Virus record (IMG/VR): IMGVR_UViG_3300027996_003878
Source of the DNA: a virus
Taxonomy: Duplodnaviria; Caudoviricetes
Length of the DNA stretch: 64,000 nucleotides
Direction: 5' to 3' (one strand)
The translations under genes were made by a program, and so were the position numbers. Under the pieces are notes generated by a model. That model was not told the origin of the DNA and did not search any database. It was given only the letters and a program-made list of their open reading frames with translations. Positions 1 to 64,000 of this stretch are shown here, piece by piece. Positions within the stretch are counted from its first letter, which is position 1. Each line of letters opens with the position of its first letter.

Positions 1-1875
1 CATAGGCGCACTGCACTTTGGGCAAAGCACATTATCAACAATATCTAATTTACTGTCCTTTAAAACTACATCACCATCAACAACATCACAACTCAACGTA
101 TTTTTACAATCTGGGTAGTTGTAACAAGCTAAATAAAATCCAAAAGAACCATGCTTAAGAAGCATTCTTTCATCACAAATGTCACAATTATATCCATAAT
201 CTTTTTCCTGAGACAAGTAAGCCTTCTTTAATTGCAATTTAAATGAATCATAGAAATTATTCAACATCTCTATGTAAGTCAACTTACCATTTGCAATTAA
301 ATCTAAACCCCTCTCTAGCTTTGCAGTGTATTTCACCTCCATAAAGTCAAAAAAAGGAACTAACGTTTCTATAACTTTAATACCAATCTCAGTAGGTAAA
401 AAAGAACCTTTATTCTTTTTTACATAATTTCTAATTGATAATTTATTTATCGTTTCCGCATATGTCGAAGATCTTCCTATTCCTTTATTCTCTAGCTCTT
501 TAATTAAATGACCTTCGCTAAATCTACTTGGCGGTTTCGTCTTTTTGCTTACTACATCTACACCGCCTTTATTTAATACAAACCTCTCCCCCTCACTCAA
601 AGAAGGTATTATCTTATTTTTTTTATTACGATCTGCAATAACACCCTCAGCGACATCAAGCCAACCTTTCACCCTTAGAATTCGACCATCTAATTTGAAC
701 TTATGCCCGCTTGATGACTGAATCTCAACCGAAGAAACATCATATTTAGCCGCAATCATCTGACTTGCAACAAACCTTCTCCAAATTAAATTATAGATTT
801 TTAACTCGTCTTGAGATAAAAATACTTTATCTGGCGTTCGCGTTACATCTGTGGGCCTAATAGCCTCATGGGCATCTTGAGCGTTATTTTTATTCTTATA
901 TGCATTTGACCTAGCTGGAGTTTCGTAACTATTAGCCTTTAGCCACTTTCTACAAGCAACCACTGATTCTTTTGAACTTCTAACAGAATCAGTGCGCATA
1001 TACGTTATTAGACCGCTTTCATATAAAACTTGCGCTATCTGCATCGTTTTCTTCGTTGTAAACTTATACAAAGAAGAGGCTGATGTCGCCAAGGCAGACG
1101 TAATAAGAGGCGGCAACGGCTGTCTGTCTTTGGAATAATTATCTATTTTTACAATTTTAAATTGATCATAATCTAAATCACTAGTTATTTTTAATAATTT
1201 TTTATTATCTTTTATTGTAGACTCATAATTAGCAACAATTATTTTATCTGGAGACGATTTACTCTTCAAACTAACATTAATAGTCCAAAAATCTTCAGAC
1301 TTAAAATTATTTATATCCTTCTCTCTATCAACAATAAGCCTCAAAGCAACTGACTGAACTCTCCCTGCCGACAGTTTAGAGCTTAAAACTGAACTTAAAT
1401 ATGGAGAGACCAAAAAACCAACAATCCTATCAAGAACACGTCTTGCTTGTTGCGAGTCATACAAGTTTGAATTTAAACTAGTCGCGTTCTTTACTGCTTT
1501 TTTTACCTCTCTGGAGGTTACTTCATGAAATAAGACTCTATGAATTGGCACGCCCGTAGAATCCAAGGCGTCAGCTAAGTGCCATGCTATCGCCTCGCCC
1601 TCTCTATCAGGGTCAGATGCTATATAAATGTTTTCAATACCATGAGCGCTCTCAATAATAACCCTTAATTTATCCTTCTTTCCCTCAATCAAACGATATT
1701 TAGGCGTAAAATTATTATCAATATTGATCCCAAGATTAAATTTACCAGACGTACTAAGGTCCATAATATGACCATAACTTGCACGCACCATATAGTCCTT
1801 ACCTAAATACTTAGAAATTGTTTTAGCCTTAGCGGGTGACTCTACAATAAGCAAATTTTTCGGATGATTACCCAT
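1..1875 (-). CDS. topA: DNA topoisomerase I (type IA), 3' end runs off the window
   Basis: Translated by hand from ATG at 1875: LLIVESPAKAKTI (Toprim), ASDPDREGEAIAWH, SAGRVQSVAL, LITYMRTDS, AQDAHEAIRPT, C-terminal Cys Zn-ribbons. Absent from the ORF track because it has no stop in the window. Confidence 0.96.
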   Translation of the reverse strand, partial: MGNHPKNLLIVESPAKAKTISKYLGKDYMVRASYGHIMDLSTSGKFNLGINIDNNFTPKYRLIEGKKDKLRVIIESAHGIENIYIASDPDREGEAIAWHLADALDSTGVPIHRVLFHEVTSREVKKAVKNATSLNSNLYDSQQARRVLDRIVGFLVSPYLSSVLSSKLSAGRVQSVALRLIVDREKDINNFKSEDFWTINVSLKSKSSPDKIIVANYESTIKDNKKLLKITSDLDYDQFKIVKIDNYSKDRQPLPPLITSALATSASSLYKFTTKKTMQIAQVLYESGLITYMRTDSVRSSKESVVACRKWLKANSYETPARSNAYKNKNNAQDAHEAIRPTDVTRTPDKVFLSQDELKIYNLIWRRFVASQMIAAKYDVSSVEIQSSSGHKFKLDGRILRVKGWLDVAEGVIADRNKKNKIIPSLSEGERFVLNKGGVDVVSKKTKPPSRFSEGHLIKELENKGIGRSSTYAETINKLSIRNYVKKNKGSFLPTEIGIKVIETLVPFFDFMEVKYTAKLERGLDLIANGKLTYIEMLNNFYDSFKLQLKKAYLSQEKDYGYNCDICDERMLLKHGSFGFYLACYNYPDCKNTLSCDVVDGDVVLKDSKLDIVDNVLCPKCSAPM

Positions 1876-1887
1876 AGATAACACCTA

Positions 1888-2433
1888 TTGCTTAGCCAGC
1901 TTAGCATCGACAAAGCTTTAAGGAGCCGCCCTGCGATGCCAATAAATATATATATAACCATGAACAATGAAGGCGTAATTCAAGCCCTAAGTTTATTGGA
2001 CTTCTTTAAAGAAGACATCCAAAATATACCAAATTGCAGCTCTGAAACGAAATCGTATATATTACAGGTACTAAAAGAACCAGAAAAATTTTATCAGGAA
2101 ATTTCCGGTAAGAGCATCACTTTGCTGTACGCCGATGCCAGCTTCAACTTCGACTTCAAATTATTTCAAATGATTGGTGACTTTTTGTTATTTTCAAAAG
2201 GAATACTGCCTAACTCGTTAAACGGTGCGTCTTTAAATTATTATAATAATATAGCAATTAGCTCTTATAGGTCTTGTCATTTATTGCTTCAAAAGCAATG
2301 GCCCTTATTCGCAGAGCTTGCAAGCAATTTTTTAATAATAACAAAATATATACAATCAATACTTGAAATTAAAATAAAAGAAAGCGAAGAAGATAAAGGT
2401 GAATTAATAAAAATAATTAATCCAAAAAAATAA
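1888..2433 (+). CDS. Conserved-type hypothetical protein (likely start 1936)
   Basis: AAGGAG RBS before ATG 1936. The IGDFLLFSKG..YY..IAISSY..LFAELASNF pattern resembles an uncharacterised bacterial family. Confidence 0.6.
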   Translation: MLSQLSIDKALRSRPAMPINIYITMNNEGVIQALSLLDFFKEDIQNIPNCSSETKSYILQVLKEPEKFYQEISGKSITLLYADASFNFDFKLFQMIGDFLLFSKGILPNSLNGASLNYYNNIAISSYRSCHLLLQKQWPLFAELASNFLIITKYIQSILEIKIKESEEDKGELIKIINPKK

Positions 2434-2435
2434 TT

Positions 2436-2804
2436 ATGTATATATTTAATTTTATAACTCTAACCGCCGCCAAGATAATAAGTGATTCTGACGTTTTTGC
2501 TATTGAAAGAATCTTTACTGACCTTATTGGCAAATATGGGTGGCTATTTATTGGGGCTTTCTTTACTTTGTTATTTAAAAACCTTGTATCTAATATTTTA
2601 GCTGGCATGATGTTCATGTTTGGAAGTGATTTTGATACAGATGATGTTGTATTTATCGATGGTGAGAAAAAAGCAAGGATAGTAAGACAAACTCCCACAA
2701 AAACCGTATTTCATATTATCGAAAGCGACAGAAAGCTAATAGTTCCAAATATTGATCTATATAAACTAAAAATAGAAAAGATTCTTCCAGAAGCAAAAGA
2801 TTAA
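2436..2804 (+). CDS. Small membrane protein, MscS-like TM plus beta domain
   Basis: TM segments, then LVSNILAGMMFMFGSDFDTDDVVFIDG, similar to the MscS TM3/beta region. Confidence 0.5.
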   Translation: MYIFNFITLTAAKIISDSDVFAIERIFTDLIGKYGWLFIGAFFTLLFKNLVSNILAGMMFMFGSDFDTDDVVFIDGEKKARIVRQTPTKTVFHIIESDRKLIVPNIDLYKLKIEKILPEAKD

Positions 2805-2808
2805 TAAG

Positions 2809-3710
2809 GTGATGAGTAAGTTTAATAAAGTTGTGGGGAACACGCCGTTAATAATGATTAATGAACGTGTATACGGAAAGCTTGAAACATACAACCCAAC
2901 AGGTTCCGTAAAAGATAGAGTGATAAGCTATATTGTTGATGAAGCAGTCTCTAATAATATAATAAATAATAAAACAATTCTCTGTGAGGCAACAAGCGGT
3001 AATCAGGAATTGCCCTTAGCGCTATAGCTGCATCATTAGGTTTAAAATGTAAAATATTTATGCCATCCAATATGTCAGATGAGCGTAAAAAAATGATGAA
3101 GGTCTTCGGATCAGAGATAATCGAATCACCTCCAAACGATTTTGAGCATGCAATTAATTCTCGCGACCAATTCATATCCAAGACAGAAAACGCCTGGTCT
3201 CCGATGCAATTTAGCAACCCTAAGAACATCGAGTGTCACCGAAAAACAACGGCACCAGAAATTTGCAAGAACGCTTGCGGAATTTCAAAAAATCTTAGCG
3301 CATTTATACACGGCTCAGGTACCGGCGGAACAATAGAGGGAGTAAGGCAATTTTTTCAAAACAAAGACCCAGTTAGATGTTGGGGTAAATGTCAGTATAA
3401 ATCAAGCGAGCAAAGCCCTAAAATAATAATGGTAGTGCCAGACGAAGAGATACATGGAATACAAGGTATCGCTGATGGGAAAGATTTTCTAGCCAAATCA
3501 TCAGACATGGATGAGGTGATTAGAATTACAACACAAGATGCGATTGACAGGGCAAAACTTTTTGCAAAAGAGACAGGTATACTCGTCGGGATAAGCTCAG
3601 GAGCAAACATTTTAGCATCCGAAAGATGGGTTAAAGAAAACGACCCAGACGGAATAGTAATCACTATTCTATGTGATCGAGGCGAAAGGTATATGTCTAT
3701 TTATAATTAA
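2809..3710 (+). pseudogene. cysK: Cysteine synthase (PLP) split by a single-base deletion near 3003
   Basis: VGNTPL, KLETYNPTGSVKDR, EATSGN in ORF 2809-3027. Adding one base restores TGIALSAIAASLGLKCKIFMPSNMS in frame with 3060-3710 (GSGTGGT, VGISSGAN, LCDRGERYMS). Confidence 0.9.
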
Positions 3711-3717
3711 TTTATAA

Positions 3718-3921
3718 TTATTTTTTTTTCAATTCATCATAACCACCATACAATTGAGTTAATTCTTGCAACTCATCCAATTTAGATTTTTTTCTATACG
3801 GGCAATGCCGACAATCATTGTCACAACAATAACCTCTCTTCAGCAAGAACGATGCAGTCAGAACGACAAAGCCATCTTCAATATAAAAATCTTTGCCTTC
3901 AATTAATTTTTTATTACTCAT
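3718..3921 (-). CDS. DUF5522-like small Cys-rich protein
   Basis: DFYIEDGFVVLT..LLKRGYCCDNDCRHCPY motif. Confidence 0.7.
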   Translation of the reverse strand: MSNKKLIEGKDFYIEDGFVVLTASFLLKRGYCCDNDCRHCPYRKKSKLDELQELTQLYGGYDELKKK

Positions 3922-3928
3922 AAATATT

Positions 3929-4786
3929 TTAATTTTTAAATTTAAAAGAAGACTCGTGTAATGTTTGGCGAATTAATCTCTTCTTTCTTTTTTTTGCTAA
4001 AAAGGCATCCATAGAGCGTAATTCAACAACTAATAGTCGGCTAGGCGAGCCACAATCTAGCATCATGAATTCTTCTCTTATTAAAGGCTTATAACTTGAA
4101 CTGCCTAATTTTACCAACTCCTTATAATTGGCGCCGGCAACAATTGTTTTACCACTTAATGCACTTACTTTCTCGCCCATACCAATGCTTCTAATTACAC
4201 TAGTGCAAAGCTTCCTATCAAAAAACAAGCTCTGGAAAGAGCTGCCTTCCAGATCTTTATCTAAATCTAAGCCAGCATGTACAAAAATATAATCCTCTAA
4301 ATGGTAGTAATTAATTGTATGATTTATTAAAAAATTAACATGAACTTCGGGTATTAAATTTAATATCCTGTCAGTCGTCAAACAATGAGGGTTTACATCT
4401 GATACGTTAAATCTTTTAAGATACCCAGAGATAGTCTCGTAGCCGCCACTACGAAGCCAAACGCTGATTGCATCCTCGCTGCACTCAAACGAAAATGGCT
4501 TGTCAATGACACCTAGCTTCCTTAAAATACACGCCTCTGTCGCGCCTCTTAAAAAGACAACCCTATCACCAAATTTCTCTTTTATGTCAATTAAATAATC
4601 AAAAACATAAGCAGATTGCTCTGTTTTGCCTGTATAATTGCCTAAAAATACTAAAGTATCATTGCCGCCATCGCTCTTACGTAGCGGTAAGATTCGAGCA
4701 CAAATATTTTTTAATAAATCTAAAGAGCCGCGTATATCAGGAATTACATATATGCAATTCAGAAAGGACGGACGCCACTTACTCAT
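3929..4786 (-). CDS. Calcineurin-like (Ser/Thr phosphatase family) protein with degenerate metal-binding motifs
   Basis: YVIPDIRG / FLGNYTGK / FLRGATE / FVHAG align to DxH / GDxxDRG / GNHE / HAG. Confidence 0.8.
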   Translation of the reverse strand: MSKWRPSFLNCIYVIPDIRGSLDLLKNICARILPLRKSDGGNDTLVFLGNYTGKTEQSAYVFDYLIDIKEKFGDRVVFLRGATEACILRKLGVIDKPFSFECSEDAISVWLRSGGYETISGYLKRFNVSDVNPHCLTTDRILNLIPEVHVNFLINHTINYYHLEDYIFVHAGLDLDKDLEGSSFQSLFFDRKLCTSVIRSIGMGEKVSALSGKTIVAGANYKELVKLGSSSYKPLIREEFMMLDCGSPSRLLVVELRSMDAFLAKKRKKRLIRQTLHESSFKFKN

Positions 4787-4794
4787 TAAATTGC

Positions 4795-5259
4795 TTAAAA
4801 TGAATCAAATGCTTTGACAACACCTTCAACGACAGAAGGATCTGACGAAACACAAGTATAATCAAGGGTATCACTTACAACATCACTTTTAGATCTCTTA
4901 ACGTACAATGCCCCTGACTCAAAAACATAAAATGATTCACTGACACTTCGTGAAGTTTCGCTCTTATAAATCAGCCTGCCGTCCATAGACCTCACAAGCT
5001 TAAGAACATCAGCATCTTTTGAAGAAGTTGAAATATACCGACTAACATCATGCAAACACGAATTCGTAGATAACGATTGAAAAAATAAAGACAATCGAGT
5101 GAAATTTATCAGATTACTAGGACTGAATTCTTTAGTATCTGGATAAGAGTAAAATTGCCACCACTTTGGCTTTGCCGGCTGTCCAGCGGCAGTGCCGCCT
5201 AAACCTTTTAGCATTTCCATTAACTCATTCATATCAGGCATTTTAGTTTGATTCATCAA
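4795..5259 (-). CDS. Hypothetical protein
   Basis: 154-aa ORF in a co-oriented gene string. Confidence 0.65.
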   Translation of the reverse strand: MMNQTKMPDMNELMEMLKGLGGTAAGQPAKPKWWQFYSYPDTKEFSPSNLINFTRLSLFFQSLSTNSCLHDVSRYISTSSKDADVLKLVRSMDGRLIYKSETSRSVSESFYVFESGALYVKRSKSDVVSDTLDYTCVSSDPSVVEGVVKAFDSF

Positions 5260-5319
5260 TAATTCCTCTCCATATAAGTTCCACTAAAAAGCTTGTGTTA
5301 TCGAAGAATAAAGTTAAAA

Positions 5320-6819
5320 TTAACATCTCTTTTTTCTAACTTCTCTTTTTTTATTGTTTAATCTAAAATAAACGCTATCAACTATTTGCCTCCTGATTCG
5401 TTGCAAGAATACAAGACTATCTATCTCATAATGTGATGGAATTCTAAAATGAGTTACATGAACCGGAGTTCCCGGCAACACAGTGTCATTCATAGATATC
5501 TTAGAAAAACTATACTCTTTTACAGCGCCCATTAAAGATTCCTCAGCGTCTAGGCTCTTTACATCTATAAGCCTACCAATAAAACAAGGCCCATAATCCT
5601 TAAACTTTCTACCACCAATATATTTTTCTTCGGTTTTGTTTGGAATTGTTCTTTTTTCAGTGACATGAGCCTTAAACTCACTGATGCCTAAAAACAATGC
5701 TAAATTAGGATCTGTTAAAGAGACAATATCAATTGTTTCGCCATTTTTTACAATAGAGAATGGCAAGTAATTTTCAACTAATTTTGAATATTCTTGAAAA
5801 ATTCTTGCATGGATAGGAAAATCTGCCGTTTGATGTTTTAAATGAACAAGATAAGAAATCATTTCTTCTGGAAAGTTTGCAAGCATTATCTTAAATGCTT
5901 CGTACATCAACTTCTTCTTCACAAAGGTAGACTTGTTCTGATTTCTTGATATTAATCTAATTTGATTTTCGATGACATCTTTAAGGACATCATGCTCACG
6001 TATGAATCTTTGCTTATGCTCCAACTGATCGTCAGCAAAAACGATTTTATAATCTGTTAAAGTATCCTCAAGCGTAAAATCGCCTCCGTCACCTTGGTTT
6101 AAACTGAAATTAAGGCTTAAAATATTTCTTGAAAATTGCTTAGTGGGGTGACTTTTTTTATCTAAATTATAACTTGCCCCGCAGTAAGAGCAATTAATGT
6201 AAGGGCAAGAGACACCAAACTCTGTCGCAGATGATTCAGGAATAAACCGGACGCATTCTGGACAGCGATAGCCTTTCTTGGAATGCTTAACAAAGGCCCT
6301 ATGAAGCATGAGTCTAGACTCCAGAGAGGCCTTTTCTTCAACAGATGTAACTCTATCAATTTTATTCGAAATGATATTTATTTCTTTCGCACACTCCTTA
6401 CACCGAAAATACTTTCCATCTTTATCAAGCCTCTCAATTTTTCCATAACACCTACAAGCGGGACATATAGGGGCAGTGACTTTTTCTTGCGTATTATTTT
6501 CTTTGTAAATTTTTATTGGAAGAATATTAATACATTTTAATAAGTATAAATTTAAATCTCTTCCGTCCCTCCAATGCTGTAATTTACAAAAGAAAACATA
6601 AAGAGCATTTCTAAGCTCTTGCTTTGCTCTTGCTCGAAACGAGCGTAACAAACTTTCCGGTACCTCGTCCGACAATTTTAAATTGTAAGCTTTGTATATC
6701 AAACGATCTATTTTCGACTTATACAATTCAAAAATATCATTTAATATCCAATTATCTATGTCGTTTTCAGTAATTTTATCGATAATTTGATTAAGCTTGA
6801 AAAAAATATTGTCAACCAT
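5320..6819 (-). CDS. Divergent sigma-factor-like protein with inserted Zn ribbons (likely start 6819, not 6918)
   Basis: Region-2-like AKQELRNALYVFF..RDLNLYLLKCI; CPAC, CKEC, CPEC and CPYINCSYC clusters; region-3.2-like LSLNFSLNQGDGGDFTLEDTLTD. The upstream in-frame ATG is separated by a terminator hairpin. Confidence 0.55.
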   Translation of the reverse strand: MVDNIFFKLNQIIDKITENDIDNWILNDIFELYKSKIDRLIYKAYNLKLSDEVPESLLRSFRARAKQELRNALYVFFCKLQHWRDGRDLNLYLLKCINILPIKIYKENNTQEKVTAPICPACRCYGKIERLDKDGKYFRCKECAKEINIISNKIDRVTSVEEKASLESRLMLHRAFVKHSKKGYRCPECVRFIPESSATEFGVSCPYINCSYCGASYNLDKKSHPTKQFSRNILSLNFSLNQGDGGDFTLEDTLTDYKIVFADDQLEHKQRFIREHDVLKDVIENQIRLISRNQNKSTFVKKKLMYEAFKIMLANFPEEMISYLVHLKHQTADFPIHARIFQEYSKLVENYLPFSIVKNGETIDIVSLTDPNLALFLGISEFKAHVTEKRTIPNKTEEKYIGGRKFKDYGPCFIGRLIDVKSLDAEESLMGAVKEYSFSKISMNDTVLPGTPVHVTHFRIPSHYEIDSLVFLQRIRRQIVDSVYFRLNNKKREVRKKRC

Positions 6820-6883
6820 GCTTTTGTCTGTGATTAAAGGCAGATTAATTAACCGAACGACGCTTTTTAGGCTAATTAGAAGC

Positions 6884-6915
6884 AAAAAAAAGCCGAGATA
6901 TGACCTATCTCGGCT
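6884..6915 (-). terminator. Intrinsic terminator downstream of ftsK
   Basis: Perfect 10-bp stem AGCCGAGATA/TATCTCGGCT, 5-nt loop, followed by a T8 tract on the minus strand. Confidence 0.85.
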
Positions 6916-6981
6916 CATTGTCGTAACTCGACTAAAGCATAATGCACGTATAACAAATACACAAATTCATTATTTTTTCAT

Positions 6982-7992
6982 CTAAGGCGCTATGTAAGCT
7001 GATTGAAACCGTACCTCTCCAAGCGAGGGGCTAATTAAAATGGCATCACCCTTACCCGCCAACAATTCGGCCCCTGGCCGGTCGATGATAACCTGAGAGT
7101 CCACTCTAGAGCTTGTACGGCACGCAATTCGTGCAGGAAAGTTCGCCTTAATTAGGCCCGTCAAGATGTCAACTGAAGGCCTCTGCGTCGCCACAATAAT
7201 ATGAATTCCGCATGCTCTTGATTTCTGAGCAATTTTAACAAGAAGTCTTTCAAATAAATTATTCTTATCATCCGTAATTAAATCAGCCACTTCGTCAATT
7301 ACAATTAATATTTTTGAAAACAAGTTAGGCTTTTTCTTCAAGTCATTGACTCCACGCCTACTCATGATCGCATATCTTTTTTCCATTATTTTTTGGATTT
7401 TTTCAAGCATTTTTATTGTCGCATTAAGATCATTGCAAATTACTTTCGCCTTGCGTTTATAAGAAGAAAATTCTACACGCTTAGGATCTACCAAATACAA
7501 ATCAATATTCTGAAAATTCAATGCATTATAAATTAGGTTATGCAAAAGAACGCTTTTGCCAGAACCCGTTGTACCTGCAATTAGCAAATGGGGGTTATCA
7601 CTCATATCCAAATGCAATGGCATACCGTGATCTGTCTCTCCAATAACAAGCGGGAAAAAACCTCTTAAATTATTACGCTCACGCTTGTACAGTTCTTTGA
7701 GACATAGGGCCTTAGAGTCCCCACGAGTTCCCTGAAGCCGAACAACCCCTTCTTCAGGGATTAGTTTACATGTCAGATTAGATTTTGTTTTTAAATACAA
7801 AGAGATTTCATCTATATATTTTTTAATCTCAGCTACACGATGGCCAGTTTTAATCATCGCATCATAGCTAACAAAATGACGATGCTCTCGTGCATTAACA
7901 CAAACAGCGCCGATCTTAAAAGACTGAAACGCTTTATTTAACTCCAACCTCATTGCAGAACTCATGACAGCATCGCAACCTTTCCAGACCAT
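6982..7992 (-). CDS. ftsK: FtsK/SpoIIIE motor-domain ATPase (no membrane or gamma domain)
   Basis: PHLLIAGTTGSGKS, LVDPKRVEF, IVIDEVADL, RACGIHIIVATQRPS, ANFPARIA, GAELLAGKGD. Confidence 0.9.
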   Translation of the reverse strand: MVWKGCDAVMSSAMRLELNKAFQSFKIGAVCVNAREHRHFVSYDAMIKTGHRVAEIKKYIDEISLYLKTKSNLTCKLIPEEGVVRLQGTRGDSKALCLKELYKRERNNLRGFFPLVIGETDHGMPLHLDMSDNPHLLIAGTTGSGKSVLLHNLIYNALNFQNIDLYLVDPKRVEFSSYKRKAKVICNDLNATIKMLEKIQKIMEKRYAIMSRRGVNDLKKKPNLFSKILIVIDEVADLITDDKNNLFERLLVKIAQKSRACGIHIIVATQRPSVDILTGLIKANFPARIACRTSSRVDSQVIIDRPGAELLAGKGDAILISPSLGEVRFQSAYIAP

Positions 7993-8153
7993 CTACCCTG
8001 ATGCATACTCCACTCAAGTATCCGCCTGAACATAAAAACATGATCAGAATTATAATAATTAATCCTTAACGGCTCTTGATCAATAAATTCTTTGATTTTT
8101 TTATTGCTAAATATACTTTTATAAGTTGACTTACGCATCTTAATTAAATTCAA
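7962..8153 (-). CDS. Hypothetical protein
   Basis: 63-aa ORF overlapping both neighbours (coupled string). Confidence 0.45.
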   Translation of the reverse strand: MNLIKMRKSTYKSIFSNKKIKEFIDQEPLRINYYNSDHVFMFRRILEWSMHQGRWSGKVAMLS

Positions 8154-8416
8154 TTTTTTTTTACCAAGTCTTTGTTGAAAAAATGAGCGCTAATATCTTT
8201 GTAAAGAAAATGCACATCCATGGACAATTCTTTACATACTCGCCTATGATCTTTTTTAAAAAGATCTTTTCCCTCATTGAACAAAAACTGATTACTTTTA
8301 CCAGTAACTCTGTCGTTTGCCCGTAATTTAGCCCTAACGACTCTTTTCAACTCATCGCATCTTTCGCCATTTCCAGATGCAACTAAAACACTAAATAATT
8401 TTGGTATTGTCACCAC
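8150..8416 (-). CDS. Hypothetical protein
   Basis: 88-aa ORF with a GGAG RBS upstream. Confidence 0.6.
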   Translation of the reverse strand: MVTIPKLFSVLVASGNGERCDELKRVVRAKLRANDRVTGKSNQFLFNEGKDLFKKDHRRVCKELSMDVHFLYKDISAHFFNKDLVKKN

Positions 8417-8483
8417 AACTTTGAACTCCTCATGATTATAAATTTAACCACTGAAGCTCACAGTGCAAGTTTTTTAATAATTA

Positions 8484-8903
8484 CTAGTGCTGTTTTTTTA
8501 TTTTTTGAGCAATTTTTAATAATTTATCACTTCTTGAGATACTAGAATCTTTTAACAATTCAACCTTATCTCCTAATTTAATTTTAAATTTGATTGCATG
8601 GCCAAAAGGTAACTCGATAACCATGTCAGAAGGCTCATTCGGGCCAACAGACTCTGTACTGAAGGGCACTCCCTTACAGATATCTATAATCTTACCTTTT
8701 TTACAGAAAATGATATCTAAAGGCGACGGCGTATCCTTCATCCAAAACTTCCTAACCATTGGAGTTCTGTAGGGAAAGACCATGCAATTTGGCGGCCACT
8801 CAACGCCCATCAATCCCTTTTGATACTCAAGTGAGCAAGTGGGAATAATTACATCAAAAATATGTTCATTTATTTTTATAATACCAGACTTCATTACTAC
8901 CAA
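8484..8903 (-). CDS. DUF192 family protein
   Basis: QKGLMG..MVFPY....FWMKDTPSPLDIIF...VIELPFG motifs. Confidence 0.85.
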   Translation of the reverse strand: MVVMKSGIIKINEHIFDVIIPTCSLEYQKGLMGVEWPPNCMVFPYRTPMVRKFWMKDTPSPLDIIFCKKGKIIDICKGVPFSTESVGPNEPSDMVIELPFGHAIKFKIKLGDKVELLKDSSISRSDKLLKIAQKIKKQH

Positions 8904-8945
8904 CCTTGCTAATTAATATTATATAGTTAATAACAAATTATTAAT

Positions 8946-9599
8946 TTATTTTATCTTTGATGCCTTGTCAGTAATTTTCTTTTTTTTTAATGGCTTATCA
9001 ATAAGTCTAGGTATGTCTTTTTTAGGTCTTATTATTTTATCAATTAAACCATAATTCAGCGCCTCTTCCGCTGTAAAATATTTATCCGTAACACAGTCTT
9101 TTCTTATTTTGTCCAAAGTCTTGCCGCAATGTCTGGCCAAAATATTCATAAGCACTTCGTTCAACTCCTTAACTCTATTTGATTCCAGTTCAATTTCTTT
9201 TTGACTGCCCTGAATTCCCCAAACTTGAACTGCATGAATCATTACCTTAGAGTGCTGGTAGGCAAATCGCTTACCCTTAGTGCCTGCCGATAAAATAACA
9301 GCAGCAGCAGAGTAGGCTTCTCCTATACAAATCGTCCTAACCGGAGATTCAATAAATTGAATTGTATCATATATAGTTAATAAACCATCATTAACAGTGC
9401 CGCCTGGACTATTAATATAAATTGAAATATCTTCTTTATTATTTTGCGAATCAAGCCAAAATAAAGTAGCAGTGAATGCAGTTGCGACTTCGGCGTCAAT
9501 TTCGTCATGCAAAAATAGTATTCTATCTTTTGCTAATCGAGAATAAATATCATATACAGCTTCACCGCCCTTGACTTTTTCATAAATCATCGGATGCAT
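8946..9599 (-). CDS. clpP: ATP-dependent Clp protease proteolytic subunit
   Basis: YDIYSRLAKDRILFL, YINSPGG, GEAYSAAA (Ser), VMIH (His), DKYFTAEEALNYGLID. Confidence 0.95.
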   Translation of the reverse strand: MHPMIYEKVKGGEAVYDIYSRLAKDRILFLHDEIDAEVATAFTATLFWLDSQNNKEDISIYINSPGGTVNDGLLTIYDTIQFIESPVRTICIGEAYSAAAVILSAGTKGKRFAYQHSKVMIHAVQVWGIQGSQKEIELESNRVKELNEVLMNILARHCGKTLDKIRKDCVTDKYFTAEEALNYGLIDKIIRPKKDIPRLIDKPLKKKKITDKASKIK

Positions 9600-9648
9600 A
9601 TTTGTAATAATTAAATGTTAAAGATCTTCACGACATAAAAAGAAAAAT

Positions 9649-9678
9649 AAAAAACCCGCCAAATTGGCGGGCTTTTTT
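9649..9678. terminator. Bidirectional intrinsic terminator
   Basis: A-tract, CCCGCC-aaatt-GGCGGG, T-tract. Confidence 0.85.
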
Positions 9679-9701
9679 ATGACTAATATTTTAAGCTTAA
9701 A

Positions 9702-10223
9702 TCAGTCAGCGGGTGAGATGTTTTCTAGTGCAGATATTTCGATAATCTTAGGAGCAGGCGTGCTTCTTTTTTTATCTGATCTTGGACTCACTTCATGCGT
9801 GAAAATAAAATAAGCCGCAATATCGCTATTCTCCAAATAATTAGCAACGCCACACCAACCGTTAAATACAGCTTCTTTGCGAACGCCATTAAAACGAAGA
9901 TCTGCAAGGTTCATTTTTACACTTGCGCGCTTTTTAACCTTGCTTGCAGAGCCACCCTTCTTATCAAAGAACGGACCATAAACAACTTGAGGCTCGACAT
10001 TCCATTTTTCCACAAAAATATCTACGACATTCTTTTTAGAAAAATTATCGTTTTCGTTGTCCTTTAGCTTGTCTTTATAATCTATAGAGCGATATCTTTC
10101 AGAAACCAGCTCGTTATTGATTAACGATGAACAAACCCAAATAACCGGGCGCGACCCCTTCGGCGCCCCTCTTTTTTTCTTTTGAATATTTTCAGATTCA
10201 GTTGAATTTTCAATTTGATTCAT
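9702..10223 (-). CDS. Hypothetical basic protein
   Basis: 173-aa ORF with its own sigma70-like promoter and terminator; KKRGAPKGSR AT-hook-like segment. Confidence 0.7.
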   Translation of the reverse strand: MNQIENSTESENIQKKKRGAPKGSRPVIWVCSSLINNELVSERYRSIDYKDKLKDNENDNFSKKNVVDIFVEKWNVEPQVVYGPFFDKKGGSASKVKKRASVKMNLADLRFNGVRKEAVFNGWCGVANYLENSDIAAYFIFTHEVSPRSDKKRSTPAPKIIEISALENISPAD

Positions 10224-10322
10224 TTAATTATTACCCTACCCCTGAACTTTTATTTAGTAACGTAATATTAATAATTTAAAAAAATTACTAAATAATTGTT
10301 CAGCGTTTCTTTGTACCTGAAG

Positions 10323-10351
10323 ATATTAAGCACCGCTCAAAAAGATGTCAA
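10323..10351 (-). promoter_or_regulatory. Sigma70-type promoter
   Basis: TTGACA-17 bp-TAATAT on the minus strand, upstream of 9702-10223. Confidence 0.75.
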
Positions 10352-10488
10352 GAGAATGTAGTGAGATGTAGCAAAATAATCCAAAAAGCCCAGTTTTATT
10401 GAAAATTAACGAATAAAACCAATAACTTGTTAGTGTTTTGTCAATGTTCTGCAAAACCAATGACAAAGAGGAAAAAGAAACAACGATC

Positions 10489-10815
10489 TTACTTTTTTTT
10501 AAAAAAGTCTTTTTTCTCTCTAATTAAATTACTGAACTCAGAGTCAGGTATAAATTTGGTACTATTAAAGCTTTCAACATATTTTGCCTCATCTGAGAAT
10601 GGTAATTTTGCAGAATGTCCATGAAATACGTAATTAAATAATGTTCCAAAATTTTTTATGTATATAGCATTGTTATTCAATAATTCATTTTCTAAAAAAT
10701 TGGAAATTATTCTACAAGAATCAATCAAATATTTTTTTGGCACTTGGCCGTCCAACTTTTCGTATAGAATATTCACCAGCTTAGTTCTATTGATTCTCAA
10801 GATTCTCCTTTTCAA
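10489..10815 (-). CDS. HU/IHF-like DNA-binding protein
   Basis: NRTKLVNIL..., IYIKNFGTL, C-terminal KFIPDSEFSNLI. Confidence 0.75.
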   Translation of the reverse strand: MKRRILRINRTKLVNILYEKLDGQVPKKYLIDSCRIISNFLENELLNNNAIYIKNFGTLFNYVFHGHSAKLPFSDEAKYVESFNSTKFIPDSEFSNLIREKKDFFKKK

Positions 10816-10972
10816 TTAACTTCAATCTTGCATAAAGCTCTTCTCTAAGGGGGATGATTTTAGTATCAAGCGTGCGAACCTCCCTCATAAGTAGATCTTT
10901 TAATTTTCTTAATTTTTTTAATTCATGCTCTATATCTTCACATGTGCAATCTTCAATATTTTTAAATTTCAT
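10787..10972 (-). CDS. Small coiled-coil hypothetical protein
   Basis: 61-aa heptad-like ORF within the gene string. Confidence 0.55.
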   Translation of the reverse strand: MKFKNIEDCTCEDIEHELKKLRKLKDLLMREVRTLDTKIIPLREELYARLKLIEKENLENQ

Positions 10973-10984
10973 TTAATGAAATAT

Positions 10985-11467
10985 TTATGCCAATGGTCGT
11001 TTATCCCAATTTTCACCCTTAACAATCGGGCGGCTAACATTATCCTCAATGCGAGTTATTATACCATGCCTCCACAGCCACTTTATGGCGGTATAAGACA
11101 CCTTATTCTCCTTGACGCTAGTAACCTCATCCATAATATCTCTTGGGGTCACATAAGAAGGGTGCTTTTCTTCAATAAATGTACAAATTTTTGCACACAA
11201 ATTTCTCATATAATCATCAAGCTTATTTTCAGGAATATTAAAATCTAAAGCCGGAGATCTGCCCTCCTCGGCCCCTCTAGCCTTACCGCCTAAAGTTCTG
11301 ACAATTGAATTAAGCTTTAATTGACGATTTCGAAGCTTTTCTATTTCAAATATTTCATTATCAATATCTTTAATTTCTTTCTTAGCACACTCACAGATTT
11401 CATGCGGCGCTTTTTTACCAATACTAATACACTCATTCATATACTCTAAAAGAAAACTATCAGACAT
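10985..11467 (-). CDS. Hypothetical protein, coiled coil plus possible winged helix
   Basis: GGAG RBS; C-terminal TPRDIMDEV..AIKWLWRHGIITR is wHTH-like. Confidence 0.6.
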   Translation of the reverse strand: MSDSFLLEYMNECISIGKKAPHEICECAKKEIKDIDNEIFEIEKLRNRQLKLNSIVRTLGGKARGAEEGRSPALDFNIPENKLDDYMRNLCAKICTFIEEKHPSYVTPRDIMDEVTSVKENKVSYTAIKWLWRHGIITRIEDNVSRPIVKGENWDKRPLA

Positions 11468-11485
11468 TTTTCCTCCAAAAAAAAG

Positions 11486-11986
11486 TTAGCTCAACTCAGC
11501 AAGTTTAAAAATAGATTCATAAAGATAAGGACAATCGTTACAAGAAGACCATTCTATACCTAAATAATTAAACCTATCAATCACAGATAAAACATTAGCT
11601 TGCGTGAATGTATCAACATCAAACCACATTTCTTTATTTTCATCCAGAACGATGAATTTGTTATCTACAGACCCATCGGGTAGATTAAAATCACAACTCA
11701 AAGCCATTATTTTAGAATCATCCAAGCAAATCCCAAAAAGAAACTCGGAACTGTCATCAATAGATAAATCAACGAGACACCCATGAAATATAGAGTCCCC
11801 GAGATCTATCCTAGCTGTATAAACAGCATGAGCTACGTCACCAGAACCATCGTATGTTAATACCAACTCTTGGTTTGGCAACCGAAAAGTTGGATCAGCC
11901 AGCCCGCGACCACTAACCCCCTTAGCGCTAACCCCTACGCAATTTAAAATATGCTTAATTATTTCATTCTTTAAAAAATGATTCAT
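11486..11986 (-). CDS. Hypothetical protein
   Basis: 166-aa ORF overlapping the upstream stop (ATGA). Confidence 0.65.
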   Translation of the reverse strand: MNHFLKNEIIKHILNCVGVSAKGVSGRGLADPTFRLPNQELVLTYDGSGDVAHAVYTARIDLGDSIFHGCLVDLSIDDSSEFLFGICLDDSKIMALSCDFNLPDGSVDNKFIVLDENKEMWFDVDTFTQANVLSVIDRFNYLGIEWSSCNDCPYLYESIFKLAELS

Positions 11987-12309
11987 AACTTGATTTTGAA
12001 ATTAGCCAACAATGACTGGAGACTATCACTAACAATGCCAAATGAGCCCTTAAAACCTGAAAGGTTTTGTATTTTCGGAAGCTTATCTAACTCCTCTGAA
12101 ATAAAAGACTGATAGTCAAAATCATCCCCAGCCAGCTTCCGTCTTGCCAATTCCTGCATACATTCTAGAGCAAACTCTCGATTCATTCCTAATGATTTAT
12201 ATATTATCACTTGAGATGCTAAAAACTTAGAATCGCTCTCACTGATTCTTTTTATTGCATCTTCAATAGATTTTTTTAAAAAAGTACCCTCGGAGCTATC
12301 TTCATTCAT
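11983..12309 (-). CDS. Hypothetical protein
   Basis: 108-aa coupled ORF. Confidence 0.65.
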   Translation of the reverse strand: MNEDSSEGTFLKKSIEDAIKRISESDSKFLASQVIIYKSLGMNREFALECMQELARRKLAGDDFDYQSFISEELDKLPKIQNLSGFKGSFGIVSDSLQSLLANFKIKL

Positions 12310-12613
12310 TTAGTTTATCCATCAAACCTTTGTGCGGATCAAATTTTGCAAAAACTTGAACTTTATTACCAGTAACAAGAGGGCTTGATACATAAAAAGA
12401 GCCAAACCCACGCAATGAAACAACGTCACCCTTTAACATAGAAGTCCGTATTTCTTGAAAAAATGACCTTATAATAACCTTGCATAAATCCATAGAAATA
12501 TTAGAATTGGCATGTAACTTAAACACCAACTCATCAAGTCCGTCCAAAGTTACAGCTCTACCGTCATATATCGAGCCAATAAAATCATCAATATCTGGAT
12601 AAAATTCATTCAT
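12302..12613 (-). CDS. HU/IHF-like protein with short beta-arm
   Basis: LDELVFKL..ISMDLCKVIIRSFFQEIRTSMLKGDVVSLRGFGSF..KFDPHKGLMDKLN. Confidence 0.8.
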   Translation of the reverse strand: MNEFYPDIDDFIGSIYDGRAVTLDGLDELVFKLHANSNISMDLCKVIIRSFFQEIRTSMLKGDVVSLRGFGSFYVSSPLVTGNKVQVFAKFDPHKGLMDKLNE

Positions 12614-12744
12614 ATTAACGATATAATAAAACCTCGTAAATCATATATAACGTAAAAATGCTGAAAGTAATCAAAAAAATAAAGTACCGATACTTACAGC
12701 AAGGTGATTAATTAAAAATTAATCTTTTAATAAAGAGCAGAATT

Positions 12745-13671
12745 ATGGATATTGTTATTGAACGTGGCAAAGTTGTTGATATTGAAACTCTGCCAGAATT
12801 CTCTATTGCTCTTGACGGTTATGTTCAAGGCCCCAGAATCGATTCAAAACACAAAAGATATAGTTTCGATCATCACGGAGACTGCATTCGCTTTTGCACC
12901 ACTTCAGCCTGCATGCAAACTTGGACCGCAATACTCTTAGGTCTAAATCCCCAAGATTACACAGTATTTGCAAATGATATCGATGCTGATGTCTGCGTCA
13001 GCGTATGGTGCCTAAAAAACCCCGAAAGATGCACAGAGCCACTAGTGAAGAAGCTCGTAGATGCCGTTGGCATAGGCGACATGCACGGAGGGGCGCTAAC
13101 AAGTAATGGAATGACCAAAACGGTCGAATGGATTAGCGCTCCAGAAACTGATTCAAAAAGAAACAACGATTACCACAAGCTATCCAATGACGGCCTCGGT
13201 ACTATTATGGAGTCGGTTCTCCATCGAATTGACATGTACGTCAACGGAGAGGCTTCGGCAGAAATAGCAAAGCAGGCAAAGCACGGAGAGTATAAAATTC
13301 TCAGAAATGAAAATAACTGGGTCTTAGCAGAGTCTCAGGACCCTCATGCGCTATCTTCTCTTTATCAAGGTGGTTTTGATCGTATTTTGCTAACAAGGCC
13401 TCAAGAAGACGGCTCTATCGCCGTAACAATCGCAAAGAGGAGCGACTTTATAAGCAGCTTCCCAATAACTAAAATGTATGATGAGCTTAACAAATTAGAA
13501 GATGGCTGGGGAGGAAGCTCAATTATTGGTGGTGCGCCAAGAAATGATGATGGCTCAAGAACTAGATTATCTTTAGATAAGATTTGTGAAATAATTGATA
13601 ACTGCGTGCTCAATAAAAAAGTTCAAAGCGTAACAAAAAGATCTAAAAAAACAAGATCAAAAAAAAGCTAA
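12745..13671 (+). CDS. DHH-family phosphoesterase-like protein
   Basis: SFDHHG, NDIDADV, GDMHG; C-terminal GWGGSSIIGG (DHHA1-like). Confidence 0.65.
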   Translation: MDIVIERGKVVDIETLPEFSIALDGYVQGPRIDSKHKRYSFDHHGDCIRFCTTSACMQTWTAILLGLNPQDYTVFANDIDADVCVSVWCLKNPERCTEPLVKKLVDAVGIGDMHGGALTSNGMTKTVEWISAPETDSKRNNDYHKLSNDGLGTIMESVLHRIDMYVNGEASAEIAKQAKHGEYKILRNENNWVLAESQDPHALSSLYQGGFDRILLTRPQEDGSIAVTIAKRSDFISSFPITKMYDELNKLEDGWGGSSIIGGAPRNDDGSRTRLSLDKICEIIDNCVLNKKVQSVTKRSKKTRSKKS

Positions 13672-13675
13672 AGAA

Positions 13676-14335
13676 TTATATTAAAGTAGATTCTATACGA
13701 TTCTGATTAAAGATTTGAACACACAAGCGCCCAGTTTTCTCAGGCCGAGTATTTATATTACAAGAATATGAGTAATACTTTGGAAGGCCGTCAGAGTCAG
13801 AGCTACCTCCACTTACCACATAACCAAACCTGCCATCATAATAATGATGCCATGACTTAGAGCTTACCTCTGCCTCCTTGTCCGGCAAGATATCATTTAC
13901 AAAGCAAGAATCTATATCATTTGAAATATTGTACCAAGAAGAATTGGGCTTAATTCCCCCGTGAAGTACAGTCACGCTGTTAGTTGAATTAAATGAAAAC
14001 CCCACAACTAAAGGCTGTTTCTCCATCCAAAGAACAAGATCAGTTATTTCTCTTCTCTCCCTCGCCTTTCTAATGTGAGCCAATTCATTCACACCGCGAA
14101 CAAAAAATACTTTACCAGACTTTTGTAAATCAATTATTTTTTTATAAATAGAAATATCTTCAATAGTGTAATCTACACTGGAAGCATTTCCAACAAAGCA
14201 TATATAATTATCCCTCAACAAAGAATCTAAAGAACCCAACAAGCCCAGCTTTTTAAAAAAAAGCTGGGCTTGTCCATTTATATTACCAAAAACAATTAAC
14301 TTGCCATTATTTAAAATATCAACCTTACCAAGCAT
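13676..14335 (-). CDS. Second calcineurin-like protein with degenerate motifs
   Basis: IVFGNING / CFVGNAS / FVRGVNE / VLHGGI occupy the DxH / GD / GNHE / HGG positions. Confidence 0.7.
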   Translation of the reverse strand: MLGKVDILNNGKLIVFGNINGQAQLFFKKLGLLGSLDSLLRDNYICFVGNASSVDYTIEDISIYKKIIDLQKSGKVFFVRGVNELAHIRKARERREITDLVLWMEKQPLVVGFSFNSTNSVTVLHGGIKPNSSWYNISNDIDSCFVNDILPDKEAEVSSKSWHHYYDGRFGYVVSGGSSDSDGLPKYYSYSCNINTRPEKTGRLCVQIFNQNRIESTLI

Positions 14336-14338
14336 ACA

Positions 14339-15070
14339 TCAAAATTTATAAGGAGTTAAAAATCCAATTTCTTCGGTAAATTGCCTCGCCATTTTCTCTT
14401 CAAGACTTTGCGCCTTGTACCCAAGCTTATGGTACAATCCGTATTTATAACTAAGCGCATGATAAAGCTCATGAGCAAAAGCATGATGAAACTCATTCAC
14501 TCTAATTTTCGCCTTCCCAAACCGAATTACGGTGCGATGTTTATTCAACACGTCATTTCTTACATAAAGATGGCTTGATTGCCTAGAATAATAACCCCAA
14601 AGATTACCTTTACCCAACGATTTTGCCCTCTCACGAAAGCGATACTTATAATCGTTCAAATTTCTGGCAGATCGACCTCCATCATAACTAGCAAAGGGAA
14701 GAAGAGAGACATCTATTCTTGAAGGGAGTTCATATTTATATTTATTAGACGAAACTCTTTTAATATTCAATCTAACTTTGTATTTTTTGATAAAGTGGGC
14801 AACCACATAGTTACAAGTCGCATTTAACTCTTTAACACTATGATACGTTCTCTTTGAAATATTATACTCAATATTTGACGGACGCCACTCCACAATACGT
14901 ACATTCTTACACAAATATTTAAGTTTAATTGTTTTTCGCAAACGCTCCGATGGCATTGTCTCCTCCATACAGAAAGACTTTGACTTAAAAGTACAAGCAT
15001 CCAATGCAAAAGAGTTATTTGAAAAAGAAATAACACTCAAAGCTACAAATAAAAAATAAAAAATTCTCAT
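14339..15070 (-). CDS. Secreted putative zinc metallopeptidase
   Basis: Signal peptide (MRIFYFLFVALSVISFSNNSFA) and FAHELYHAL (HExxH). Confidence 0.6.
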   Translation of the reverse strand: MRIFYFLFVALSVISFSNNSFALDACTFKSKSFCMEETMPSERLRKTIKLKYLCKNVRIVEWRPSNIEYNISKRTYHSVKELNATCNYVVAHFIKKYKVRLNIKRVSSNKYKYELPSRIDVSLLPFASYDGGRSARNLNDYKYRFRERAKSLGKGNLWGYYSRQSSHLYVRNDVLNKHRTVIRFGKAKIRVNEFHHAFAHELYHALSYKYGLYHKLGYKAQSLEEKMARQFTEEIGFLTPYKF

Positions 15071-15117
15071 GAATATAATATAACTATTGTTATTTACATG
15101 TCAATATTAAATCGTTA

Positions 15118-15408
15118 CTAAATGGCTTTTTTTCTTTCTTTTTCAATCCGAGAGCTTTGCCAGTGCCAAATTGTTTTTTGTAGCTCCGAGTAAGAATTTA
15201 TATTTAAATTTGAAGAAAGAAAGCAAATAATCATAACAATTTCGCCATAAACTACTCCGATAGCCTCCTCAGACAACTCACCGCTGATAAGCTCACTGAT
15301 AAGATTGTTGAGCCTGGCCGCGCTATCCAGAAGTGATAGATTGTGCTTTTCAGCCTCACGCTCAGCTTCCTCCCACAAAACCTCAAAATGCTTCAAATTA
15401 GACCTCAC
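15118..15408 (-). CDS. Hypothetical protein, possibly MazG-like helical fold
   Basis: YGEIVMIICFLSSNLNINS loosely resembles MazG ELGDLL..LA..L.ID. Confidence 0.45.
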   Translation of the reverse strand: MRSNLKHFEVLWEEAEREAEKHNLSLLDSAARLNNLISELISGELSEEAIGVVYGEIVMIICFLSSNLNINSYSELQKTIWHWQSSRIEKERKKAI

Positions 15409-15414
15409 AAATAA

Positions 15415-15445
15415 AAAACCCTTGTTTTTTTATAACAAGGGTTTT
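15415..15445. terminator. Inverted repeat / terminator
   Basis: AAAACCCTTGTT-7 nt-AACAAGGGTTTT. Confidence 0.75.
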
Positions 15446-15472
15446 ATTTTTCTTTATTATTTATACGCCGCT

Positions 15473-16084
15473 TCACCTTGCAATGCTATAAACATAAGAT
15501 CCTCGTGTTCCATCGACAACAATATCACCACGCTTTTTCAATTGAAACAAATAACTATTAAGCATAGATCTTTTAATATCTACCTTTTGCTGTTTTAGGT
15601 AGGACTCAAGATCTCCAGCGGAGATGCCTTTATTATGACTGCCAATGGCGCTCAAAACAGCTGAAGTTTTTGTATTAGCACGTTTTTTAGACTTCGGCTT
15701 AGCCTTATTAACATGACTTTTTACCAACCCCTTAGTCTCTTGAGGGCGCTTATTTTCTTGAGGGCGCTTGCTAGCAGGAGCTGAATCAATATCAGATGAC
15801 TTTGATCGATTTTTTGACTTACGATTCAAGGACTTATTATTGTCACTAAAATTAAATGCGTCTACAACATTACGCAATTCATAATAACTTTTTTCAGCTT
15901 GAATCATTTTTCGCTGAAGATGCCCTTCAATCAAATTTCTAAACTTTTCATCATTCTGAATCATTTCATTCAAAAGAGCTACCTGGTTTTTGGTCAATTG
16001 CTTCATAGTTTTCCTTATCATTAAAAAGATTTTGGCCTTATTTAAAGGCCGCTTACAGAGAGTATAATAATAACAAAAATACAC
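15473..16084 (-). CDS. Basic DNA-binding protein with C-terminal winged helix
   Basis: Low-complexity K/S/R linker, then GISAGDLESYL..NSYLFQLKKRGDIVVDGTRGSYVYS. Confidence 0.6.
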   Translation of the reverse strand: MYFCYYYTLCKRPLNKAKIFLMIRKTMKQLTKNQVALLNEMIQNDEKFRNLIEGHLQRKMIQAEKSYYELRNVVDAFNFSDNNKSLNRKSKNRSKSSDIDSAPASKRPQENKRPQETKGLVKSHVNKAKPKSKKRANTKTSAVLSAIGSHNKGISAGDLESYLKQQKVDIKRSMLNSYLFQLKKRGDIVVDGTRGSYVYSIAR

Positions 16085-16112
16085 AAGTCAATAGCATTAC
16101 TTGTAAAAAAAT

Positions 16113-16141
16113 AAAAAAGCCTCAATAAAACATTGAGGCCT
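16113..16141 (-). terminator. Intrinsic terminator
   Basis: GCCTCAAT-5 nt-ATTGAGGC with a T-tract on the minus strand, after 16173-16715. Confidence 0.75.
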
Positions 16142-16172
16142 TTAAATTTATGATTTAAAATAAATAATACCT

Positions 16173-16715
16173 TTAGTAGTCCTTAGGGTAGTCTCTGAAA
16201 TTATTGAAGCTATCATTAAAGTCACGACCCGATTGGTAATCAAAACCATCAGATCCGCGATTATAATCACCACCTCGAACTACAACATCATAATTACTAC
16301 GATTATAATTTTGACGTGAACGATGAGGTCGGTTGTACTCCTTAATCGGACCTACAACCTGCAATTCCTCACAGCCATCCTTACTTGTGAAGATGATAAA
16401 GATCATTCCTTTGCTGCAATCAATTGCACCTCGAAACATCAACTTTCCAACATAAAACTTTTTCCCATACTTATCTTTTCTGGAGTCAAGGCTAACTCTA
16501 ACCCTATCATTTCTTTTCGAATATTTGGAGAATGTTGTATTATCATTATTTATAGTTGCAACCTGCAACTCCTCCTCACCATCTTCAGAAAGAAAAATCA
16601 AAAACGTCACACCGTCAGAGCAATTAATCGATCCAGGAAACTGAAGCTTCCCTAAATGAAACATACTACCGTTTTTATCTTCTCTTGGATGTAATTCTAC
16701 TTTCATATTAACCAT
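16173..16715 (-). CDS. Hypothetical protein with two internal repeats
   Basis: L..R.DK.G..F..GKL.F.G.I.CS.G..F.IF.S.DG.EELQV occurs twice; tail rich in R/G/D/Y/N. Confidence 0.7.
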   Translation of the reverse strand: MVNMKVELHPREDKNGSMFHLGKLQFPGSINCSDGVTFLIFLSEDGEEELQVATINNDNTTFSKYSKRNDRVRVSLDSRKDKYGKKFYVGKLMFRGAIDCSKGMIFIIFTSKDGCEELQVVGPIKEYNRPHRSRQNYNRSNYDVVVRGGDYNRGSDGFDYQSGRDFNDSFNNFRDYPKDY

Positions 16716-16792
16716 AATACCTATCCTATTTTTTTTAATTTAACTAATTGCCTAAATAATAATCCTTGCAACAAACAATCAAGGCTACGTAT

Positions 16793-16821
16793 ATAATAAC
16801 CTTAAAGGCATTCCTAGTCAA
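16793..16821 (-). promoter_or_regulatory. Sigma70-type promoter
   Basis: TTGACT-17 bp-TATTAT. Confidence 0.6.
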
Positions 16822-16948
16822 GTGCAGCGTAAACCCCTAGAATCATTGAAAAAAAATAAAGGTGTAATAAAAACATTGTAAGTTGCAATAAATCTTTATT
16901 TATAATTAAAATTATAATTAACAAAAATATATGAAATTATTAATATTT

Positions 16949-17752
16949 TTATTTTTCATTGAATAGATTTTTCGCTCTAAATACGTCATAACCATTAAGC
17001 AATATATTATATATAAAATCTTTGTCATCTAAAAAGACTGGTATGTCGCTATCAAGCGTCCATTTATTTTTTTTTAATTCCTTATTATTGTTATTGATTA
17101 ATGTTGGTACTTTATAAGCCGCTGTACCTCGAACAAAGCTAGTCGGGTATAAATTGTAAAAATTAATATCACAAATTTCAAACAACAAATCTATTTTTTC
17201 TTCAACTGTCTTTCCGCTAATTAATCTTTCAGCTTCATGTCTGCCATAAACATCTGATATGTAATAAAAGCAAGAGTCATAAATTATTGATCTAATAGAC
17301 TTCTGTTGCCTGTACATTAGATAATTGTAAACCTCAGCCAAAGACGGTAATGCAAATGCCTTTGAATAGAAGGCCACATCACCAGAATTACTTAAATCTG
17401 CCCTACACTTATTGAGTGACTTAATAAACCCTAGCGTAACCAAGCTTGCTGATATTGAAGATATTTTTTGAACGTTATTTTGATACCAAGAGTCATTGTC
17501 ATTTTTAATGATTAAATTAATCTCATCATAACATTGTAATACAAAAACTGCGCTTTGAACGTTAGTAGCCAAAAAAAGAGAAGCATCACCCATGCATTCC
17601 ATTAGAAATGCATCAAACGAGCCATATTCTAAATCAAATATCTTTTTTAAATTTCTTGCTTGTATTCTTATAGCTAAAGGTAGTCCGCTTGTAATTTTAT
17701 AATCATAACAGTCCTCATAAATTAACTGTCTTTTAGCTAGTGATAATGACAT
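16949..17752 (-). CDS. Thg1-like (tRNA-His guanylyltransferase family) protein, degenerate
   Basis: AIRIQARNL (cf. RLDGRxF), QCYDEINL (cf. QSDE), YLMYRQ, GKTVEEKIDLL, FVRGT. Confidence 0.8.
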   Translation of the reverse strand: MSLSLAKRQLIYEDCYDYKITSGLPLAIRIQARNLKKIFDLEYGSFDAFLMECMGDASLFLATNVQSAVFVLQCYDEINLIIKNDNDSWYQNNVQKISSISASLVTLGFIKSLNKCRADLSNSGDVAFYSKAFALPSLAEVYNYLMYRQQKSIRSIIYDSCFYYISDVYGRHEAERLISGKTVEEKIDLLFEICDINFYNLYPTSFVRGTAAYKVPTLINNNNKELKKNKWTLDSDIPVFLDDKDFIYNILLNGYDVFRAKNLFNEK

Positions 17753-17754
17753 TT

Positions 17755-18333
17755 TTAAAATTTAGAATCTAGTAATTTTATAAAAGAATTTATACTACCC
17801 AGCTTATTGACTGGGATGCTTATACCAAGATGACCTCCTGTTCTAGGAATCTCGATAATTTTTTCACAATAATCATTCCAAATCTTGCTATTTCGAGCGC
17901 ACCACCCTGCAATGTGAAAGTGGGGTTCAAAAAAACCATCATTAAACTTTGGCTCTTTCAAATGAATAAAAACCTGAATGTAAGCATCAATTTCTTTTGT
18001 AATTTCTTCCTTTTTTATAAAAAGGTTCAAATTATCACGGTAAGGATAATAGCTACTAGTTTTTATATTAATAAGCTTTGTTGCATTATTAACCTTTACT
18101 ACTAAATCTGATTCGTCGCCCGTCCCTACACAAAATTCAATGCTACACTTTTTATGCTGGCGACTTAAAATATCAAAGATTAGCAAGCTTCCAATCAAAT
18201 CTAAAAGATCACCCTCACCGCGCTCTTGATCTTGAGTCTCATTAAATCCAGAATACCTTTTATGCGGAGTATAATTTAAATAAGTATATTGAGCGTAGTC
18301 TAAAATTTGAGAAGGAATTATATTTTCATTCAT
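17755..18333 (-). CDS. Putative PD-(D/E)xK-fold nuclease-like protein
   Basis: GDESDLVV....INIKTS followed by a beta-rich core. Confidence 0.4.
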   Translation of the reverse strand: MNENIIPSQILDYAQYTYLNYTPHKRYSGFNETQDQERGEGDLLDLIGSLLIFDILSRQHKKCSIEFCVGTGDESDLVVKVNNATKLINIKTSSYYPYRDNLNLFIKKEEITKEIDAYIQVFIHLKEPKFNDGFFEPHFHIAGWCARNSKIWNDYCEKIIEIPRTGGHLGISIPVNKLGSINSFIKLLDSKF

Positions 18334-18395
18334 GATAAATAATTGTAAGTGAGAGCTTTAAACCCTCACTTATACAAAATAATTAAAATTAAAAT

Positions 18396-18641
18396 CTAAA
18401 CTTCAAAGTTTAGATTTATATCTAAATCGTTATTATCAACAGTTAACTTATCATTCAGAACAAACCATTGATCAAGATTACACCGCATAGCCATTACTGC
18501 TCTATCTGAGCAACGATACAATGTGTTATTAACCTCTGGTTCTTCGCTATGCAGAGCCTCTAGCGCGGAAAGTATATCGTAATGATGACTCAAAACTTCA
18601 CCAGAAAACGACTCAATCTCAAAATTAATCTTACTGCTCAT
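18396..18641 (-). CDS. Hypothetical protein
   Basis: 81-aa ORF with a GGAG RBS. Confidence 0.6.
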   Translation of the reverse strand: MSSKINFEIESFSGEVLSHHYDILSALEALHSEEPEVNNTLYRCSDRAVMAMRCNLDQWFVLNDKLTVDNNDLDINLNFEV

Positions 18642-18805
18642 TTAAACTCCCCGTTTATTCGCACACATCAGCGTTGATGAGACATCAACCCCTTTAAGGT
18701 TATACAAAGCAAGGAAAAAGTCAAACAAAAACGAACAAATCACAGCACAATGAACAGGTTATCAACAGCTTAAATTATACATAAACAAGAGATATATAAA
18801 AATAC

Positions 18806-19063
18806 ATGAGACTTAATGCATTATTTATGCTAACTATCTTGCTAAGCGGTTGCAACTTTGGTAATTTTCATCTTGAGTATATAGCAAATAGAAAATTCGA
18901 ATATTGTATACTGTTAGACATGGCGCAAAAAATAAATGATGGCGAAAAATTAGGTTGCTGGATAAAATGGCTATACTACAATTATGAGCATGCCAGCGAA
19001 GAAAGAAAAAAATATGGAGCAAAGAGGGTTAATGATATTTACTCCATAATTAAATTCAAATAG
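18806..19063 (+). CDS. Putative lipoprotein
   Basis: Lipobox-like ILLSGC after a hydrophobic N-terminus. Confidence 0.45.
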   Translation: MRLNALFMLTILLSGCNFGNFHLEYIANRKFEYCILLDMAQKINDGEKLGCWIKWLYYNYEHASEERKKYGAKRVNDIYSIIKFK

Positions 19064-19247
19064 ATCTAATTCTACCTGTAGCTATACCTTCTCCATTCAA
19101 GGTGTCAATAATATTATTGATAATAGCGCCGACAAGCAATAATTGCCCGGATAATTCATCACAATCAATTAAATTATCGTTCAAGTAGTCAATTTTAGAT
19201 TTTAAATCACCAAGCTCTTTAGCAATATTTTTTTTAGAGCCAAGCAT
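19056..19247 (-). CDS. Small hypothetical protein
   Basis: 63-aa ORF ending the minus-strand string. Confidence 0.5.
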   Translation of the reverse strand: MLGSKKNIAKELGDLKSKIDYLNDNLIDCDELSGQLLLVGAIINNIIDTLNGEGIATGRIRSI

Positions 19248-19251
19248 ATAA

Positions 19252-19662
19252 TTAATTGGTAAGATAATTTACCACAAGACTATGAATCGAGCTATCTACA
19301 TTTGACTTCCAGCTATCATCATTATTTTTTATTGACTCTCTAATTGCCGTGGCGGAGATAAAACCAATATCCGCCGGAGGCTTATGCTCAATCGTGCCGT
19401 AGCCTACGCCTCTCCCCCAATTGACGCTTTCTATGTCGGGGATGACCATTACCTCCACATCTTGATCTTTATAAACTTCTTTGATCATTTTCACAGTTTG
19501 ATCTGTGGTGAATGGGTTTTTCTCATCAGGAGGAATGTCTCGAACACAGATCAAAACAGGGGTTCCCTCATCAAGCTTTTGACTAATAAGCCACTTGTGG
19601 CCGTTATGCATCGGCTGCCATCTACCTATAAACATAGCTCTTTTCATATTAACCCTCATCAC
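19252..19662 (-). CDS. HxGH-class nucleotidyltransferase (cytidylyltransferase-like)
   Basis: FIGRWQPMHNGH and ISATAIR motifs. Confidence 0.85.
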   Translation of the reverse strand: MMRVNMKRAMFIGRWQPMHNGHKWLISQKLDEGTPVLICVRDIPPDEKNPFTTDQTVKMIKEVYKDQDVEVMVIPDIESVNWGRGVGYGTIEHKPPADIGFISATAIRESIKNNDDSWKSNVDSSIHSLVVNYLTN

Positions 19663-20008
19663 CTAATAATTGACTTTCAACTTGAGACCAGCTTTCAAAT
19701 CTCAAAGCATGATCATCAATATAATAACTAGCAGCTATCTTCGTATTTGTAACATCATCAAAATAAGAAGAAAGATTATATTTTTCCAACCAGGGAACAA
19801 TATACTTAACTGGCCTGCTTGACATAACGACCAAGCGGTAACCTTTACTCTTTAATTTTTTTAAAGAAGCCTCTACCCCCTCCATTGGAGGATCATAAGC
19901 ATTATCTAAACCTTGAAAGCCCCTGGAATATCGATGAATTACTCCATCAAAATCAATTGCAAGGGTTTTTCTTTTTTGCTCTAGTGGTATCTCTTTAATC
20001 TCAGACAT
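19649..20008 (-). CDS. HAD-family phosphatase
   Basis: LAIDFDGVIH, SSR, K..ASYYIDDHA. Confidence 0.85.
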   Translation of the reverse strand: MSEIKEIPLEQKRKTLAIDFDGVIHRYSRGFQGLDNAYDPPMEGVEASLKKLKSKGYRLVVMSSRPVKYIVPWLEKYNLSSYFDDVTNTKIAASYYIDDHALRFESWSQVESQLLGDEG

Positions 20009-20059
20009 AACAAATAACCAATGTCTAAAAACACATAAGAAAATTAATGTATCGACAAA

Positions 20060-20410
20060 TTAAAAATTTATAACCTCAATACCATCTTCGGTTGTATAAT
20101 AAATTTTATTAACTTTTTTTGTTTTTATTGCACTCATGCAGCGCGCACAAGGCCTGGCAAGGCCGTAAGATCCATCCCTCTTAACCCTAGCGACGTAAAG
20201 AGTACATCCAAAACCACACTTTCTTAGCACCCTTGTCTCTGCATGAATATACGGAGTAACGACTCGATTTGAAGTATTTCGTGATGTTACAATAACACCA
20301 TCTGCCCGAACAGCAGCCGCCCCCAAATAAAAATGACGACGACGATCATTATTAAATTTAGCAGCGCTCGCCGCCAAATCAATCATTCTTTTAATTTTCA
20401 AAGACATCAA
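20060..20410 (-). CDS. Zn-dependent cytidine/deoxycytidylate deaminase-like protein
   Basis: HAE and ARPCARC motifs. Confidence 0.85.
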   Translation of the reverse strand: MMSLKIKRMIDLAASAAKFNNDRRRHFYLGAAAVRADGVIVTSRNTSNRVVTPYIHAETRVLRKCGFGCTLYVARVKRDGSYGLARPCARCMSAIKTKKVNKIYYTTEDGIEVINF

Positions 20411-20694
20411 TTACGGCTAATCGAACTATCAATACTTCCGTCATCCTGTGCAACTTTTAAGAGCACCAAATATCCTATTAAATCCATAACCGTATCTTCA
20501 TCTAAGTCATTTCCATGACCGTTAGAAATTCTGGACAATTTATCATCAATGCGGATTTTTATTTGCTCAACAGAATCCGCTCTTGAAAAAACTCTGATTG
20601 GAGAAATTGCCGAATCTCCATATTTACGATTTTTTGAAATTAATAAATCTTTAACTTGATCTACTACAGATAATATTTTATCTTCTGTACTCAT
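20407..20694 (-). CDS. DUF1599 / nucleotide-modification-associated domain protein
   Basis: KNRKYGDSA..IRIDDKLSRI..EDTVMDLIGYLVL. Confidence 0.75.
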   Translation of the reverse strand: MSTEDKILSVVDQVKDLLISKNRKYGDSAISPIRVFSRADSVEQIKIRIDDKLSRISNGHGNDLDEDTVMDLIGYLVLLKVAQDDGSIDSSISRN

Positions 20695-20700
20695 TAATAA

Positions 20701-21576
20701 CTAATCTTCAAACTTTGAAGCCTCTCGTTTTCTATCTAAATATACAGAAGCTCCGTTGTACAAAAAATCTGAAATCTTACGAAGATCTAACTTAGATGTA
20801 TAAACAATATGACCTAGTTCTTTATTGTTTTTCGATCTTTTTACTTTAATATCTCTTTCCCCAACACCACAATGGTTTTTCAGGACCGCCATGAAAGATT
20901 GTAAAAACTCAACAGGGCCGCTTGTTTTAAAGTATACAACCCTACCGGTATCTTTATCTTTATAAAAGTTACCCTTGGCATCCACCCACCCTCTAAGAAA
21001 ATGTCGAACCAAAGAATGATTCTTAACCCAATCAGGCATGTTATAGTTATAAGTTTTAGAAGAGGTTACATTGAATTCTTCTTCTAAATCTGTAACCATC
21101 TCCTTTGAAGATACCAAAAACCTTACCGTCAAATAAGGGTTTGTATTTTTGTTAATGGTCAATTTTTTTACAGGGGCCTCGGATTTGATCGCATTCTTTA
21201 ACTTATTTAAAAACGCCTCTTCTCTAAAAGACATATTAACAAAAATTCTATAGCTAGACTTTCCGCTTGTATTTCGAGAGATATTTCCATTTCCCGCTAA
21301 AAAGCCAGCCCAATAAAACTGCTCCTCCCCTTCTCTTGAAAAGAAGCGATGATCGCAATCATATTTTCTAAAAGAAAAACCATATTTAATATTATTTTTC
21401 TTAAATAGGCCAACCATTTTTGACCGACTCATATTATACTTTTTCGCTACTTTAGAAATATTCTTGTATTTTAAGTAATCATCCTGCAATGCTTTTCTAA
21501 CATCACCGCTAAGGACCCCCTCAAAATCAACAAGACTATTTAAACTTAAATCATCAAATAAAATATTTTCACTCAT
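20701..21576 (-). CDS. Free-standing double-motif LAGLIDADG-fold protein with N-terminal HTH, catalytic residues altered
   Basis: YWAGFLAGNG and HFLRGWVDAKG motifs. Confidence 0.75.
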   Translation of the reverse strand: MSENILFDDLSLNSLVDFEGVLSGDVRKALQDDYLKYKNISKVAKKYNMSRSKMVGLFKKNNIKYGFSFRKYDCDHRFFSREGEEQFYWAGFLAGNGNISRNTSGKSSYRIFVNMSFREEAFLNKLKNAIKSEAPVKKLTINKNTNPYLTVRFLVSSKEMVTDLEEEFNVTSSKTYNYNMPDWVKNHSLVRHFLRGWVDAKGNFYKDKDTGRVVYFKTSGPVEFLQSFMAVLKNHCGVGERDIKVKRSKNNKELGHIVYTSKLDLRKISDFLYNGASVYLDRKREASKFED

Positions 21577-21646
21577 AGGGATAATCTAACCACCCTGGTC
21601 GTAATTGCAATAGTAAAAAATCTATTAAATTAAAAAGTAAATACAG

Positions 21647-21994
21647 TTAGTTTGACTTTTTTGAGCGCTCCTTCATTCGAGCTGATTTGTAATTCAAATC
21701 AAAGTTATTATTGGTTTTTAATTTTAATTTAGAATGAAGCTCTTTGAGAGCTGCCTGTGGCGCACCCATAATACTTATAGTTACAAAATCTTCAAAGCCG
21801 TCTGGGTTCTTTAGTACCGCCTTTGCAATAACGCTTTCCCCTACGCCATCTTCGCCTTCGGAATAACAGTAAACGAAAGAAATTAAAACATGATCAGTTT
21901 TAAACGGCTTTGTGGTGTCGTAATAAATACTAGCAAGGTTAATAATATCTTTAATGGTTTCTTTAAACCCCCTACTATCAAATTTCAATTCCAT
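21647..21994 (-). CDS. Hypothetical protein
   Basis: 115-aa ORF. Confidence 0.6.
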   Translation of the reverse strand: MELKFDSRGFKETIKDIINLASIYYDTTKPFKTDHVLISFVYCYSEGEDGVGESVIAKAVLKNPDGFEDFVTISIMGAPQAALKELHSKLKLKTNNNFDLNYKSARMKERSKKSN

Positions 21995-22046
21995 ACTTGT
22001 GAATATAACACTATTGATTCAATCAATAAAACAACATTGTTTTGAA

Positions 22047-22457
22047 ATGAAAAAGGACAGAAATTACTTTAATAATCGAAGAAAAAAGAGAAGAAAAGAA
22101 TTTCTAGATACTCTTGGTGGCAAATGTGACAGCTGCGGAGCCATTGATGGGTTGCAATTTGATCACATAGATCCAAAAACTAAAAAATTCAATATATCAA
22201 AAAAAATAGATGCCCCAAGAGAAATTATTATTGAAGAATTGAAAAAATGCAAAATACTGTGCGAGTCTTGTCATAGAAAAAAGACAAGAGATAATTGGGA
22301 ATATGGAAGACCAAAAGCAGAACACGGCTCTTTATGGATGTATAAAAAGTACAAATGTCGTTGCGATAAATGCAAAAAAACAATGAGCGATTACAATAAA
22401 AACAAAAGAATTCAGCTAATTAAAGAAATATCTGACCTTCTTAAAATTATGCTTTAA
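22047..22457 (+). CDS. HNH endonuclease
   Basis: CDSCG..LQFDHIDP...KCKILCESCHRKKT, then HG....Y..YKCRCDKC. Likely start 22047. Confidence 0.8.
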   Translation: MKKDRNYFNNRRKKRRKEFLDTLGGKCDSCGAIDGLQFDHIDPKTKKFNISKKIDAPREIIIEELKKCKILCESCHRKKTRDNWEYGRPKAEHGSLWMYKKYKCRCDKCKKTMSDYNKNKRIQLIKEISDLLKIML

Positions 22458-22545
22458 TTATATTTTTTAAATATTTTTATAATTATTAATAATAATTTAT
22501 TATAATTGTGTAAGATAATAAATTATTATTTATTTAGGAGTAAAA

Positions 22546-23301
22546 TTGAAAAATATATATTTGTTTCTTTTTTTATTATTATTTTCATTTGGATGTTGCA
22601 TTAATAAAACTAAGTCTCCTGAGGTAAAGCCGCCGAAATTAAGTCAGCAAAGCAGTGAAGTATCTGAAGCTCTAGCTTTAAAGTATCAAAACTCATCTGT
22701 GGCGTTAATTGTAAATTTGCCAAACACCTACAAAACCTATTGTAGCGGTGTGTGGGTTTCTAAGTACACAATGGTCACAGCCAAACATTGCGTTGAGCTT
22801 GAAGGATTGCTTGAAGGAGAGGATGTAATAGGAATGCCTTTAAGCTTAATAAGCTACAACGAATTCAGAGCCACTTTTCCACCAAAAAAGCGCGCAAAAG
22901 CCTTCAGCGCTATTGTTAGTGGCATATCTGAAGGCTCCGACATCGCTCTTCTTACTACAAAAGAAGAAGTTGCTCATGAGACAGTAAGGGTGCCTGAAAG
23001 GCCAATCGCCGTTGGAGGGCCAGCTTATATAGTCGGAAGCACCGCTGGCTTTCCATTTACGTTTATGAAGGGCGTTGTTTCTCAGATAAGAAAAATGAAT
23101 ATTTTTAAAAATAAGCCACCAATGAAAACGGTTCACATAACCGCTCATGTATGGTTTGGGAATTCAGGAGGCCCTGCTATTGACTCAAACGGAAACCTGC
23201 TGGGAATATGCTCTTTTATGATGAGGGCTCCAGGAGCCACATTCTTCGTACACAGAGACGAGGTAATAAAGTTATTAGATAAATACGAAATAGAATTCTA
23301 A
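22546..23301 (+). CDS. Trypsin-like serine protease with signal peptide (possible lipoprotein)
   Basis: Triad VTAKHCV, SDIALL, GNSGGP; hydrophobic N-terminus ending FGCC. Confidence 0.9.
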   Translation: MKNIYLFLFLLLFSFGCCINKTKSPEVKPPKLSQQSSEVSEALALKYQNSSVALIVNLPNTYKTYCSGVWVSKYTMVTAKHCVELEGLLEGEDVIGMPLSLISYNEFRATFPPKKRAKAFSAIVSGISEGSDIALLTTKEEVAHETVRVPERPIAVGGPAYIVGSTAGFPFTFMKGVVSQIRKMNIFKNKPPMKTVHITAHVWFGNSGGPAIDSNGNLLGICSFMMRAPGATFFVHRDEVIKLLDKYEIEF

Positions 23302-24530
23302 TCTTCATCGCTATAAGAATAAAACTCTAAAATCTTATCAGAAATTGATTTTAGAGTTTTTTGTTCAATTTTCCTAACGCCCTCCCGACTTAGATCTAAC
23401 ATCTCAGCGACTTTAACAAGGCTCGCGCATTCATTCTCAGAGTTAAATCCAAATCTTTGTTGGATAATAAACTTCTGCCTGTCATTTAATTGATTTAAAA
23501 TAAAATTAACATCATCAATTAAACGCTTTTTCAGCAATGAGCCGTCTGGACTCTGAAATACATTGCTCTGAAGGGAGTCAGAGCTGCTTTTAAACAATGC
23601 AACATTTGTTGAAAATCCTTTTCCGAAGTCTTCTGCTTTATTTGGATGCTCCTCAAAGGAAGAATAGTTGAAATTATTTAAAACAACGTTTATAATGTCT
23701 TTTGTATTTCCTGTAATTTCTTTATATTCTTCTTCATTTAAAGTTCTGTTCTTTAATAGTAAAGATTTCTTATTAAGTTTTTTATATTTACGTCTTTTAT
23801 TTTGAACATTAATTGGAAACCTTATTGTAGAATTCATATTATCTATAAATCTATTTATAAAAAACTTAATCCAGTAAACGGAATATGTTCCAAAGGAATA
23901 CCCTAATCTATAGTTATATTTATCAACCGCTCTCATTAAGCCGAAGATTCCCTCTTGAATCAAATCATCTACAGAAACATTAAGGCTATTTCTGTAGATT
24001 TTATAAGCAGACATTCTTACAAGTCCAATATGACTCTTTACAAATTTTTGTTTTTTATTAATTATATCTTTTAAGATATAATTAATTTCTTTCTTCCACT
24101 CTGAAAAGAATATAGTATTTTTTATCTTATTTATAGTCTGAGTGTAAATTTTATTATCGCTGTAGCTTATATTTGAAGAAAATATATTTTTATCAATAAG
24201 CCTAATCCATTCTGAAAAACCATCAGATCGGTTTATTTTTGAAACAAAGCTTGAGACTAACATACTAAAAGTACAAATACTGTAGTCGCAATTATTATAG
24301 ATAATATCTTTTAATTGATTATAATCTTTAGATTTAAATAACTCATCTGCATCAATAAATAATTCTTTTCTTTTGCTGTTGTTAATATCAGCTACTAGCT
24401 TTTCATTCAAATCTTTGAAAAAGCAAACCTGCAAAGGCTTGAATGAAAATAGCCTCAAGCATAAATCTTGATAAGATTCTTCAAGGTTTACGAAAAAGGT
24501 ATTAGTATCACTAGCGCTCGCAACAACCAT
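23298..24530 (-). CDS. RNA polymerase sigma-70 family factor (RpoD-like)
   Basis: DDLIQEGIFGLMRAVDKYNYRLGYSFGTYSVYWI; region 4 SLVKVAEMLDLSREGVRKIE. Confidence 0.92.
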   Translation of the reverse strand: MVVASASDTNTFFVNLEESYQDLCLRLFSFKPLQVCFFKDLNEKLVADINNSKRKELFIDADELFKSKDYNQLKDIIYNNCDYSICTFSMLVSSFVSKINRSDGFSEWIRLIDKNIFSSNISYSDNKIYTQTINKIKNTIFFSEWKKEINYILKDIINKKQKFVKSHIGLVRMSAYKIYRNSLNVSVDDLIQEGIFGLMRAVDKYNYRLGYSFGTYSVYWIKFFINRFIDNMNSTIRFPINVQNKRRKYKKLNKKSLLLKNRTLNEEEYKEITGNTKDIINVVLNNFNYSSFEEHPNKAEDFGKGFSTNVALFKSSSDSLQSNVFQSPDGSLLKKRLIDDVNFILNQLNDRQKFIIQQRFGFNSENECASLVKVAEMLDLSREGVRKIEQKTLKSISDKILEFYSYSDED

Positions 24531-24575
24531 AATAATTACCTGAGATCTAAAAACACCAATTTAAAATAAATTGAA

Positions 24576-24809
24576 TCAATCTCCGCTCGGAAGCTCCAAG
24601 CATAGCCTGTTAATCCTTACATTGCAATACAAGGTTGTGATTCCCAGAGCAATCGCAATAGAGGCCGACACAGCCGCCACAACCTTCAATGAGTAACAAA
24701 GAGAAAGAAGTGAAATCGCTAACATTACAACTGAAGTTGGATGAGTTAAGCTTTTAATCGTTATTAGATTATCAATTATTAATAATATTTTTTTAGTTTT
24801 TTTATTCAC
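24576..24809 (-). CDS. Small membrane protein
   Basis: Two hydrophobic helices. Confidence 0.5.
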   Translation of the reverse strand: MNKKTKKILLIIDNLITIKSLTHPTSVVMLAISLLSLCYSLKVVAAVSASIAIALGITTLYCNVRINRLCLELPSGD

Positions 24810-24864
24810 ATAATATTCTTGCTAATAAATACAACAAGAATCGATAAAAACTAAAATTACTCAG

Positions 24865-24938
24865 TAGGGCGGGTCAGACTTGAACTGACAACCAACGGTT
24901 TATGAGACCGTTGCTCTAACCAATTGAGCTACCGCCCC
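24865..24938 (-). tRNA. tRNA with CAT anticodon, probably tRNA-Ile2 (alternatively elongator Met)
   Basis: Cloverleaf: acceptor GGGGCGG/CCGCCCT, D arm GCTC/GAGC, anticodon stem ACGGT/ACCGT with loop CTCATAA, T arm GTCAG-TTCAAGT-CTGAC, discriminator A, no encoded CCA. Confidence 0.93.
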
Positions 24939-24949
24939 GTAGAAAAGGT

Positions 24950-24978
24950 AAAGTACTCACCGACTAAAGGAAAGTCAA
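24950..24978 (-). promoter_or_regulatory. Sigma70-type promoter for the tRNA
   Basis: TTGACT-17 bp-TACTTT ending 11 nt upstream of the tRNA 5' end. Confidence 0.55.
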
Positions 24979-25049
24979 GCAGTTAAGACGACTAAAGTTG
25001 TCAAAAAAAACAGGCATACTTCTTGCAAGAAAGAGATACATCTTCGTGG

Positions 25050-25661
25050 TCAAAGATCAGAGTATTTTACGTCAAGAAGCTTTTTTCTTATGACTTTTCT
25101 TATTCCTGGATTAATTTTTATAGCATAAGGCATTATTTTATTTCTAACTATATTTCTCATATATTTATTTGATTTGTTAGAAGGATCTTCTATATATTCG
25201 ATACTATTTTTTAAAGACCAGTTTATAATTTGTTGTTTGCTAGTTAATAAAAACGGCCTTATTACATTTTTATTTTTATAAGGTGTTAGCTTTGGCTTTC
25301 CACATAGAGACGACAAGATCCACCACTCAACTACATCATCTAAATGATGTGCTGTTACAATTGGTAATTTGCAACTATGAAATATTTCATACCTTAAATT
25401 TCTCCAGTATTCTTCAGGAGATTCATTTGTATGAATAGCTCTTTTTGGTTTAAATAAAAGCAACTCAATATTATATTTTTTTGAAATTTCTTTTAGAAAA
25501 AAAGAGGCTTTTTCTCCATAATCTGTCCCATGATTAATATTTATTAATTTGAAGTTATGACCTCCCTTTAATAAAAAATCCATAGCTACCATAGAATCTA
25601 TACCTCCTGAGCAAGCTAAATAAAATAACTTTCTTGGTGGTTTTTTAAATAGGTGAATCAT
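25050..25661 (-). CDS. tilS: tRNA(Ile)-lysidine synthetase, catalytic domain only
   Basis: ACSGGIDS, RNLRY, AHHLDD, IRPFL, EDPSN..YMRNIVR. Confidence 0.9.
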   Translation of the reverse strand: MIHLFKKPPRKLFYLACSGGIDSMVAMDFLLKGGHNFKLININHGTDYGEKASFFLKEISKKYNIELLLFKPKRAIHTNESPEEYWRNLRYEIFHSCKLPIVTAHHLDDVVEWWILSSLCGKPKLTPYKNKNVIRPFLLTSKQQIINWSLKNSIEYIEDPSNKSNKYMRNIVRNKIMPYAIKINPGIRKVIRKKLLDVKYSDL

Positions 25662-25951
25662 ATTTGCTTAGTATTTAAGTGCTTTTATGAGATCTTATAA
25701 ATAATAACATTATACTATAAACTAAGACTTATCCTAATAAATACAATCACTTAAGTATCTGTCAGAAAAAACTGCTATATAATACTTCGTATTATATGTA
25801 TTTATATATATTTATATATTTTATAATATTATTTATAATTATATTACATATATTACAATTGACGCGCGCAGCACCTGCGCGTAGCAATATGCATGCCACA
25901 ATCAGCTAAATCATATGTTTTTTTTTATTTGAATTTTTGTCGATAAATTGG

Positions 25952-26812
25952 CTACGGGCTAATATTTTTTCGTATGCAGTATCTGTGGAGTTTATCTTTC
26001 ACTTTCTTTTCAATTTGCCTGATTCTTTCTTTTGTTAAGTTGAGTTTTAATCCAATTTGTTCAAGTGTTTCTGGCTCGTCGCTTGTCATCCTCTTTTCTA
26101 AAATTAATAATTCAGCATCATTTAGAGATAGTTTAAATTTATTTATGTTTTCTTTTAAAATTAAAATATTTTCTAAATTTTCAAATATTTTTTCTGGTGT
26201 GCCTGACTCTCTGGCGCTAAGTTTTTCTAAAGAGTTTATTAAACCATTGCTGTCGTCTTCATTATTGTTGGACGAAGTGTCTAAGCTAAGCTCCGGCGAC
26301 GATAGTCTTTGTTCCATTTCAGAAAGCTCTTGCACTTTGACGTCAAGTCGTGCTGCAAGTTGCTCCTGCGTTAGAGATATGCCTTGGCCCTCTAGCTTTG
26401 CTTTTTCTTTTTTTAATACATAAAATAGCTTTCTTTGCGCTTTGGTAGTTCCGATGCGAACTAAATATGTAGACTCAAGTGTATATTTTAAAATATAGGC
26501 TTTAATCCATCCCGCCGCATAGCTTCCTAAGGGGACTCCAAGATACGGGTTAAATTTTTCAATGGCTCTCATTAATCCAAGAGTGCCTTCTTGAATTATA
26601 TCTAGGAAATTTTCTGAATTAAATTTATACTTACTTGCTATTTTGATGACTAGTCTTAAGTTGTGGTAGACTAATCTTTCTTTAGTTTTTTCATCTTTAG
26701 TTTCGTAATAAAAAGAAGTTAATTGTAACTCTTCTCCTTTTGACAATACTTTATATTCGCTAACTCTTTTAGTATAAAAATTTGATAGAATTGCTTTTTT
26801 TGAACTATGCAT
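25952..26812 (-). CDS. rpoH: RpoH/sigma-32-like sigma factor
   Basis: NLRLVIKIA, DIIQEGTLGLMRAIEKF, RpoH box RIGTTKAQRKLFY, TLEQIG....TKERIRQIE. Confidence 0.88.
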   Translation of the reverse strand: MHSSKKAILSNFYTKRVSEYKVLSKGEELQLTSFYYETKDEKTKERLVYHNLRLVIKIASKYKFNSENFLDIIQEGTLGLMRAIEKFNPYLGVPLGSYAAGWIKAYILKYTLESTYLVRIGTTKAQRKLFYVLKKEKAKLEGQGISLTQEQLAARLDVKVQELSEMEQRLSSPELSLDTSSNNNEDDSNGLINSLEKLSARESGTPEKIFENLENILILKENINKFKLSLNDAELLILEKRMTSDEPETLEQIGLKLNLTKERIRQIEKKVKDKLHRYCIRKNISP

Positions 26813-26861
26813 TTTTCCCCGTGTTTGTTTTGCATATAAACAAGTTAAATTTTAAATAAAG

Positions 26862-27470
26862 TTATTTATTATATTTTAGTTCATTTAAAGCTTTTTTTGT
26901 TTTTATCATATCTTTAAGCGATACCATTCTTTTGCCCTTCAGGTTGGTATCCGAATATCCTAATTTTTTAGCCTCCCTTATTAGCTCAGATCTTGAAAGC
27001 AAATCAAGCTCTAAAGCTTTTTCTTGAGAAGAGGTTTTTTTTACTTTAATAGAGCTATTGTCAGTTACGGAGGTTTCTTTTTTACTGTTACTATGATTTT
27101 TTTTATTATTTGTAATTTGAATTGATTTTTCAATTTCAATGTCTTTTAAAGCATTTGGTATTGCTGCGGCCTTCTTAGCTGCTTTAGTCGCCCGTGCCTC
27201 CGTAGCAGGGCCTGTAGGGCCAGCAGCTCTCTTAGGCGGCGGTGAGGGAGCGACAGCCGAGCTAGAGGCTGCGTTGTGCCTATTAAGGAGCTGCCTTAAC
27301 CGTGACTCTGATATTTCATAACCAAAAGTTAAATCAATCAACATTTGATGCAAAGATCTAAATAGCGATATATTATTTTCAATATTCATTGAAACTTTGC
27401 TTATCTCATAATTTATAAGACCTACTAATTCTTTGTTATTTTTCATCAATGTATAAGTAAAAAAAATCAA
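26862..27470 (-). CDS. Hypothetical protein with Ala/Pro/Lys linker and possible Rho-N-like C-terminus
   Basis: Histone-like PPPKRAAGP..KAAKKAAA segment; LSRSELIREAKKLG. Confidence 0.6.
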   Translation of the reverse strand: MIFFTYTLMKNNKELVGLINYEISKVSMNIENNISLFRSLHQMLIDLTFGYEISESRLRQLLNRHNAASSSAVAPSPPPKRAAGPTGPATEARATKAAKKAAAIPNALKDIEIEKSIQITNNKKNHSNSKKETSVTDNSSIKVKKTSSQEKALELDLLSRSELIREAKKLGYSDTNLKGKRMVSLKDMIKTKKALNELKYNK

Positions 27471-27523
27471 GTAATATAATTTATAAATTACTTGATTTTT
27501 TTTTCGTCAAATTTTGTTAAAGT

Positions 27524-28216
27524 TTAATCTTCTGAGCTGAAATGCTGACTTGATTCTTCCGATTCATCAAAAAATAATCTAAATGGAGGGCTGATTTCCG
27601 TTTTGAAATTATCCGCTTGATCCTCCTCTTCATTGGGCTTTGCTGTGAGTTTAGCTCGGAGTGGCAAACGCCCTCTAATAACCCTCTGCGAGGTAAAGGG
27701 TTCGTCGGAATCATCGCTCTGCCCTGACGGAGGCTGAGGCTTACGCCTGATGCCCCCATAAATCCCAGTGCGAGACTCATAACCCTTAAGCTGACCGGAT
27801 TTTAGAGCACGAGATATTTTTTGTTCTGTACTAAGACCCTCAAGGCCCATAACTTTCGCTATCACTTTGCGGCTAACACACGCATCGCCAATACATAGCC
27901 TTTCAAGAGTAGCTGTTAGCAGCTCAACAAACGCCTCATCCACCCTAGCGGCCGGGGTGGAAGGGCTGTTAGCTTTTTTAATGGGTCTTATTGCTTCAGT
28001 GCCAAGCTTGTAAACTCCACCAGACGGACCTCGCTTAATATCAAAGCCGTCTAGTATGCCCGTTTTGATGATTGCGCCAATCGTAGATTCAAACTCTTTA
28101 TGAATGCCAAAATGTTTGCAAATATTTTTTCTAGTAATAGAAGAACCATCCGCACATTCTTCATTTAAAAAAACGATTAATTGATCAATAAAATTTTTAT
28201 TAAATAATTCTTTCAT
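27524..28216 (-). CDS. Tandem winged-helix-like DNA-binding protein
   Basis: Two repeats ending G.L.G(F/Y)..(K/R).G..GG(V/I); acidic tail. Confidence 0.6.
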   Translation of the reverse strand: MKELFNKNFIDQLIVFLNEECADGSSITRKNICKHFGIHKEFESTIGAIIKTGILDGFDIKRGPSGGVYKLGTEAIRPIKKANSPSTPAARVDEAFVELLTATLERLCIGDACVSRKVIAKVMGLEGLSTEQKISRALKSGQLKGYESRTGIYGGIRRKPQPPSGQSDDSDEPFTSQRVIRGRLPLRAKLTAKPNEEEDQADNFKTEISPPFRLFFDESEESSQHFSSED

Positions 28217-28262
28217 AAATACACCTAATTTTTTATGCTTATATTCTTATCTTTACCGTTGA

Positions 28263-28290
28263 ATCATAATCATACCGTGATAATTGTCAA
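28263..28290 (-). promoter_or_regulatory. Sigma70-type promoter
   Basis: TTGACA-16 bp-TATGAT. Confidence 0.6.
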
Positions 28291-28313
28291 GATTTTTTTT
28301 ATCTTTGCTCGAT

Positions 28314-28817
28314 TTAATTACCATAATGGTTTTGCATGCTCAAATAGCCGATATTATAGTAATTGTAGTCAATTTTTTTATTTTTTAGCTTAATATCTTT
28401 ATACCAATCGTTTTTAAACTTACCTTTTAACAGGACATCATTAACAATAAAAGAAAGCGCGCCATGCTTAAAGCTATTTGAGATGGTCTTGCTATTTTTC
28501 AAATTTATTTTTTTAAATTTTTTATAAATTTTATTTATTTCAATGCATGCCTTTTTAAAATTTTCTTTAATGTGCTTTGTTTTGCTTGTGTCGCCAAAGA
28601 TAAAGCAATCAATGCCTTTTTTATTGTAATCATAAACAATTTCACAATTATTAGCAACTGCCAAAACTTGAGCTAAATTGTGCTTCCAATAGGTAATTTT
28701 TTCTTGACTATAAAGAACGTTTTCTTCTTGAAAGTCTGTTTTATTCTTAAACTCTTCGTTGTTAAAGAAGACTATCTGTCTAGCTTCTTTTAATTTATTT
28801 AGATTTAATTCTTCCAT
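28314..28817 (-). CDS. Hypothetical protein (resembles the domain that accompanies DUF2786)
   Basis: WKHNLAQVLA..NNC....FIFG...NSFKHGA pattern. Confidence 0.5.
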   Translation of the reverse strand: MEELNLNKLKEARQIVFFNNEEFKNKTDFQEENVLYSQEKITYWKHNLAQVLAVANNCEIVYDYNKKGIDCFIFGDTSKTKHIKENFKKACIEINKIYKKFKKINLKNSKTISNSFKHGALSFIVNDVLLKGKFKNDWYKDIKLKNKKIDYNYYNIGYLSMQNHYGN

Positions 28818-28877
28818 AAAGTAAACATAACCACTAAGTGGTCTTACGCAACTTTTTTTTTTGAAAAAAAAACTAAA

Positions 28878-29657
28878 TTAAGAATTAATTATATCATGAA
28901 CTTTTGCAGAATTAATAGCGGCTTGAATATCAGTTTTCTTCACAATATTAAAATCTGCCTTATTGCGTTGTACAAATTTATGCAGCATCAATATAGATTC
29001 ATTACTTATCCCTGAATTCATTATATTAAGAAGCTCTGAGGGTTTTAGTTGAATGAGTTCAGGGTTTTTGGCTAGCAATCGCGTAAGCTTTTTTTTAAAA
29101 TTATTTCTTTCTCTTTTAGAGTTTTTTTTCTTATGCGCATTTAGGATGCTTTTCGCGTTGAGTGTGAGGCAGTCCCATTCCTGATCTGTTATTGACTTAA
29201 AAGTTTTTAATTTTTCATGAAGTCCTTCAGAGAAAACTTCATAAAGATCTTCTAAGTATAAAGGGTTAATTCTTCCAGAAAGAAGAACCCTTCCAATATA
29301 AAAGTTTGTTAAAATATTATTCTTGCCTATTGAATCTATTTTGAACTTTCCCTTGATAGGAATGTATTTATTTTTTGTATATAAAAATAATTGAGGGCAA
29401 ATATACAAATTGTCTATTTCAATATATTGTGCGTCTGGTTTTATTCTTAATATTTTTGGATTTGCTTTTTTAATATCGCAATTGAGTAAAAACTTTCTTA
29501 TGACGTATAATTCATCATAACTCTCTCTAATAGCCGACTCCATATGAGAGGTGTAATGGCTTCTGACAGAGGTATATGTTTTTTTTGACCTATTTCTATA
29601 TTTTAAAGCAGCTAAGTGGCATGCTTCTACTATTTTGTCAAATTGCTGATCATCCAT
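28878..29657 (-). CDS. Hypothetical protein with shared C-terminal motif
   Basis: Ends DIQAAINSAKVHDIINS. Confidence 0.7.
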   Translation of the reverse strand: MDDQQFDKIVEACHLAALKYRNRSKKTYTSVRSHYTSHMESAIRESYDELYVIRKFLLNCDIKKANPKILRIKPDAQYIEIDNLYICPQLFLYTKNKYIPIKGKFKIDSIGKNNILTNFYIGRVLLSGRINPLYLEDLYEVFSEGLHEKLKTFKSITDQEWDCLTLNAKSILNAHKKKNSKRERNNFKKKLTRLLAKNPELIQLKPSELLNIMNSGISNESILMLHKFVQRNKADFNIVKKTDIQAAINSAKVHDIINS

Positions 29658-29719
29658 AATTACGATATATAAACTTCAGATTATATGAAGATATATATCG
29701 CAATGTAATAAAAAATAGT

Positions 29720-31132
29720 TCAAGGGTTCTTGTATTTAAGAGGCACAACCCTTCCAAAGCTGGGTTGGAATGAAGCCAGATCAGTGCATAAAACCCAAAC
29801 TACATCGCATGGGGGCCTTAGTGATTTGGGTATGTGAGGGAGATAGCCGTCAGTTAAAACAATTATAACATCAAAATCTGTTCCTAAGCGGCTTGGAAAG
29901 TCTTGAAAAAATTCATCAAATACAGTTCCACCTCGGCCGATAATCTTAACGGACTTAAGATCTTCTACATTAGATATAGACGTAACGTTGTTCCAATGAA
30001 CTTTAGCGTCAACGGGAACTACAAACCCTTCAGATGTTGAGCCCAAAATTTGGAGCTGTGATACCGCATAAACGATGTCATTAATTGACATTGAAGCTGA
30101 TGTATCTAAAAGGGCAAGCCACCGGGGTTTAAATCCATGTTTCTGTGGAATGTATTGTTTTGGATCACCTTCAATCCATCTCTTTCTAAATCTTTTCCAA
30201 TTATTTCTTTGAGCTAATTGGTTTTCTTTTCTCATTAGTGATGAGCGAACTAAATCAGTAAATTTAACTCTTGGCTTTTCTAAACTGCCAATAATATCTT
30301 CAATTTCATTAGGCACAGAGCCTGCTATGCGCTTTACTTGCTCAGCGGCACGGCGAATGTCTTGCAATACTTCGTTTTTTGAAAGGGCCTGCTCGATATG
30401 GCTATCTATCGATGAAAGGGGATCATGCTCGATACCACATTCAGGGCATGCCTTTGGGTTGCTTGTATCAGCACGAGGCAATAAATTACCATCTTTATCT
30501 TTTGTTAATCTCTCACATGTATTGCATTTTCTTGGACTTTTATTCCATTGTTTTTTTATGTCATCATAAAGATCTTCTGGCGATCTTCCGTGGATTTTTT
30601 TGTCAGAAAAAATTGCCTTTTCTGGCAACTCACAGTCCCCATTTATGTGGGAAAGTAAAGCGTCAAAAGAAACTGGGGTGCCTAAATTTCCTCCCCATAA
30701 TTGAGAAGATCTTTTATTTTTATCATGTTCAATTTCAATTATTGTATTTACAATATAATCAACACAAATATTAAATATTCTTCTATTTTTGTCTAATCCT
30801 CTTTTGGTGTGAAAAAATACCACATGGTATGACTCATGCTCCATTACAATGGAGACCTCATCTAAACTAAGAGACTCTAAAAAATCTGGATTCCAAAAAA
30901 ACTTTTTACCGTCAGTTGCAGCTGTAGTGAATGGCATACCGAGGCCAGGTAGGGTGATGGCTAATTCATGCTCCTTGGGTGCAATTAAAGAAAACAAAAA
31001 TGGGTTGCCTCCCTTTTTTGGATCCCTAAAAAGTTTAGTCATTGCTACAGATATTTTTTCCTGTAACTTTTTAAGTCTTTTTCTATCTTCAACACAATTG
31101 TGAGGGTCTTTTAGTCTAGTGACATTTGACAT
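29720..31132 (-). CDS. DUF2201-type protein: HExxH metallopeptidase-like domain plus VWA
   Basis: TAATDG..FWNPDF, MEHESYH, LLDTSASMS (MIDAS), GRGGT, VLTDG; Cys-rich insert. Confidence 0.88.
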   Translation of the reverse strand: MSNVTRLKDPHNCVEDRKRLKKLQEKISVAMTKLFRDPKKGGNPFLFSLIAPKEHELAITLPGLGMPFTTAATDGKKFFWNPDFLESLSLDEVSIVMEHESYHVVFFHTKRGLDKNRRIFNICVDYIVNTIIEIEHDKNKRSSQLWGGNLGTPVSFDALLSHINGDCELPEKAIFSDKKIHGRSPEDLYDDIKKQWNKSPRKCNTCERLTKDKDGNLLPRADTSNPKACPECGIEHDPLSSIDSHIEQALSKNEVLQDIRRAAEQVKRIAGSVPNEIEDIIGSLEKPRVKFTDLVRSSLMRKENQLAQRNNWKRFRKRWIEGDPKQYIPQKHGFKPRWLALLDTSASMSINDIVYAVSQLQILGSTSEGFVVPVDAKVHWNNVTSISNVEDLKSVKIIGRGGTVFDEFFQDFPSRLGTDFDVIIVLTDGYLPHIPKSLRPPCDVVWVLCTDLASFQPSFGRVVPLKYKNP

Positions 31133-31140
31133 TAGCTATC

Positions 31141-32259
31141 TTAAGACTTTCTTTGATCTTTTCTAATTTTAATAAATACTGGTAAAAATTCAGGAAATTT
31201 TTCAACATCAGAGAGTTCATTGTCATTAAGAATTTTACTATTGAAAGTATTTTTAACAGCGGCAAGGGAGAATTCACTTGGCAATTCATTTAACCAAACA
31301 AAAACATTTTTAACATATTTTTGTAACTTTTTTGTATGTGCCTCTTTTGCTTTTTTTGATTGTGGCGTCTCTTGGCAAAGGGAAGATACCGCTCCGGCCG
31401 CTGCTAGCGCGCAAACCAAAACTCGGTCAACTGTCATTTCTTCAGTATTTGGCTTAACCCCCTCTTGAACTAGCAAGTCAATTTGAGGAGAGATGTGCCT
31501 ATAATGCTCAAGCCAAACTTGAAATTTAACAGCTGCGCTTTCGCCAACATGACCCGCTACTAGAAGGGCCTTCATTCCCACTGAGTCTTCTTCAGAGGAT
31601 TTATCTAAATCGTATGCTGCCGAAGTCCAGCCGCGAGGAGAGCAGTGATTGTAGGCCGTGGCATCGCCTTCAGGCGCTGGCCTGAGAAGGTAATCCTGGT
31701 TTCTGCTTAAAAAGCCAACGACTAAGTTATTAATTCCTGAGTCAACAGCCCAGGCTCGCCACGGCTCAAAGGCGCATCCCACTTTGTATACCTTGCACCT
31801 GTTGGTCAAAGCGTGTGACATGGCTTTAGAAAAAGCGTGCTCGTCTGGCAGATTGGCTGTAGCAATTGATGAAGAAATATTTAATTTAGTAGAGTCTAAA
31901 GATCTAAACTGCAAAAGCTCTAAAAGAGGGTTTTGAAGATCAGGAGCCGCTTTATCCAACTCATCAAGCAACAAGACGCTTTTTGGACTTTCGCTACCAT
32001 CCAAAGGAAAGCATTGCGGTAATGCATATTTGGTGACATTACCATCTCTATATGGAAGTCCAATTAGGTCAGGACTTTCTTTTACTGTCAAATTTAAATA
32101 TATTTCTTTTTTATTTAAAGACTTAATAACTTGTTGAGCCATTTGAGTCTTACCAACACCAGAAGGCCCAATTATTAAAATATTCCCACCGGTCTTAATA
32201 TTAAATTTATAAAGATCTTCTAATGTTTCTTGGTCTATCTCTCGAATATCTGTTAACAT
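31141..32259 (-). CDS. MoxR/AAA_5-like AAA+ ATPase
   Basis: GPSGVGKT, LLLDELDK, ATAN, ALTNR, SPRGW. Confidence 0.88.
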   Translation of the reverse strand: MLTDIREIDQETLEDLYKFNIKTGGNILIIGPSGVGKTQMAQQVIKSLNKKEIYLNLTVKESPDLIGLPYRDGNVTKYALPQCFPLDGSESPKSVLLLDELDKAAPDLQNPLLELLQFRSLDSTKLNISSSIATANLPDEHAFSKAMSHALTNRCKVYKVGCAFEPWRAWAVDSGINNLVVGFLSRNQDYLLRPAPEGDATAYNHCSPRGWTSAAYDLDKSSEEDSVGMKALLVAGHVGESAAVKFQVWLEHYRHISPQIDLLVQEGVKPNTEEMTVDRVLVCALAAAGAVSSLCQETPQSKKAKEAHTKKLQKYVKNVFVWLNELPSEFSLAAVKNTFNSKILNDNELSDVEKFPEFLPVFIKIRKDQRKS

Positions 32260-32336
32260 TTACTACTTCTTTCAAAAAAAATATAAATTTACGATTATAT
32301 CTTTTAACATAATCTTAAAAATGAAATATATTTTTA

Positions 32337-33104
32337 CTAACCATACATTACATCAAAGATCTTCCTGTAAGCTAAGATTCTATCGAACAATCTTGTTTGT
32401 ATGATATTCTCTTCTATCAAATATTTTGTCATTAAATGATAAGAATCTTTAATGTAGGTTGGCTGATTAGCGGACTTATTCCTCGCATTCCTCTTCTTAT
32501 CTGATTTGGGAATTACACTTAAATAAGCAATTGTTTTAGCTATTTTAGATATATCTGCATCATTATTTGCCCTAGACGTTGTCGCTTTTATATAGCCTTT
32601 GGGAACCCACGACTTTCTACCTTCCATGATCCAGAAATGAGACGCATAAGTTAAGTCTAATTTTGTACATGCCTTCAAAAAGTGTATATGTCCAAAATTG
32701 ACGGTTTGTCTTTCGCTCGATATTAGTAATTCATCATTTTGAGTACAAAAATTTAATTTATCAAAATCAATGCTAAAGCTTGAAATAAAGCGCTTGCCAC
32801 GATACCGATAACTAAAAACTGGCTCATTAATTTTTACAGTAATATTGTTGTTACAAGTATGACGTTTAAAATAATTTTCGCAAACGTTGTATCTTTTTGA
32901 AAGAGATATGAAATCCAACTTGTAGTGATTTTTAAAGGGGCGAGATATTGTTGGGAATTTTCTCTTTGGATCAAATTCTTCTTCTTCAATTTCATTGAGT
33001 GCTTTTTTAGCAATCTCCCCAAATCTAACAAGCCTCTTCAGGTCTTTGATTTTACCTTTAATATAAGAATCATCCTTTTGATTGTTAACGTTAAAATTAT
33101 ACAT
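32337..33104 (-). CDS. Hypothetical protein
   Basis: 255-aa ORF upstream of the AAA gene; ends RKIFDVMYG. Confidence 0.7.
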   Translation of the reverse strand: MYNFNVNNQKDDSYIKGKIKDLKRLVRFGEIAKKALNEIEEEEFDPKRKFPTISRPFKNHYKLDFISLSKRYNVCENYFKRHTCNNNITVKINEPVFSYRYRGKRFISSFSIDFDKLNFCTQNDELLISSERQTVNFGHIHFLKACTKLDLTYASHFWIMEGRKSWVPKGYIKATTSRANNDADISKIAKTIAYLSVIPKSDKKRNARNKSANQPTYIKDSYHLMTKYLIEENIIQTRLFDRILAYRKIFDVMYG

Positions 33105-33153
33105 AATTTATCTAATTTTTGTAAATTTATACAGCAGATCTTTCTTAATATAA

Positions 33154-33474
33154 TCATCTAGGAGTAAATGTCAATTTTTTTTTATTATATTTTCTCACCT
33201 TTATCATGGTAACATGTATATCTGAGAGAAGGCTGTTTTTCAATTCATTTTCATGCAAGTCGCAAGAGAAGTTTATAAAAGCCTCACCTTCATCATTTTC
33301 AATAAAAAATATTTTAACAGGCTCACAAGAGCACTTCATGCATTTGGGAATCAATACACTTGAGAGTTTGTTATTTAATTTATTTATTTCATTTCGGAAT
33401 TCTTCAGCTCTATTTTCAGCTACAATTTTTTCTGTTTGCAGTGAGCGACATGACCAGCAATTATCCATAAGCAA
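33154..33474 (-). CDS. Cys-rich coiled-coil hypothetical protein
   Basis: CWSC, CMKC, CDLH motifs. Confidence 0.6.
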   Translation of the reverse strand: MLMDNCWSCRSLQTEKIVAENRAEEFRNEINKLNNKLSSVLIPKCMKCSCEPVKIFFIENDEGEAFINFSCDLHENELKNSLLSDIHVTMIKVRKYNKKKLTFTPR

Positions 33475-33479
33475 CCTCG

Positions 33480-34169
33480 TTAATCTATATCCATAGTGCT
33501 TTTTATTAGATATTCACTTACAGCCATTTTTATTACATCTTTGCCTAAAGACTTGTGTCTTTCAACGACTTCTTGTATTTTTTTTATAGCGTTACTCTCA
33601 ATAAATTTATTTAATTTTTTTTTAAATACCTCAGAGCTAATTATTAAATCCATTTTTTCTTTAATTTTATCATAATAATCCATAAGCTCATCTTGCTTTA
33701 ATTCAAAAATATAACTTACAAGCCAGCTGTAAAACGATCTTTGATATCTAGGCTTTGTCTTTTTGTTTATAGATCCGCCTTTTAAGATGATATCTTTTCT
33801 TAATTTTAAACGTATATTACTAATGCTATTATTAATGATAATATCACAGTCATCATGCGTGAAAATTAATCCAGAAATAATATTTTGTTTTATATAAATT
33901 AATTTGTCTAAAAATGAAGTGTATTGCTGGTAAGGGAGGTAATATGTTTTATTTTTTTGAAAAATTTTAAATTTGACAGAAACATTGTGTTCTTTTGAAA
34001 TAGAGTGCAGGGTTCTGTCTGGAAGAAATTGATAATCAATTAAATTATAATTCTTTAGTTTTGTATCTATTTCTTTTAATAAATTACGACCATGAGCTGA
34101 TCTTAATAGTAATGATTTATAAGCTATCTCATAGTTATTTTTAGGCTTAATTTTATTAAGGCCTGACAT
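33480..34169 (-). CDS. Hypothetical protein, tandem paralog 1
   Basis: SFYSW...IISSEVF...AIKKIQEVVERHKSLGKDVIKMAV. Confidence 0.75.
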   Translation of the reverse strand: MSGLNKIKPKNNYEIAYKSLLLRSAHGRNLLKEIDTKLKNYNLIDYQFLPDRTLHSISKEHNVSVKFKIFQKNKTYYLPYQQYTSFLDKLIYIKQNIISGLIFTHDDCDIIINNSISNIRLKLRKDIILKGGSINKKTKPRYQRSFYSWLVSYIFELKQDELMDYYDKIKEKMDLIISSEVFKKKLNKFIESNAIKKIQEVVERHKSLGKDVIKMAVSEYLIKSTMDID

Positions 34170-34241
34170 ATATATAAATATTTAATTATTAATAGCTCTA
34201 TATCCTTGTAATTAGTGTAAAAAAAATAATATTAGTAATTA

Positions 34242-34856
34242 TTAATAAAGATCATTTATATCAAGATAGGGTAAGAGCCCTCTCCTGATAACGCTAGGAT
34301 CCAGCGAATCATATTCCATCAACACGCTTACAATATCATCAATAGCAATCTTTTTAATACTTTCTTTTTCTTTAGCTAAGTACTCTTCAGATTTGATAAT
34401 CTTTTTTATTTCAGATTCAATAAATAAATCTTTTTTATTAATGATATCTCTTAAATCTTCGTTTAGCGCTCCAATAAACCAATTGAAGAAAGATCCCTGT
34501 CGTCTTGAGCCGTATGTGGTTGAAACCATTCCACCATGAAGTATAGTGGTTTTTTTACAATTGTAGCTTGGGACGTCAACATTCATGTGATTTCTAACAA
34601 TGTCATTGACATTAGTGATCTTTATCAATCTCCAAAGAGGAATTGTAAAGTAATATTTATAAGCCTCAAATAACTTATACCCATAGCTAATAAAAAAAAC
34701 TGGAACAACAGGTGTGTTATTGTTGTCCCAGCCTCTAAAGTCATACTTGACTATGCTCATTTTATCTATATTGTCACGTACCTTACGCCTCAGCGCCTTT
34801 GAAGTTGATGTATTAAATAATGATTCAAATAATAAATCGTAATTGTTTTTTCGCAT
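34242..34856 (-). CDS. Hypothetical protein, tandem paralog 2
   Basis: SFFNW...IIKSEEY...AIDDIVSVLMEYDSLDPSVIRRGL. Confidence 0.75.
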   Translation of the reverse strand: MRKNNYDLLFESLFNTSTSKALRRKVRDNIDKMSIVKYDFRGWDNNNTPVVPVFFISYGYKLFEAYKYYFTIPLWRLIKITNVNDIVRNHMNVDVPSYNCKKTTILHGGMVSTTYGSRRQGSFFNWFIGALNEDLRDIINKKDLFIESEIKKIIKSEEYLAKEKESIKKIAIDDIVSVLMEYDSLDPSVIRRGLLPYLDINDLY

Positions 34857-34942
34857 AAATAACCAATATTTTAATTTTATTAAAATAATTTAATAAAACA
34901 ATAATAATTAATTAATTGCGATTTTATTGATAATTTTAAATA

Positions 34943-35779
34943 TTAATCTTCTAAAACATCATATAATATATATTTATTTACTGCGCGCTCTATTTCTTTT
35001 TTATTTAAAAAGTCATATCTTTTTAATAACTTAATTATATCGTTTGTAGCTATATTTTTAAATCCATCAATACATTTAGATTTAAAATTGTCGCCGCTTA
35101 GTATTTTTAAAATTGATTCACATATATATAATGTCTTTTCTTCAATGCTATTAAGAAAAGACATTTCTTTAAAAAATTGCATCGTTGACCAGTGCAAAAA
35201 AGAATTTACTGTTGGCCCCCATTTAGATCCGTTTAGGATTGTATCTTTTTTGCATTTTTTTAATAATTTACTAATATCTTTTTTTTCTAAAATATTGATA
35301 ATGTATGGCTCAAAGCCTTTGCAATGTCTGAATAATTGAGTTGAGCTTACAACTTTCACATATGATGACTTCCACAATCGAGTGTCAGGCAGATCAACTA
35401 AGGCATAACCTCCGTCTGTTCCAAGTCTTTCGCGCAAATTTATATTACTGCCATCACTCTTGATGTCAAAAGAAATCATAAAATCAATATCAAATCCGCT
35501 CTTAGTAGGTTGCAGATTTGACCGTCCTAATATTGTTCTATTTTTTAAATTAATACTAGGGCTGTCCTTTTTATTTTTGATATTTTTAAGGTCTACTTTT
35601 GATTTAAATATAAAATTAACCCCAATAATAAAATGTTTTTCATAGAGTGAAGGTGCATGTATTTTGAAATTATAATTTGAAAGTTTTATGTTTTTTAAAC
35701 TTTGATAAAAAATATCTCGAATTGCTTGACCCTCTTCGGTCAAAAGCATTCTGTTATAAAGCTTAAGATAATAGCTCAT
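34943..35779 (-). CDS. Hypothetical protein, tandem paralog 3
   Basis: SFLHW...ILSGDNF...ATNDIIKLLKRYDFLNKKEIERAV. Confidence 0.75.
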   Translation of the reverse strand: MSYYLKLYNRMLLTEEGQAIRDIFYQSLKNIKLSNYNFKIHAPSLYEKHFIIGVNFIFKSKVDLKNIKNKKDSPSINLKNRTILGRSNLQPTKSGFDIDFMISFDIKSDGSNINLRERLGTDGGYALVDLPDTRLWKSSYVKVVSSTQLFRHCKGFEPYIINILEKKDISKLLKKCKKDTILNGSKWGPTVNSFLHWSTMQFFKEMSFLNSIEEKTLYICESILKILSGDNFKSKCIDGFKNIATNDIIKLLKRYDFLNKKEIERAVNKYILYDVLED

Positions 35780-35795
35780 ATTTACTTAAATATAA

Positions 35796-36221
35796 TTAAT
35801 TGAAGCTCTTAGATGATCTTGGAGGCTCCTGAGAGTTTAGATTAACTGTTTGAAATAAGGAGCTTTGGAAAACAACATTAGATTCTAAATTCTTTTTACC
35901 CTGACAGGAGATAACTTCGATGGGAACAAGGGATTCATAGGGATCTTTTGAAAATAATTCAGCTAGTGGAATTATGTTGCTGGAATTCAACTCTTTATCT
36001 TCTAAAATAGCACACAGGACCAGCTTATTTTTTTCTGACTTCTGATCTTTACACAGAACAACCGAGAGACCGCTATCAGCAGAAAGCTTATTCAAAAGTC
36101 TTAAGAAGCTATGTAAATGCGGTTTTTTGTCATTGATGTCTTGCACAGTGAATTTCCTTTGCGGGGTACCTAGATACAAGGTAGACCGTTGTAGTTGTAT
36201 GTGGTTACACAGTAAGCACAT
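35796..36221 (-). CDS. Hypothetical protein
   Basis: 141-aa ORF; true start may be downstream. Confidence 0.55.
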   Translation of the reverse strand: MCLLCNHIQLQRSTLYLGTPQRKFTVQDINDKKPHLHSFLRLLNKLSADSGLSVVLCKDQKSEKNKLVLCAILEDKELNSSNIIPLAELFSKDPYESLVPIEVISCQGKKNLESNVVFQSSLFQTVNLNSQEPPRSSKSFN

Positions 36222-36250
36222 ACTTAATCAGTGTCAAATTGATATCAAAA

Positions 36251-36421
36251 CTACAGAAATCTCTTTAAATCAGATTTTCGAAACCTCGAAGGGGCTCCTA
36301 AGAGATCATCCTCTTTGCCCTCCGAATGTCCTATTTGATAAAAATGGTCGTTTGGAAGTTTAACATCATTCCCTTCGTAACCATCAATATAACCGACAAG
36401 ATATCTCGCAAATGGCGTCAC
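36251..36421 (-). CDS. Small protein not in ORF track (56 aa)
   Basis: GTG start; MTPFARYLVGYIDGYEG...YQIGHSEGKEDD, with a GYxDGY-type motif. Confidence 0.55.
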   Translation of the reverse strand: MTPFARYLVGYIDGYEGNDVKLPNDHFYQIGHSEGKEDDLLGAPSRFRKSDLKRFL

Positions 36422-36491
36422 GTAGGTATGTCATTTTATAGACATTAAAATTATTTTTAAAGTGACAAAGTTGTAGGGGGGTATAAACAAA

Positions 36492-36671
36492 TTATTTGTT
36501 TGAAATATTTTTAGCAACATTTTGAATATATTTTATATTCCAATCAATTTTCTCTGATATTTCATTGTTCATAAATAAGTATAAAACATCATTCCAAGAG
36601 TCAATTACATCAGCAATATTGTATAGATTTATTGATAAATTGCGCGCTACTTGTTTTTTATTTTTATGCAT
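36492..36671 (-). CDS. Small protein not in ORF track (59 aa)
   Basis: MHKNKKQVARNLSINLYNIADVIDSW...; fills the gap in the minus-strand string. Confidence 0.5.
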   Translation of the reverse strand: MHKNKKQVARNLSINLYNIADVIDSWNDVLYLFMNNEISEKIDWNIKYIQNVAKNISNK

Positions 36672-36679
36672 TTTTAATT

Positions 36680-36877
36680 TTAATTAATGTTAAAATTGTT
36701 TGGAATCACATAAAAGCCGTAACATTTACTTTTGTCATGAAGATCACGATAACGGTAATGGCAAGATATATTAGTTTTATCATTACCTTTTAATTTTTTA
36801 ATAAATTGTTTTGTAAAAGAAATATTTGTCTTGTGTCCACATAAGTCGCATTTCATCGTAATGATAAAGTTATCCAT
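36680..36877 (-). CDS. Small Zn-ribbon-like protein
   Basis: CDLCGH...C...C. Confidence 0.55.
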   Translation of the reverse strand: MDNFIITMKCDLCGHKTNISFTKQFIKKLKGNDKTNISCHYRYRDLHDKSKCYGFYVIPNNFNIN

Positions 36878-36882
36878 TTTAC

Positions 36883-37158
36883 TTAATGCGATATTGTTTT
36901 CTTGTTGGTATCTTTCTCATCTGCGATTTGCGCCTCTTCATCAAGACGACTGGCGATGCTGCCTGATTTTTTGTGGAGAGAGGATACTGACTCTTTTTGC
37001 CAAGGCGCTGTCAAAGCCCAGCGAAAATCTTGGATCGCTCTTGATAATCCTGGGTGGTTTTGAGATTTTGCCTGTCTCTCTAAGTGAATAAATTTTTCAC
37101 GCGCCATTTCCAATTCTGAAAAAATCTCATTTACTTTTTGTGTCCAGTTTTTTTTCAT
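36883..37158 (-). CDS. Hypothetical protein
   Basis: 91-aa ORF downstream of the structured element. Confidence 0.65.
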   Translation of the reverse strand: MKKNWTQKVNEIFSELEMAREKFIHLERQAKSQNHPGLSRAIQDFRWALTAPWQKESVSSLHKKSGSIASRLDEEAQIADEKDTNKKTISH

Positions 37159-37185
37159 TATAAATACTACTTAAATTAAAAAATT

Positions 37186-37287
37186 AAATAAAAACCCTGG
37201 TGAGTGAAGTTATAAAAATAAACAGCCGGAAGGAGGGCAGCTAAAATTAAAAAGGCCACTCACCAGGGTGCTGCAAACGAAAAGGAT
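37186..37287 (-). ncRNA. Candidate small RNA or leader with a 13-bp closing stem and anti-SD loop (ends approximate)
   Basis: Perfect inverted repeat 37194-37206 / 37257-37269, followed by a U-tract; TTGACA-16-TATTAT promoter at 37294-37321; loop contains CCCUCCUUCC. Confidence 0.5.
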
Positions 37288-37418
37288 AAATCAATAATAA
37301 TCAGGGGCCTTAAAGTGTCAAGCGCTTACTAAAGTTTTTATTTTTAAATTAATTAAAATATCTTTAATACTTTTGAAGTAAGCATTTTTGTATATTACTG
37401 GTTATATTATTATTTGCT

Positions 37419-38156
37419 ATGGTGGACTCTAAATCTAGAAGCTTTTTAAAAGCAATAACGTGGAGAATTTTTGCGGTCATTCTTTTAATGTTAGTTTCGT
37501 TTGCTTTAACTCGCAGCATTAAAACGGTAACCTATATCACTTTACTTTATCATTCAATTCAAATATTTATGTTTTACTTACACGAACAACTTTGGAATTA
37601 TATAAAATGGGGCAAAACAAGAGGCTTGTTTGTTCAAATGACTGGCTTGAGCGGAGCTGGCAAGACTACTTTAGCTCAAGCGCTTGCGGAAAAATTAAGA
37701 AAGCAAGGCTACAAAATAGAAATAATTGACGGCGATGAGTATCGTGAGGGGATTTGTAAGGACCTTGGTTTTTCAAAGCAAGATCGTTGCACAAATATAC
37801 GACGTCTAGGTTTTGTTGGTAAGGTTTTAGCAAGAAATAATGTAATCGCAATTATGTCTGCAATTAATCCTTATGATGAAGTTAGAAATGAGCTAACTTC
37901 TATGGGAGAATTTGTAAGAACCGTGCATGTTAAATGTGACATTGAAACGCTAAAAAAGCGTGATACAAAAGGGCTTTATGCAAGGGCTCTACTGCCTGAT
38001 GGAGATCCCAATAAGGTCCACAATTTTACAGGCATATCTGATCCATTTGAAGAGCCTACTAGCGCAGATCTCACAATTGAGACCAACAAAGAAGAAATGG
38101 AAGCTTCTTTGAAGAAGCTTCATGAATTTGTTCTAAGAGAAGCGGGCTCTAAATAA
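37419..38156 (+). CDS. cysC: DUF2061 membrane domain fused to adenylyl-sulfate kinase
   Basis: SRSFLKAITWRI...HEQLW (DUF2061), then MTGLSGAGKTT, IDGD, NIRRLG, FTGISDPFEEP. Confidence 0.9.
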   Translation: MVDSKSRSFLKAITWRIFAVILLMLVSFALTRSIKTVTYITLLYHSIQIFMFYLHEQLWNYIKWGKTRGLFVQMTGLSGAGKTTLAQALAEKLRKQGYKIEIIDGDEYREGICKDLGFSKQDRCTNIRRLGFVGKVLARNNVIAIMSAINPYDEVRNELTSMGEFVRTVHVKCDIETLKKRDTKGLYARALLPDGDPNKVHNFTGISDPFEEPTSADLTIETNKEEMEASLKKLHEFVLREAGSK

Positions 38157-38158
38157 AA

Positions 38159-39349
38159 TTAATTAACGTTATTTATATTATTTTTACTTGGAACATCATT
38201 GATTGTCTGATGTCTGCCTGGGCCTACAGAAACCAAGCAGACGTCAATATTTAATTCTTCTGAGATATATTTGATAAATAATTTTGCATTTTTTGGAAGA
38301 TCGTTAAAGCTTTTCACATTTGTAATGTCTTCCTTCCAACCAGGAAACGTAGTAAAGCTATTATCTCCAATAACTTTTGGTAAATTATCTAAGCAAGGAT
38401 ATTTATCATTATTATAATCGGTCGCCACTTTGATTTTATCAAAGCCAGACAAAACATCTAATTTTGTTATGGCTAGCTTTGTAATTCCATTAACCTCAAC
38501 CGCATATCTCATTAAAGGCATATCCAGCCATCCCACTTTGCGAGGTCGGCCTGTAACAGAGCCAAACTCATGACCAACGGTTTGTAGGTGCGATGCAAGC
38601 TCTCCTTTTATTTCGGATGGGAACGGACCCTCGCCTACTCTTGTCACATAGGCCTTTGTTATTCCGATAACCTCGTCTATTAAGGTTGGCCCAACACCAG
38701 CTCCAGTACAGGCCCCGCCAGCGGTAGCGTTAGAGGAAGTTACAAAAGGGTAAGTTCCAAGGTCAACGTCTAGCAAGGTGCCTTGAGCGCCCTCAAACAT
38801 CACCTTTTTATTTTCTTTTATATTGTTATTTATAATTCTTGGAATATCAGCTTTTGAAAATCTTTTCAAATTATCAATAACTTCTTGTTTGAAATTATAA
38901 TTATTATTTTTAATAATATCTAGTACACGAATTCCATTTCGACTTATTTTATCTTCGTAGGTAGGTCCAATGCCTTTTTTCGTAGTTCCAATTTTAGAAT
39001 TTTTATTTATGTCACTTTCAATATGCTTTGGAAGAATGACGTGAGCGCGATCTGACAACATCAACCTACCCTCAAGCGTTAAGCCTAACCTTTCAAGGCC
39101 CTTCACCTCTTCGTAAAAGACGTTAGGGTCAATGACCATTCCATGACCCAAAATGCAAGTAGTATGAGGATGAAGTATGCCAGACGGTATTAATCGCAAG
39201 ATAGTCTTTTCACCATCCACATTTAATGTATGACCTGCATTAGGGCCTCCGGCGTATCGAACTACAATGTCGTAATCCTTTGCATAAAAATCAACGATTT
39301 TGCCCTTACCTTCGTCACCAAAAGCACAACCTACAAAAACAGTATTCAT
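38159..39349 (-). CDS. purA: Adenylosuccinate synthetase (canonical PurA)
   Basis: FGDEGKGKIVD, GGPNAGHT, IGTTKKGIGP, EGAQGTLLD, VTGRPRKVGWLD, TKLDVL. Confidence 0.96.
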   Translation of the reverse strand: MNTVFVGCAFGDEGKGKIVDFYAKDYDIVVRYAGGPNAGHTLNVDGEKTILRLIPSGILHPHTTCILGHGMVIDPNVFYEEVKGLERLGLTLEGRLMLSDRAHVILPKHIESDINKNSKIGTTKKGIGPTYEDKISRNGIRVLDIIKNNNYNFKQEVIDNLKRFSKADIPRIINNNIKENKKVMFEGAQGTLLDVDLGTYPFVTSSNATAGGACTGAGVGPTLIDEVIGITKAYVTRVGEGPFPSEIKGELASHLQTVGHEFGSVTGRPRKVGWLDMPLMRYAVEVNGITKLAITKLDVLSGFDKIKVATDYNNDKYPCLDNLPKVIGDNSFTTFPGWKEDITNVKSFNDLPKNAKLFIKYISEELNIDVCLVSVGPGRHQTINDVPSKNNINNVN

Positions 39350-39765
39350 ATCTTTGAAATGAATAAAGGCAAGGTAGACTCGATGATTTAAGTTAAAAAA
39401 GAATTATTTTTTCTTAAGTTTTTTACTGTGAGCAAGTAAATCGCCTAGCGAGACTTTTAATACTTTTTCATCATATTTAGAATTATTTATAAAGTCGCCT
39501 TCGATCTGAGTATCTGAACTTTTAATCTCATTGTTGATTAATTTTTCGTCGCTAATGTCTTTATTTTTCATGATTAAAATTTTTTATTCTTTTTTTCTTT
39601 TAGACGCATCTTATTATATATCAAAAAGTCAGCTCTTTATCGTTACAATTAGTAATTTAAAAAAAATAAAAAAACAATCATTAGATTGACTTTTCAAGTG
39701 TTCAGTATTAACGTAAAAGTACTGTTTTTATTTTTAATATTTACATTAAAAAAAATGGAGATTTT

Positions 39766-39981
39766 ATGAAAGAGTGGGGCGGTAAGTGTCAACGATGTTG
39801 TGGCGAAAGTAACACACACGTTATGAGTATGTTTAATGAAGATCTTATTTGTGAAGAATGCAAAGAAAGTGAAAGAAATCACCCTCAGTATAAGCGAGCT
39901 TGTATTGAGGAAATTAAGGCCATTATGAATGGCAATATGAATTATAAAGGTATGTTTGCAAATGTTAAATTTGAGAATTAG
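39766..39981 (+). CDS. Small Cys-rich protein
   Basis: CQRC..MSMFNEDLICEECK; GGAG RBS. Confidence 0.7.
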   Translation: MKEWGGKCQRCCGESNTHVMSMFNEDLICEECKESERNHPQYKRACIEEIKAIMNGNMNYKGMFANVKFEN

Positions 39982-40439
39982 TTATTATAAATAACTAAAT
40001 CTTGATCATTTTTTAACTTTAAAGGGGCGTCACTAAGCAGCTGGGACGCCTTTTCTATTGGTACTTCTTTCGGATCTATTAAATCGACGTCTTCTCTCCA
40101 CACCACCTCTTCAATATACCCATGAGCTGGCAGTGTAGTTGTTTTAAATTTAATTGCAGAAATTTCTTTTTCTTTATCAAGATGAGTTAGTTGGACGCTA
40201 GGAATAAAGTCTCCATATACAAGAGAGACAGCAAAATTAGACCCTGCACTTTGAAGTTTTTTTAATGAAAGAATTTTTTCTATATTTTCTTTATATGTAA
40301 AGTGAATGAACTCATCATTACTTATTTGCATGTAAAAAATATCACCATCTAAAAATGTTTTTTTACCACTGTAGATTAGCGTACTATCTTTTAGATTTGC
40401 ATTTATAAATATTTTTAATTTTTGAAGCGTTGAAGGCAT
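39978..40439 (-). CDS. Hypothetical protein
   Basis: 153-aa ORF; FIHFT..FAVS..EEVVW weakly ART-like. Confidence 0.6.
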   Translation of the reverse strand: MPSTLQKLKIFINANLKDSTLIYSGKKTFLDGDIFYMQISNDEFIHFTYKENIEKILSLKKLQSAGSNFAVSLVYGDFIPSVQLTHLDKEKEISAIKFKTTTLPAHGYIEEVVWREDVDLIDPKEVPIEKASQLLSDAPLKLKNDQDLVIYNN

Positions 40440-40452
40440 TACGGTTTATGGA

Positions 40453-40845
40453 TCAATAGCCAACACCCTCAAGCCACTTTACTTCCATTACTTCTGCTGG
40501 AAGAATTTTTTTATTTCTTAACACTGACGTCATTTTAGGCCCAAAGGTAAACTGAAGATCTTTTTTTAGCATAGGATTGTCGCCAGCTGTTAGCTTAATT
40601 TCAACGTCTCCTGAAGGCGATACCATAAGGCTTGCAGAAAATTTTCCTTCATAATTTATTTTATCTAAAATACCAAATATTTTGTTAGCCACACCGCCCT
40701 GAAGATCAAAGGGACTTCCTCCCCACAATCCAGCGTTATCTAGTGCTTTTTGGATATCAGCGGGTTGAGCGGAAGATGCGATTTCGGCTTTCTTCTGAAA
40801 TTTATTTGCATAACTTAAAATTTTATTAGTAGATAAAAGTCCCAT
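40453..40845 (-). CDS. Hypothetical protein with N-terminal KILSYANKF motif
   Basis: 130-aa ORF. Confidence 0.65.
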   Translation of the reverse strand: MGLLSTNKILSYANKFQKKAEIASSAQPADIQKALDNAGLWGGSPFDLQGGVANKIFGILDKINYEGKFSASLMVSPSGDVEIKLTAGDNPMLKKDLQFTFGPKMTSVLRNKKILPAEVMEVKWLEGVGY

Positions 40846-40859
40846 TACTTTATAATTAA

Positions 40860-42170
40860 TTATTGGTTAATTTGGTTAAATATTTTTTTGTAATTATTAT
40901 CAATTTCAACTATGTTATTTGCGTGCTTTGAGTCAATTCCTCGTAATGATCTATTGTGGTAATTTAATTTAAACTCTGTAAACTTCAAAGCATTTGCGGT
41001 TGATATAACTACAACAGTGTCATCTGTCTTGATATGAGTATTTAAGCTTTTTTTAAGAGATGCAAACCCAACGGCAGTATGTGGGCATGTATAAAACCCA
41101 CATTGGTCTACCTGCGAGGCAATGTCACTTAACTCTTGATCTGTTGATTGCTCTACAATTCCATTTGTTTCCTGCAAGGCGATTGCGGCTCGATCAGCGG
41201 ATACAGGATCGCCAATTTGAATAGCTGTAGCTAACGTTTTTTTTGCTTTAATCGGCTTTAAATCACTTTTATTTTTATAGGATTGGTAAAGAGGATTTGC
41301 GCTAGCTGACTGAGCGAGTAACAGTCTAGGCATCTTGTCGGTACAGCCAAGGTCTTTCAGCATCTTGAACCCTTTATACAAGGCATAGCTGTTGCCTAAA
41401 TTACCGCTTGGTAATACTATCCAGTCTGGAACGACACCTTGTAAACTATCATAAATCTCAAATGCAATTGACTTTTGACCTTCAATGCGTAAGCAGTTTT
41501 TTGAATTAGCGAGGTAAATATGGTCATCATTGGCTAATTTTTGTATTAGCTTCATGCATCCATCGAAATCTGTATCTACAGCAAAAACCTTTGATCCTGT
41601 GGCTATTGGCTGAATTAATTGAGCCTTCGAAACTTTGTTACGAGGTAATAAAATTATAGAGGGAATTCCAGCAATTGCCGCATAAAGAGACAAAGAGGCA
41701 GATGTGTCGCCAGTAGAGGCACAACCGATAGCTTTTATTTTTTTACCATTTTTTATAGCTTGCTTTACAGAAGAAACTAAAACAGTCATGCCAAGATCTT
41801 TAAAAGATCCAGTATAATTATTACCACATAATTTAACATAAAGATTTTTAATACCAAAAAGCTCTGACAAACGATTGGTCCTTATCAGAGGATTATTGCC
41901 TTCATGTGTTGTAATGATATTATCTGATAGAATATCTGGAAGCACTAACTCTTTGTACCGCCATACTCCAGAGTTCCTAAAATTTTCTCTTAAATGATTC
42001 TTATTTTTATTTTTTAGATTGTAAGCGGCGCAAAAATAATTAATATTACTTATTCTATGACTTACATCCAGAAGACTGCCGCACTTTGGGCAATTATAGA
42101 TAGTATCTTCAATCGAATAAGACTCTTCGCTACATTGCTTTAAACATTTTAATTCACACAAGCGCCTCAT
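40860..42170 (-). CDS. thrC: Threonine synthase (PLP)
   Basis: CPKCG, HEGNNPL, TGSFKDLGM, CASTGDTSAS, EGQKSIAFE, PSGNLGN, ISTANALK. Confidence 0.93.
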   Translation of the reverse strand: MRRLCELKCLKQCSEESYSIEDTIYNCPKCGSLLDVSHRISNINYFCAAYNLKNKNKNHLRENFRNSGVWRYKELVLPDILSDNIITTHEGNNPLIRTNRLSELFGIKNLYVKLCGNNYTGSFKDLGMTVLVSSVKQAIKNGKKIKAIGCASTGDTSASLSLYAAIAGIPSIILLPRNKVSKAQLIQPIATGSKVFAVDTDFDGCMKLIQKLANDDHIYLANSKNCLRIEGQKSIAFEIYDSLQGVVPDWIVLPSGNLGNSYALYKGFKMLKDLGCTDKMPRLLLAQSASANPLYQSYKNKSDLKPIKAKKTLATAIQIGDPVSADRAAIALQETNGIVEQSTDQELSDIASQVDQCGFYTCPHTAVGFASLKKSLNTHIKTDDTVVVISTANALKFTEFKLNYHNRSLRGIDSKHANNIVEIDNNYKKIFNQINQ

Positions 42171-42211
42171 ATTTAAATATTATTTTATACTATATTTTTG
42201 TATTTTAATAA

Positions 42212-42352
42212 ATGATGATTATAAAAAAGAGATGTTTAAAATGCTGGGTTGAATATAAAACATGGGACAAATTCAACACACCGCAACTCTGCCTGGACTG
42301 TTGTTTTAAAATAAAATTTACTAATAAAAATCATTTGAAGCTAGTAAAATGA
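42212..42352 (+). CDS. Small Zn-finger protein not in ORF track (46 aa)
   Basis: MMIIKKRCLKCWVEY..QLCLDCCF; stop overlaps the next ATG. Confidence 0.5.
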   Translation: MMIIKKRCLKCWVEYKTWDKFNTPQLCLDCCFKIKFTNKNHLKLVK

Positions 42353-42522
42353 GGATAAAAGTTGAAAGCCTCATTACAGCGGAAGAGAATGATTGCAAAA
42401 AGGTAGAGGTAGTATTTTATATAAATTCGAGATATTACAAAGAAAAGTGCAAAGAAAATATAAATAAAACAATAGCTATAATACAATATAAATTATCAAG
42501 ATGGCGGAGTTCTACGCAATAA
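42349..42522 (+). CDS. Small protein not in ORF track (57 aa)
   Basis: ATGA overlap with the upstream ORF. Confidence 0.4.
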   Translation: MRIKVESLITAEENDCKKVEVVFYINSRYYKEKCKENINKTIAIIQYKLSRWRSSTQ

Positions 42523-42686
42523 AAAATAAGCACGATTTTACTTTTTTGAAATCTAGTGAAAATGAAATAAATTCATTTATTTGCACCAAATGTGGGGAGC
42601 AGGCAAACTCAATTAGTCTGTATGATATGGAAAGAACAGAGTGTAGCGCTTTAACTAATTATTTATCAATTACTAAAAAAATATAG
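42501..42686 (+). CDS. Small Cys-containing protein
   Basis: CTKCG motif. Confidence 0.5.
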   Translation: MAEFYAIKNKHDFTFLKSSENEINSFICTKCGEQANSISLYDMERTECSALTNYLSITKKI

Positions 42687-42775
42687 CTTTATTTTGATAT
42701 AAAAATATAAAAGATTTAATTAAGATCAGATTATTTTATTTTATTAATTTTTTTTTTACCATTAATTGAGGATAT

Positions 42776-43000
42776 ATGGATCCAATAATTTCCGGCTTAG
42801 CTCAATACGGCGTCCTTGGCTTATGGACGGCTTCTTTGCTTTACCATAAATGGCAAATGAGTAAAGAGCTAAACACAAGATATAATGAATTAAGTCAGAG
42901 AACTCAAAGGTTAGATGACGAAATGCTTGATTTGCTTAGAGAAAATAATAGATTATTAGAGATTGGGTTTAAAGAAATGATGTCTAAGCTCGACAAGTGA
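42776..43000 (+). CDS. Small membrane protein, BhlA/UviB holin-like
   Basis: GAGG RBS; LAQYGVLGLWTASLLY TM, then coiled coil. Confidence 0.5.
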   Translation: MDPIISGLAQYGVLGLWTASLLYHKWQMSKELNTRYNELSQRTQRLDDEMLDLLRENNRLLEIGFKEMMSKLDK

Positions 43001-43006
43001 TAGCAA

Positions 43007-43495
43007 TCAATCAAAAGGTCCGGGTTTAACCACATCTTTTTCGTCTAAAAATCTTCCCTCTGGACCCATTTCAAGTTCTTTTTGGTATTGACCCCAGGCC
43101 CTTGCCTCGAAAAGCGTGGCGTAGTTTGATAGAACATCCTTTAGAGGTAAGTTTTTTCCTAGCTCCTCTTTAATGTCCGAAGTATAATTTTTACCCTCTT
43201 GCTCAAGTAAAGTTTTGAATATTTTTTCAACTCTTGACAGTTGGTAGCGTTGGTTGTCTTTGTAGCGCCCTAAGTCTTCGCCTACAGCTCTCTCTAAAGC
43301 CTCTCTTACCTTATTTGCGACGTTAGATGGGTTTAGGTCCAAAAGAGGCGCCATTGCCTTTCCAAAGTCCTGAGCCATCGTAAGCGCGGTCATTGTAAGA
43401 TTGTTGGATGAACTTGCGGTCTTTAATTTCCATGCATTTGCTATTTTGTATAGTTTAGATAAGTTATTTTTTGCCATTTTTTTTCCTAGAGTCAA
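43007..43495 (-). CDS. Hypothetical protein with SKLYKIAN motif
   Basis: 162-aa helical ORF. Confidence 0.65.
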   Translation of the reverse strand: MTLGKKMAKNNLSKLYKIANAWKLKTASSSNNLTMTALTMAQDFGKAMAPLLDLNPSNVANKVREALERAVGEDLGRYKDNQRYQLSRVEKIFKTLLEQEGKNYTSDIKEELGKNLPLKDVLSNYATLFEARAWGQYQKELEMGPEGRFLDEKDVVKPGPFD

Positions 43496-43541
43496 TGCCC
43501 TTATATTCAGAGAAAGCGGACCCGCCTTCCAGCTATTTCAT

Positions 43542-45311
43542 TCATCCCTTAGACAGCTTAGGCCCCCAATAACCCCACTCCATTAAATCATCGCCTGCCC
43601 ATCGTATATGCCTTAATGGAACTTCAAACTCTACTATGTGCCAGTCTTTTTCGCCTTCAGCGTGCTGCTCTGCGTAAGTCTTTGAAAGAGTTATCCAGTT
43701 TCCAGTATTAATCGTTGAACCTGCTGACTTTGGAAGTGCGCGATAGATTATGACTTTCTTATCAGGCATGCCAATCCCTCTCTTTATCTTTGACCAAAAT
43801 TCTTTAAGCTCATTTGGATATCCCGTATACCATTCTGGCTTTTGAAGTATGTCTCGCGGAAAATCATCTGTTTGACCGATTTCATGACCAGCAGGTCCCC
43901 ACGCCGGCTGATGCTGCATTCGATAATCTTTATATTCTGACTCTAAATCATCCTTAGAATAAAGATCGGTTTTTGACTTGCTTTCTATTCCTAATATTTT
44001 ATTTCGAATATTCTCTTTTATTTCATAATTTCTTACTGGACGCCAGCCTGCTATTGGGTTTAAATATTCAACTATGTCATTGTTTAGTCTGTAACGTTTG
44101 CCAGAATCTTCAATGATAGTTAAGTCAGCGCTAGCTGCTTTTAAATTCAATTCGTCAGCATTTAACTTTTCGACATCGTAAAGCTTCGCTCTTTGTACTT
44201 TAATCTCACCATCCTCATCAGGATTACCTTTGATTAAATCCCTTGGGTTATACTCAAAGGTTAATAGTAATTCCTGATCATCTGTCAAACCTGAGTAATA
44301 ATCTAAAACAAATTTTTTAGAAGTGCCTAAATAGACGCCCTGCTTTGATTTAATTACTGAGCCGGGTTCTAGCTGGTAAATAAAATCACCGTCCATGAGG
44401 CTTTTAGCTTCTTCAGCGTTATCATCGTATTTAACGACTTTATAGCCGAAATTAAGATCGCCTGCTGCTGCTTTTAGAAACTTACGAGCTATAACTAAAA
44501 TATCAGAAGCTGTAAGTAGCAATTGCTCGTATTTTTTAGCCGCAGTTTCGCCAAAAGCTTTATTCAGCAAATACTCAAGAAACTTACCCTCTGGCTTTTT
44601 CTTGGTTAATTCTATTTGCTTTATTACTTTGTCTTTTGAAACGCCAAACCTGCGCGATAGTAATTCTATTACTTTTTCTTTAGAGTAGCCAGGGTAAGAG
44701 ACATTATAATCTAACTCTTCAATCTTTTGCTTTTTACCATAAGGCTGGTCTTTTGCCGGAATCGCTTCAAGCCCCAAGTTTAAAAACTCTTCACGCGAAA
44801 ACCATTGGGCCTCTTTTCCATAAGGCTTGTATCGAATTGCTTTTATTTTACTAGGTGCAATTAAACCCCGTAATAAAGCTTGTGGCTCTGATTTTTGACT
44901 TAAAGTATCGCTTAAGTAGGGGCGGAAGCTTTCTGGAAATTTCCGATAGGCTAATTCTATCGCAGATTCAGCCCTCTGTCTGCCGTGAGGGTCATCTTCT
45001 CTTCCTATGTTGCCAGACCAATCTGTGCCGTGTAGATATTTTGCAGGAACTTGAAGTTTAATAATAACTTCTCCACGGTTAGAAAATCGATCTGCAAGAT
45101 CTTCATTTGGAGATACAAATAAACCCTTATGCCGAGGACCACCGTAATGTCTTGATTTTACCTCATTTGCATCAAACCCATTAATCATTTCATGCAAATG
45201 AGATAAGCTGGTACCATGGTAAACTACTAGCTCATCATCACTCTTTAACTTGCTATACTCCATTGAGTATTTTAACAAGTTATTTGCGGCTTTATATAAC
45301 TTCGACCTCAT
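43542..45311 (-). CDS. Multidomain protein with two, possibly three, ADP-ribosyltransferase-like domains
   Basis: VVYHGTS..GLFVSP..ADRF; VYLGTS..VLDYY; IIYRAL..GNWITLSKTYA..H...EWGY. Confidence 0.6.
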   Translation of the reverse strand: MRSKLYKAANNLLKYSMEYSKLKSDDELVVYHGTSLSHLHEMINGFDANEVKSRHYGGPRHKGLFVSPNEDLADRFSNRGEVIIKLQVPAKYLHGTDWSGNIGREDDPHGRQRAESAIELAYRKFPESFRPYLSDTLSQKSEPQALLRGLIAPSKIKAIRYKPYGKEAQWFSREEFLNLGLEAIPAKDQPYGKKQKIEELDYNVSYPGYSKEKVIELLSRRFGVSKDKVIKQIELTKKKPEGKFLEYLLNKAFGETAAKKYEQLLLTASDILVIARKFLKAAAGDLNFGYKVVKYDDNAEEAKSLMDGDFIYQLEPGSVIKSKQGVYLGTSKKFVLDYYSGLTDDQELLLTFEYNPRDLIKGNPDEDGEIKVQRAKLYDVEKLNADELNLKAASADLTIIEDSGKRYRLNNDIVEYLNPIAGWRPVRNYEIKENIRNKILGIESKSKTDLYSKDDLESEYKDYRMQHQPAWGPAGHEIGQTDDFPRDILQKPEWYTGYPNELKEFWSKIKRGIGMPDKKVIIYRALPKSAGSTINTGNWITLSKTYAEQHAEGEKDWHIVEFEVPLRHIRWAGDDLMEWGYWGPKLSKG

Positions 45312-45357
45312 GCCTTAATAAGAAATTAAGCAATGAAGTAATATAAAATTAAAATTA

Positions 45358-45606
45358 CTAAGGCATTATTAATGATATTCCAGATTTCTTCGGAATATTC
45401 GGGCGATCATCGGATAAATCCAGGTAACAAAGACCCCCGCACTGACCGCACTCTCCTGCCGGAACCTCTTGTCCAGGACTAATACGATTCCAAAGGTAAG
45501 GGATGTTGCTCATTTTAATCTCTAAATCATCCTCATAACCAGACCAATCGCAAGAAAAACACTTTACTTTACTCATCAATAATCTCGTCGCTGCTGCCAA
45601 AGGCAT
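45358..45606 (-). CDS. Small Zn-ribbon protein
   Basis: CFSCDW...GECGQCG. Confidence 0.6.
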   Translation of the reverse strand: MPLAAATRLLMSKVKCFSCDWSGYEDDLEIKMSNIPYLWNRISPGQEVPAGECGQCGGLCYLDLSDDRPNIPKKSGISLIMP

Positions 45607-45726
45607 AGGTATCCCTTTAACCTATTCATTCAAAAAAAAATGTCAATCTTTTTTTCTTTTTATGCCAAATAACGTTATTTTTTAAATTTTATTAAAAGAA
45701 TTTAATTGCATCTTTAAAATATTTTT

Positions 45727-46350
45727 TTACAAGATATGAGAATATCTCCTTAAAAGAAGTTTACGAAACGCGACTCCAGCTAACTTATTTTGATCTTTAG
45801 ACTCTAAGTCTGCGATTAAACAAGAAGTATTAAAAGACTCTATAAATTCATCTTTTTCATTAAAATGACCAACTTCATGTTCTAAAAATTTACGAAATCC
45901 TTCACGCTCTTGCTCGCTCATGTTTTTACAAATATAAACAATATCGCTATTATCTTTTGCCCTGGTAGATGCAAGTTTTAAGTACAATAATTGATTCCTA
46001 CCGAGAACGGGAAGGCCTAGAAAGCTTCCCCTATCTTTATAAAAAAAATCTTCGTGAGGTTCTGAAAAAATAAAATCAACATCAGCATCATTAAAGATTG
46101 TTGTAATTCCATCACGACCAGGCATTGAAAGTGGCCGAGTGTCAAAAAGCTCCTCTAATTTGCTTCTTGATGAGGCAGGTACAATAAAATCAATATCGCC
46201 TGTATCTCGTGGACTTGACCAGCGCGCAACCGCTATCCCGCCGATAACTGCATAGTTAATATTGTTCTCATTTAAAATGTCAATGATGCCCTTGCCAACC
46301 TCTGGAAGGTCTTTGAGAATTCTTTGGGCCTTTAATTCATTGTTATTCAT
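45727..46350 (-). CDS. Pol-beta superfamily nucleotidyltransferase
   Basis: YAVIGGIAV....PRDTGDIDF...LKLASTRAKDNSDI. Confidence 0.8.
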   Translation of the reverse strand: MNNNELKAQRILKDLPEVGKGIIDILNENNINYAVIGGIAVARWSSPRDTGDIDFIVPASSRSKLEELFDTRPLSMPGRDGITTIFNDADVDFIFSEPHEDFFYKDRGSFLGLPVLGRNQLLYLKLASTRAKDNSDIVYICKNMSEQEREGFRKFLEHEVGHFNEKDEFIESFNTSCLIADLESKDQNKLAGVAFRKLLLRRYSHIL

Positions 46351-46457
46351 AATACCTCAGAACTATAACCATTAATAGTGGTCATATCAATTAGTTTTTT
46401 TTTGTAAGTTTACGTATTAAATAGCATTTTAATATATCATTAGCTAAATTAAAAAAA

Positions 46458-46784
46458 ATGAAATATTTAATTAATTTGTTTAAGTGGATTAAGCGCAAAA
46501 TTAAGCACAAATTAAGCCATTTGTCTTGGAATTATGTGAAAGAAACATTCAAGAAGCACGGGCTTGCCCTCGTTGTTATTTTTATAATATGGGAATTATT
46601 GGAAGATGTATTTTTTCCTGTCCTTTTTATTTGGCTGGGAAAAAATATTAATCCATGGTTTTATACTGGAGCACCGCTAAGTTGGCTTCTTTGCCTGCAC
46701 CCAATCGCAGTACCGCTGATTTGGGGGTTTTGGATTAAAATTTCTGGAAGTAAAGATCAAGTTAGCAATTTACATAAACATTGA
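46458..46784 (+). CDS. Membrane protein
   Basis: Multiple Trp-rich TM segments. Confidence 0.6.
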   Translation: MKYLINLFKWIKRKIKHKLSHLSWNYVKETFKKHGLALVVIFIIWELLEDVFFPVLFIWLGKNINPWFYTGAPLSWLLCLHPIAVPLIWGFWIKISGSKDQVSNLHKH

Positions 46785-47260
46785 AATAAAGGCTCAGCAT
46801 CTCTTGAGCCTCTTAATTTTTTTTCAAATAGCGGGTGCTCTTGACGGTACATTTCTAAAATTTTAGTATTTTTTGTAGATGATGCATGCCTAACATTTGC
46901 TAAGCGATCAGATGCCTTAATCAAAACTGCGCCTGGCACTAGAGGAATGAGCTTGTACGGCCTAGCTTTACGCTCCTCTCGGGTGTCTCCGGGGCCATCG
47001 GATACGGCATCTACAAGACTCGCAACACGTTCGCCAAAAAAGCCGTACAAATCAAAATAGGTCGCTTGGGTGTCTTCAATCACATCATGCAATAGACCTG
47101 CTCTTAATAAATCTCTATCGTGAATGTTAAATTCGATCATAACATTGATAACATCAATCAAATGACAAATATAAGGTTTATCTCCATACATTTGATCGCC
47201 ATGGCACTTAGTGGCAAATTTATACGCAGAAGTTAAAAACAAAGGAACATGATAAGTCAT
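46757..47260 (-). CDS. HD-domain RelA/SpoT-type hydrolase (small alarmone hydrolase / Mesh1-like)
   Basis: FATKCHGDQ..PYICHL..V, AGLLHDVIEDT, IKASDRLAN. Confidence 0.88.
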   Translation of the reverse strand: MTYHVPLFLTSAYKFATKCHGDQMYGDKPYICHLIDVINVMIEFNIHDRDLLRAGLLHDVIEDTQATYFDLYGFFGERVASLVDAVSDGPGDTREERKARPYKLIPLVPGAVLIKASDRLANVRHASSTKNTKILEMYRQEHPLFEKKLRGSRDAEPLFQCLCKLLT

Positions 47261-47270
47261 ACTTTATTTT

Positions 47271-47498
47271 TTAACTTTTTTTATCTTTTGCTATCGAAGA
47301 ATTGCTCATTCCAAGCTGAAAACGTATCTCCCTTACACCTATTAACGTCCAATGAGAAAATGAAAGCGACGTCTTACCTCTAATCTTTAAAATAATCCAT
47401 TGAAATGAGCTATATATAATTTTTAAATACTTAAACCTTCCTAATATTTTTTCTAACCCGCTACGTTTGCCCCAAGGCTTAATTGGATATCTTCGCAT
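47271..47498 (-). CDS. Hypothetical protein
   Basis: 75-aa ORF. Confidence 0.4.
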   Translation of the reverse strand: MRRYPIKPWGKRSGLEKILGRFKYLKIIYSSFQWIILKIRGKTSLSFSHWTLIGVREIRFQLGMSNSSIAKDKKS

Positions 47499-47563
47499 TT
47501 ATTTTTTTTAGAAATAAAAAAAAATAATATCGACAGCAATTTGTTGTTATATATAGCGCTACT

Positions 47564-47818
47564 ATGATTATGCTAGTTTTGCTCTTTATTTGTGCTTTAA
47601 CGGTTAATCCACTCCCACCGAGCCAGCAAGATGCCAGCAGTTCTTCTGACATTAAAGGTTCTAAAGTTTCAGATATTTCCGAAGAACAATTTAAAGGAAA
47701 TATGATGCCGCCCGAAGAGTATGAGGAGTACGAAGAAGATTACTATGACGGCACTTTTTATGAATATCCTTGCGCGGAGAGAAGTCCACGAATTCCGTGC
47801 TTTGAAGAAATCGATTAG
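47564..47818 (+). CDS. Small secreted acidic protein
   Basis: Signal peptide; EEYEEYEEDYYD; C-terminal C..C. Confidence 0.55.
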   Translation: MIMLVLLFICALTVNPLPPSQQDASSSSDIKGSKVSDISEEQFKGNMMPPEEYEEYEEDYYDGTFYEYPCAERSPRIPCFEEID

Positions 47819-47830
47819 CTTAATTAGCTG

Positions 47831-48001
47831 TCAAAAAAAATCAGACGGGTTCATTTCCACTTCAGTCCATTTAAAGTCACAAGCATTGCAAGTGACTAAA
47901 ATGTCCTCATCATGGGCGTAAGCTTCTAGTTTAATTTTGCTTTCACATAAATCATCGTCAAAGCATTTGGGACAGCGAAGTTGAGGTATTTCGTAATGCA
48001 T
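47831..48001 (-). CDS. Small Zn-ribbon protein not in ORF track (56 aa)
   Basis: LRCPKC...VTCNACDFKW. Confidence 0.6.
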   Translation of the reverse strand: MHYEIPQLRCPKCFDDDLCESKIKLEAYAHDEDILVTCNACDFKWTEVEMNPSDFF

Positions 48002-48013
48002 GATTTTATCAAA

Positions 48014-48277
48014 TTATTTGCGATACCAAAGAAATCCGCATTGCCTACATTCACAAACATAAAGGGATAGAGAGCTTAGTTTGTAATGATTTTTATTTAA
48101 ACGATCACATTGAATGCATGGGTCTTTAAATATTTTGACGGCTTTTGCCCTCGTCCCTCCGAGACAATCAGGGAGCCTTATCCAAGCCACACCGCCCTCT
48201 CCAATTAAAAGCATTGCCGGCTCTTCTTTACTTTGTAGCACCGAGCTTTCAGGGCGTTTGATGAAGGTTTCAATCAT
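48014..48277 (-). CDS. Small Cys-rich protein, paralog A
   Basis: PCIQC..HYKL..VCECRQCGFLWY. Confidence 0.65.
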   Translation of the reverse strand: MIETFIKRPESSVLQSKEEPAMLLIGEGGVAWIRLPDCLGGTRAKAVKIFKDPCIQCDRLNKNHYKLSSLSLYVCECRQCGFLWYRK

Positions 48278-48325
48278 TTACTGGTAATCTTTCTTTTTAT
48301 TTTAGATTTGTTAAAACAGTTTTTA

Positions 48326-48553
48326 TTAATCTAGATATCTCAAATACCAAACATATCCATCACATATTTTGCACTTACAAACGCAGACCATCGAGCCTTG
48401 GTAGTTAAAGTCGAGCTTTAAATGATCTTTTAACTCCCCATCCAGACATATTGGGCACTCCTCTCGAACTAAGGCAAGAACAGTTACCAAAGTGCCGCCC
48501 CCGCCGGTTAGTTCCTTTGGCAGGGATATAGTGTAACCATCACCTAATTCCAT
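48326..48553 (-). CDS. Small Cys-rich protein, paralog B
   Basis: ECPIC..HLKL..VCKCKICDGYVWY. Confidence 0.65.
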   Translation of the reverse strand: MELGDGYTISLPKELTGGGGTLVTVLALVREECPICLDGELKDHLKLDFNYQGSMVCVCKCKICDGYVWYLRYLD

Positions 48554-48597
48554 GTAAATATGGAAAAAAAGTAATATAAATTATTTTTTAATTCACC

Positions 48598-48795
48598 TCA
48601 TTCTTCTTGAATGCTTACCCATCCGCCTTCATAAAGATCAATGGCAGTCCGTTGATAAGAACCCTGCAACTTCCAGACAATGCCAGTGTCAATTAATTCT
48701 TGAAAAAAATCTACAACATCTTCAAAATGCTCTTCAAAACTCATCTTGCCTGATTCAAAATCTCTAATTTTTGTAATAATGCTTTTGTTAATCAT
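48598..48795 (-). CDS. Conserved phage-type small protein (likely start 48795)
   Basis: GGAGG RBS; FQELIDTGIVWKLQGSYQRTA. Confidence 0.7.
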   Translation of the reverse strand: MINKSIITKIRDFESGKMSFEEHFEDVVDFFQELIDTGIVWKLQGSYQRTAIDLYEGGWVSIQEE

Positions 48796-48823
48796 TTTGC
48801 CTCCTGTAATTTGGTATAATACC

Positions 48824-48851
48824 ATTATAACCACACAGCGCGATAAGTCAA
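48824..48851 (-). promoter_or_regulatory. Sigma70-type promoter
   Basis: TTGACT-16 bp-TATAAT. Confidence 0.7.
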
Positions 48852-49000
48852 GTAAATTCCATTGCGATATTACTTTTTAGAAAAGTTTCGATGTTATTAA
48901 AAAACAACAGTGCTTAGAGCATGATTGTTTTTTTTCTTTTAGAGCAATTTTTAATGTATTTTGAGATGATATATAATGTTTTGCTTGTAGGGGAATTATT

Positions 49001-49672
49001 TTGAAAAATAATGTTTTAATATTTGGACTAAGCGATTCGAGTTCATTAGCGCATTTTTACTTTAATAACGATTCTGATTATAATGTAATTGGCTTTACGG
49101 TATCAGGCGAGTACCTTCCTGAAGACGGCTTGTTTGAAGGAAAGCCCGTATATGATTGGGATAATATAAATAAGCATGAAGAGCTAAATCCTAATAGTAC
49201 AAAATTATTTGCTCCACTTTATCACAACGGTATGAACTCTTTTAGAGAGCTTATTTATAATAAAGGAAAAGAGCAAGGTTATTCTTTTGCTTCGTATATT
49301 AGCTCAAAGGCAACTGTCTGGCAACCTAATCTAATTGGTGAAAACTGTTTCATCTTAGAGGATAACACAATTCAGCCTTATACTAGGATTGGTAATAACT
49401 GCGTTTTATGGAGCGGCAATCATATAGGTCATCATAGTGAAGTTAAAGATCACAATTATTTTACATCTCATGTTGTTCTATCAGGTCATTGTGTTGTTGA
49501 GCCTTATTGTTTTTTAGGCGTTAACTCAACAATTCGTAATGGCATAACAATTGCCAAAGGATCACTAATTGCAATGGGCGCAGCTGTGACAAAAAGCACC
49601 GAGCCTTGGGGTGTTTATAAAGGAACTCCGGCAAAAAAGGGCAAAGTTCTTAGCAAAGATTTAAAGTTTTAA
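49001..49672 (+). CDS. NeuD/PglD-family sugar acetyltransferase (hexapeptide repeats)
   Basis: TTG start; IGENCFI..IGNNCVLWSGNHIGHH..IAKGSLIAMGAAVTK..GTPAK. Confidence 0.9.
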   Translation: MKNNVLIFGLSDSSSLAHFYFNNDSDYNVIGFTVSGEYLPEDGLFEGKPVYDWDNINKHEELNPNSTKLFAPLYHNGMNSFRELIYNKGKEQGYSFASYISSKATVWQPNLIGENCFILEDNTIQPYTRIGNNCVLWSGNHIGHHSEVKDHNYFTSHVVLSGHCVVEPYCFLGVNSTIRNGITIAKGSLIAMGAAVTKSTEPWGVYKGTPAKKGKVLSKDLKF

Positions 49673-50601
49673 TGCAAAAGTGGCAAAAAAAAGGATTAAT
49701 ATATTGCACGGATGGGAGTGCTTTATGGAGCAGAAGTCACGCGCAGGTTCCTGTCGTTTTGGATATGCCAAGCTGTTGGCGAATTTATTATGCGACAAGA
49801 AATGAGGCAGGGCAAAGTAGTATTTCTTTTATTGATGTAACGAAGGGGCGTCCAGAGAATATATTATATTGTCACTCAAAGCCTGTTTTTGAGTCAGGCA
49901 AAATCGGCGCTTTTGATGACTGTGGCGTCATGCCGTCATCTTTCATACAAAAAGATGATAAAATATTTATGTACTATATAGGCTGGTCGGTTAGGAGTAC
50001 TATTCCATATCACAATTCAATTGGACTGGCCGTTAGCTCTGAAGGTAATAGTTTCAAGCGAGTTTTTGAGGGTCCCATAGTTGCTCCAAACCATTTGGAG
50101 CCTTACTTCACCGGCACATCTTGGGTTATGAATGATGAGGGTGTGTTTAGAATGTGGTACTTGTCTTGTACCAGGTGGGACTGCACAGATAGTGGTAAAT
50201 ATGAGCCAGCTTATCATATAAAATATGCAGAGTCTAAGGATGGTATAACTTGGACTAGAGAGGGGGCAGTGGCTATTGATTATAAAGAAAATGAAATGGC
50301 AATTGCGAATGCTTGTGTAATTAAGGAATTAAGTCTATACAAAATGTGGTATTGTTATAGAGGAGGGGCGGATTACCGAACTAACCCCAATACAAGTTAT
50401 AAAATTGGCTATGCAGAATCTGTAAATGCAAAAGAGTGGTTGAGAAAAGATGAAGAGGTTGATCTGTCTACCTCACACGACGGCTGGGACTCAACGATGT
50501 TAGCTTATCCTAATGTCATAAAGCATGATGGTAAACTTTACTTATTTTACAATGGTAATGGATTTGGAAAATCCGGCTTTGGGTACGCTATTTTAAATTA
50601 A
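49672..50601 (+). CDS. Five-bladed beta-propeller glycoside hydrolase-like protein (GH43/32/130-like)
   Basis: Repeated P.V...MYY/MWY blades; FDDCGVMP; YPNV..LFYNGNGFG. Confidence 0.75.
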   Translation: MQKWQKKGLIYCTDGSALWSRSHAQVPVVLDMPSCWRIYYATRNEAGQSSISFIDVTKGRPENILYCHSKPVFESGKIGAFDDCGVMPSSFIQKDDKIFMYYIGWSVRSTIPYHNSIGLAVSSEGNSFKRVFEGPIVAPNHLEPYFTGTSWVMNDEGVFRMWYLSCTRWDCTDSGKYEPAYHIKYAESKDGITWTREGAVAIDYKENEMAIANACVIKELSLYKMWYCYRGGADYRTNPNTSYKIGYAESVNAKEWLRKDEEVDLSTSHDGWDSTMLAYPNVIKHDGKLYLFYNGNGFGKSGFGYAILN

Positions 50602-50675
50602 ATTAATGAGCAAAAAAATTAAACACGCTAATAGTTTAAAAATTAGAACGAGTAATAGAACGTAGGGGTTTTCCT

Positions 50676-51458
50676 GTGAGTAACGAAAAACAGGCGTTTA
50701 ACAGAGATGGTTTTTTGCTTAAAAAAAATTTTTTAAGCAAAACTAATGTAAAAACAATTTTAAAATCTGCTAAGTCAGTTTTCAAACCGCACCTATCGCC
50801 AGAATTAACATTTAAAGACGGCATGGTTAGGCTATTTAACGAAGATTTAAATGCCTTTATTAACTGTGGTAAAATTTGCCAACATACCGTTGATCTTCAC
50901 AAGCTATGCGTTAGCGATAAGATGATGTCGCAAATTAAAAAACTAGGAATTGAAAGTCCTGTCATATGCACAAGGCCTGTGTTGTTTTTCAATTCAAGAT
51001 CCCTAGCAAAGTCAGAAGTGTATTACAAAACGCCTCCTCATCAAGATTGGCGCAGCATGCAAGGGTCACTAAATGCCATTGTAGTGTGGGTGCCATTAGT
51101 CGATATAAACATAGACTTAGGCGCTTTAGAAGTTATACCTGGAAGTCATAAGTGGGGGTTAGTGGCGGGTGATCTCGAAAACGGGTTTGGAACTTGTAAA
51201 GATGTATCCGACGATCAATTTACTAGTATTAAAGTAGAGGCGGGCGATGTGTTGTTTTTTTCAGCATTCTTGGTGCATCGATCTGGAAACAACGTTACAG
51301 AGCGTATAAGGTGGTCATGTCACTTTAGATATAATGATTTAAATGAAGCAACATTTAAAGATAGAAAATACCCTTGTCCATATAAATATGGCCCACAACC
51401 AGAGCTTATAACGCCTAACTTTCCAAACAAAGAATTACTATTGGAGCAATTTAAATGA
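50676..51458 (+). CDS. PhyH-family Fe(II)/2OG dioxygenase
   Basis: TPPHQDW (HxD), GALEVIPGSH, LVHRSG.N...R. Confidence 0.88.
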   Translation: MSNEKQAFNRDGFLLKKNFLSKTNVKTILKSAKSVFKPHLSPELTFKDGMVRLFNEDLNAFINCGKICQHTVDLHKLCVSDKMMSQIKKLGIESPVICTRPVLFFNSRSLAKSEVYYKTPPHQDWRSMQGSLNAIVVWVPLVDINIDLGALEVIPGSHKWGLVAGDLENGFGTCKDVSDDQFTSIKVEAGDVLFFSAFLVHRSGNNVTERIRWSCHFRYNDLNEATFKDRKYPCPYKYGPQPELITPNFPNKELLLEQFK

Positions 51459-52162
51459 GCAGAGATACAGTCAAAAGAAATGTCAGAGGAATAAATCTAA
51501 CACTATTGGCAAGCACAGGTCCTCTAATTAAATTCTCTAAAATGGACAAAGAAATAGAAGTCTTAGATTTTATAGATCAAATAAAGGCAGGAGAGGTTCT
51601 TTATGACTTAGGCTCTTGTGATGGTAGATTTGCTGTCTATGCAGCTAGTAAAAAAATATTATGTTATGCCTTTGAGCCTGAGCAAAAGAATTATGGTGTA
51701 CTTGTAAAAAACTTACAGCTAAATAAAGTTGGAAGCCATTTAAAGCCATTTCAATTAGCTGTAGGAGAGTACGATCATGAATCTCAAATTATTATTGGCG
51801 GAGCTGGCGCAGCTGGGGGTCACCAAAGAATAGTGGCAGATGCAGAAGGAGGTCGGGACGATTTAAAGATAAAGGGACAAAAGGACAAAATAAAAGTTGT
51901 CTCTTTAGATAGCGCTATAAAGAAACACAATCTAAAGAAGCCAGATTATCTTAAAATAGATATAGACGGCTCTGAGCTTTCATTTATCAAAGGGGCTGAC
52001 AGTACGTTTGCCGACAAACAGCTTAAAAAAATAATTTTCGAACTTAATCCGAATGATTCGAGCTATAATACAATTATTAAGTTTTTAAATAAGCATGGAT
52101 TTATTGAAAGCTCTAGATACAAAGTGAATCAATGGTTATTTAATATAATCTTTTCAAGATAA
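51455..52162 (+). CDS. FkbM-family methyltransferase
   Basis: YDLGSCDG, YAFEP, LKIDIDGSE. Confidence 0.85.
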   Translation: MSRDTVKRNVRGINLTLLASTGPLIKFSKMDKEIEVLDFIDQIKAGEVLYDLGSCDGRFAVYAASKKILCYAFEPEQKNYGVLVKNLQLNKVGSHLKPFQLAVGEYDHESQIIIGGAGAAGGHQRIVADAEGGRDDLKIKGQKDKIKVVSLDSAIKKHNLKKPDYLKIDIDGSELSFIKGADSTFADKQLKKIIFELNPNDSSYNTIIKFLNKHGFIESSRYKVNQWLFNIIFSR

Positions 52163-52834
52163 AGTATATTCATGCAAATAACTTTGAATTGATTCCTTCT
52201 TACAGTGCATAAGAATATCAATTATTGATAAGGATTGATTCTCATAATCAATCTTTTTCATTTGTATAAAATTTAACTTTATACCTTGCCTTTCAAAGAT
52301 ATCATAGTCATAAAGATCCCTTCCACCCGTGGGGTTTATATAATGACTGGCAGATGAATCTTTACATATTTTTAATATGCGTTGCTGACCTCGAAGGTCA
52401 CTTGTATTGTAATCCTGAGAGCTGTCTATAAGATTAGTATTTATTTCAAGATATTTACATATATTACCAATACCCTTTTTACAAATTTCAGAAAGATAGG
52501 AAGTATTAGTTTCTAGTGCGTCTTTAACGAGGGCATTAACCGCTTCAAAATTTATTGCAGATCCATAGGCGTGACGTAATGTTTTCAATAATTTATTACG
52601 CCACTTTTCATCAGCAACAATTTTTACTTCATTTATCTTTTGAAACTGACTGGATTTGCTGGTTGAGGCTCCAAAGTATATGATGCCCGATTTAGTCATA
52701 ATTCTATTTCTATGAATCCAACCTCTTTTTATATAATTTACATTATCTAAGAATATAAATTGATCAACGGCATGAATAAGCTGAAAATACCCTAAATAAG
52801 GAAAAAAGTAAGGCTGCATAATAGCTGTTTTCAT
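52154..52834 (-). CDS. WbqC-family protein
   Basis: IMQPYFFPYLGYFQLI..D.F.FLDNV..WIHRNRI; YINPTGG; LSIIDILM. Confidence 0.92.
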   Translation of the reverse strand: MKTAIMQPYFFPYLGYFQLIHAVDQFIFLDNVNYIKRGWIHRNRIMTKSGIIYFGASTSKSSQFQKINEVKIVADEKWRNKLLKTLRHAYGSAINFEAVNALVKDALETNTSYLSEICKKGIGNICKYLEINTNLIDSSQDYNTSDLRGQQRILKICKDSSASHYINPTGGRDLYDYDIFERQGIKLNFIQMKKIDYENQSLSIIDILMHCKKESIQSYLHEYTLS

Positions 52835-53868
52835 ATCATCTCTGAGTATGTGTTAATCGCATCAATAATACCGTTGACCTCATTTTCTTTCAATGAGCTA
52901 TATAGTGGGAAGTTAACTATTTTATCATACAACATCATTGAATTAGGTAGCGCTTTTAATGGTTTATAATATTTTTGGGCAATGATACTAAAAGATTTAA
53001 AAGAGTTATGATCTGTTTTGTCTAAAAATATAATCGGTAAGTTTCCATAAACTACCTCGGACGTGTAACCTAAAGGGCGAGCTTTATTTTTATCTTTTAT
53101 GCCGTCAAGTATTACATTTTGAATCTCTATATGTTTATCTAAATCATAATTATCTATGTGCTGAATAATAAATGCAGCTGAAATATCAGACATTTTAAAA
53201 TTTGAAGATAATTTATCATGCTCTCTGGCGTCATAAAATCCAAAATTGGCAATTGCGTTTAAGGCATTGTAATCTTCTTTGGGGGCGACAGCGAAACCGC
53301 CCTCACCAAAGCCAAGAAACTTGGTATGGTGGAGGCTGCCGAAAGAATAATTTCCAAAATTACATATATTAACGCCATTTATTGCGCTCATAGGGGAGCT
53401 TGCATTGTCTAGTATCAAAAACTTATTATTAGCTCTGCAAAAGTCCTCCCATGCTTTTAGGTCACTTGTAGCTCCAAAGAGATTGGTAATTATTACTCCA
53501 GATACATCTTTCAACAATAGCTCGTCCATCGGCAATGTAAATGTTCCTTGGTCGATATCACAAATAGAAACATCTGCTATTCCCTCCCCTCCTACTACCG
53601 CAGAGGGGAAAGTGAATGCGGGGGTAATCCATTTCGTTGCATTGTACTTCTTTCTACATAGAAACATAATTGCATGAAGCGCTGTTGTCCCATTATTAAA
53701 ACATACAACTTTTTTATCACAAGAAATATTTAAGAGCTTTGCAAGCTTCTTTTCCAGTGACCCCTTGACTGGACCATTATTTGTAAAATGATTTAATGCT
53801 TGAGATATTGATAATAAATCTTTTACTTTTTCATAGTCTATAGCTTTGCTTTCTATATAATTAATCAT
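52831..53868 (-). CDS. DegT/DnrJ/EryC1/StrS sugar aminotransferase
   Basis: FTNNGP, NNGTTAL, PAFTF, ILDNASS, SLHHTKFLGFGEGG, NFKMSDISAA. Confidence 0.9.
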   Translation of the reverse strand: MINYIESKAIDYEKVKDLLSISQALNHFTNNGPVKGSLEKKLAKLLNISCDKKVVCFNNGTTALHAIMFLCRKKYNATKWITPAFTFPSAVVGGEGIADVSICDIDQGTFTLPMDELLLKDVSGVIITNLFGATSDLKAWEDFCRANNKFLILDNASSPMSAINGVNICNFGNYSFGSLHHTKFLGFGEGGFAVAPKEDYNALNAIANFGFYDAREHDKLSSNFKMSDISAAFIIQHIDNYDLDKHIEIQNVILDGIKDKNKARPLGYTSEVVYGNLPIIFLDKTDHNSFKSFSIIAQKYYKPLKALPNSMMLYDKIVNFPLYSSLKENEVNGIIDAINTYSEMI

Positions 53869-53919
53869 TCTATGGTTATATATATCAAGTTGATAGGTAT
53901 AACGGCGTATAATTTAAGT

Positions 53920-54840
53920 ATGTCAAAAGATCGATTTATTAAAAGATTCCCGCTATTTAAAGGCTCCTCGTTAGAGGTTGGCCGTCCGACAATTGATTAT
54001 TTTATAAATCGCATAAAGAATAAAGATTATTTTTCTTTAGTTAGATTTCAAATTGAATATTGGAAAATGGTTCGTATCGCCCTACAGTCGATGGGTTACC
54101 CCGGTCTTTCGGCTCCTAAGATTTTAAAAAAGGACTCACAATTTGCTGAAAAGCTTGGCTCTGCAATGTTGCGTACATTTGATAATGTTCAGGAGGTAAA
54201 TGGAGATAGGCCTTGGGAATTTAGCGAGCGAGTATTTGCAGATCATATCAAAATGATAATATCAAATAAGCCAAATAATTTCTTCTTATCTGTTAGCGAC
54301 AAATCTGTTTATTTGAAAGATAATACGCCGGATGTAGGTAATAAATGGATGGCTGATCTTATAAAGGAACTGATACCTGATAGTGAGGTGCCTCTTTTAT
54401 CAACTATATGGCGAAGATGGGCTCAAAATGGTGAAATACAACGACTTATGGATCTTTGCAAAGACAGGGCGGTTGTAGTTGTAGGCCCTTACTATTATGA
54501 AAAGTTTGGTAAAAAATTAGGTTTCAACAATTGTCATTACGTAAGAATAGATCTTTTCAAAGCTTGCCTGCAAGTACATGAAACTTATATAAACATAAAA
54601 AAATTACATAATAAATTATTAAAAACAAATGATGATGTAATATATTTATTTGCAGGAGGATCAGCCGGAGCATGGTTGATAGATAAACTACACAACCAGA
54701 TTCCAAGAGCTTTTATGATTGAGTTTGGGAGAGCGCTTGATGTATACTTTTACAACGATCCAGTAAGGTGGAAAAGTGAAAAATGGGTTTTTGGCTATTG
54801 GATGGATAAGAGACCTCCTACTTGGCTGAAGGGTCGATAA
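53920..54840 (+). CDS. GT-D-fold-like putative glycosyltransferase (likely start 53920)
   Basis: FSLVRF motif, VVVVGP, YLFAGGSAG, IEFGRALD. Confidence 0.55.
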   Translation: MSKDRFIKRFPLFKGSSLEVGRPTIDYFINRIKNKDYFSLVRFQIEYWKMVRIALQSMGYPGLSAPKILKKDSQFAEKLGSAMLRTFDNVQEVNGDRPWEFSERVFADHIKMIISNKPNNFFLSVSDKSVYLKDNTPDVGNKWMADLIKELIPDSEVPLLSTIWRRWAQNGEIQRLMDLCKDRAVVVVGPYYYEKFGKKLGFNNCHYVRIDLFKACLQVHETYINIKKLHNKLLKTNDDVIYLFAGGSAGAWLIDKLHNQIPRAFMIEFGRALDVYFYNDPVRWKSEKWVFGYWMDKRPPTWLKGR

Positions 54841-55577
54841 TTTTACGTACTACTCAGCGTATTTGTTTAAAAATATTTTTATACATTTTCATCATTTTAT
54901 TTCTTTTAAAACATCACATGTCAAATAAAAATAAAAGTCCGTTACCTGAAATATATAAATTTTTATCAAAAACACTACCCAAGATCTCTGCACCTGTAAT
55001 ATTTGAGCTGGGCCTTCATAGAGGAGTAGATACAGAAAGAATTTTTAATTTATGTACGTCTCCTGAATACCATGGATTTGAACCTGATCCCAGAAACATC
55101 AGTGCATTCAAAAAGAAAGATATTTATACAAAAATTACATTCGTTGAGAAGGCAGTTGCGAACTATGACGGCAACGGCACTCTTAATCAGTCAAGCGGCA
55201 CCCCCGAGCATCATAATAGACAGAATAACGCCTCGTCATCCCTGCACAAGCCAAAAGAACATCTAAAGCGCTGGCCTTGGGTTAAGTTTGAAACGCAGGT
55301 TGAAGCTCCGGTCTGCAAGCTAGACACTTATTGTGACACAAATAGTATAAATAGTATAGATTTCATCTGGTGCGACATACAAGGTGGCGAGTATTACATG
55401 ATTCTTGGTGCGCAAAAGATTTTAAGAAAAACAAAATATATCTTTATGGAATATGAAGATACAGCGCTTTATGAGGGCCACAAAATGCTCCCACAAATAA
55501 TGAAAGCTTTACCAGGCAAATGGGAAGTCTTAAAAAAATACCCCGCAGATGTTCTTTTAAAAAATACAGAGATTTGA
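54822..55577 (+). CDS. FkbM-family methyltransferase
   Basis: IFELGLHRG, GFEPDPRN, SSSL, IDFIWCDIQGGE. Confidence 0.85.
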   Translation: MAEGSIILRTTQRICLKIFLYIFIILFLLKHHMSNKNKSPLPEIYKFLSKTLPKISAPVIFELGLHRGVDTERIFNLCTSPEYHGFEPDPRNISAFKKKDIYTKITFVEKAVANYDGNGTLNQSSGTPEHHNRQNNASSSLHKPKEHLKRWPWVKFETQVEAPVCKLDTYCDTNSINSIDFIWCDIQGGEYYMILGAQKILRKTKYIFMEYEDTALYEGHKMLPQIMKALPGKWEVLKKYPADVLLKNTEI

Positions 55578-55589
55578 ATAAGAATAATA

Positions 55590-55823
55590 TTAAAAATCAA
55601 TAAAATATTTTAAATCAAGATAACTAAATTCTTCTTCAAAATAAATTGGCTTAAAGTTAGATTTAGTCAATTCATAAAAAATATAATTTTTATTTTTATA
55701 AGCGTCTTTGGCTTTTAGAGCTTTAGCTTTATTTATAAAAGGACCGTCGATAGTTTTTTTATATGCAACGCCCTCTAGACAGCCAAGAAGTGCATCATTC
55801 CTGCGCTCAATAACCCACCACAT
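55590..55823 (-). CDS. Hypothetical protein
   Basis: 77-aa ORF. Confidence 0.5.
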   Translation of the reverse strand: MWWVIERRNDALLGCLEGVAYKKTIDGPFINKAKALKAKDAYKNKNYIFYELTKSNFKPIYFEEEFSYLDLKYFIDF

Positions 55824-55877
55824 CTATTTAAAGATAAGCATAAAAAAAATAACAATCAAGAGTATTTCAAAATCAAC

Positions 55878-56243
55878 CTAAAAGCCATATGTTTTTTTTG
55901 AATTAAAGGTTGGTTCTAGGTTTATTTCAGGATTATGAGGCACGGGGCCATGCTTGCGCTTTTTTATTAATTCATAGCTCTGATATTTAAATAGCAATGA
56001 TTTTGATGAAAAGCAGTATTTATAATTACAGTCAAATGGGTTTGGCGGAGGTCCATCGGTCAAAGAATTATTTTTGTTTAAAATTGAATTGTTAATGTAA
56101 TGTTCTGCTAGCTCAAATGAGCTAAATGTTGCTAATAATGCTTTATTTTCCACATAATCTGTATAGTTATATTTTGAATATATCCTCACCCTTCCCCACA
56201 ACTCCCATATCCCCTCTCTAATTGTGGTTGAGTTAGCCTTCAT
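55878..56243 (-). CDS. Hypothetical protein
   Basis: 121-aa ORF. Confidence 0.55.
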   Translation of the reverse strand: MKANSTTIREGIWELWGRVRIYSKYNYTDYVENKALLATFSSFELAEHYINNSILNKNNSLTDGPPPNPFDCNYKYCFSSKSLLFKYQSYELIKKRKHGPVPHNPEINLEPTFNSKKTYGF

Positions 56244-56276
56244 ATTTTTTTAATATAACAAATAAGATTTATTTAT

Positions 56277-56804
56277 TCAATGCCTTATACACTCATCGCA
56301 CAGCGTTTTTATCCAGGACAACTCTCTCTCACGACCGGTGGCGCCACACATTTCGCAGATTTCAAATGAAGCATCCTCAGCATCTTGAATTATATCAAAC
56401 ATCTCGTCTGTGGCAAATGTCATGTAAACGCGCAAGCCTCCAAATTTTTCTTTTATTTGGCTGACTTTTGGGAAGTCTGGCTGATACTCATCACACCAGC
56501 ATGCGTAATAGTTGCCAGGAGGATCTGCTTTAGATTTTGGATCAAGATGGATTGCCAAGCATTTACCCGGAGTCAAAGTGCCATAACCATGATGCTTATC
56601 TCTTTCGCAACCACATCCAAAACAAATTAAATCAGGATTTTCGTCAATATAAGATTTTACTAACTTTTCTAACTTACAGCTTAAATTGTAAATAATATCA
56701 AACCAACCATTACAACACTCAAAATGAACTACATCTTTCGAGTGAGTGTCATTGTATAAAATAGGAAAACGATCAATAAGCTTTTGCTCTAAGTCATATC
56801 TCAT
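56277..56804 (-). CDS. Conserved phage-type hypothetical protein (Q.KEKFGGLR family)
   Basis: GWFDII..L, QIKEKFGGLRVY, ICEMCG..WIKTLC; Cys-rich insert. Confidence 0.75.
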   Translation of the reverse strand: MRYDLEQKLIDRFPILYNDTHSKDVVHFECCNGWFDIIYNLSCKLEKLVKSYIDENPDLICFGCGCERDKHHGYGTLTPGKCLAIHLDPKSKADPPGNYYACWCDEYQPDFPKVSQIKEKFGGLRVYMTFATDEMFDIIQDAEDASFEICEMCGATGRERELSWIKTLCDECIRH

Positions 56805-56838
56805 GGCCTACTAAAACATCAAATAATGCCCACAAAAT

Positions 56839-57045
56839 CTATTGAGGTAATACAATTTCCTTCCAAAAGTATTCAAAAAAGGCATGAGCGAAGGTTTGAA
56901 CTATCTGAACAATTAAGGTCACCTTACCAGCTAGACTTATATCTCCTGTGACAATATGAACTGTGACAGACATCATAAGAAAAGACACAATCCTCCACGC
57001 AAGGATTTTGCCGAAAAAATAATATTTTTTATACTTATCACTCAA
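56839..57045 (-). CDS. Stand-alone DUF2061 membrane protein
   Basis: KILAWRIVS..TG...AG..HAFFEYFW. Confidence 0.7.
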   Translation of the reverse strand: MSDKYKKYYFFGKILAWRIVSFLMMSVTVHIVTGDISLAGKVTLIVQIVQTFAHAFFEYFWKEIVLPQ

Positions 57046-58960
57046 CGGTTACTGTTTTTGCAAGATTACGAGGGCGGTCTACATCAAGCCCTCTAAGAGA
57101 AGCGATATTGTAAGACAATAGCTGTAGCGGCAAAATGCTTAAAAACGGATTTAAATAGTCTTTTTTATTGGTCGCAATAGGCAATATTGAATCTATAGAA
57201 TTGGACTCAAGGCTGGGCTCCAAGTCAGTTAAAAGTATTACCTTACCGCCTCTAGCTCGAACCTCTTCAGTGTTACTTAAAATTTTATTGTAATTAGAGT
57301 CGTTTGGAGCAATTACAACTACAGGTACTTTTTTGTCAATCAAAGCAATTGGTCCGTGCTTCATCTCACCGGAGGAATAACCCTCTGCCCAAATATAGGA
57401 AATTTCCTTTAACTTTAGCGCCGCCTCCAAAGCAATCGGGTATTGATAGCCTTTACCAAGAAACATCATTGACTGTGAGTTGTGATATTTTTTTGCTATA
57501 CTTTTTATTTTTTTACTATCCTTGGAGGACAGATAATCCTTCATTAAGCCTGGAATAGCATTGAATTTTTTAAAAATTTTAATTCTAGCTTTTTTATCTA
57601 ACGCATTCCATTCCTGAGCTAAATACAGTGCTAATAAGAAAAGAACACCTAGCTGTGATGTGAAGCATTTTGTAGAAGCAACGCCAATTTCTGGCCCACA
57701 TTTTGTATAAAAAACGTAATCAGATAGTTCAGTAATCGAACTGTCCTTTACATTAGTTATTGAAAAGATTTTACATGATTTTTGTTTTGCTAACCTTACA
57801 CTTCGTAGTGTGTCGTATGTTTCTCCTGATTGAGATATTGCTACAACAAGATCAAATCTCGAACAGTGAAAATCACGACTGCTTAGCTCCGATGCAAATT
57901 GAACATCGACTGGCAAGTTTGCAAATTTCTCAATCCAATACTTTCCTATCAGGCCTGCGTGATAACTTGTACCACAGCCAATAATTAATACCCTTCTAAA
58001 ATCTAAAGGGTAAGGCATATAGATTTTATCTTTATTTATCTTACCGCTCTCAAAGTCAATACAATCTTTTATTGTATCTTCCAACGCTTTGGGCTGCTCA
58101 TGAATTTCTTTTAACATAAAGCTATTATAACCATTCTTACAAATACTTTTATCTTTTAAATATAGCACAGCCAAGTCTCGAACAATTGACCTGTTACAAT
58201 TTGTTATTTTGTACTTATTATTTGATATTTCTAGAATGTCATTATCTTGTAAGCTGAGAGCCTTAAATCTGCCTCTAGGCATAAGCTGCGACCATGGAGA
58301 AAAAGCAACCCGATCACTGCTTAAAAAATATTCTTCTCCTCCAAAAATAACGTCAACACCAACAGAAACATCCATACCACCAATAACAGCATTCTCTTTT
58401 ATTCCTAAAAATAATGGCAGCCCCCTTTTGGCCGCCCACACAGTGTTTGTGCGCTTGTCTAACAATAAAATGGCGTAGGAGCCCTTAATGAGCCTTAAGG
58501 CCTCCTCAAGGGCGCACTGGACGCCTATACCCTTGCGAGCGAAGCTTACGATAAGTCCAAGTATAATTTCTGTATCTGTATCTGATTTAATTTTTATTGA
58601 ATTTGAATCTAATATACTTTTTAGTTTTTGATAATTCTCAACGACACCGTTGTGGACGATTGCAAAGTCATCCTTTAGATGAGGGTGAGCGTTTTTTAAA
58701 TTAGGCTTTCCATGAGTGGCCCACCTTGTATGTCCAATTCCAACACTTGCGTTCAGTATGTGGGCTTGTAAGTTTTTGATTGAGTTTATTTTATCTTTTA
58801 ACTTTTTAACCTTACCTACGGCTTTTATTGCCAAGAAGCAATCATTTGAAGAAACGGCAATTCCAGATGAGTCATAACCTCTATACTCTAATCGCGACAG
58901 CCCTTTATAGATTCTTTTTAGAGCGTTTTTATCGCCAATATAACCAAAAATACCACACAT
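57038..58960 (-). CDS. glmS: Glutamine-fructose-6-phosphate aminotransferase (start MCGIFG at 58960)
   Basis: Cys1 CGIFG, LEYRGYDSSG, GHTRWATHG, MLKEIHEQP, SQSGET, GEMKHGP, DVDRPRNLAKTVTVE. Confidence 0.97.
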   Translation of the reverse strand: MCGIFGYIGDKNALKRIYKGLSRLEYRGYDSSGIAVSSNDCFLAIKAVGKVKKLKDKINSIKNLQAHILNASVGIGHTRWATHGKPNLKNAHPHLKDDFAIVHNGVVENYQKLKSILDSNSIKIKSDTDTEIILGLIVSFARKGIGVQCALEEALRLIKGSYAILLLDKRTNTVWAAKRGLPLFLGIKENAVIGGMDVSVGVDVIFGGEEYFLSSDRVAFSPWSQLMPRGRFKALSLQDNDILEISNNKYKITNCNRSIVRDLAVLYLKDKSICKNGYNSFMLKEIHEQPKALEDTIKDCIDFESGKINKDKIYMPYPLDFRRVLIIGCGTSYHAGLIGKYWIEKFANLPVDVQFASELSSRDFHCSRFDLVVAISQSGETYDTLRSVRLAKQKSCKIFSITNVKDSSITELSDYVFYTKCGPEIGVASTKCFTSQLGVLFLLALYLAQEWNALDKKARIKIFKKFNAIPGLMKDYLSSKDSKKIKSIAKKYHNSQSMMFLGKGYQYPIALEAALKLKEISYIWAEGYSSGEMKHGPIALIDKKVPVVVIAPNDSNYNKILSNTEEVRARGGKVILLTDLEPSLESNSIDSILPIATNKKDYLNPFLSILPLQLLSYNIASLRGLDVDRPRNLAKTVTVE

Positions 58961-59044
58961 TAGAATTTTTAAAAATGCTGCACGGCGCAACTTGACACAC
59001 ATTAACTGTATGTTTGTGCCAGATCCTTAAGGATCTTTATGTTT

Positions 59045-59752
59045 TTACTCATTTGCCTCTTCTGGCATGCAGGGTTGTCCTGAAGAAGATGATGAGATTG
59101 ACGAAGAGGATATATTTGTAGAGGGAGCTGGTTTACCCTTCAATGGCACGCCAAAGACGTGGGTATCTAAGTAGTTTTGCAGCCCCTCTGAGCTATGAGC
59201 TTTATTTAAAATAATATTATCATTTGATATGATGTAATATGTTGGAAAAAACTCTACTCGAAATCCAGTTTCTTCATACATATCAATTAGCTCATCATGT
59301 CCTTGAAATACATTATAAGGCAGATCTAGATCGTGAGCCCATTGCCTGATATCGCCAATGCTTGGCTCAGCACCTGCGTCATAAGACTCTAAAAGAATAA
59401 CCGCATAAGATAGAGCTGATTCATATAATCTTTTTAGCTGAAGGGATTTGTGGGCTGCTTCTTGGCATGGAGAGCACCACATGGTTGAAAACTGAAGAAT
59501 TTTTATTCCATTTAAATCGTTTAATGATCTTAAATTGTTGTATTGATCATAAAGCTTCACCTCGCACATAAGCTGACCAACAGAGTATCCGCATTGATTA
59601 AAATTAGCGAATGTTCGCGGTCCTTTTTCATGCGAGGAACAAGATGCGACTAAGAAAAATAAAATGACAAATATCAAGCTCTTTAAAAAGCCGTATACTT
59701 TGTCTGAACTTTTAAATTGCCCTCTTCTATCGATCATCAATTGGATGTGCAA
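59045..59752 (-). CDS. Thioredoxin-like (TlpA-type) lipoprotein with Ser-rich tail
   Basis: LVASC lipobox, WCSPC, FFPTYYII. Confidence 0.75.
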   Translation of the reverse strand: MHIQLMIDRRGQFKSSDKVYGFLKSLIFVILFFLVASCSSHEKGPRTFANFNQCGYSVGQLMCEVKLYDQYNNLRSLNDLNGIKILQFSTMWCSPCQEAAHKSLQLKRLYESALSYAVILLESYDAGAEPSIGDIRQWAHDLDLPYNVFQGHDELIDMYEETGFRVEFFPTYYIISNDNIILNKAHSSEGLQNYLDTHVFGVPLKGKPAPSTNISSSSISSSSSGQPCMPEEANE

Positions 59753-59812
59753 TTATTGGAATAAAATATATCAACTCACTACTTTTGCACTTTTGCGTGT
59801 AATTTTAAATAA

Positions 59813-60712
59813 TTAATTTAATATATCCTTTAAAGCCTCTTCTAAAGTAGAGAATTCAAATTTAAAATTATTATCTAGCAAAGCTTTAGGTATGCAGCGC
59901 TGGCTATCTAGCAAAACTGAAGAGCTTTCTCCAAACAACAATTTCAAACCAAACTCAGGAACAGGCAGCACAGCGGGCCGAGAAAGTGCTTTAGATAGAG
60001 TTTTTGTAAATTTGCGATTCTTCACAGGATTAGGAGACACACAATTAACAGGTCCAGATAGTTTTTTATTTTTAATACATTCAAATATAATATTGACCAC
60101 ATCATTAATATGAATCCATGACATCCATTGATGACCGGATCCTAACCGACCACCTAAACCAAGCTTAAAAGGCAGTAGCATTTGCTTTAGGGCTCCACCC
60201 TCTTTGCCTAAGACTATACCAATTCGTAAGTTAATAAGCCTTGTGTTGGCTTTTCGAGCTTCCCACTCCCAATCGTCACAAATATCTGGAAGAAAGCCCT
60301 CTCCATCTTCAGAAGACTCTGTTAAAGTGTTATCATAAGCATTGCCATAATAGCCAATAGCCGAGGCAGAAATAAGAACTTCAGGCTTTTTTTTACAAGA
60401 ATTTATTTTCTTTACAAGCTTTTCTGTTGTATCCAATCTGCTATCTATAATTTTTTCTTTTGCACGTTCAGTCCATCTTTGAAAGACCGGCTCGCCAGCT
60501 AAATTTATAACCGCATCACAGTTTTCTAAGTATTTTTTAGCGCAAATATCAAATTCAGCTTCATTGATTGCAACAATATGATCTCCAAGCTTGTTGTAGG
60601 CCTTCATTTGATCTCTGGTGTAACAAATGATTTTATTGTGACTATCTTGAGAAAGCTTCTTAACAATTTCTTGGCCAATAAAGCCTGTAGCGCCGGTAAT
60701 GAATATCTTCAT
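59813..60712 (-). CDS. TIGR01777-family NAD-dependent epimerase
   Basis: ITGATGFIG, INLAGEP..RWT, SAIGYYG, LRIGIVL, GSGHQWMSWIH. Confidence 0.93.
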   Translation of the reverse strand: MKIFITGATGFIGQEIVKKLSQDSHNKIICYTRDQMKAYNKLGDHIVAINEAEFDICAKKYLENCDAVINLAGEPVFQRWTERAKEKIIDSRLDTTEKLVKKINSCKKKPEVLISASAIGYYGNAYDNTLTESSEDGEGFLPDICDDWEWEARKANTRLINLRIGIVLGKEGGALKQMLLPFKLGLGGRLGSGHQWMSWIHINDVVNIIFECIKNKKLSGPVNCVSPNPVKNRKFTKTLSKALSRPAVLPVPEFGLKLLFGESSSVLLDSQRCIPKALLDNNFKFEFSTLEEALKDILN

Positions 60713-60722
60713 ACAATACCTT

Positions 60723-61067
60723 TTAAAAAATGTTTTTTCTTATTTTTAAATTTAAAAGCTTTTCACTCTCAAGCTTTAATTCATTGACTTGCTTTTCCAG
60801 TAATTTTAATTCAGCCTTTAGTTCTCTGTTTCGTTTTATTATTGGATCTTGATCTTCAAAGTTTTGCTTATCAATTGTTAATTGAGATACTGAAGACATA
60901 ATGCTGACAAATATAAAAAAGAAAGCAATAGCTAAAACAAAGCCGCCAATATCTCTTAACCCCGTACCCCCGAAACCAAGAGCAACGCCTAGCATTCCGC
61001 ATAGCTTCGCCAATACAAAACTATAAAGCGATACCTTGTGGCGTATGGTTAAATTATTGAAAAGCAT
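60723..61067 (-). CDS. Two-TM protein with C-terminal coiled coil
   Basis: Hydrophobic helices, then heptads. Confidence 0.6.
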   Translation of the reverse strand: MLFNNLTIRHKVSLYSFVLAKLCGMLGVALGFGGTGLRDIGGFVLAIAFFFIFVSIMSSVSQLTIDKQNFEDQDPIIKRNRELKAELKLLEKQVNELKLESEKLLNLKIRKNIF

Positions 61068-61202
61068 CTATAAATATAATCAATACAAGAAAGCTAAAGT
61101 CTCCAAGGCGAAATCAAAAATGCGCGAACAAGCAAATCGTTAACATTGCAACTGCACTCTTTAAAACCTTTCTTAAAACGTATATAGCACCAAGGCTTCA
61201 TA

Positions 61203-61859
61203 TTACTTATCCAGTCCGAAAGATGTTTTTACAGACACCTTCATAGCAAGCGAAGGAACTCCAATGTGAGTTGCAATATTATGCTTTAAAGCTTCCTTTG
61301 CATCCATATACCAGTCATCACGATTTTTCTTCTCTACAACATTCCAAATATAGCCTTTTTTCTTGCCTATATTTTCTTCCATAATCTCATAAATTCTTTT
61401 ATTTAAGCGCTTTGCCTCGTCAACGCTAACTTCCATTTCGCCAACCTTACCAAAAGCACCCGCCGATACGTCATGAATCATTAAGGTGGCTTCTTTTGAT
61501 ATGTATCGCATTCCCTGAGAGCCGCATGTAAAAAGCACAGCGCCACATGACATAGCTTTTCCTGTTATAACGGTCGCAACAGGTACAGGCGAGTTACGTA
61601 TAGTATCAATCATTGAGAGCAACGAATAAACGTACCCTCCAAACGAATCAATAATTACAGGAACAACCTCTTGACCGGTCTCTAGGGCCTCTGAAAAGTC
61701 CTTACGAAATTCTTTAGCCGACTTCTCATTAAAGCTATTAACAAGGACGCTTTTAGGCGTCTTAATTTCACAATTTAAAATATTTCCGTCAACACTTGAG
61801 CGAATTTTTGGGCATAAATTATATTTTATTAGCATATTTACCTCAAATACGCTAACCAA
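61203..61859 (-). CDS. clpP: Divergent ClpP-like protease
   Basis: IDSFGG, GKAMSCGA (Ser), LMIH, DDWYMDAKEAL. Confidence 0.85.
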   Translation of the reverse strand: MVSVFEVNMLIKYNLCPKIRSSVDGNILNCEIKTPKSVLVNSFNEKSAKEFRKDFSEALETGQEVVPVIIDSFGGYVYSLLSMIDTIRNSPVPVATVITGKAMSCGAVLFTCGSQGMRYISKEATLMIHDVSAGAFGKVGEMEVSVDEAKRLNKRIYEIMEENIGKKKGYIWNVVEKKNRDDWYMDAKEALKHNIATHIGVPSLAMKVSVKTSFGLDK

Positions 61860-61886
61860 TATTAGTTGTAATTATCGACTTTTAAA

Positions 61887-62060
61887 TTATCTAAACATTG
61901 CAGTTAAGTTGCACCCATCCATAACTGCAAGTCGATTGTTATCAGTAAACCACACTTCAAATTGATTGTTATAAATTTTTGTAACAACGCCAGAAGAGCG
62001 CTCAGGCAAAGAAAGAACAATGTCTCCTATGCGAAACTTTGATTTTTTATAATTCATCAT
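61887..62060 (-). CDS. Small SH3/KOW-like protein not in ORF track (57 aa)
   Basis: KFRIGDIV..GVVTKI..FEVWF. Confidence 0.55.
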   Translation of the reverse strand: MMNYKKSKFRIGDIVLSLPERSSGVVTKIYNNQFEVWFTDNNRLAVMDGCNLTAMFR

Positions 62061-62170
62061 TAGTTCGTTTTTTTTATTTAAACTTACTTAGTTTATTTTT
62101 TGCACACGTACATTGCTTTTATATTGCCATTAATATAATTTTTATTAAGTATTTCGATATATATTTTTTC

Positions 62171-62443
62171 ATGAAGCTTAAAGTCGGGGATAGAGTTAGA
62201 GTTCAATACAGCTTAGGAAACTCACTAGAAGAGCAAGATACAAGGGTTATTGAAGTGAAGGGCGCTTGGGTGTTCGTTCAGTGGCACTTCGGAGAATATG
62301 TAACGAAAGCCGGTGACGAATTGGGCTGGTGGTTTCCAATCGAATCAATTGTAAAAAATTACGACGCTCAAACACGCTCCGATCCTTATTCAAATGATGA
62401 GGAAGGAAGAACGCTTGGCCCTTCGGGCTTGGAATGGCTTTAG
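62171..62443 (+). CDS. Small SH3/KOW-like protein (likely start 62171)
   Basis: MKLKVGDRVRV..RVIEV..VFVQW. Confidence 0.6.
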   Translation: MKLKVGDRVRVQYSLGNSLEEQDTRVIEVKGAWVFVQWHFGEYVTKAGDELGWWFPIESIVKNYDAQTRSDPYSNDEEGRTLGPSGLEWL

Positions 62444-63176
62444 TAAATAGGAGGGATTGAATAGATTTTAGTCGTTTGATTGAATCTCTTATATCTTCAT
62501 TTAATGATGACGCACACTGATTACCTACACATACCCACCCTTCTCTTTCACGTCGGGCGAATAATTCCAACTTCTGACTTTCTGGGAACATTAATTCCAG
62601 CCGCTCCTGCAATCCTTCAGGTTTTGCAGAGTGTTTTAAATTAACATCAAATAAAACAGAACGCTGGGACTTATTCTTTAAGTTGGAATAAGGAGAGCCG
62701 CGCTTTCCAACCAGTACAATTTCATGCGTTTGACGAAATAATCTCCCCATATAAAAACTTAAGGATTGATTTAAGTCAAAGGTATCCAGTCCATCCAGCT
62801 CTTGTCGAACAATTTTAAATATATTTTTTAAATCAAAACCCGCATTTGAAGATGCTGTTCTAATTTTATCTCGAATATCTTTTTTTATTTCTTTGAATAT
62901 ATTTCCAGGCTTTTTTGTTTTTACCCAAATAAATGTTTGAGTTTGCTCGAAACCCCAGGACATCATTGTATCCAGCCCTACTTGCAATTTAGAGGAGGGT
63001 ACCCAAAGAGCCAACACAGCATCATCGGCTGCAATGGACTCAACATTTAAATTGGTTATGTCAAAGTCACTTAAGGTATTGTATTGAGCTGAAGCGCCTC
63101 TTTTTATCCGACTCATCTGCAATGTGTCTCCAAAAGACCAAGGGCAGTCAGCTACGATTAAATTAAATTTAGCCAC
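62247..63176 (-). CDS. MT-A70-family N6-adenine methyltransferase
   Basis: IVADCPW, GASAQYNTLS, LALWVP, FIWVKT, THEIVLVGKRG, HSAKPE, LELFARR. Confidence 0.88.
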   Translation of the reverse strand: MAKFNLIVADCPWSFGDTLQMSRIKRGASAQYNTLSDFDITNLNVESIAADDAVLALWVPSSKLQVGLDTMMSWGFEQTQTFIWVKTKKPGNIFKEIKKDIRDKIRTASSNAGFDLKNIFKIVRQELDGLDTFDLNQSLSFYMGRLFRQTHEIVLVGKRGSPYSNLKNKSQRSVLFDVNLKHSAKPEGLQERLELMFPESQKLELFARREREGWVCVGNQCASSLNEDIRDSIKRLKSIQSLLFTKAIPSPKGQAFFLPHHLNKDRSVFERRNFLQLIRLETTSPIRHRLSLHILRSATERTPKRPSLQ

Positions 63177-63187
63177 TTAAATACCTT

Positions 63188-63892
63188 TTACTTTTTATAT
63201 CTTTTTAGATATTTATTGTAAATATTCTTATTGGATTCGATTTGCTTTTTTATTTCAGATATTACTGTTGGGTTTGCTTTATCGGAATGCCAAGAAAGAC
63301 TGTTAACGTTTCCCTTTGTCATAGAAGCCCCTCCAACATAATGTTTTGAAGAGGTGAGCTTATGCCGATCATAATTTTTAAAAAATGAGCCAAAATGCTT
63401 TGAATCTTCAATATCTAAAAAATTACAAAGCTTTGTAATTTCTTTTTTTGGATTAATAAGTAAGTCCTCATAATAAATTAAAACCTTATCCCCATCGAAC
63501 TGATCATAGTTCGAAATGCATCTTATATACTCACCAGTCCATTTTTTTATTTTACTTAACGTTCCGGCTGCTTTGCTATGGCGCAGGATGGCTTCATGAT
63601 AATCTCTAATTAAAAACACCAATCTACATGTATCTTTGTTCCAATTATCATAATCAAGTTCGAAGTTATGACGTTTAATTAAAATCGCCTTTTTAGAAAT
63701 ATCCACTCCCAAGTCCACGCTAGAGCTTATTACTTGAGATTTTTGCAGATAACCTTCCCCTGCTCTTTTTACTGGATTATGGCACGTGGGTCTCTTTGAA
63801 ATAAACTCAACAATATAACGGACCCACGAGTTCCCCGATCTTGGAAACGAAAGCAATACATTAAACTTATTTCCTTCTTTGTTTTTTTTCAT
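63188..63892 (-). CDS. Sulfotransferase-domain protein
   Basis: 5'-PSB-like LSFPRSGNSWVR, 3'-PB-like LIRDYHEA, IYYEDL..P..EI.KLCNFL. Confidence 0.8.
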   Translation of the reverse strand: MKKNKEGNKFNVLLSFPRSGNSWVRYIVEFISKRPTCHNPVKRAGEGYLQKSQVISSSVDLGVDISKKAILIKRHNFELDYDNWNKDTCRLVFLIRDYHEAILRHSKAAGTLSKIKKWTGEYIRCISNYDQFDGDKVLIYYEDLLINPKKEITKLCNFLDIEDSKHFGSFFKNYDRHKLTSSKHYVGGASMTKGNVNSLSWHSDKANPTVISEIKKQIESNKNIYNKYLKRYKK

Positions 63893-64000
63893 TTTTTTTT
63901 ATCAGGGGAAGGTCAGAAATTTTGCGCTTTTTCGGCGCGGTTTTTTTCGGGCGGTTTCTTTTTTGCTACGAATTTTTTTTTTTAGCACATTTTGAATACG

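Follow-up and report, generated by a model that had tools for sequence, protein, structure and literature searches.

In lambda phosphatase (1g5b), the PPP motif residues are the ligands of a dinuclear metal centre. Vps29 of the retromer and the B-subunits of archaeo-eukaryotic DNA polymerases have kept the metallophosphoesterase fold for protein-protein interaction and lost the metal ligands; these belong to eukaryotic or archaeal lineages, which are unrelated to the phage proteins described herein. A comparable case among LAGLIDADG proteins is WhiA (DUF199), a domesticated transcription factor found in Gram-positive bacteria, which is vertically inherited and not an endonuclease, and in which the acidic positions of the T. 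maritima protein are Arg and Gly (PMC3384342, PMC3240954). In the B. thuringiensis TLP (BtTLP), D30 and D75 jointly hold both Mg ions, and these carboxylates have been described as essential (PMC3701042).

We analyzed a window of 64,000 nucleotides from an uncultured marine jumbo phage (contig of ~296 kb). An earlier note on this DNA claimed that four intact open reading frames encode enzyme folds with replaced catalytic residues. This was borne out for all four in every detail. The four genes, none of which contains a stop or a frameshift, are as follows.

3929 to 4786, minus strand: PP1, a PPP-type (NinI/RLPH2-like) pseudophosphatase of 285 aa, assigned from motifs, orthologues, and synteny
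13676 to 14335, minus strand: PP2, an ApaH-like pseudophosphatase of 219 aa, assigned from homologues, an AF2 model, and Foldseek
16949 to 17752, minus strand: a Thg1-like protein of 267 aa from an Asp-less clade, assigned from Pfam, phrog_4717, and an alignment with 4kgk
20701 to 21576, minus strand: a protein of 291 aa with an N-terminal HTH and two LAGLIDADG domains, assigned from Pfam, phrog_4645, and a clade alignment

Seven independent contigs from different samples were 99.99-100% identical across positions 6949 to 27752, and the same stretch occurs in seawater metagenomes from 19 studies. These copies rule out an artefact of assembly. No RNA datasets carrying the stretch were present among the public runs listed, and a nucleotide search of GenBank phages with the 17.6-kb region gave no matches. 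Scans of viral contigs with the single Thg1-like, PP2, and LAGLIDADG proteins as queries also gave no matches.

Based on sequence comparisons, it is likely that the four proteins are independent pseudoenzymes, which have kept their folds and most non-catalytic conserved positions, lost the residues that hold the catalytic metals, and been retained by purifying selection. The losses arose separately, at four different ages.

Two phosphatase-like proteins

PP1 scored 19.3 bits against Pfam Metallophos, under the cut-off of 21.5, and matched phrog_246 (E=4.8e-10). The profile of its orthologues matched RLPH2 (5vjv, E=3.4e-10) and also PP2A, and PP1 was found to be homologous to the calcineurin-like metallophosphoesterases (PF00149, PPP/ApaH branch). 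It is a positional orthologue in the gene order ClpP-DUF192-orf532-PP1-orf181-TopoI, and adjoins TopoI in all relatives. PP1 already carries the label "serine/threonine protein phosphatase 1" in one source.

The motifs of PP1 read DIRG / GNYTGK / GATE / GAN, whereas those of five distinct syntenic orthologues are canonical (DIHG / GDYxDR / GNHE / GHN). Only D17 and H170 are retained among the nine metal-binding or catalytic residues of the GDxHG, GDxxDRG, GNHE, H, and GH motifs; the losses are H19R, D50N, D53G, R54K, N82A, H83T, and H219A. In contrast, PP1 has kept 54 of the 71 non-catalytic columns that are invariant among the orthologues (Fisher p=0.0025), and the N-terminus (MSKWRP..NCIYVIPD) is invariant across all of them. 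The divergence of PP1 from its orthologues (35-42%) is the same as that of the neighbouring TopoI, orf532, and orf181 (37-45%). Judging from this alignment, the loss of catalytic residues is confined to the window species, and the active site was struck specifically, beyond chance, and not through uniform drift.

PP2 itself had no match in Pfam or PHROG. A HMMER search from PP2 recovered 92 relatives; the homologues P0002 and P0003 carry PF00149, and PP2 matched a PF00149 protein with E=6e-27. The AF2 model (pLDDT 95) has an intact fold, and its Foldseek matches include 2qjc (TM 0.72), lambda phosphatase 1g5b, and the CthPnkp phosphatase domain 4j6o. Thus, both sequence and fold place PP2 in the PPP/ApaH branch of PF00149. 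Its motifs read GNING / GNASS / GVNE / SGG, whereas active homologues have GDxHE / GDxYDKG / GNHE / SGH. H125 is the only one of seven metal-binding or catalytic residues kept, versus 26 of 35 conserved non-catalytic columns (p=0.005), and the family-invariant W..YDGRFGYVVS motif is retained.

The loss of metal ligands is wider in this family. The relative in locus L012, at 40-41% identity to PP2, has three of the seven ligands, and the loss is, by this comparison, common to the window species and that relative. Most of the metal ligands have been lost in 52 of 82 representatives of the viral ApaH-like family. Together with a quick tree, repeated shedding of the metal site by this family may be regarded as a testable lead.

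PP1 and PP2 share their fold and motif order with lambda phosphatase/NinI, RLPH2, and the ApaH-type PPP enzymes, and the full GDxHG / GDxxDRG / GNHE / H / GH set is present in the PP1 orthologues and the close homologues of PP2. They differ from these enzymes by the absence of seven of nine (PP1) and six of seven (PP2) motif residues, so that a dinuclear metal centre of the family type would be unable to form in either protein.

The Thg1-like and LAGLIDADG proteins

The Thg1-like protein exceeded the cut-offs of both Thg1 (PF04446, 42.7 bits) and Thg1C (PF14413, 27.5 bits), and matched phrog_4717 (E=2e-25) and the BtTLP structure 4kgk (E=1.5e-17). It resembles the TLPs in its fold, in both Pfam domains, and, in BtTLP numbering, in the retention of E12, R28, D75, E76, and K99. 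It differs in that Q31 lies opposite the metal-binding D30 (D76-E77 are kept) and in further changes (in BtTLP numbering, D30 to Q, G31 to A, K43 to G, S74 to Y, R16 to D, and R131 to K). Thus, D75 alone remains of the two metal-holding carboxylates, both activation-site residues (K43 and S74) are lost, and R28 and K99 are kept at the NTP-binding site, where R131 is replaced by K.

The protein is a member of an Asp-less clade that comprises 32 of 73 distinct phage Thg1-like sequences from viral contigs (SH-aLRT 95%), which were collected by an alignment-based scan. In the tree, the sister group of this clade consists of a few canonical sequences, and phage clade B, which is fully canonical, is separate. 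At least three jumbo phages carry a member of the Asp-less clade alongside a fully canonical Thg1 paralogue. The orthologue in L012, at 50% identity to the window protein, has K at the Asp position. The searched literature, which covered phage pseudoenzymes, jumbo-phage Thg1, and Vps29, contained no description of this family or of the other clades reported here, and the Asp-less Thg1 clade is apparently undescribed. LAGLIDADG and Metallophos genes near a canonical Thg1 gene in L026 were considered as counterparts of the window genes and found to be unrelated to the window proteins.

The LAGLIDADG protein has an HTH at its N-terminus (residues ~30-70) followed by two LAGLIDADG domains: LAGLIDADG_1 (PF00961, residues 89-179) scored 22.6 bits, just under the cut-off of 23.1, and LAGLIDADG_3 (PF14528, residues 190-267) scored 27 bits, over its cut-off. 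Residues 30-285 matched phrog_4645 (E=2.6e-31). Its two motifs, ..FLAGNG and ..WVDAKG, differ from the ..ADG and ..DGDG of true phage homing endonucleases: in place of the metal-binding acidic residue, motif 1 has N96 and motif 2 has K201. Both acidic residues are absent in all six members of the clade (35-97% identity), which have N/S and K/V at these positions; the five true phage endonucleases compared have D at each. The gene is not in an intron or intein and is not a sporadic insertion; it is free-standing between conserved ORFs, and the order LAGLIDADG-orf95(-dCMP deaminase) is repeated in L012 and L013 (63% and 49% identity). An AF2 model built from six sequences was poor (pLDDT 54), and the profile had no match, by sequence, among solved LAGLIDADG structures.

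This protein resembles WhiA in having two LAGLIDADG domains with an HTH, in the replacement of the metal-binding acidic residues, and in being non-mobile and vertically inherited. Membership of WhiA/DUF199 was rejected: no WhiA family was found among Pfam matches at E<=1, and the HTH is N-terminal instead of C-terminal. Since phage homing endonucleases of the intron type (e.g., 0305phi8-36 gp36) are its closest relatives by sequence, domestication would have occurred independently, inside large phages.

We also considered altered chemistry, in which at least one of the four proteins (most likely the Thg1-like protein) has retained enzymatic activity through relocated or different residues or through one metal. 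Migrated catalytic residues are known in some "pseudoenzymes" according to reviews (PMC10211241). Across 30 diverged Asp-less sequences, N30, K43, D75, E76, and K99 do not vary, which resembles a selected pocket, and the window protein has E12, R28, D75, E76, and K99. However, both Mg ions of BtTLP need D30 in addition to D75, the window and L012 proteins differ at the key site (Q versus K), and K43 and S74 are gone from both. The phosphatase-like proteins have no substitute ligands in the columns of the lost residues, and the LAGLIDADG protein lacks both acidic residues, as does WhiA, which does not digest DNA (PMC3384342). Therefore, we consider altered chemistry to be unlikely, and favour the loss of catalysis in all four proteins.

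Genomic setting and selection

The earlier note described the genes as a cluster and suggested that this might be a general strategy of the lineage. Neither a functional cluster nor such a strategy is supported. More than 20 other genes lie between the four, and the four losses differ in age. At least 15 other enzymes within the 64 kb keep their catalytic motifs, and the cysK-like gene adjoining PP1, which is broken in this strain by a 1-nt deletion (12 contigs), shows a frameshift; a lineage-wide strategy is, thus, unsupported. Pseudoenzymes represent approximately four of the 24 recognisable enzymes in the window, which is not clearly over the share of ~10% quoted for, e.g., human kinases (PMC10211241).

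A related reading is that the four dead enzymes form a coordinated anti-defence module, or reflect a lineage-wide policy, and counter host immunity (nucleotide signals, tRNA cleavage, and phospho-signalling) by serving as sponges or decoys. All four are located inside 18 kb of an accessory region, active relatives of these families in jumbo phages have been tied to the repair of RNA and the degradation of nucleotide signals (PMC7824862), and viral contigs widely contain members of both the Asp-less Thg1 clade and the degenerate PP2-type family. Besides the interspersed genes, the differing ages, and the canonical enzymes of the window, the contexts of the relatives argue against this reading: LAGLIDADG relatives adjoin Pkinase/PP2C genes in L024 and L025, while PP1 adjoins TopoI, and in a survey of 80 other loci with Thg1-like genes, orf192, the conserved upstream neighbour of the window gene, showed no linkage to them. 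A coordinated module is very unlikely. In the reading of four independent pseudoenzymes, the genes are near one another only because the region is the accessory (non-structural) part of the phage genome.

The earlier note also proposed selective retention instead of decay, and this was supported. We calculated dN/dS against strain sequences of ~97% identity (L113, L114, and L014), as the seven clonal contigs were not usable for this purpose. PP1 differed from L113 by 21 synonymous and 10 non-synonymous changes (dN/dS 0.12, binomial p=2.6e-8), and the LAGLIDADG gene from ~97% strains by 13 synonymous and 10 non-synonymous changes (p=1e-4), with dN/dS of 0.18 and 0.24 in two estimates. The Thg1-like gene had few changes (four synonymous and one non-synonymous; dN/dS 0.06, p=0.007). 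Purifying selection is evident on PP1 and the LAGLIDADG gene, and weakly on the Thg1-like gene. The expected dN/dS below 1 was accordingly found for these three genes, whereas that of PP2 was 0.8 from only ~5 changes (1.2 synonymous and 3.8 non-synonymous; p=0.70). The four genes pooled had a dN/dS of 0.16, versus 0.17 for 20 neighbouring genes, and no strain variant affected a substituted motif residue. Among the indels listed for diverged strains in three runs, 12 of 13 were intergenic or in frame, including two that offset each other where a neighbouring ORF begins, and none was in the four ORFs. The cysK-like gene serves as an internal control because real breakage in this genome shows as a frameshift.

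The dead state of PP2, the Thg1-like protein, and the LAGLIDADG protein is conserved, with open frames, in relatives at 35-63% protein identity. Identity to L012 spans 34-82% among 18 syntenic genes, and the values of the Thg1-like protein and PP2 fall inside this span. The expectation that orthologues would share the substitutions held for these three proteins and failed for PP1, the five orthologues of which are canonical. These orthologues do not refute the pseudoenzyme reading because PP1 is under strong purifying selection. Taken operationally as an enzyme homologue that has lost catalytic residues and is under purifying selection, a pseudoenzyme is recognized through dN/dS in PP1, the LAGLIDADG protein, and the Thg1-like protein, and through deep conservation alone in PP2.

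Decay in progress, with inactivation too recent for stops to have accrued, is extremely unlikely: the loss in PP1 is restricted to the window species, the strain-level value of PP2 is near 1, and a freshly broken gene adjoins PP1 in the same genome, but the low dN/dS of PP1, dead states in the other three that are older than the splits from their relatives, the retention of 74-76% of conserved non-catalytic columns in PP1 and PP2, and the visible frameshift in the truly broken gene all argue against it.

Possible roles of the four proteins

Purifying selection on each of the four pseudoenzymes makes action by binding, and not by catalysis, most likely. We speculate that the HTH-LAGLIDADG protein is a domesticated homing endonuclease, which serves in regulation or in the organisation of DNA by binding DNA without cutting it; this domestication would resemble that of WhiA, but be separate in origin. 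The Thg1-like protein may bind an RNA 5' end, tRNA, or a nucleotide without 3'-5' addition, and may work alongside a canonical paralogue, as found in other jumbo phages. PP1 may still bind what its active orthologues bind, whether a partner or a substrate, via the invariant N-terminus and surface without dephosphorylation, and its role would be that of a trap, scaffold, or regulator. The conserved core of the PP2 family may be the YDGRFGY strand and not the metal site, with PP2 being a subunit that binds a ligand or provides a scaffold. The names that annotation pipelines give to these genes (phosphatase, tRNA-His guanylyltransferase, and endonuclease) are probably wrong as to activity.

There is a small chance that the Asp-less Thg1-like clade and the ligand-poor ApaH-like family each represent a widespread, undescribed class of phage proteins that fills a new role. 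This role could be that of an RNA-end-binding or regulatory subunit of phage tRNA repair, the sequestration of host nucleotide or capped-RNA signals, or, for Thg1, a new one-metal chemistry. If this is the case, the four genes of the window would be a first glimpse of those classes.

The present study provides three leads: a phage-borne counterpart of the domestication seen in WhiA, a large Asp-less sister clade of Thg1-like proteins that exists beside canonical copies, and a viral ApaH-like family with repeated loss of its metal site. It also shows that several dead enzymes in one neighbourhood need not form a system.

Altered active sites in intact genes

Four full-length minus-strand ORFs in the window had catalytic residues replaced. 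The altered motifs and intact reading frames described in the earlier note were both verified for:

3929-4786 (-), PP1, positional orthologue of a PPP-type phosphatase
13676-14335 (-), PP2, homologous to PF00149 proteins
16949-17752 (-), Thg1-like (tRNA-repair-polymerase-like) protein, above both Pfam cut-offs
20701-21576 (-), LAGLIDADG (homing-nuclease-like) protein with two LAGLIDADG domains after an N-terminal HTH

The genes were compared by Nei-Gojobori counts with a sister strain of approximately 97% identity, represented by three contigs (L014, L113, and L114). The dN/dS ratios showed purifying selection on PP1, the LAGLIDADG protein, and Thg1.

Table. Substitutions between the window and the sister strain
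Gene; synonymous; non-synonymous; omega; p
PP1; 21; 10; 0.12; 2.6e-8
LAGLIDADG (L014); 13; 10; 0.18; 1e-4
LAGLIDADG (L114); 5; 5; 0.24; not given
Thg1; 4; 1; 0.06; 0.007
PP2; 1.2; 3.8; 0.8; not significant

The pooled omega of the four genes (0.16) was similar to that of 20 other genes (0.17), and no sister-strain variant hit a substituted motif position. In diverged-strain contigs from three further runs, 12 of the 13 indels listed were intergenic or in frame (two, at the beginning of an adjacent ORF, compensate each other), and none of those listed lay inside the four ORFs. Strains of two runs showed an in-frame 12-nt insertion polymorphism at 16199, within orf180 (16173-16715, -), which contains a unit of approximately 35 residues twice (..GKLxFxGxIxCSxGxxFxIFxSxDGxEELQV).

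The cysK-like PLP enzyme gene beside PP1 (2812-3710, +) has lost one nucleotide between 3003 and 3004, directly past its TSGN motif, whereas the sister strain has an intact copy (299 aa; L113:2841-3740). Since the split form (71 + 216 aa) was present in 12 contigs of several samples, it is a real, recent frameshift in the window's strain. The dN/dS of its C-terminal part was 0.02. Genuine loss of function in this phage leaves a frameshift, for which the cysK-like gene is an internal control. We concluded that the four pseudoenzyme genes are not decaying. The proposed selection for non-catalytic roles was supported for three of them and is plausible for PP2. The residue losses are shared by orthologues of the LAGLIDADG protein, Thg1 (loss of Asp), and, in part, PP2, but not by those of PP1.

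The two phosphatase-like proteins

Five distinct relatives encode a phosphatase at the PP1 position, between orf532 and topoisomerase I, and all five are canonical (DIHG, GDYxDR, GNHE, H, and GHN). In the window, these motifs are DIRG, GNYTGK, GATE, H, and GAN, a loss found only in the window's species, in both strains. PP1 keeps 56 of the 80 columns invariant among the active orthologues; canonical metal/catalytic residues represent 7 of its 24 losses, and the others are mostly conservative (Fisher p=0.0025). Divergence from orthologues is no greater for PP1 (35-42%) than for neighbouring genes (37-45%). The invariant N-terminus and surface of PP1 suggest that it and its active orthologues would share a partner.

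A search of PP2 itself against Pfam and PHROG gave no match. It aligned with PF00149 proteins at E=6e-27, and its predicted structure has a metallophosphatase fold (pLDDT 95), the nearest structures being an ApaH-like protein (2qjc), lambda phosphatase, and the Pnkp phosphatase domain. PP2 keeps one of seven ligand positions, in contrast to 26/35 other conserved columns (p=0.005). An exhaustive HMMER search returned 92 relatives. Among 82 rows of the family, 27 have all seven ligand positions and 52 have four or fewer, including a deep, wholly degenerate clade of approximately 40. The canonical clade has scattered degenerate forms, and a quick tree gave approximately five state changes in all, three of them forced by well-supported branches. 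The window PP2 and the protein of the type found in L012, a related contig (3/7 ligands), are sisters with approximately 40% identity; both have ligands missing, and the loss is therefore older than their split and has advanced since. A W..YDGRFGY strand is near-invariant across the family, and this conserved core suggests that in much of the family the role has never required the metal site.

Convergent with PP2 is orf308 (12745-13671, +), with the DHH motif FDHHGD and only a weak match to DUF6687 in Pfam; no other gene of the region is as well conserved (its L012 orthologue is 82% identical, versus 34-63% for most neighbours). On the other side, orf243 (14339-15070, -) ends 4 bp ahead of the PP2 start and encodes a signal-like hydrophobic N-terminal segment and a metalloprotease-like C-terminal HELYH (HExxH), with no family match.

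The Thg1-like and LAGLIDADG proteins

Q31 of the window Thg1-like protein aligns with D30 of the solved Bacillus thuringiensis protein (BtTLP, PDB 4kgk, the numbering of which is used here), one of the two carboxylates that coordinate Mg (PMC3701042). The BtTLP residues that position the activating nucleotide, K43 and S74, are replaced by G and Y. An alignment-based scan identified 240 viral loci with Thg1-like genes, and 73 distinct sequences formed two clades in the tree and residue table. Clade B (36 rows) is fully canonical, with 11/11 functional positions conserved and K or R at K43. In the second clade, a 32-row Asp-less group (SH-aLRT 95) has a few canonical sequences as its sisters; the D30 position of this group is N in 30 rows, Q in the window, and K in the L012 orthologue. 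N-type proteins additionally lack E12, R16, R28, S74, and R131, while N30, K43, D75, E76, and K99 are invariant. Three jumbo-phage records (G001, G002, and G003; L107-L112) each have one canonical clade B gene and one Asp-less N-type gene, tens of kilobases apart. No description of the Asp-less clade was found in the literature searched; a jumbo-phage survey mentions Thg1 merely as a sporadic tRNA-repair enzyme (PMC7824862).

In BtTLP, R28, K99, E12, and R131 hold the triphosphate of the incoming nucleotide (PMC3701042). Because the window protein retains R28, K99, and E12, with K at R131, its sequence suggests that it may still bind an RNA 5' end or a ligand bearing a triphosphate. Altered chemistry instead of lost activity is conceivable, above all for the Thg1 clade.

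Two bp upstream of the Thg1-like gene, orf192 (17755-18333, -) has a restriction-endonuclease/PD-(D/E)xK-like fold (Atlas features and structure) with D...N-I-K where (D/E)xK is expected, and its L012 orthologue (61% identity) has the same altered motif. Possibly, this is the fifth active site to have been altered; no linkage of orf192 to Thg1-like genes was found in 80 other loci.

The LAGLIDADG protein has N and K at positions that are Asp in five genuine phage homing endonucleases, and all six clade proteins (35-97% identity) have N/S in the first motif and K/V in the second. The gene is free-standing, and two relatives (63% and 49% identity) likewise have it ahead of orf95 and dCMP deaminase; in other large phages, remoter members adjoin genes for protein kinases and PP2C. 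We regard the protein as a domesticated endonuclease. Acidic residues are similarly replaced, by Arg and Gly, in WhiA, a domesticated LAGLIDADG transcription factor of Gram-positive bacteria that does not digest DNA (PMC3384342). We infer that the HTH-LAGLIDADG protein binds DNA without cleavage, the most secure functional assignment among the four.

The phage and its other enzymes

The window proteins were found again on contigs as long as 296 kb, the IMG/VR viral contigs with their closest relatives are 90-450 kb long, and the stretch is present in seawater metagenomes from 19 studies; therefore, its source is an uncultured marine jumbo phage. The window has a G+C content of approximately 34% and densely packed genes. 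Accessory genes in the region encode topoisomerase I, ClpP, an FtsK-like ATPase, two sigma factors, dCMP deaminase, a HAD protein, a nucleotidyltransferase, adenylosuccinate synthetase (AdSS), GlmS, and others, and a TilS-like PP-loop protein (25050-25661, -; SGGIDS intact) adjoins a tRNA with anticodon CAT (CAU; 24864-24938, -). This pair may be a phage tRNA-Ile2 with its own lysidine synthase, instead of tRNA-Met. The MT-A70 methyltransferase (62247-63176, -) has DCPW in place of the family motif DPPW. The longest GlmS ORF (57038-59002, -) has 14 extra residues ahead of MCGIFGY, which must provide the N-terminal catalytic Cys, and the true start is probably an internal ATG.

The earlier note regarded 3929-21576 as a cluster of pseudo-enzymes and possibly a general strategy of the lineage. 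Neither view was upheld: more than 20 other genes are interspersed among the four, the losses differ in age, and at least 15 further enzymes of the window are canonical.

Table. Canonical catalytic motifs, judged by inspection of the 64-kb window
Topoisomerase; Toprim acidic residues and catalytic Tyr
ClpP, trypsin-like protein; catalytic triads
FtsK, MoxR; Walker motifs
dCMP deaminase; HAE/PCxxC
HAD; DxD
Nucleotidyltransferase; HxGH
PP-loop; SGGxDS
AdSS; GDEGKGK
PLP enzymes; lysines
PhyH; HxD...H
DUF2201; HExxH
GlmS; Cys

The proportion of pseudoenzymes (approximately 4/24) is not clearly above the share of pseudokinases quoted for human kinases (approximately 10%; PMC10211241). The four losses have four separate histories. 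With an intact fold or homology and the metal site ablated, each of the four proteins would work by binding.

Follow-up and report, generated by a model that had tools for sequence, protein, structure and literature searches.

The subject of this analysis is a 499-aa protein whose gene is a single-copy core gene of a clade of uncultured huge phages. Its predicted layout is an N-terminal helical domain, most probably a homologue of sigma domain 2, followed by two C4 zinc ribbons joined by a helical hairpin, a flexible linker, and a long C-terminal domain. As a working interpretation, held tentatively and at somewhat less than an even chance, the protein may be a highly derived factor of the sigma-70 lineage, bound to the host RNA polymerase (RNAP) and having a promoter-specificity role there.

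Gene, family, and genomic setting

The whole stretch of DNA analysed, referred to below as the window, is 64,000 nt long. It includes genes for ClpP, an FtsK-like ATPase, two canonical sigma factors, MoxR/VWA, GlmS, and PurA, and one tRNA; several of its upstream regions have TTGACA/TATAAT-type promoters and Shine-Dalgarno sequences. Coordinates of the main features are collected in Table 1. Several of the listed bacterial relatives of the 286-aa canonical sigma are annotated as sigma-32/RpoH, and a compact sigma of 204–224 aa is found in the related phage loci L023–L025.

Table 1. Positions of the gene, the domains it encodes, and nearby or related features. The last column gives the majority-residue frequency for each protein segment.
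Feature	Position	Strand	Description	Frequency
Gene for the 499-aa protein	5320..6819	(-)	stop codon 5320-5322; start ATG 6819	
N-terminal helical domain, residues 1-111	6487..6819	(-)	predicted sigma-domain-2-like fold; less conserved; missing in short relatives	0.40
Zn ribbon 1, residues 112-145	6385..6486	(-)	C119-P-x-C122 ... C140-x-x-C143; Cys conservation; beta hairpins in model	0.47
Helical hairpin joining ribbons, residues 146-177	6289..6384	(-)	model helices 141-156 and 160-177; length 14-40 residues	0.33
Zn ribbon 2 module, residues 178-231	6127..6288	(-)	F..HS.KGY.C186-P-x-C189.RFIP.S ... C205-P-Y..C210 ... HP	0.53
Flexible linker, residues 232-261	6037..6126	(-)	pLDDT 66-78; opens with [LIV]-S-L-[DN]; length 14-43	0.27
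C-terminal domain, residues 262-499	5323..6036	(-)	helical bundle 262-352 and 467-488; barrel 353-462; basic tail	C-helices 0.48; barrel 0.54; tail 0.56
Intrinsic-terminator-like hairpin, between the FtsK-like and 499-aa genes	6890..6916	(-)	11-bp stem, 5 GC pairs, T-run	
GTCGAG box, 5' of the 499-aa gene	6927..6932	(-)	113 nt upstream of start, just before terminator hairpin	
FtsK/SpoIIIE-like ATPase, 336 aa, motor only	6982..7992	(-)	PF01580 E 1.5e-32; phrog_1358 E 1.4e-71	
Canonical sigma-70-family gene, 410 aa	23298-24530	(-)	long N-terminal extension before region 2	
Canonical sigma, 286 aa, sigma32/RpoH-like	25952-26812	(-)	about 41-46% identical to listed bacterial relatives	
GTCGAG(AG), relative L007	5128-5135			
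GTCGAG(AG), relative L008	5121-5128			
GTCGAG(AG), relative L012	5153-5160			
GTCGAG(AG), relative L017	5197-5204			
GTCGAG(AG), relative L020	5151-5158			
GTCGAG(AG), relative L021	5149-5156			
GTCGAG(AG), relative L022	5188-5195			

The gene lies in a minus-strand open frame of 532 aa running from 6918 to 5320, for which the ORF list gives two candidate starts, ATG 6918 (532 aa) and ATG 6819 (499 aa). The latter is taken as the start because homologues align from residue 34–38 of the 532-aa frame and no earlier, because the 90% cluster of the 499-aa protein also includes a 499-aa gene call, and because ATG 6918 is covered by the terminator hairpin (6916–6890, minus strand). The 532-aa reading is spurious on the same grounds, and the coordinates given in the initial annotation were right. 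Residue numbering throughout is that of the 499-aa protein. Judged by its sequence, the hairpin is a terminator of typical intrinsic type, and would end the upstream FtsK-like gene.

The family is known from metagenomes: all of its members are metagenomic. HMMER, run exhaustively on 1.84 billion representatives, yielded 227 clusters (207 at E <= 1e-10), and a word-indexed search yielded 158 family clusters at 90% identity. The architecture is common to about 230 sequence clusters, and the phage contigs that carry them reach 459 kb; the cluster of the 499-aa protein itself is located on a 296-kb contig. None of the 158 clusters carries a functional annotation, most being unnamed or “hypothetical protein,” with generic automatic labels on two JGI entries. 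In IMG/VR, relatives are carried by 16 viral contigs of 26–459 kb. These were detected in a pattern scan based on a close 14-sequence alignment, used in place of the full alignment, which is too diverse for scan patterns; patterns from the single protein gave no match.

Searches elsewhere added little. No family match was found by tblastn in 50,697 cultured-phage records, and no relative by pattern scan in 185,579 bacterial and archaeal species genomes; full-text literature searches found no published description of the protein. The 499-aa protein and 66 relatives match no family in Pfam, PHROGs, or NCBIfam, and nothing past generic Zn-ribbon noise. The sole Foldseek match in BFVD is an uncharacterised 211-aa fragment of the same family.

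In the genomes of five relatives, of which three are 96% complete or better, the gene is present in one copy, along with one or two canonical sigma genes. Neither RNAP beta/beta' genes (PF00623, PF00562) nor a DFDGD-coding motif was found in any of the five. The clade therefore relies on host RNAP, and any sigma-like factor in it must use that enzyme; a phage-encoded RNAP partner was rejected for the same reason.

Gene order is similar in 19 related loci: ClpP ... DUF192 ... (FtsK-like) ... 499-aa-type gene. DUF192 is upstream in all 19, and in 11 the FtsK-like gene is the upstream neighbour, between DUF192 and the 499-aa-type gene. In loci L002 and L003, the FtsK stop overlaps the start of the following gene by 4 nt; in the window, the terminator separates the two. 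FtsK was rejected as an obligatory partner, since it is missing there in the other eight loci. Frequent neighbours in relatives are HU, a DksA/TraR-type zinc finger, a phosphatase, and topoisomerase I. The FtsK-like ATPase of the window lacks both a membrane part and a gamma domain. Genes like it are found in 333 cultured-phage records, most of them from phages of Bacillus and Mycobacterium; in Bcp1 and LittleE, the two records inspected, the neighbours are different.

Domain architecture and natural variants

The domain boundaries in Table 1 are based on an alignment of 66 diverse members and on an AlphaFold2 model (pLDDT 93, pTM 0.56). The four Cys clusters pointed out in the initial annotation are real, making up two CxxC...CxxC sets (C119/C122 with C140/C143, and C186/C189 with C205/C210) that are conserved across the 66 homologues; each of the eight Cys is invariant or present in at least 90% of them. 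Two CxxC pairs on beta hairpins, the arrangement characteristic of a C4 zinc ribbon, are thus found twice by alignment and model together, as predicted zinc sites. In the Zn ribbon 2 module, G183, C186, C189, P194, and C205 are invariant in the 66 sequences, with F176, H179, S180, F192, S196, P206, C210, H224, and P225 nearly so. When PDB sequences were searched by phmmer and with the full-length and C-domain profiles, the C-domain had no match; the full-length profile gave one borderline match, of Zn ribbon 1 to a TFIIE-alpha Zn ribbon (E 0.011).

The linker is on average acidic, with a mean net charge of -2.1 (range -6 to +3). At its start, S is found in 54 of the 66 sequences, L or I in 56, and D or N in 48; the rest is mostly poorly conserved.

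The long C-terminal domain first noticed as a feature of the open reading frame is likewise genuine, and is among the best-conserved parts of the protein. Modelled alone, it reaches pLDDT 94.6 and pTM 0.89. Its barrel is an insertion of about 107 residues, after which come a final helix and the basic tail (mean net charge +5.6). Structure searches gave no clear known fold for this domain, and by Foldseek against the PDB neither it nor the whole model had a match at E <= 0.001.

Natural variants lack one part or another. Forms of ~320 aa start directly at Zn ribbon 1, without the N-domain, and in forms of ~410 aa the N-domain is shorter; one relative, P0235, keeps the N- and C-domains and has no ribbons. 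Since the short forms and P0235 all retain it, the C-terminal domain, usually with ribbon 2, is the invariant core. In L003, which has a ~320-aa form, the FtsK gene abuts, so that there is no room for a separate N-domain ORF, and none is detectable; nor did a profile search turn up any small relative of the N-domain standing alone. True sigmas cannot do without domain 2, their best-conserved core. The forms without an N-domain are the main argument against a classical sigma; they weaken that reading, and favour an RNAP modulator or some other DNA-binding role.

Relationship to sigma factors and rival explanations

The protein was originally called sigma-like in part because of a region-2-like helix (residues about 66–98). 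This helix is part of a helical domain that is modelled with confidence, and sigma domain 2 accounts for most of the domain's best PDB matches. Structural likeness to sigma domain 2, on which the proposal had been made to depend beforehand, was found: when the AlphaFold2 model was compared with 48,161 PDB representatives, 15 of the best 50 matches listed were confined to residues 1–111, and 12 of these 15 are sigma domain 2, T4 gp55 included. The predicted structure has the helical bundle of the sigma-70 domain 2 fold (regions 1.2–2.4). Searches of the ESM Atlas point the same way. The top row of a shape search is a Sigma70 r2/r3/r4 cluster. In a feature search with residues 1–111, 19 of 30 matches have the Sigma70_r2 family set in common (best scores 0.93 and 0.92), and a further 10 fall in a family-less set whose best cluster is viral and auto-named “sigma-70 region 2 domain-containing.” In a structure search with the Atlas's own, poor model, Sigma70_r2 clusters take up five of 10 rows (TM 0.55–0.61).

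At the sequence level, no HMM or profile-profile comparison of the family with any sigma was significant. The region 2 signature (PF04542 or NCBIfam sigma models above cut-off) is absent from the family, in the 66 members even at E 10 and in the relatives' genomes. By hhalign, the N-domain profile gave a probability of 0.4% against T4 gp55 (no sequence relation) and 0.1% against a sigma32-like profile, and nothing was found against the two sigmas of the window. Short of significance, the N-domain profile matches SigW region 2.1 (E 0.024) in roughly the register of the structural alignment, and one family member matches the NCBIfam RpoD and RpoS models (0.0035–0.015). The missing Pfam sigma match is uninformative, because a bona fide sigma, T4 gp55, used as a control, itself reaches only E 0.087 against Pfam Sigma70_r2. 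On the basis of the predicted structure, we regard it as quite likely that the N-domain is a sigma-2 homologue; if so, sigma-2 modules can escape HMM libraries and be recovered by structure prediction alone, as here. The description “sigma-like” thus stands for the predicted fold; for the protein as a whole, given marginal sequence profiles and short forms without the domain, a sigma function is putative. The narrower proposal of a late-gene sigma found no support.

The whole-family profile was also compared by hhalign with a sigma32-like alignment of proteins related to the window's own sigma. The single best alignment is on the linker, where SLDxP at the start of region 3.2 is matched, continuing into region 4.1 (E 0.002, probability 14%). 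With the small sigma of the relatives, the highest-ranking alignment falls on the corresponding part of the linker and is insignificant. These alignments are suggestive of the linker as a candidate counterpart of sigma region 3.2. A finger-like segment had been proposed at this point from the sequence (residues 233–255). Its start, [LIV]-S-L-[DN], is kept in the family and coincides with the weak region 3.2 match, but the acidic string quoted for it is not conserved, and the segment is modelled with low confidence.

The C-terminal domain has no sigma-4 helix-turn-helix detectable by Pfam (PF04545 or PF08281) or by hhalign against the sigma32-like alignment, and in Atlas feature searches Sigma70_r4 clusters appear at 0.79–0.82, below the level that counts. 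A sigma-4-like role might still be assigned to it from its position, with the CTDs of phiKZ gp68 and AR9 gp226 as precedent.

If the protein is a derived sigma-70-lineage factor, its N-terminal sigma-2-like domain would dock on the clamp helices of host RNAP beta', and the double zinc-ribbon module would substitute for sigma domain 3. The acidic [LIV]-S-L-[DN] linker would thread the active-site cleft and the RNA-exit path, as sigma region 3.2 does, and the C-terminal domain (bundle, beta-barrel, and basic tail) would occupy the position of sigma domain 4, contacting the flap and upstream DNA. The host enzyme would thereby be redirected to a class of phage promoters. Polymerase binding, the course of the linker, the part played by the C-terminal domain, promoter specificity, and the timing of any such switch are what we infer here. 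Two further observations count against a sigma: the majority-residue frequency of the N-domain is 0.40, vs. 0.47–0.56 for the Zn ribbons and C-terminal domain, and at least two canonical sigma genes are already present in the window.

Both of these also speak for an RNAP-binding modulator that is not a specificity factor: conservation is higher in Zn ribbon 2 and the C-terminal parts than in the N-domain, and the canonical phage sigmas could provide promoter recognition. Ribbon 2 and the C-terminal core might then sit near the flap, dock, or RNA-exit region, with the sigma-2-like domain as an optional anchor competing with host sigma for the clamp helices, in host shut-off or co-activation. 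T4 gp33, AsiA, and lambda Q are models for polymerase-bound modulators. The short forms, which drop the N-domain and retain the ribbon 2/C-terminal core, are in keeping with such a role, as are P0235, with its N- and C-domains and no ribbons, and the DksA/TraR-type RNAP binder encoded in the same conserved gene block of relatives. In every search run, however, the C-terminal domain and ribbons were unlike gp33, AsiA, or Q, and we consider a modulator unlikely.

The consistent sigma-2 matches would be left unexplained, as a coincidental or recycled fold, if the protein were instead a zinc-ribbon DNA-binding partner of the FtsK-like translocase, acting in sequence recognition or loading when the genome is segregated or resolved, or when host DNA is handled. 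The FtsK-like gene is also missing from eight of the loci, the 499-aa-type gene being always present; a terminator lies between the two genes in the window; and cultured phages have FtsK-like genes without such a partner. Even with a motor that has no gamma recognition domain of its own, the immediately upstream and sometimes overlapping position of the FtsK-like gene, and the two Zn ribbons of the protein and its strongly basic tail, this seems quite improbable. Least credible is a virion or assembly protein, for which the resemblance of the C-terminal beta-barrel to the barrels of phage neck, adaptor, and tail proteins can be cited; we give it hardly any weight. A small share of the probability is assigned to none of these readings.

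Returning to a derived sigma factor, the nearest compact members of the sigma-70 family are ECF (group 4) sigmas, SigW, AlgU, and SigK among them, and SigI-type sigmas (8i24). Unlike these, the 499-aa family has no Sigma70_r2, r4, or ECF HMM match, adds two Zn ribbons and a helical hairpin after domain 2, and ends in a 238-residue barrel-bearing C-terminal domain, while its N-domain is dispensable in some relatives. The late sigma T4 gp55 (7d7c/7d7d) consists of domain 2 only; at 185 aa, it differs from the 499-aa protein in having neither Zn ribbons nor a C-terminal domain, and in requiring gp33 and the gp45 clamp.

phiKZ gp68 and AR9 gp226, each a sigma-like fifth subunit of a jumbo-phage non-virion RNAP, are highly diverged from bacterial sigmas (PMC7618050). 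They resemble the 499-aa protein in size (about 460–520 aa) and in its proposed layout, in which an NTD takes the sigma-2 position, a linker mimics region 3.2, and the CTD at the sigma-4 position is enlarged. They differ in being permanent subunits of phage split beta/beta' RNAPs, for which the five relatives here have no genes, and the available portions of that paper note no Zn ribbons in them (PMC7618050). Neither is among the structural matches listed for the 499-aa model.

A putative initiation factor with C4 ribbons next to its helical domain also recalls TFIIE-alpha and TFIIB. The TFIIE-alpha ribbon is the best PDB sequence match of the family profile, borderline and Cys-driven as it is; in contrast to TFIIE-alpha and TFIIB, the 499-aa protein has no winged-helix or cyclin domains. 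The TFIIE-like ribbons noted in some jumbo phages belong to phage groups and to proteins different from those considered here (Iyer et al., 2021, PMC7824862). It is rather doubtful, if conceivable, that the family represents a new class of bacterial-virus initiation factor, made up of a sigma-2 module, tandem zinc ribbons, and a non-HTH C-terminal domain. Such a class would, with the same degree of doubt, combine bacterial sigma logic (clamp-helix docking and a 3.2-like finger) with zinc-ribbon docking of the TFIIB/TFIIE type in reprogramming host RNAP.

The gene sets with which huge phages reprogramme their hosts are large and mostly lack annotation. To our knowledge, transcription control in huge phages is understood only for phiKZ-like phages, with a polymerase of their own, and T4-like phages, with gp55/gp33/gp45; a working sigma-like factor of the present kind would be a third solution. 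It would also widen the structural range of the sigma-70 lineage, zinc ribbons replacing domain 3 and a barrel-bearing domain replacing domain 4, and with it a core gene of a widespread clade, phages of 200–460 kb, would acquire a name and a role open to testing.

Upstream sequences and adjoining genes

The GTCGAG box 5' of the gene is the one intergenic occurrence of this hexamer in the 64-kb window. In seven relatives (Table 1), with proteins only 37–45% identical, a GTCGAG(AG) box is found 57–76 nt before the start codon of the homologous gene; in L017, L020, and L021, a -10-like TATAT(A/T) follows about 35–45 nt after it. The box may be an operator or activator site for the 499-aa gene. 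Genome-wide enrichment of GTCGAGAG and the GTCGAG box was looked for in relatives and none was found, so GTCGAGAG was dropped as a regulon motif.

Some neighbouring genes are also of note. In the window, a cysteine-synthase (PALP-type) gene at 2809–3710 (+) appears split into frames 2809–3027 and 3060–3710, pointing to a frameshift or an internal stop, or to a pseudogene. Downstream of the 499-aa gene, at 3929–4786 (-), is a calcineurin-like phosphoesterase gene whose Pfam match (E 0.0017) is below the cut-off, and which is a conserved neighbour in 10 of the 19 related loci. In L002, a 344-kb relative, a gene for ribosomal protein S21 (11431–11778) is found near the block containing the 499-aa-type gene, adjoining a topoisomerase I gene.

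Follow-up and report, generated by a model that had tools for sequence, protein, structure and literature searches.

A putative sulfate-activation module with a candidate mini ATP sulfurylase, scattered in a marine jumbo phage genome and compact in related phages

The window, i.e., the whole stretch of 64,000 nucleotides analysed here, comes from a marine jumbo phage. The original prediction had proposed that dispersed genes of this window form a cycle running from ATP through APS and PAPS to pAp and AMP; the gene positions that it gave are all correct, and its sole error of identity concerns “cysK”. The candidate parts of the sulfate-activation pathway are spaced 18-44 kb from each other, and the features discussed below are the following:

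12745..13671, + strand: DHH/DHHA1-fold phosphoesterase (AF2 model, pLDDT 88.4; Foldseek)
19252..19662, − strand: HxGH (HIGH-motif) mini nucleotidyltransferase, 131-136 aa (PF01467, 29.3 bits)
19649..20008, − strand: capless HAD phosphatase, 119 aa (PF13419, 27.4 bits), overlapping and co-transcribed with the HxGH gene
37419..38156, + strand: DUF2061-CysC fusion (PF09834, 41.8 bits; PF01583, 150.8 bits; TIGR00455, 171.9 bits)
38159..39349, − strand: PurA, adenylosuccinate synthetase (PF00709, 495.5 bits), convergent with cysC with a 2 bp gap
49001..55577, no single strand given: amino-sugar tailoring cluster (Pfam matches)
56839..57045, − strand: stand-alone DUF2061 membrane protein, 68 aa (PF09834, 32.8 bits; ORF list)
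63188..63892, − strand: divergent sulfotransferase, 234 aa (Sulfotransfer_1, 24.5 bits for a cut-off of 22; Sulfotransfer_3, 26.8 bits for a cut-off of 27)

The product of 37419-38156, predicted to be an APS kinase fused to DUF2061, indeed matches PF09834, PF01583, and TIGR00455, with a score above the cut-off of 138.7 bits for the latter, an APS-kinase equivalog model. DUF2061 is N-terminal, with two predicted membrane helices at residues ~10-60, and CysC occupies residues ~66-240. The protein matches the Synechocystis APS kinase 5cb6 with 156 bits and ~50% identity and, judging from these matches, is a bona fide APS kinase, expected to convert APS into PAPS. The identical DUF2061-CysC fusion is found in loci L001-L004, L022-L024, L026, and L029, and the CysC/HxGH pair is flanked by stand-alone DUF2061 genes in L014, L027, and L030. 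A second DUF2061 gene does lie beside glmS in the window, where its start overlaps the stop codon of glmS (57038-~58960). As for the two metabolic genes also listed in the original prediction, purA is present (38159-39349, − strand, 495 bits) and is a recurrent neighbour of the module in a few arrangements, within 1-2 kb of it in L015/L027 and L028; there is no cysK in the window, the only PLP-fold gene (40860-42170, − strand) belonging to the ThrC, or threonine synthase, family, as its product scores 223 bits with TIGR00260 (cut-off 167) vs. 22-40 bits with the CysK/CysM models.

The 63188-63892 product had been called a sulfotransferase, and this assignment holds for a divergent member: its Sulfotransfer_1 score is above the cut-off, it carries FPRSGNSW at the position of the 5'-PSB loop, and its PDB sequence matches, all of them weak, are to sulfotransferases in 25 cases out of 26. 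The gene is separated by 12 bp from an MT-A70 methyltransferase gene downstream of it, and no homologue turned up in 25 related phage records. This 234-aa protein is the presumed PAPS user in the window.

The protein encoded at 19252-19662 is confirmed as a HIGH-motif nucleotidyltransferase of 136 aa in its longest version, with GTG 19662, ATG 19659, and ATG 19647 as candidate starts and with GRWQPMHNGH and ISATAIR as motifs. Its AF2 model (pLDDT 96.3) is closest to archaeal NMNAT (VIA Z 14.2) and PPAT (14.0), followed by Sat (7-10.7), and as a whole it superposes on the catalytic domain of the Thermus ATP sulfurylase 1v47 over 128 residues (Z 10.7, rmsd 2.7). A profile search against solved proteins likewise puts archaeal NMNAT first (E 6e-18), Sat is missing among the best 60 profile matches of the family, and the window protein has no match to the ATP-sulfurylase family PF01747, while some family members are at or near its threshold of 24.3 bits (P0326, 26.0 bits; P0270, 23.8 bits). 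Archaeal or NadM-type NMNATs (1f9a, 1ej2, 2qjo; TIGR01527, NF002243) are thus the closest relatives by sequence and fold, sharing the motifs GRxQPxHxGH, NPFT, and SxTxxR. However, the NCBIfam scores are well below the family cut-offs (54 vs. 127; 40.6 vs. 181) and concern the N-terminal half only; conversely, ordinary archaeal NMNATs match the HxGH profile in their N-terminal half only. The match ceases where a 7-residue loop bearing an invariant Gly-Arg takes the place of ~32 residues of archaeal NMNAT (77-108 in 1f9a), and the HxGH family has further invariant residues not shared with NMNAT (Arg41, Asp76, and Tyr88). Across 80 diverse members, the catalytic residues G13, R14, P17, H19, G21, H22, S103, T105, and R108 are invariant or nearly so.

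The HxGH family is large (>3,400 clusters), and the search for its co-occurrence and fusion with CysC and sulfotransferases in relatives was strongly positive, extending to bacteria and archaea: its members adjoin or are fused to APS kinase in phages, Chlamydiia, and DPANN archaea. Among the homologues retrieved, we found 118 CysC-HxGH and 16 HxGH-CysC fusions, as well as one each of HAD-HxGH (P0126), sulfotransferase-HxGH (P0184), and HxGH-DUF2061; kinase fusions account for 45 of the 145 representatives of HxGH clusters at 50% identity. Viral contigs recovered via CysC carry the HxGH gene in 17-18 cases out of 21, and those recovered via HxGH all carry CysC (10/10). The pair adjoins in either order, in seven or more distinct arrangements, and its members lie apart only in this window and in G025. 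Sulfotransferases take part in these arrangements: the L006 operon reads GT2, sulfotransferase, HxGH, CysC with overlapping ends, the L031 operon reads sulfotransferase, kinase-HxGH fusion, DUF2061 protein, G025 has HAD and HxGH followed by two Sulfotransfer_2 genes, and a Sulfotransfer_3 gene lies at most 2.5 kb from the CysC/HxGH pair in 11 of the 25 related phage records. The lack of a canonical sulfurylase (Sat/CysD) in these records (0/25, with PF01747 over cut-off in 0/25) speaks for a sulfurylase role of HxGH, although it proves little, as phages could use host APS.

As for cellular genomes, CysQ is followed in G407 by HxGH-CysC and a second CysC, with a convergent sulfotransferase, and no Sat or CysD match was found in the genome; in L034/L036, the order is CysQ, CysC, HxGH-CysC. 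We surveyed 401 genomes of one archaeal phylum, among which 14 carry HxGH. These being incomplete MAGs whose lineages are related, the p-values overstate independence: CysC is present in each of the 14 carriers (Fisher p = 3e-14), none has Sat vs. 17 of the 35 other CysC genomes (p = 7e-4), and 4 have any canonical sulfurylase vs. 27 of these 35 (p = 0.002), leaving 10 carriers without any known one. HxGH and CysDN are not strictly alternative, as a CysD-like and CysN-like pair coexists with HxGH in G239, G261, and G263, directly adjoining the HxGH-CysC fusion in the latter; in Chlamydiae, G033 has both Sat and a fusion of HxGH with the kinase.

Since its relatives are almost always fused to or found beside an APS kinase, the HxGH protein probably represents a type of ATP sulfurylase not described so far, which would let the phage make PAPS itself. 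The earlier suggestion of a minimal ATP sulfurylase holds better than expected: it is supported by the linkage to CysC and by the many carriers that have no known sulfurylase, and weakened by NMNAT being the nearest relative, by the carriers with CysDN or Sat, and by the distances between the parts in this window, whose sulfotransferase is shared with no relative. Overall, we give a probability of roughly 0.55 to the following reading, in which a portable sulfate-activation module, compact in the related phages, is present in the window in dispersed form. Judging from the order of the genes, their fusions, and their phyletic distribution, the 136-aa protein would be a minimal HIGH-motif adenylyltransferase from the NMNAT/PPAT branch that uses sulfate as its acceptor (ATP + sulfate -> APS + PPi), i.e., an ATP sulfurylase of a third kind, distinct from Sat and CysDN; DUF2061-CysC, which, given its ~50% identity to 5cb6, should act on AMP bearing a sulfate-sized group, would then convert APS into PAPS for use by the sulfotransferase, and DUF2061 might, more tentatively, tether the kinase to the membrane. 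We found no description of such a mini ATP sulfurylase in the literature. The layout recalls PAPS synthases and other Sat-CysC or CysN-CysC fusions (human PAPSS1 1x6v, Aquifex 2gks, bacterial CysNC), where APS kinase is likewise fused or adjacent to the substrate-making enzyme in either order and which also feed sulfotransferases. The catalytic domain of Sat shares the HIGH-motif Rossmann-like fold of HxGH (Z 7.3-10.7 over ~130 residues), but the partner domain is ~390 aa in Sat-type fusions vs. 135 aa here, and HxGH has no PUA-like domain, does not match PF01747, and groups with NMNAT/PPAT by sequence. The GTP-coupled CysDN/NodPQ has the role proposed here for HxGH, the supply of APS to CysC, as with NodPQ in Nod-factor sulfation, with an unrelated fold class (PP-loop plus GTPase).

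Could the pair make another donor? HxGH might use a different small anion, or a phospho-compound, as the partner to which AMP or CMP is joined, with the CysC-type kinase phosphorylating the product on its 3' position, which we consider unlikely. There is a precedent for this logic in the O-methyl-phosphoramidate (MeOPN) pathway of Campylobacter jejuni, where the nucleotidyltransferase Cj1416 helps to make cytidine diphosphoramidate and Cj1415, a CysC homologue, then phosphorylates it, Cj1415-Cj1418 likewise combining a nucleotidyltransferase with a CysC-family 3'-kinase to obtain a PAPS-like donor with which the capsule is decorated (PMC11800397). That pathway, however, requires a glutamine kinase and an amidohydrolase, both absent from the phage module, where no other conserved acceptor-supplying gene is seen and only DUF2061, HAD, and sulfotransferases recur. 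Cj1416 is not known to be a HIGH-motif enzyme. CysQ or HAD could equally well clear a 3'-phospho-nucleotide by-product, and the presence of CysDN next to the G263 fusion poses less of a problem if HxGH does not make APS; on the other hand, the kinase is above the equivalog threshold and has ~50% identity with 5cb6, the neighbouring users are sulfotransferase-family proteins, and Sat is absent from all the carriers in the archaeal phylum surveyed.

Coexistence with CysDN (G263, G239, G261) and with Sat (G033) would also fit a nucleotide-binding HxGH that assists APS kinase in a non-catalytic or regulatory way, with APS coming from the host or CysDN, phages needing no APS synthesis of their own. 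The kinase-like allosteric domain of fungal sulfurylase is a regulatory precedent, and the structural matches include 3cr8 (Z 9.1), a hexameric APS kinase from Thiobacillus whose Sat-like domain we take to be inactive, with a scaffold role. We find such a partnership comparably unlikely, given the conservation of the catalytic signatures, the free-standing HxGH kept with HAD far from cysC here and in G025, its fusion to a sulfotransferase in P0184, and the 10 of 14 archaeal carriers without a known sulfurylase.

Whatever HxGH does, phage cysC might be an auxiliary gene of assimilatory sulfate reduction boosting host cysteine synthesis instead of supplying sulfotransferases. Surveys do class viral cysC with cysH as assimilatory, cysC being common in large aquatic phages and transcribed in situ, in lakes; they mention neither sulfotransferases nor a sulfurylase and do not describe the attached transferase, DUF2061, HAD, or the operons with sulfotransferases (PMC10914622; bioRxiv 10.1101/2021.01.05.425418). 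With no PAPS reductase family gene (PF01507) over cut-off in any of the 25 phage records, sulfotransferase genes within operons holding cysC, and a sulfotransferase in the window, we regard this role as highly unlikely. Least probable of all is an NMN adenylyltransferase or PPAT-like enzyme supplying NAD or CoA during infection, with cysC nearby through a shared nucleotide-metabolism neighbourhood: the top matches by NCBIfam, PDB sequence, and fold, the common NPFT motif, the existence of phage NMNATs (phrog_3462), and the nucleotide-related genes around the window gene (HAD, deaminase-like) speak for it, but it has against it the low, N-terminal scores and the deletion described above, 134 APS kinase fusions and one sulfotransferase fusion left unexplained, genomic partners (CysC, HAD, DUF2061, sulfotransferases) other than the NadV or Nudix of NMNAT, NadV not being found in four related phages and adjoining a different, NadM-Nudix-sized gene in G020, a separate ordinary NMNAT kept by archaeal carriers (as in G035, G261, and G267), and deaminase-like and DUF1599-like neighbours that are conserved in no relative.

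Returning to the sulfate-activation module, its conserved phosphatase partner is the HAD protein whose gene overlaps that of HxGH, not the DHH protein. The HAD gene had been overlooked in the original prediction. Its motifs are intact (DFDGV, SSRP, IDDH); it occurs in 6 of the 25 relatives, each time with HxGH or CysC as its neighbour, and G004 and G029 have it fused to CysC. We infer, with less confidence, that it is a pyrophosphatase or a pAp 3'-phosphatase, which would pull the unfavourable sulfurylase reaction by removing pyrophosphate or, alternatively, clear pAp. The DHH protein, for which pAp recycling had been suggested, does have a DHH/DHHA1 fold and is recognisable by fold alone: Pfam, NCBIfam, and PHROG searches gave no match, and its model matches DHH/DHHA1 proteins only, with the DHH-type PAP phosphatase 8a8k of Methanothermococcus on top (E 4e-5), then NrnA-like proteins, TM1595, and RecJ. 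This enzyme of M. thermolithotrophicus (MtPAPP), a DHH/DHHA1 protein that has no similarity in sequence to the classical DHH proteins, hydrolyses pAp, and its gene lies near sulfate-activation genes (PMC10322725). The TM-score of this best structural match is, however, just 0.38, with NrnA-like nanoRNases nearly equal, and none of the 25 related CysC/HxGH carriers has a homologue of the phage protein. It belongs to a conserved huge-phage family (413 clusters, none with a Pfam domain) and is outside the conserved module; a pAp phosphatase activity is possible from its modelled fold but unsupported.

The acceptor might be sought in the 49001-55577 amino-sugar cluster (hexapeptide acyltransferase, GH130-like protein, PhyH dioxygenase, two FkbM methyltransferases, WbqC, and DegT aminotransferase), a possible candidate pathway for sulfation none of whose genes was seen adjoining the module in relatives; DNA and virion protein are the other acceptors that the original prediction had suggested. 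If the phage does have its own sulfurylase, it would make PAPS without host APS and so sulfate a glycan or another surface acceptor.

The original prediction placed a dispersed ATP->APS->PAPS->pAp->AMP loop in the window, with a small HxGH protein as ATP sulfurylase, a DHH protein recycling pAp, and cysK and purA included. This interpretation is right in its core: the HxGH protein works with the APS kinase (CysC) in PAPS supply, as indicated by gene linkage and fusions, while the chemistry that we propose for it is read from genomic context. Neither the cysK assignment nor the placing of the DHH protein among the conserved partners held up. The window (G+C about 34%) also encodes a topoisomerase IA, an FtsK-like ATPase, two sigma factors, a MoxR/VWA pair, ClpP, GlmS, PurA and sugar-tailoring genes. 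Its 36-46 kb region had no megablast match in the phage collection and no cultured close relative was found; tblastn of its CysC against the same collection returned only 5 matches, all distant. The relevant features are as follows.

Features of the window
37419-38156, plus strand: DUF2061-APS kinase fusion (PF09834 and TIGR00455/PF01583)
56839-57045, minus strand: stand-alone DUF2061 of 68 aa, overlapping the end of glmS (PF09834)
19252-19662, minus strand: HIGH-motif nucleotidyltransferase of 136 aa, the HxGH protein (PMHNGH motif)
63188-63892, minus strand: divergent sulfotransferase (PF00685/PF13469 and FPRSGNSW)
12745-13671, plus strand: DHH/DHHA1-fold protein of 308 aa (predicted structure)
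40860-42170, minus strand: full-length threonine-synthase-family (ThrC) gene (TIGR00260, 223 bits)
43542-45311, minus strand: 589-aa protein with a weak N-terminal ART-PolyVal match and a C-terminal match to phrog_2579 (ParB C-terminal domain; E 1e-28)

Most of the predicted parts were recovered: the HxGH nucleotidyltransferase, the DUF2061-kinase fusion, the second DUF2061 beside glmS, and purA, which adjoins cysC. An intact 119-aa HAD phosphatase overlapping the HxGH gene had been overlooked. The supposed cysK is a misassignment, as the sole PLP-fold gene of the window belongs to the ThrC family; nor is it a cysteate synthase (55.6 bits vs a cut-off of 324.9). A ThrC-family gene is unusual cargo for a phage, and a single weak homologue was seen in the related loci (L026, E 3e-6).

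The kinase part of the fusion passes the equivalog threshold of TIGR00455 (171.9 bits vs a cut-off of 138.7), carries the Walker A motif GLSGAGKTT and the DGD motif IDGDEYR, and matches the Synechocystis APS kinase structure 5cb6 with 156 bits. Both DUF2061 domains exceed the PF09834 cut-off (41.8 and 32.8 bits vs 23.1). In relatives, this domain is fused to CysC, fused to HxGH or adjoins them, and we read it as a membrane tether; only passing mentions of it were found in the literature. The start of the 68-aa DUF2061 gene of the window overlaps the glmS stop (56839-59002, minus strand), so DUF2061 is here coupled to hexosamine supply and not to cysC.

The sulfotransferase is borne out as a divergent family member, with marginal but consistent scores (PF00685, 24.5 bits vs 22; PF13469, 26.8 vs 27). 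Its FPRSGNSW motif occupies the place of the 5'-phosphosulfate-binding loop, and an RDYHEA...S segment was seen on inspection of the sequence alone for a 3'-phosphate-binding motif and catalytic base. Used as a query, the protein had no match in 25 related records, and it is lineage-specific. Its gene ends 12 bp before a same-strand MT-A70-family methyltransferase gene (62247-63892, minus strand), with which it is probably co-transcribed. The amino-sugar cluster at 49-55.6 kb, whose glycan the original prediction named as a possible target, showed no tie to sulfation.

The first hint of a link between CysC and HxGH was PHROG 10255, whose N-terminal half matched the window kinase and whose C-terminal half matched the HxGH protein, suggesting fusions. 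Indeed, the HxGH gene (66-76% identical) is found in 17-18 of the 21 viral contigs retrieved via CysC, and CysC in all 10 contigs retrieved via HxGH. A domain map of 31 related loci revealed at least seven gene arrangements of what we call the module (CysC, HxGH, HAD and DUF2061, with or without sulfotransferases).

Gene arrangements in the related loci
DUF2061-CysC > HAD > HxGH
sulfotransferase > (0-2 genes) > HxGH > CysC
HxGH > CysC > DUF2061
CysC > DUF2061 > HxGH
DUF2061-CysC > HxGH
DUF2061 > CysC-HAD > HxGH
sulfotransferase > kinase-HxGH fusion > x-DUF2061

Among the mapped loci, CysC and HxGH lie apart only in the window (18 kb) and in the related genome G025 (52 kb); the HAD-HxGH pair is intact in both, directly followed in G025 by two Sulfotransfer_2 genes. 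At the other extreme, a 192 kb record (L006; CheckV 100% complete) has GT2 > sulfotransferase > HxGH > CysC, each stop overlapping the next start. The HxGH family comprises 3,430 clusters of near-length sequences, and typing of the longer homologues and 50%-identity representatives gave 118 CysC-HxGH and 16 HxGH-CysC fusions, as well as one each of HAD-HxGH, sulfotransferase-HxGH and HxGH-DUF2061. As fusion occurred in both orders, independent events are implied. The co-occurrence and fusion of HxGH with CysC and sulfotransferases expected from the original prediction are, thus, found in relatives. Several stand-alone HxGH proteins bear the JGI name “adenylylsulfate kinase”, apparently transferred from the annotation of such fusions.

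In another related locus (L031, 4988-15361), a sulfotransferase > kinase-HxGH > DUF2061 cassette sits between two very large fibre-like proteins with long Ser/Ala/Thr-rich repeats, which suggests that the flanking fibre itself may be the sulfation acceptor in that phage. We also considered whether HAD and HxGH form a nucleotide-modifying string with their deaminase-like and DUF1599-like neighbours, and rejected this reading: the latter two have no homologue near HxGH in the 31 related loci.

What, then, is the HxGH protein? Membership of the Sat family can be dismissed, with no PF01747 match at E<=0.01 for the window protein and no Sat among the best 60 matches of a profile built from 80 HxGH members. 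Sub-threshold PF01747 matches (11-13 bits) fall, in relatives, only on the HxGH gene itself. A weak bridge to Sat is given by a few members that touch this Pfam ATP-sulfurylase model (the distant P0326 with 26.0 bits vs a cut-off of 24.3, P0270 with 23.8, P0205 with 19.1), a PF01747 match being also precomputed for P0224. The PMHNGH sequence is the HxxH motif of a HIGH-type Rossmann-like catalytic domain; the protein is a single domain of 136 aa with no N-terminal PUA-like domain, vs about 390 aa for Sat. The 80-member profile matched archaeal NMNAT (E 6e-18), NadM and PPAT, and the AlphaFold model (pLDDT 96) aligned best with NMNAT 1f9a (Z 14.2) and PPAT (14.0), then with bacterial NaMNATs (about 11) and with the Thermus ATP sulfurylase 1v47_B (Z 10.7, 128 of 136 residues, rmsd 2.7). 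On these profile matches and Z-scores, the protein belongs to the HIGH nucleotidyltransferase superfamily as a minimal form, nearest to NMNAT; the catalytic domain of the sulfurylase is also clearly related in structure, though at a greater distance.

An NMN adenylyltransferase of the archaeal/NadM type is, nevertheless, improbable on score, length coverage and NAD-salvage context. The scores against TIGR01527 and NF002243 are far below cut-off (54.1 bits vs 127 and 40.6 vs 181.2) and only residues 7-78 match. About 32 residues of 1f9a (77-108), which we take to be the part holding nicotinamide, are missing in the profile alignment, and a loop of 7 residues, in which Gly83-Arg84 is invariant, takes their place; Arg41, Asp76, Tyr88 and Trp118 are further family-specific invariants. 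Ordinary archaeal NMNATs match the HxGH profile at positions 4-80 only, and occur alongside true members. A search for NadV in the related genomes G006, G007, G010 and G025 found none. It is present in G020, a phage of 395 kb bounded by direct terminal repeats, where it adjoins a different, 333-aa NMNAT-like gene of NadM-Nudix size (129740-132011); the two resemble a classical pair for NAD salvage and are distinct from the HxGH-family homologue at 372618-372974.

None of the 25 related phage records has PF01747 or PF01507 above cut-off, so these phages have CysC and sulfotransferases without Sat, CysD or CysH. Cellular relatives were found with one archaeal HxGH domain as query: Chlamydiia carry CysC-HxGH fusions, several DPANN archaea have CysQ > CysC > HxGH-CysC, and G407 has CysQ > HxGH-CysC > CysC with a convergent sulfotransferase. 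The DPANN tandem of a free CysC and HxGH-CysC after a CysQ-family gene (L034 7495-8930, L036 7468-8900, L041 6100-7589) recalls fungal ATP sulfurylase, and by analogy one kinase copy may be regulatory.

We surveyed 401 genomes of the archaeal phylum to which the genome G032 belongs. The family occurs in 14 of them, and its carriers differ from the rest in having CysC (14/14 vs 35/387 others; p = 3e-14), in lacking Sat (0/14 vs 17/35 other CysC genomes; p = 7e-4) and in less often having any canonical sulfurylase (4/14 vs 27/35; p = 0.002). These p-values are optimistic, since the MAGs surveyed come from related lineages. In 45 of the 401 genomes, 29 of them with no APS kinase, we saw a short CysD-like protein of about 270 aa, whose 180-243 bits stay below the TIGR02039 cut-off.

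One has to weigh against this the carriers in which a CysD-like and a CysN-like gene coexist with HxGH (3/14: G239, G261 and G263), which show that the complementarity of the family holds for Sat and does not extend to CysDN. G263 is the clearest case against a simple sulfurylase replacement: its CysD-like and CysN-like GTPase genes lie divergently, directly beside the HxGH-CysC fusion (L040 5896-9038). The cluster around this pair and fusion also includes ABC-2 genes for polysaccharide export. One Chlamydiae genome also has Sat besides the fusion. In view of these cases, the HxGH protein may instead have a regulatory or scaffolding role, or it may use an acceptor other than sulfate.

The HAD protein of the window (PF13419, 27.4 bits vs 23.8) has the motifs DFDGV, SSRP, a conserved Lys region and IDDH. 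HAD always adjoins or is fused with CysC or HxGH, and we regard it as the module's conserved phosphatase. It could act as a pyrophosphatase, which would give the pull needed by a GTP-independent sulfurylase, or, equally possibly, as a pAp 3'-phosphatase.

The DHH-fold protein has no Pfam, NCBIfam or PHROG match, nor has any of its listed homologues a Pfam domain; the predicted fold is, in turn, upheld by the model (pLDDT 88), a two-domain DHH/DHHA1 structure. Among the 50 Foldseek matches listed, DHH-superfamily structures dominate, the best (E 4e-5) being 8a8k, the DHH-type PAP phosphatase of Methanothermococcus (PMC10322725). D24, D42, H43, H44, D78, D80, D82 and D112 are invariant in what is a well-conserved huge-phage family (413 clusters, contigs up to 344 kb, about 56-82% identity among the matches listed). 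Hydrolysis of pAp would be chemically plausible, on a modelled fold that does not separate pAp from nanoRNA or from cyclic or linear dinucleotides as substrates. As a query, the protein had no match in the 25 module-carrying relatives, and we therefore do not count it in the system.

Given the coexistence with CysDN or Sat in some carriers, and as a regulatory role or another acceptor is possible, we put our confidence near one half in the following reading. The HxGH protein would be a third, GTP-independent class of sulfate adenylyltransferase (ATP + sulfate -> APS + PPi) of about 135 residues, which would have arisen when an NMNAT-like ancestor lost the segment that binds nicotinamide. With APS kinase, a capless HAD as pyrophosphatase or pAp phosphatase, and DUF2061 as membrane anchor, it would form a portable PAPS synthase for surface-glycan or protein sulfation in marine and freshwater phages, DPANN archaea and some Chlamydiia without classical sulfate-activation genes. 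The HxGH/CysC fusions parallel in architecture the known PAPS synthases (Sat-CysC, CysN-CysC), and the Campylobacter Cj1415/Cj1416 donor pathway is a parallel in logic. No published description of the HxGH transferase family was found, and searches for phages with APS kinase, sulfotransferase, cytidylyltransferase or ATP sulfurylase returned nothing relevant; the Sat-complementarity count and the CysDN counter-examples are new here. Two published studies class viral cysC as an assimilatory “auxiliary metabolic gene” that large aquatic phages are enriched in and that is transcribed in situ; they mention neither a sulfurylase nor sulfotransferases (PMC10914622; 10.1101/2021.01.05.425418).

In the window, a module that is an operon elsewhere remains recognisable though scattered over 44 kb. 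To our knowledge, ATP sulfurylase is the sole entry point of sulfate into biology, and textbooks know only two types, Sat and CysDN. If our reading is true, a very small third type would supply the “missing sulfurylase” of genomes with APS kinase and sulfotransferases but without Sat or CysDN, and would offer a compact enzyme for enzymatic PAPS production. The abundant and transcribed viral cysC would then be re-read as a sign of phage-directed sulfation instead of assimilatory sulfate reduction, which would point to glycan sulfation, on the virion or the host surface, as a trait of phages in the ocean.

Follow-up and report, generated by a model that had tools for sequence, protein, structure and literature searches.

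A putative promoter-proximal termination leader ahead of a small-gene operon in a giant phage genome

Between a σ70-type promoter and a 91-aa gene, the minus strand of this phage DNA carries a hairpin with a U-rich tail that we interpret, with a probability of about 0.5, as a promoter-proximal intrinsic terminator, i.e., a leader RNA that would act in cis to gate an operon of small genes (91, 65, and 59 aa). The order on the minus strand is promoter, hairpin, 35 nt, and the ATG (37158) of the 91-aa gene, within a gap of 260 nt that separates this gene from the divergent cysC gene. The window, by which we mean the whole 64-kb stretch of DNA that was analyzed, is gene-dense, contains phage-family hits together with auxiliary metabolic genes, and has a GC content of ∼34% (26.6% in intergenic DNA).

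The stem is formed by a 5' arm at 37269-37257 (ACCCTGGTGAGTG; RNA ACCCUGGUGAGUG, plus a G that extends it to 37256) and a 3' arm at 37206-37194 (CACTCACCAGGGT; RNA CACUCACCAGGGU, preceded by a U that extends it from 37207), both on the minus strand. These arms make 13 perfect Watson-Crick pairs, 8 of them G-C, and one additional G-U pair (37256/37207), which leaves a loop of 50 nt when only the perfect arms are considered and of 48 nt when the G-U pair is counted. Inside the stem, two U-rich strands of 13 nt flank a weak central hairpin at 37242-37221 (minus strand; AGC.GCC paired with GGC.GUU around the 8-nt loop CUCCUUCC; −5.0 kcal/mol alone), which presents the C-rich "anti-Shine-Dalgarno" (anti-SD) motif CCCTCCTTCC at 37237-37228. 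A U-rich tail, UUUUAUUUAAUUUUUU... (37170-37193, minus strand; TTTT-A-TTT-AA-TTTTTT from 37193), lies directly behind the stem, and release of the RNA is predicted around 37186-37190. The T-tract is found behind the stem on the minus strand only. The initial annotation had described a perfect 13-bp stem followed by a U-tract, a 50-nt loop in which a short hairpin presents the C-rich motif, and a TTGACA-16-TATTAT promoter on the minus strand; all of these elements were located in the DNA.

The hairpin stands out from its surroundings by several measures. Folding of the region gave a minimum free energy of −31.7 kcal/mol (z = −4.65); all 200 shuffled sequences were less stable. Together, the stem and tail (UUUUAUUU) have an energy of −29.4 to −31.7 kcal/mol and display the stable stem and U-tract of an intrinsic terminator. 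In a scan for inverted repeats with perfect arms of at least 9 bp and up to 70 nt between the arms, the hairpin was the most GC-rich perfect inverted repeat of at least 13 bp in the 64-kb window, and its energy was the best among all hairpins of the window with a T-run behind them. Neither arm (ACCCTGGTGAGTG, CACTCACCAGGGT) has another copy in the window. The tail reflects more than the AT-richness of the DNA, since at least 8 T in 9 positions follow just 1.3% of intergenic positions. We also found that the GC-rich intergenic 19-mers that could be identified correspond to the tRNA and to terminator-like hairpins; two of these 19-mers lie on the element studied here, and three others exist besides. 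In contrast to the stem, the C-rich motif CCCTCCTTCC is not beyond chance by itself, with 2 occurrences against 1.4 expected when one mismatch is allowed. The hairpin also matched no curated riboswitch, cis-regulatory leader, or small-RNA family: no covariance model of Rfam 15 gave a hit overlapping 37170-37330, even at E values up to 10.

The promoter (−35 at 37321-37316 and −10 at 37299-37294, minus strand) matches the σ70 consensus at 11 of 12 positions, and its 16-nt spacer ends in TGAT, directly 5' of TATTAT. From the spacing of the promoter, transcription is predicted to start near A37287. An A-rich stretch at 37322-37350 (minus strand) may serve as an UP element, and similar A-runs lie 5' of the promoters at 33174 and 28290. 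Sites that fit the consensus at 11 or more of 12 positions occur 11 times in the window versus 3.0 ± 1.7 times in shuffled sequences (∼3.7-fold excess). The promoters at 37321, 33174, and 28290 have in common TTGACA-N12-TGAT-TATnnT and A-rich upstream DNA, with close variants of this pattern at 15104 and 48851. All five members of this σ70-like family, TTGACA-16-TATnnT (37294-37321, 33147-33174, 28263-28290, 15075-15104, and 48824-48851), are on the minus strand, each 5' of minus-strand genes. Given the excess over shuffled sequences and the features shared with 33174 and 28290, the promoter at 37321 is credible as one of a class of phage promoters. Two σ70-family factors (23298-24530 and 25952-26812) are encoded in the window as well. 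At 15104, the −10 element ends 5 to 7 nt before the ATG of the gene at 14339-15070 (minus strand), the mRNA of which would be leaderless or nearly so. Promoters of the Bacteroidota type (TAnnTTTG), which were sought as a clue to the host, were not enriched (6 of 100 genes versus 7 in the antisense control). An internal TTGACA-17-TATTAT promoter suspected at ∼36236 proved absent from the actual DNA.

The 91-aa gene (36883-37158, minus strand) is the first of the operon and has no SD sequence before its ATG. It is followed on the same strand, at spacings of 5 to 8 nt, by two small genes of 65 and 59 aa (36492-36877) that are presumably cotranscribed with it. The 91-aa protein defines a tiny family that comprises near-identical variants (P0001 and P0003) and, from an exhaustive HMMER search, a 102-aa homologue (P0004) with 49% identity and clear conserved blocks (KNW.Q, KFI.LE..AK...HP.L.RA, FRW.L..PWQKE, and IADE). 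The 98% variant, P0001, carries two substitutions, both conservative. Based on this variant and on the 49%-identical homologue, we take the 91-aa gene to be real and conserved. The protein is also on record on 13 contigs (P0001 on 2 and P0003 on 1); the longest contig on record, of 296 kb, gives an approximate size for the genome. Searches of Pfam, PHROGs, and the ESM Atlas yielded no match and no domain for the 91-aa protein, and the 65-aa and 59-aa proteins had no match to Pfam or to another family.

The arrangement is that of a leader, with a promoter, a terminator within ∼250 nt of it, a gene on the same strand, and no promoter in between: the 35 nt between the stem and the ATG contain no promoter motif and have no room for one. 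The upstream gene, cysC, is on the opposite strand, so that nothing else is evident from which the operon would be transcribed. We estimate at ∼1% the odds that the strongest terminator would fall by chance within 150 nt downstream of one of the 11 promoters (128 kb of strand). This anatomy fits the suggestion, made from the sequence at the outset, of an attenuator for the 91-aa gene.

From the features of the sequence, their excess over chance, and the order of the genes, we infer the following course of transcription. The RNA would start near 37287 at a strong σ70-type promoter and, 19 nt on, would enter the 13- to 14-bp GC-rich hairpin with the U-tract directly behind it. RNA polymerase would stop there much of the time, a leader RNA of ∼100 nt would be released, and the 91-aa gene, then the 65-aa and 59-aa genes, would be reached solely by polymerases that read through. 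The hairpin would thereby set, and probably also time, the output of the operon. Read-through may be constitutive and partial, since an interior of 48 nt should slow closure of the hairpin. Alternatively, a phage or host antitermination factor might raise read-through, and the C-rich inner loop might be the binding site of such a factor or might be incidental. No antiterminator gene was identified in the window. A candidate antiterminator fold, in which the 5' arm, ahead of synthesis of the 3' arm, pairs with GCUGCCCUCC and is enclosed by an outer helix, GCAGC/GCUGU (−14 kcal/mol), was rejected because it is no better than in shuffled sequences (z = −0.86). This alternative fold is therefore no evidence of a designed switch, and besides it, no other alternative fold was found. 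As it stands, the leader is a plausible but ordinary regulatory element.

With regard to Rho-independent terminators, the element shares with them a GC-rich perfect stem, a U-tract directly behind it, and the restriction of this tract to one strand. It differs from them in two respects: their loop is short, about 3 to 8 nt, and they are positioned after a gene, whereas here the interior comprises 48 to 50 nt with a weak subhairpin and the hairpin follows a promoter and precedes a gene. A scan of the window with a terminator consensus did not call the hairpin.

Similar arrangements have been mapped in other giant phages. In the jumbo phage 201phi2-1, ONT-cappable-seq revealed termination sites directly behind start sites, and 8 of 11 short RNAs originated from premature termination in 5' untranslated regions (5' UTRs), from which the authors inferred antitermination (PMC11512511). 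As with the 5'-UTR-derived small RNAs of 201phi2-1 and phiKZ (PMC11512511), the terminator studied here belongs to a giant phage, lies less than 250 nt from the predicted start site and just 5' of a gene, and has regulated read-through and/or a short RNA as its proposed outcome. The RNAs of 201phi2-1 and phiKZ were mapped experimentally, one of them being conserved across genera (PMC11512511), while the present one is predicted from sequence. There is no sequence similarity between our leader and those RNAs. In addition, 201phi2-1 and phiKZ are phiKZ-like Pseudomonas phages, whereas this phage has σ70-like promoters and sigma factors of its own.

Phage lambda offers another comparison: at PR'-tR' (6S RNA), a strong late promoter is followed by an efficient intrinsic terminator that is read through by means of the Q antiterminator. 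In both cases, a terminator lies within 100 to 200 nt of a strong promoter at the head of an operon, and a short RNA is, or here would be, the default product. Unlike in lambda, there is no Q-like gene upstream, where the neighbor is cysC on the opposite strand, and the downstream genes encode small proteins without an assigned function rather than late structural proteins. Neither a Q-binding element nor a promoter-proximal pause signal was recognizable in the promoter region. We rejected a lambda-type Q antitermination module, as the upstream gene encodes a DUF2061-APS kinase on the opposite strand and no such motifs are evident at the locus.

If the termination leader were confirmed, it would represent one more case of a giant phage timing or dosing small early genes by promoter-proximal termination, in a phage lineage that has no cultured relative and carries its own sigma factors. 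The segment 37340-37100 would also offer a clean, short template on which to follow the behavior of a terminator with a very large interior.

A different function for the same structure would be that of a 5'-UTR hairpin retained on the full-length mRNA, for protection of the 5' end against decay or as a mark for processing; termination would then be minor, and the U-rich tail would simply be the place, AU-rich and without an SD sequence, where ribosomes land ahead of the 91-aa gene. DNA preceding start codons is indeed AU-rich throughout the window, and a second promoter of the family, at 10351, also has a long leader hairpin, which lacks a U-tract. This second hairpin (10242-10303, minus strand) has a 19-bp AT-rich stem and a 24-nt loop (z = −3.94) and lies between a TTGACA-17-TAATAT promoter (10351) and the gene at 9702-10223. 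Structured leaders may thus be a habit of the phage, which keeps the reading as a stabilizing 5'-UTR hairpin alive. However, a 13-bp stem with 8 G-C pairs followed at once by UUUUUAUUU is physically shaped like an intrinsic terminator, T-runs of this kind are rare in intergenic DNA (the 1.3% of positions given above), and the hairpin begins at +19, although stems that protect against decay more typically sit at the 5' end. We consider this explanation unlikely.

The initial annotation had also suggested a trans-acting small RNA that blocks ribosome binding sites. In this reading, the CCUCCUU loop of a stand-alone RNA would mimic the 3' tail of 16S rRNA and block the SD sequences of host or phage mRNAs. 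An RNA of ∼100 nt with its own promoter and terminator, and with the C-rich motif in a predicted 8-nt loop between U-rich single strands, would have the appropriate design. It would recall the C-rich-loop regulatory RNAs of Firmicutes that pair with SD sequences, RsaE/RoxS and RNAIII, with which the element shares an unpaired C/U-rich motif complementary to GGAGG, a hairpin loop, and a short terminated RNA. Yet those RNAs carry several motifs, and here there is one, in an SD-poor genome and without enrichment of targets among phage start regions; Rfam gave no homology of the element to RsaE/RoxS or RNAIII.

The phage genes proved to be poor targets for such an RNA, as they hardly use SD sequences. 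An SD core (GGAG, GAGG, or AGGA) was present at positions −20 to −5 of 11 of the 100 called genes, versus 7.3 ± 2.8 in random windows, and the base profile 5' of 61 ATG starts showed, position by position, no purine or G peak. Sequences 5' of start codons were AU-rich across the whole window. When duplex energies were computed with the 20-nt core of the loop, start regions paired less well (mean, −8.0 kcal/mol) than gene interiors (−10.6 kcal/mol), so start regions are depleted, not enriched, for complementarity to the loop. The loop does have one extended match, GGAAGGCGGG, in a minus-strand mRNA at 43521-43530, but this match is no better than chance and seems to belong to a terminator-like hairpin that follows the preceding gene. 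Furthermore, the inner hairpin is weak (−5 kcal/mol), the position of the terminator 35 nt from a gene start is that of a leader, and a short RNA is the by-product of any strong leader terminator. A phage without SD use usually infects a host that starts translation likewise, which makes a general SD-blocking RNA unlikely. Because the phage hardly uses SD sequences, the anti-SD motif is probably not the point of the element, and the proposal of a trans-acting RNA gained no support from the phage genes. Such a role could coexist with a leader role, as for riboswitch-derived small RNAs, and we regard it as improbable.

The plus strand had been proposed in the initial annotation as a CsrA/RsmA target. 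This strand offers one hairpin with two overlapping GGA motifs; its stem is followed by GCTGCAAACG and not by a T-tract, leaving it without a terminator tail, and nothing resembles a promoter except a 9/12 match within the loop. The claim was not borne out, and a CsrA/RsmA-titrating RNA of the CsrB/RsmY/RsmZ type was likewise rejected on anatomy, GGA being present on the plus strand only and in a single hairpin.

The neighborhood of cysC suggests another role for a terminator at this site. The cysC gene (37419-38156, plus strand), which encodes an APS kinase with an N-terminal DUF2061 membrane domain, is inverted among minus-strand genes. The hairpin might be an inherited or insulating terminator against minus-strand read-through from the PurA-like gene, antisense across cysC, with a promoter that is unrelated to it or that arrived later with the insertion of cysC. 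In line with this idea, cysC abuts the PurA-like gene, with 2 nt between it and the stop codon of the latter; a single terminator-like site is present at this junction (38121-38100), and its T-tail is poor. Moreover, cysC homologues of other phages occur in quite different contexts, which is consistent with a recent acquisition. However, an insulator would be expected upstream of the promoter of the operon that it protects, not downstream; there is no promoter past the hairpin, and the promoter before it is a good member of the phage family. We therefore hold an insulating terminator to be improbable as well.

The hairpin might instead act as DNA, whether as a site of protein binding or recombination, as an origin, or as a miniature mobile element, or be a chance feature. 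It does form a palindrome of 76 bp, albeit an imperfect one, and lies in AT-rich DNA between divergent genes. Against this, the window contains just one copy, three public collections lack the core save for chance hits in GC-rich coding DNA, there is no turn of GC skew at the site, and the strand-specific T-tract and the promoter point to a role as RNA; we consider a function at the DNA level, or a chance feature, very unlikely. A MITE or REP element was rejected, the arms occurring nowhere else in the window and the 17- and 20-mers of the core giving chance hits alone in the three collections.

Still more speculative is a dual function, in which the ∼100-nt leader would gate the early operon in cis and, in trans, its exposed CCUCCUU loop would be a decoy for the tail of 16S rRNA, selectively silencing the minority of host mRNAs that are SD dependent while the SD-less phage mRNAs escape. 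This idea has little probability in our view; if true, it would describe a takeover strategy resting on a difference in translation start. Finally, a translation-coupled attenuator, in which a ribosome at the stop of a 17-codon frame (SGLFNFSCPPSGCLFL; GUG at 37263 to UAA at 37210, through the hairpin interior) would block the terminator, is highly improbable: the frame is open, its UAA lies 4 nt before the 3' arm, and CCUCCU would encode Pro-Pro, a known stalling pair, but it would begin at a GUG within the GC-rich 5' arm, and an open frame of this length has an estimated chance of about one in four.

To return to the termination leader, its distribution was addressed by searches for related DNA. 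Viral contigs yielded none for the exact arms with a variable gap, for the sigma factor, or for the PurA-like and 278-aa proteins. For the 91-aa protein, none was found in viral or in metagenome contigs. An alignment including P0004 also retrieved none. With the 17-mer and 20-mer of the loop core, all hits in viral, metagenome, and genome collections were at chance level and fell in DNA of 56 to 74% GC that is mostly clearly coding. Searches of GenBank phages by blastn and tblastn and of the whole records of five large cysC-carrying phages also returned no related DNA, and the relatives of cysC (L001 to L004) share no gene order with this locus.

The fusion of DUF2061 to cysC occurs at 62% identity in these four IMG/VR phages, in different gene neighborhoods. 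In our phage, cysC is arranged tail to tail with the adenylosuccinate synthetase (PurA-like) gene, 2 nt apart (37419-39349), and the PurA-like protein retains the GDEGKGK motif. Elsewhere in the window, the three other GC-rich 19-mers lie near 10866, 25856, and 42277, one of them inside a gap of ∼600 nt (42171-42775), and may mark further structured RNAs or terminators.
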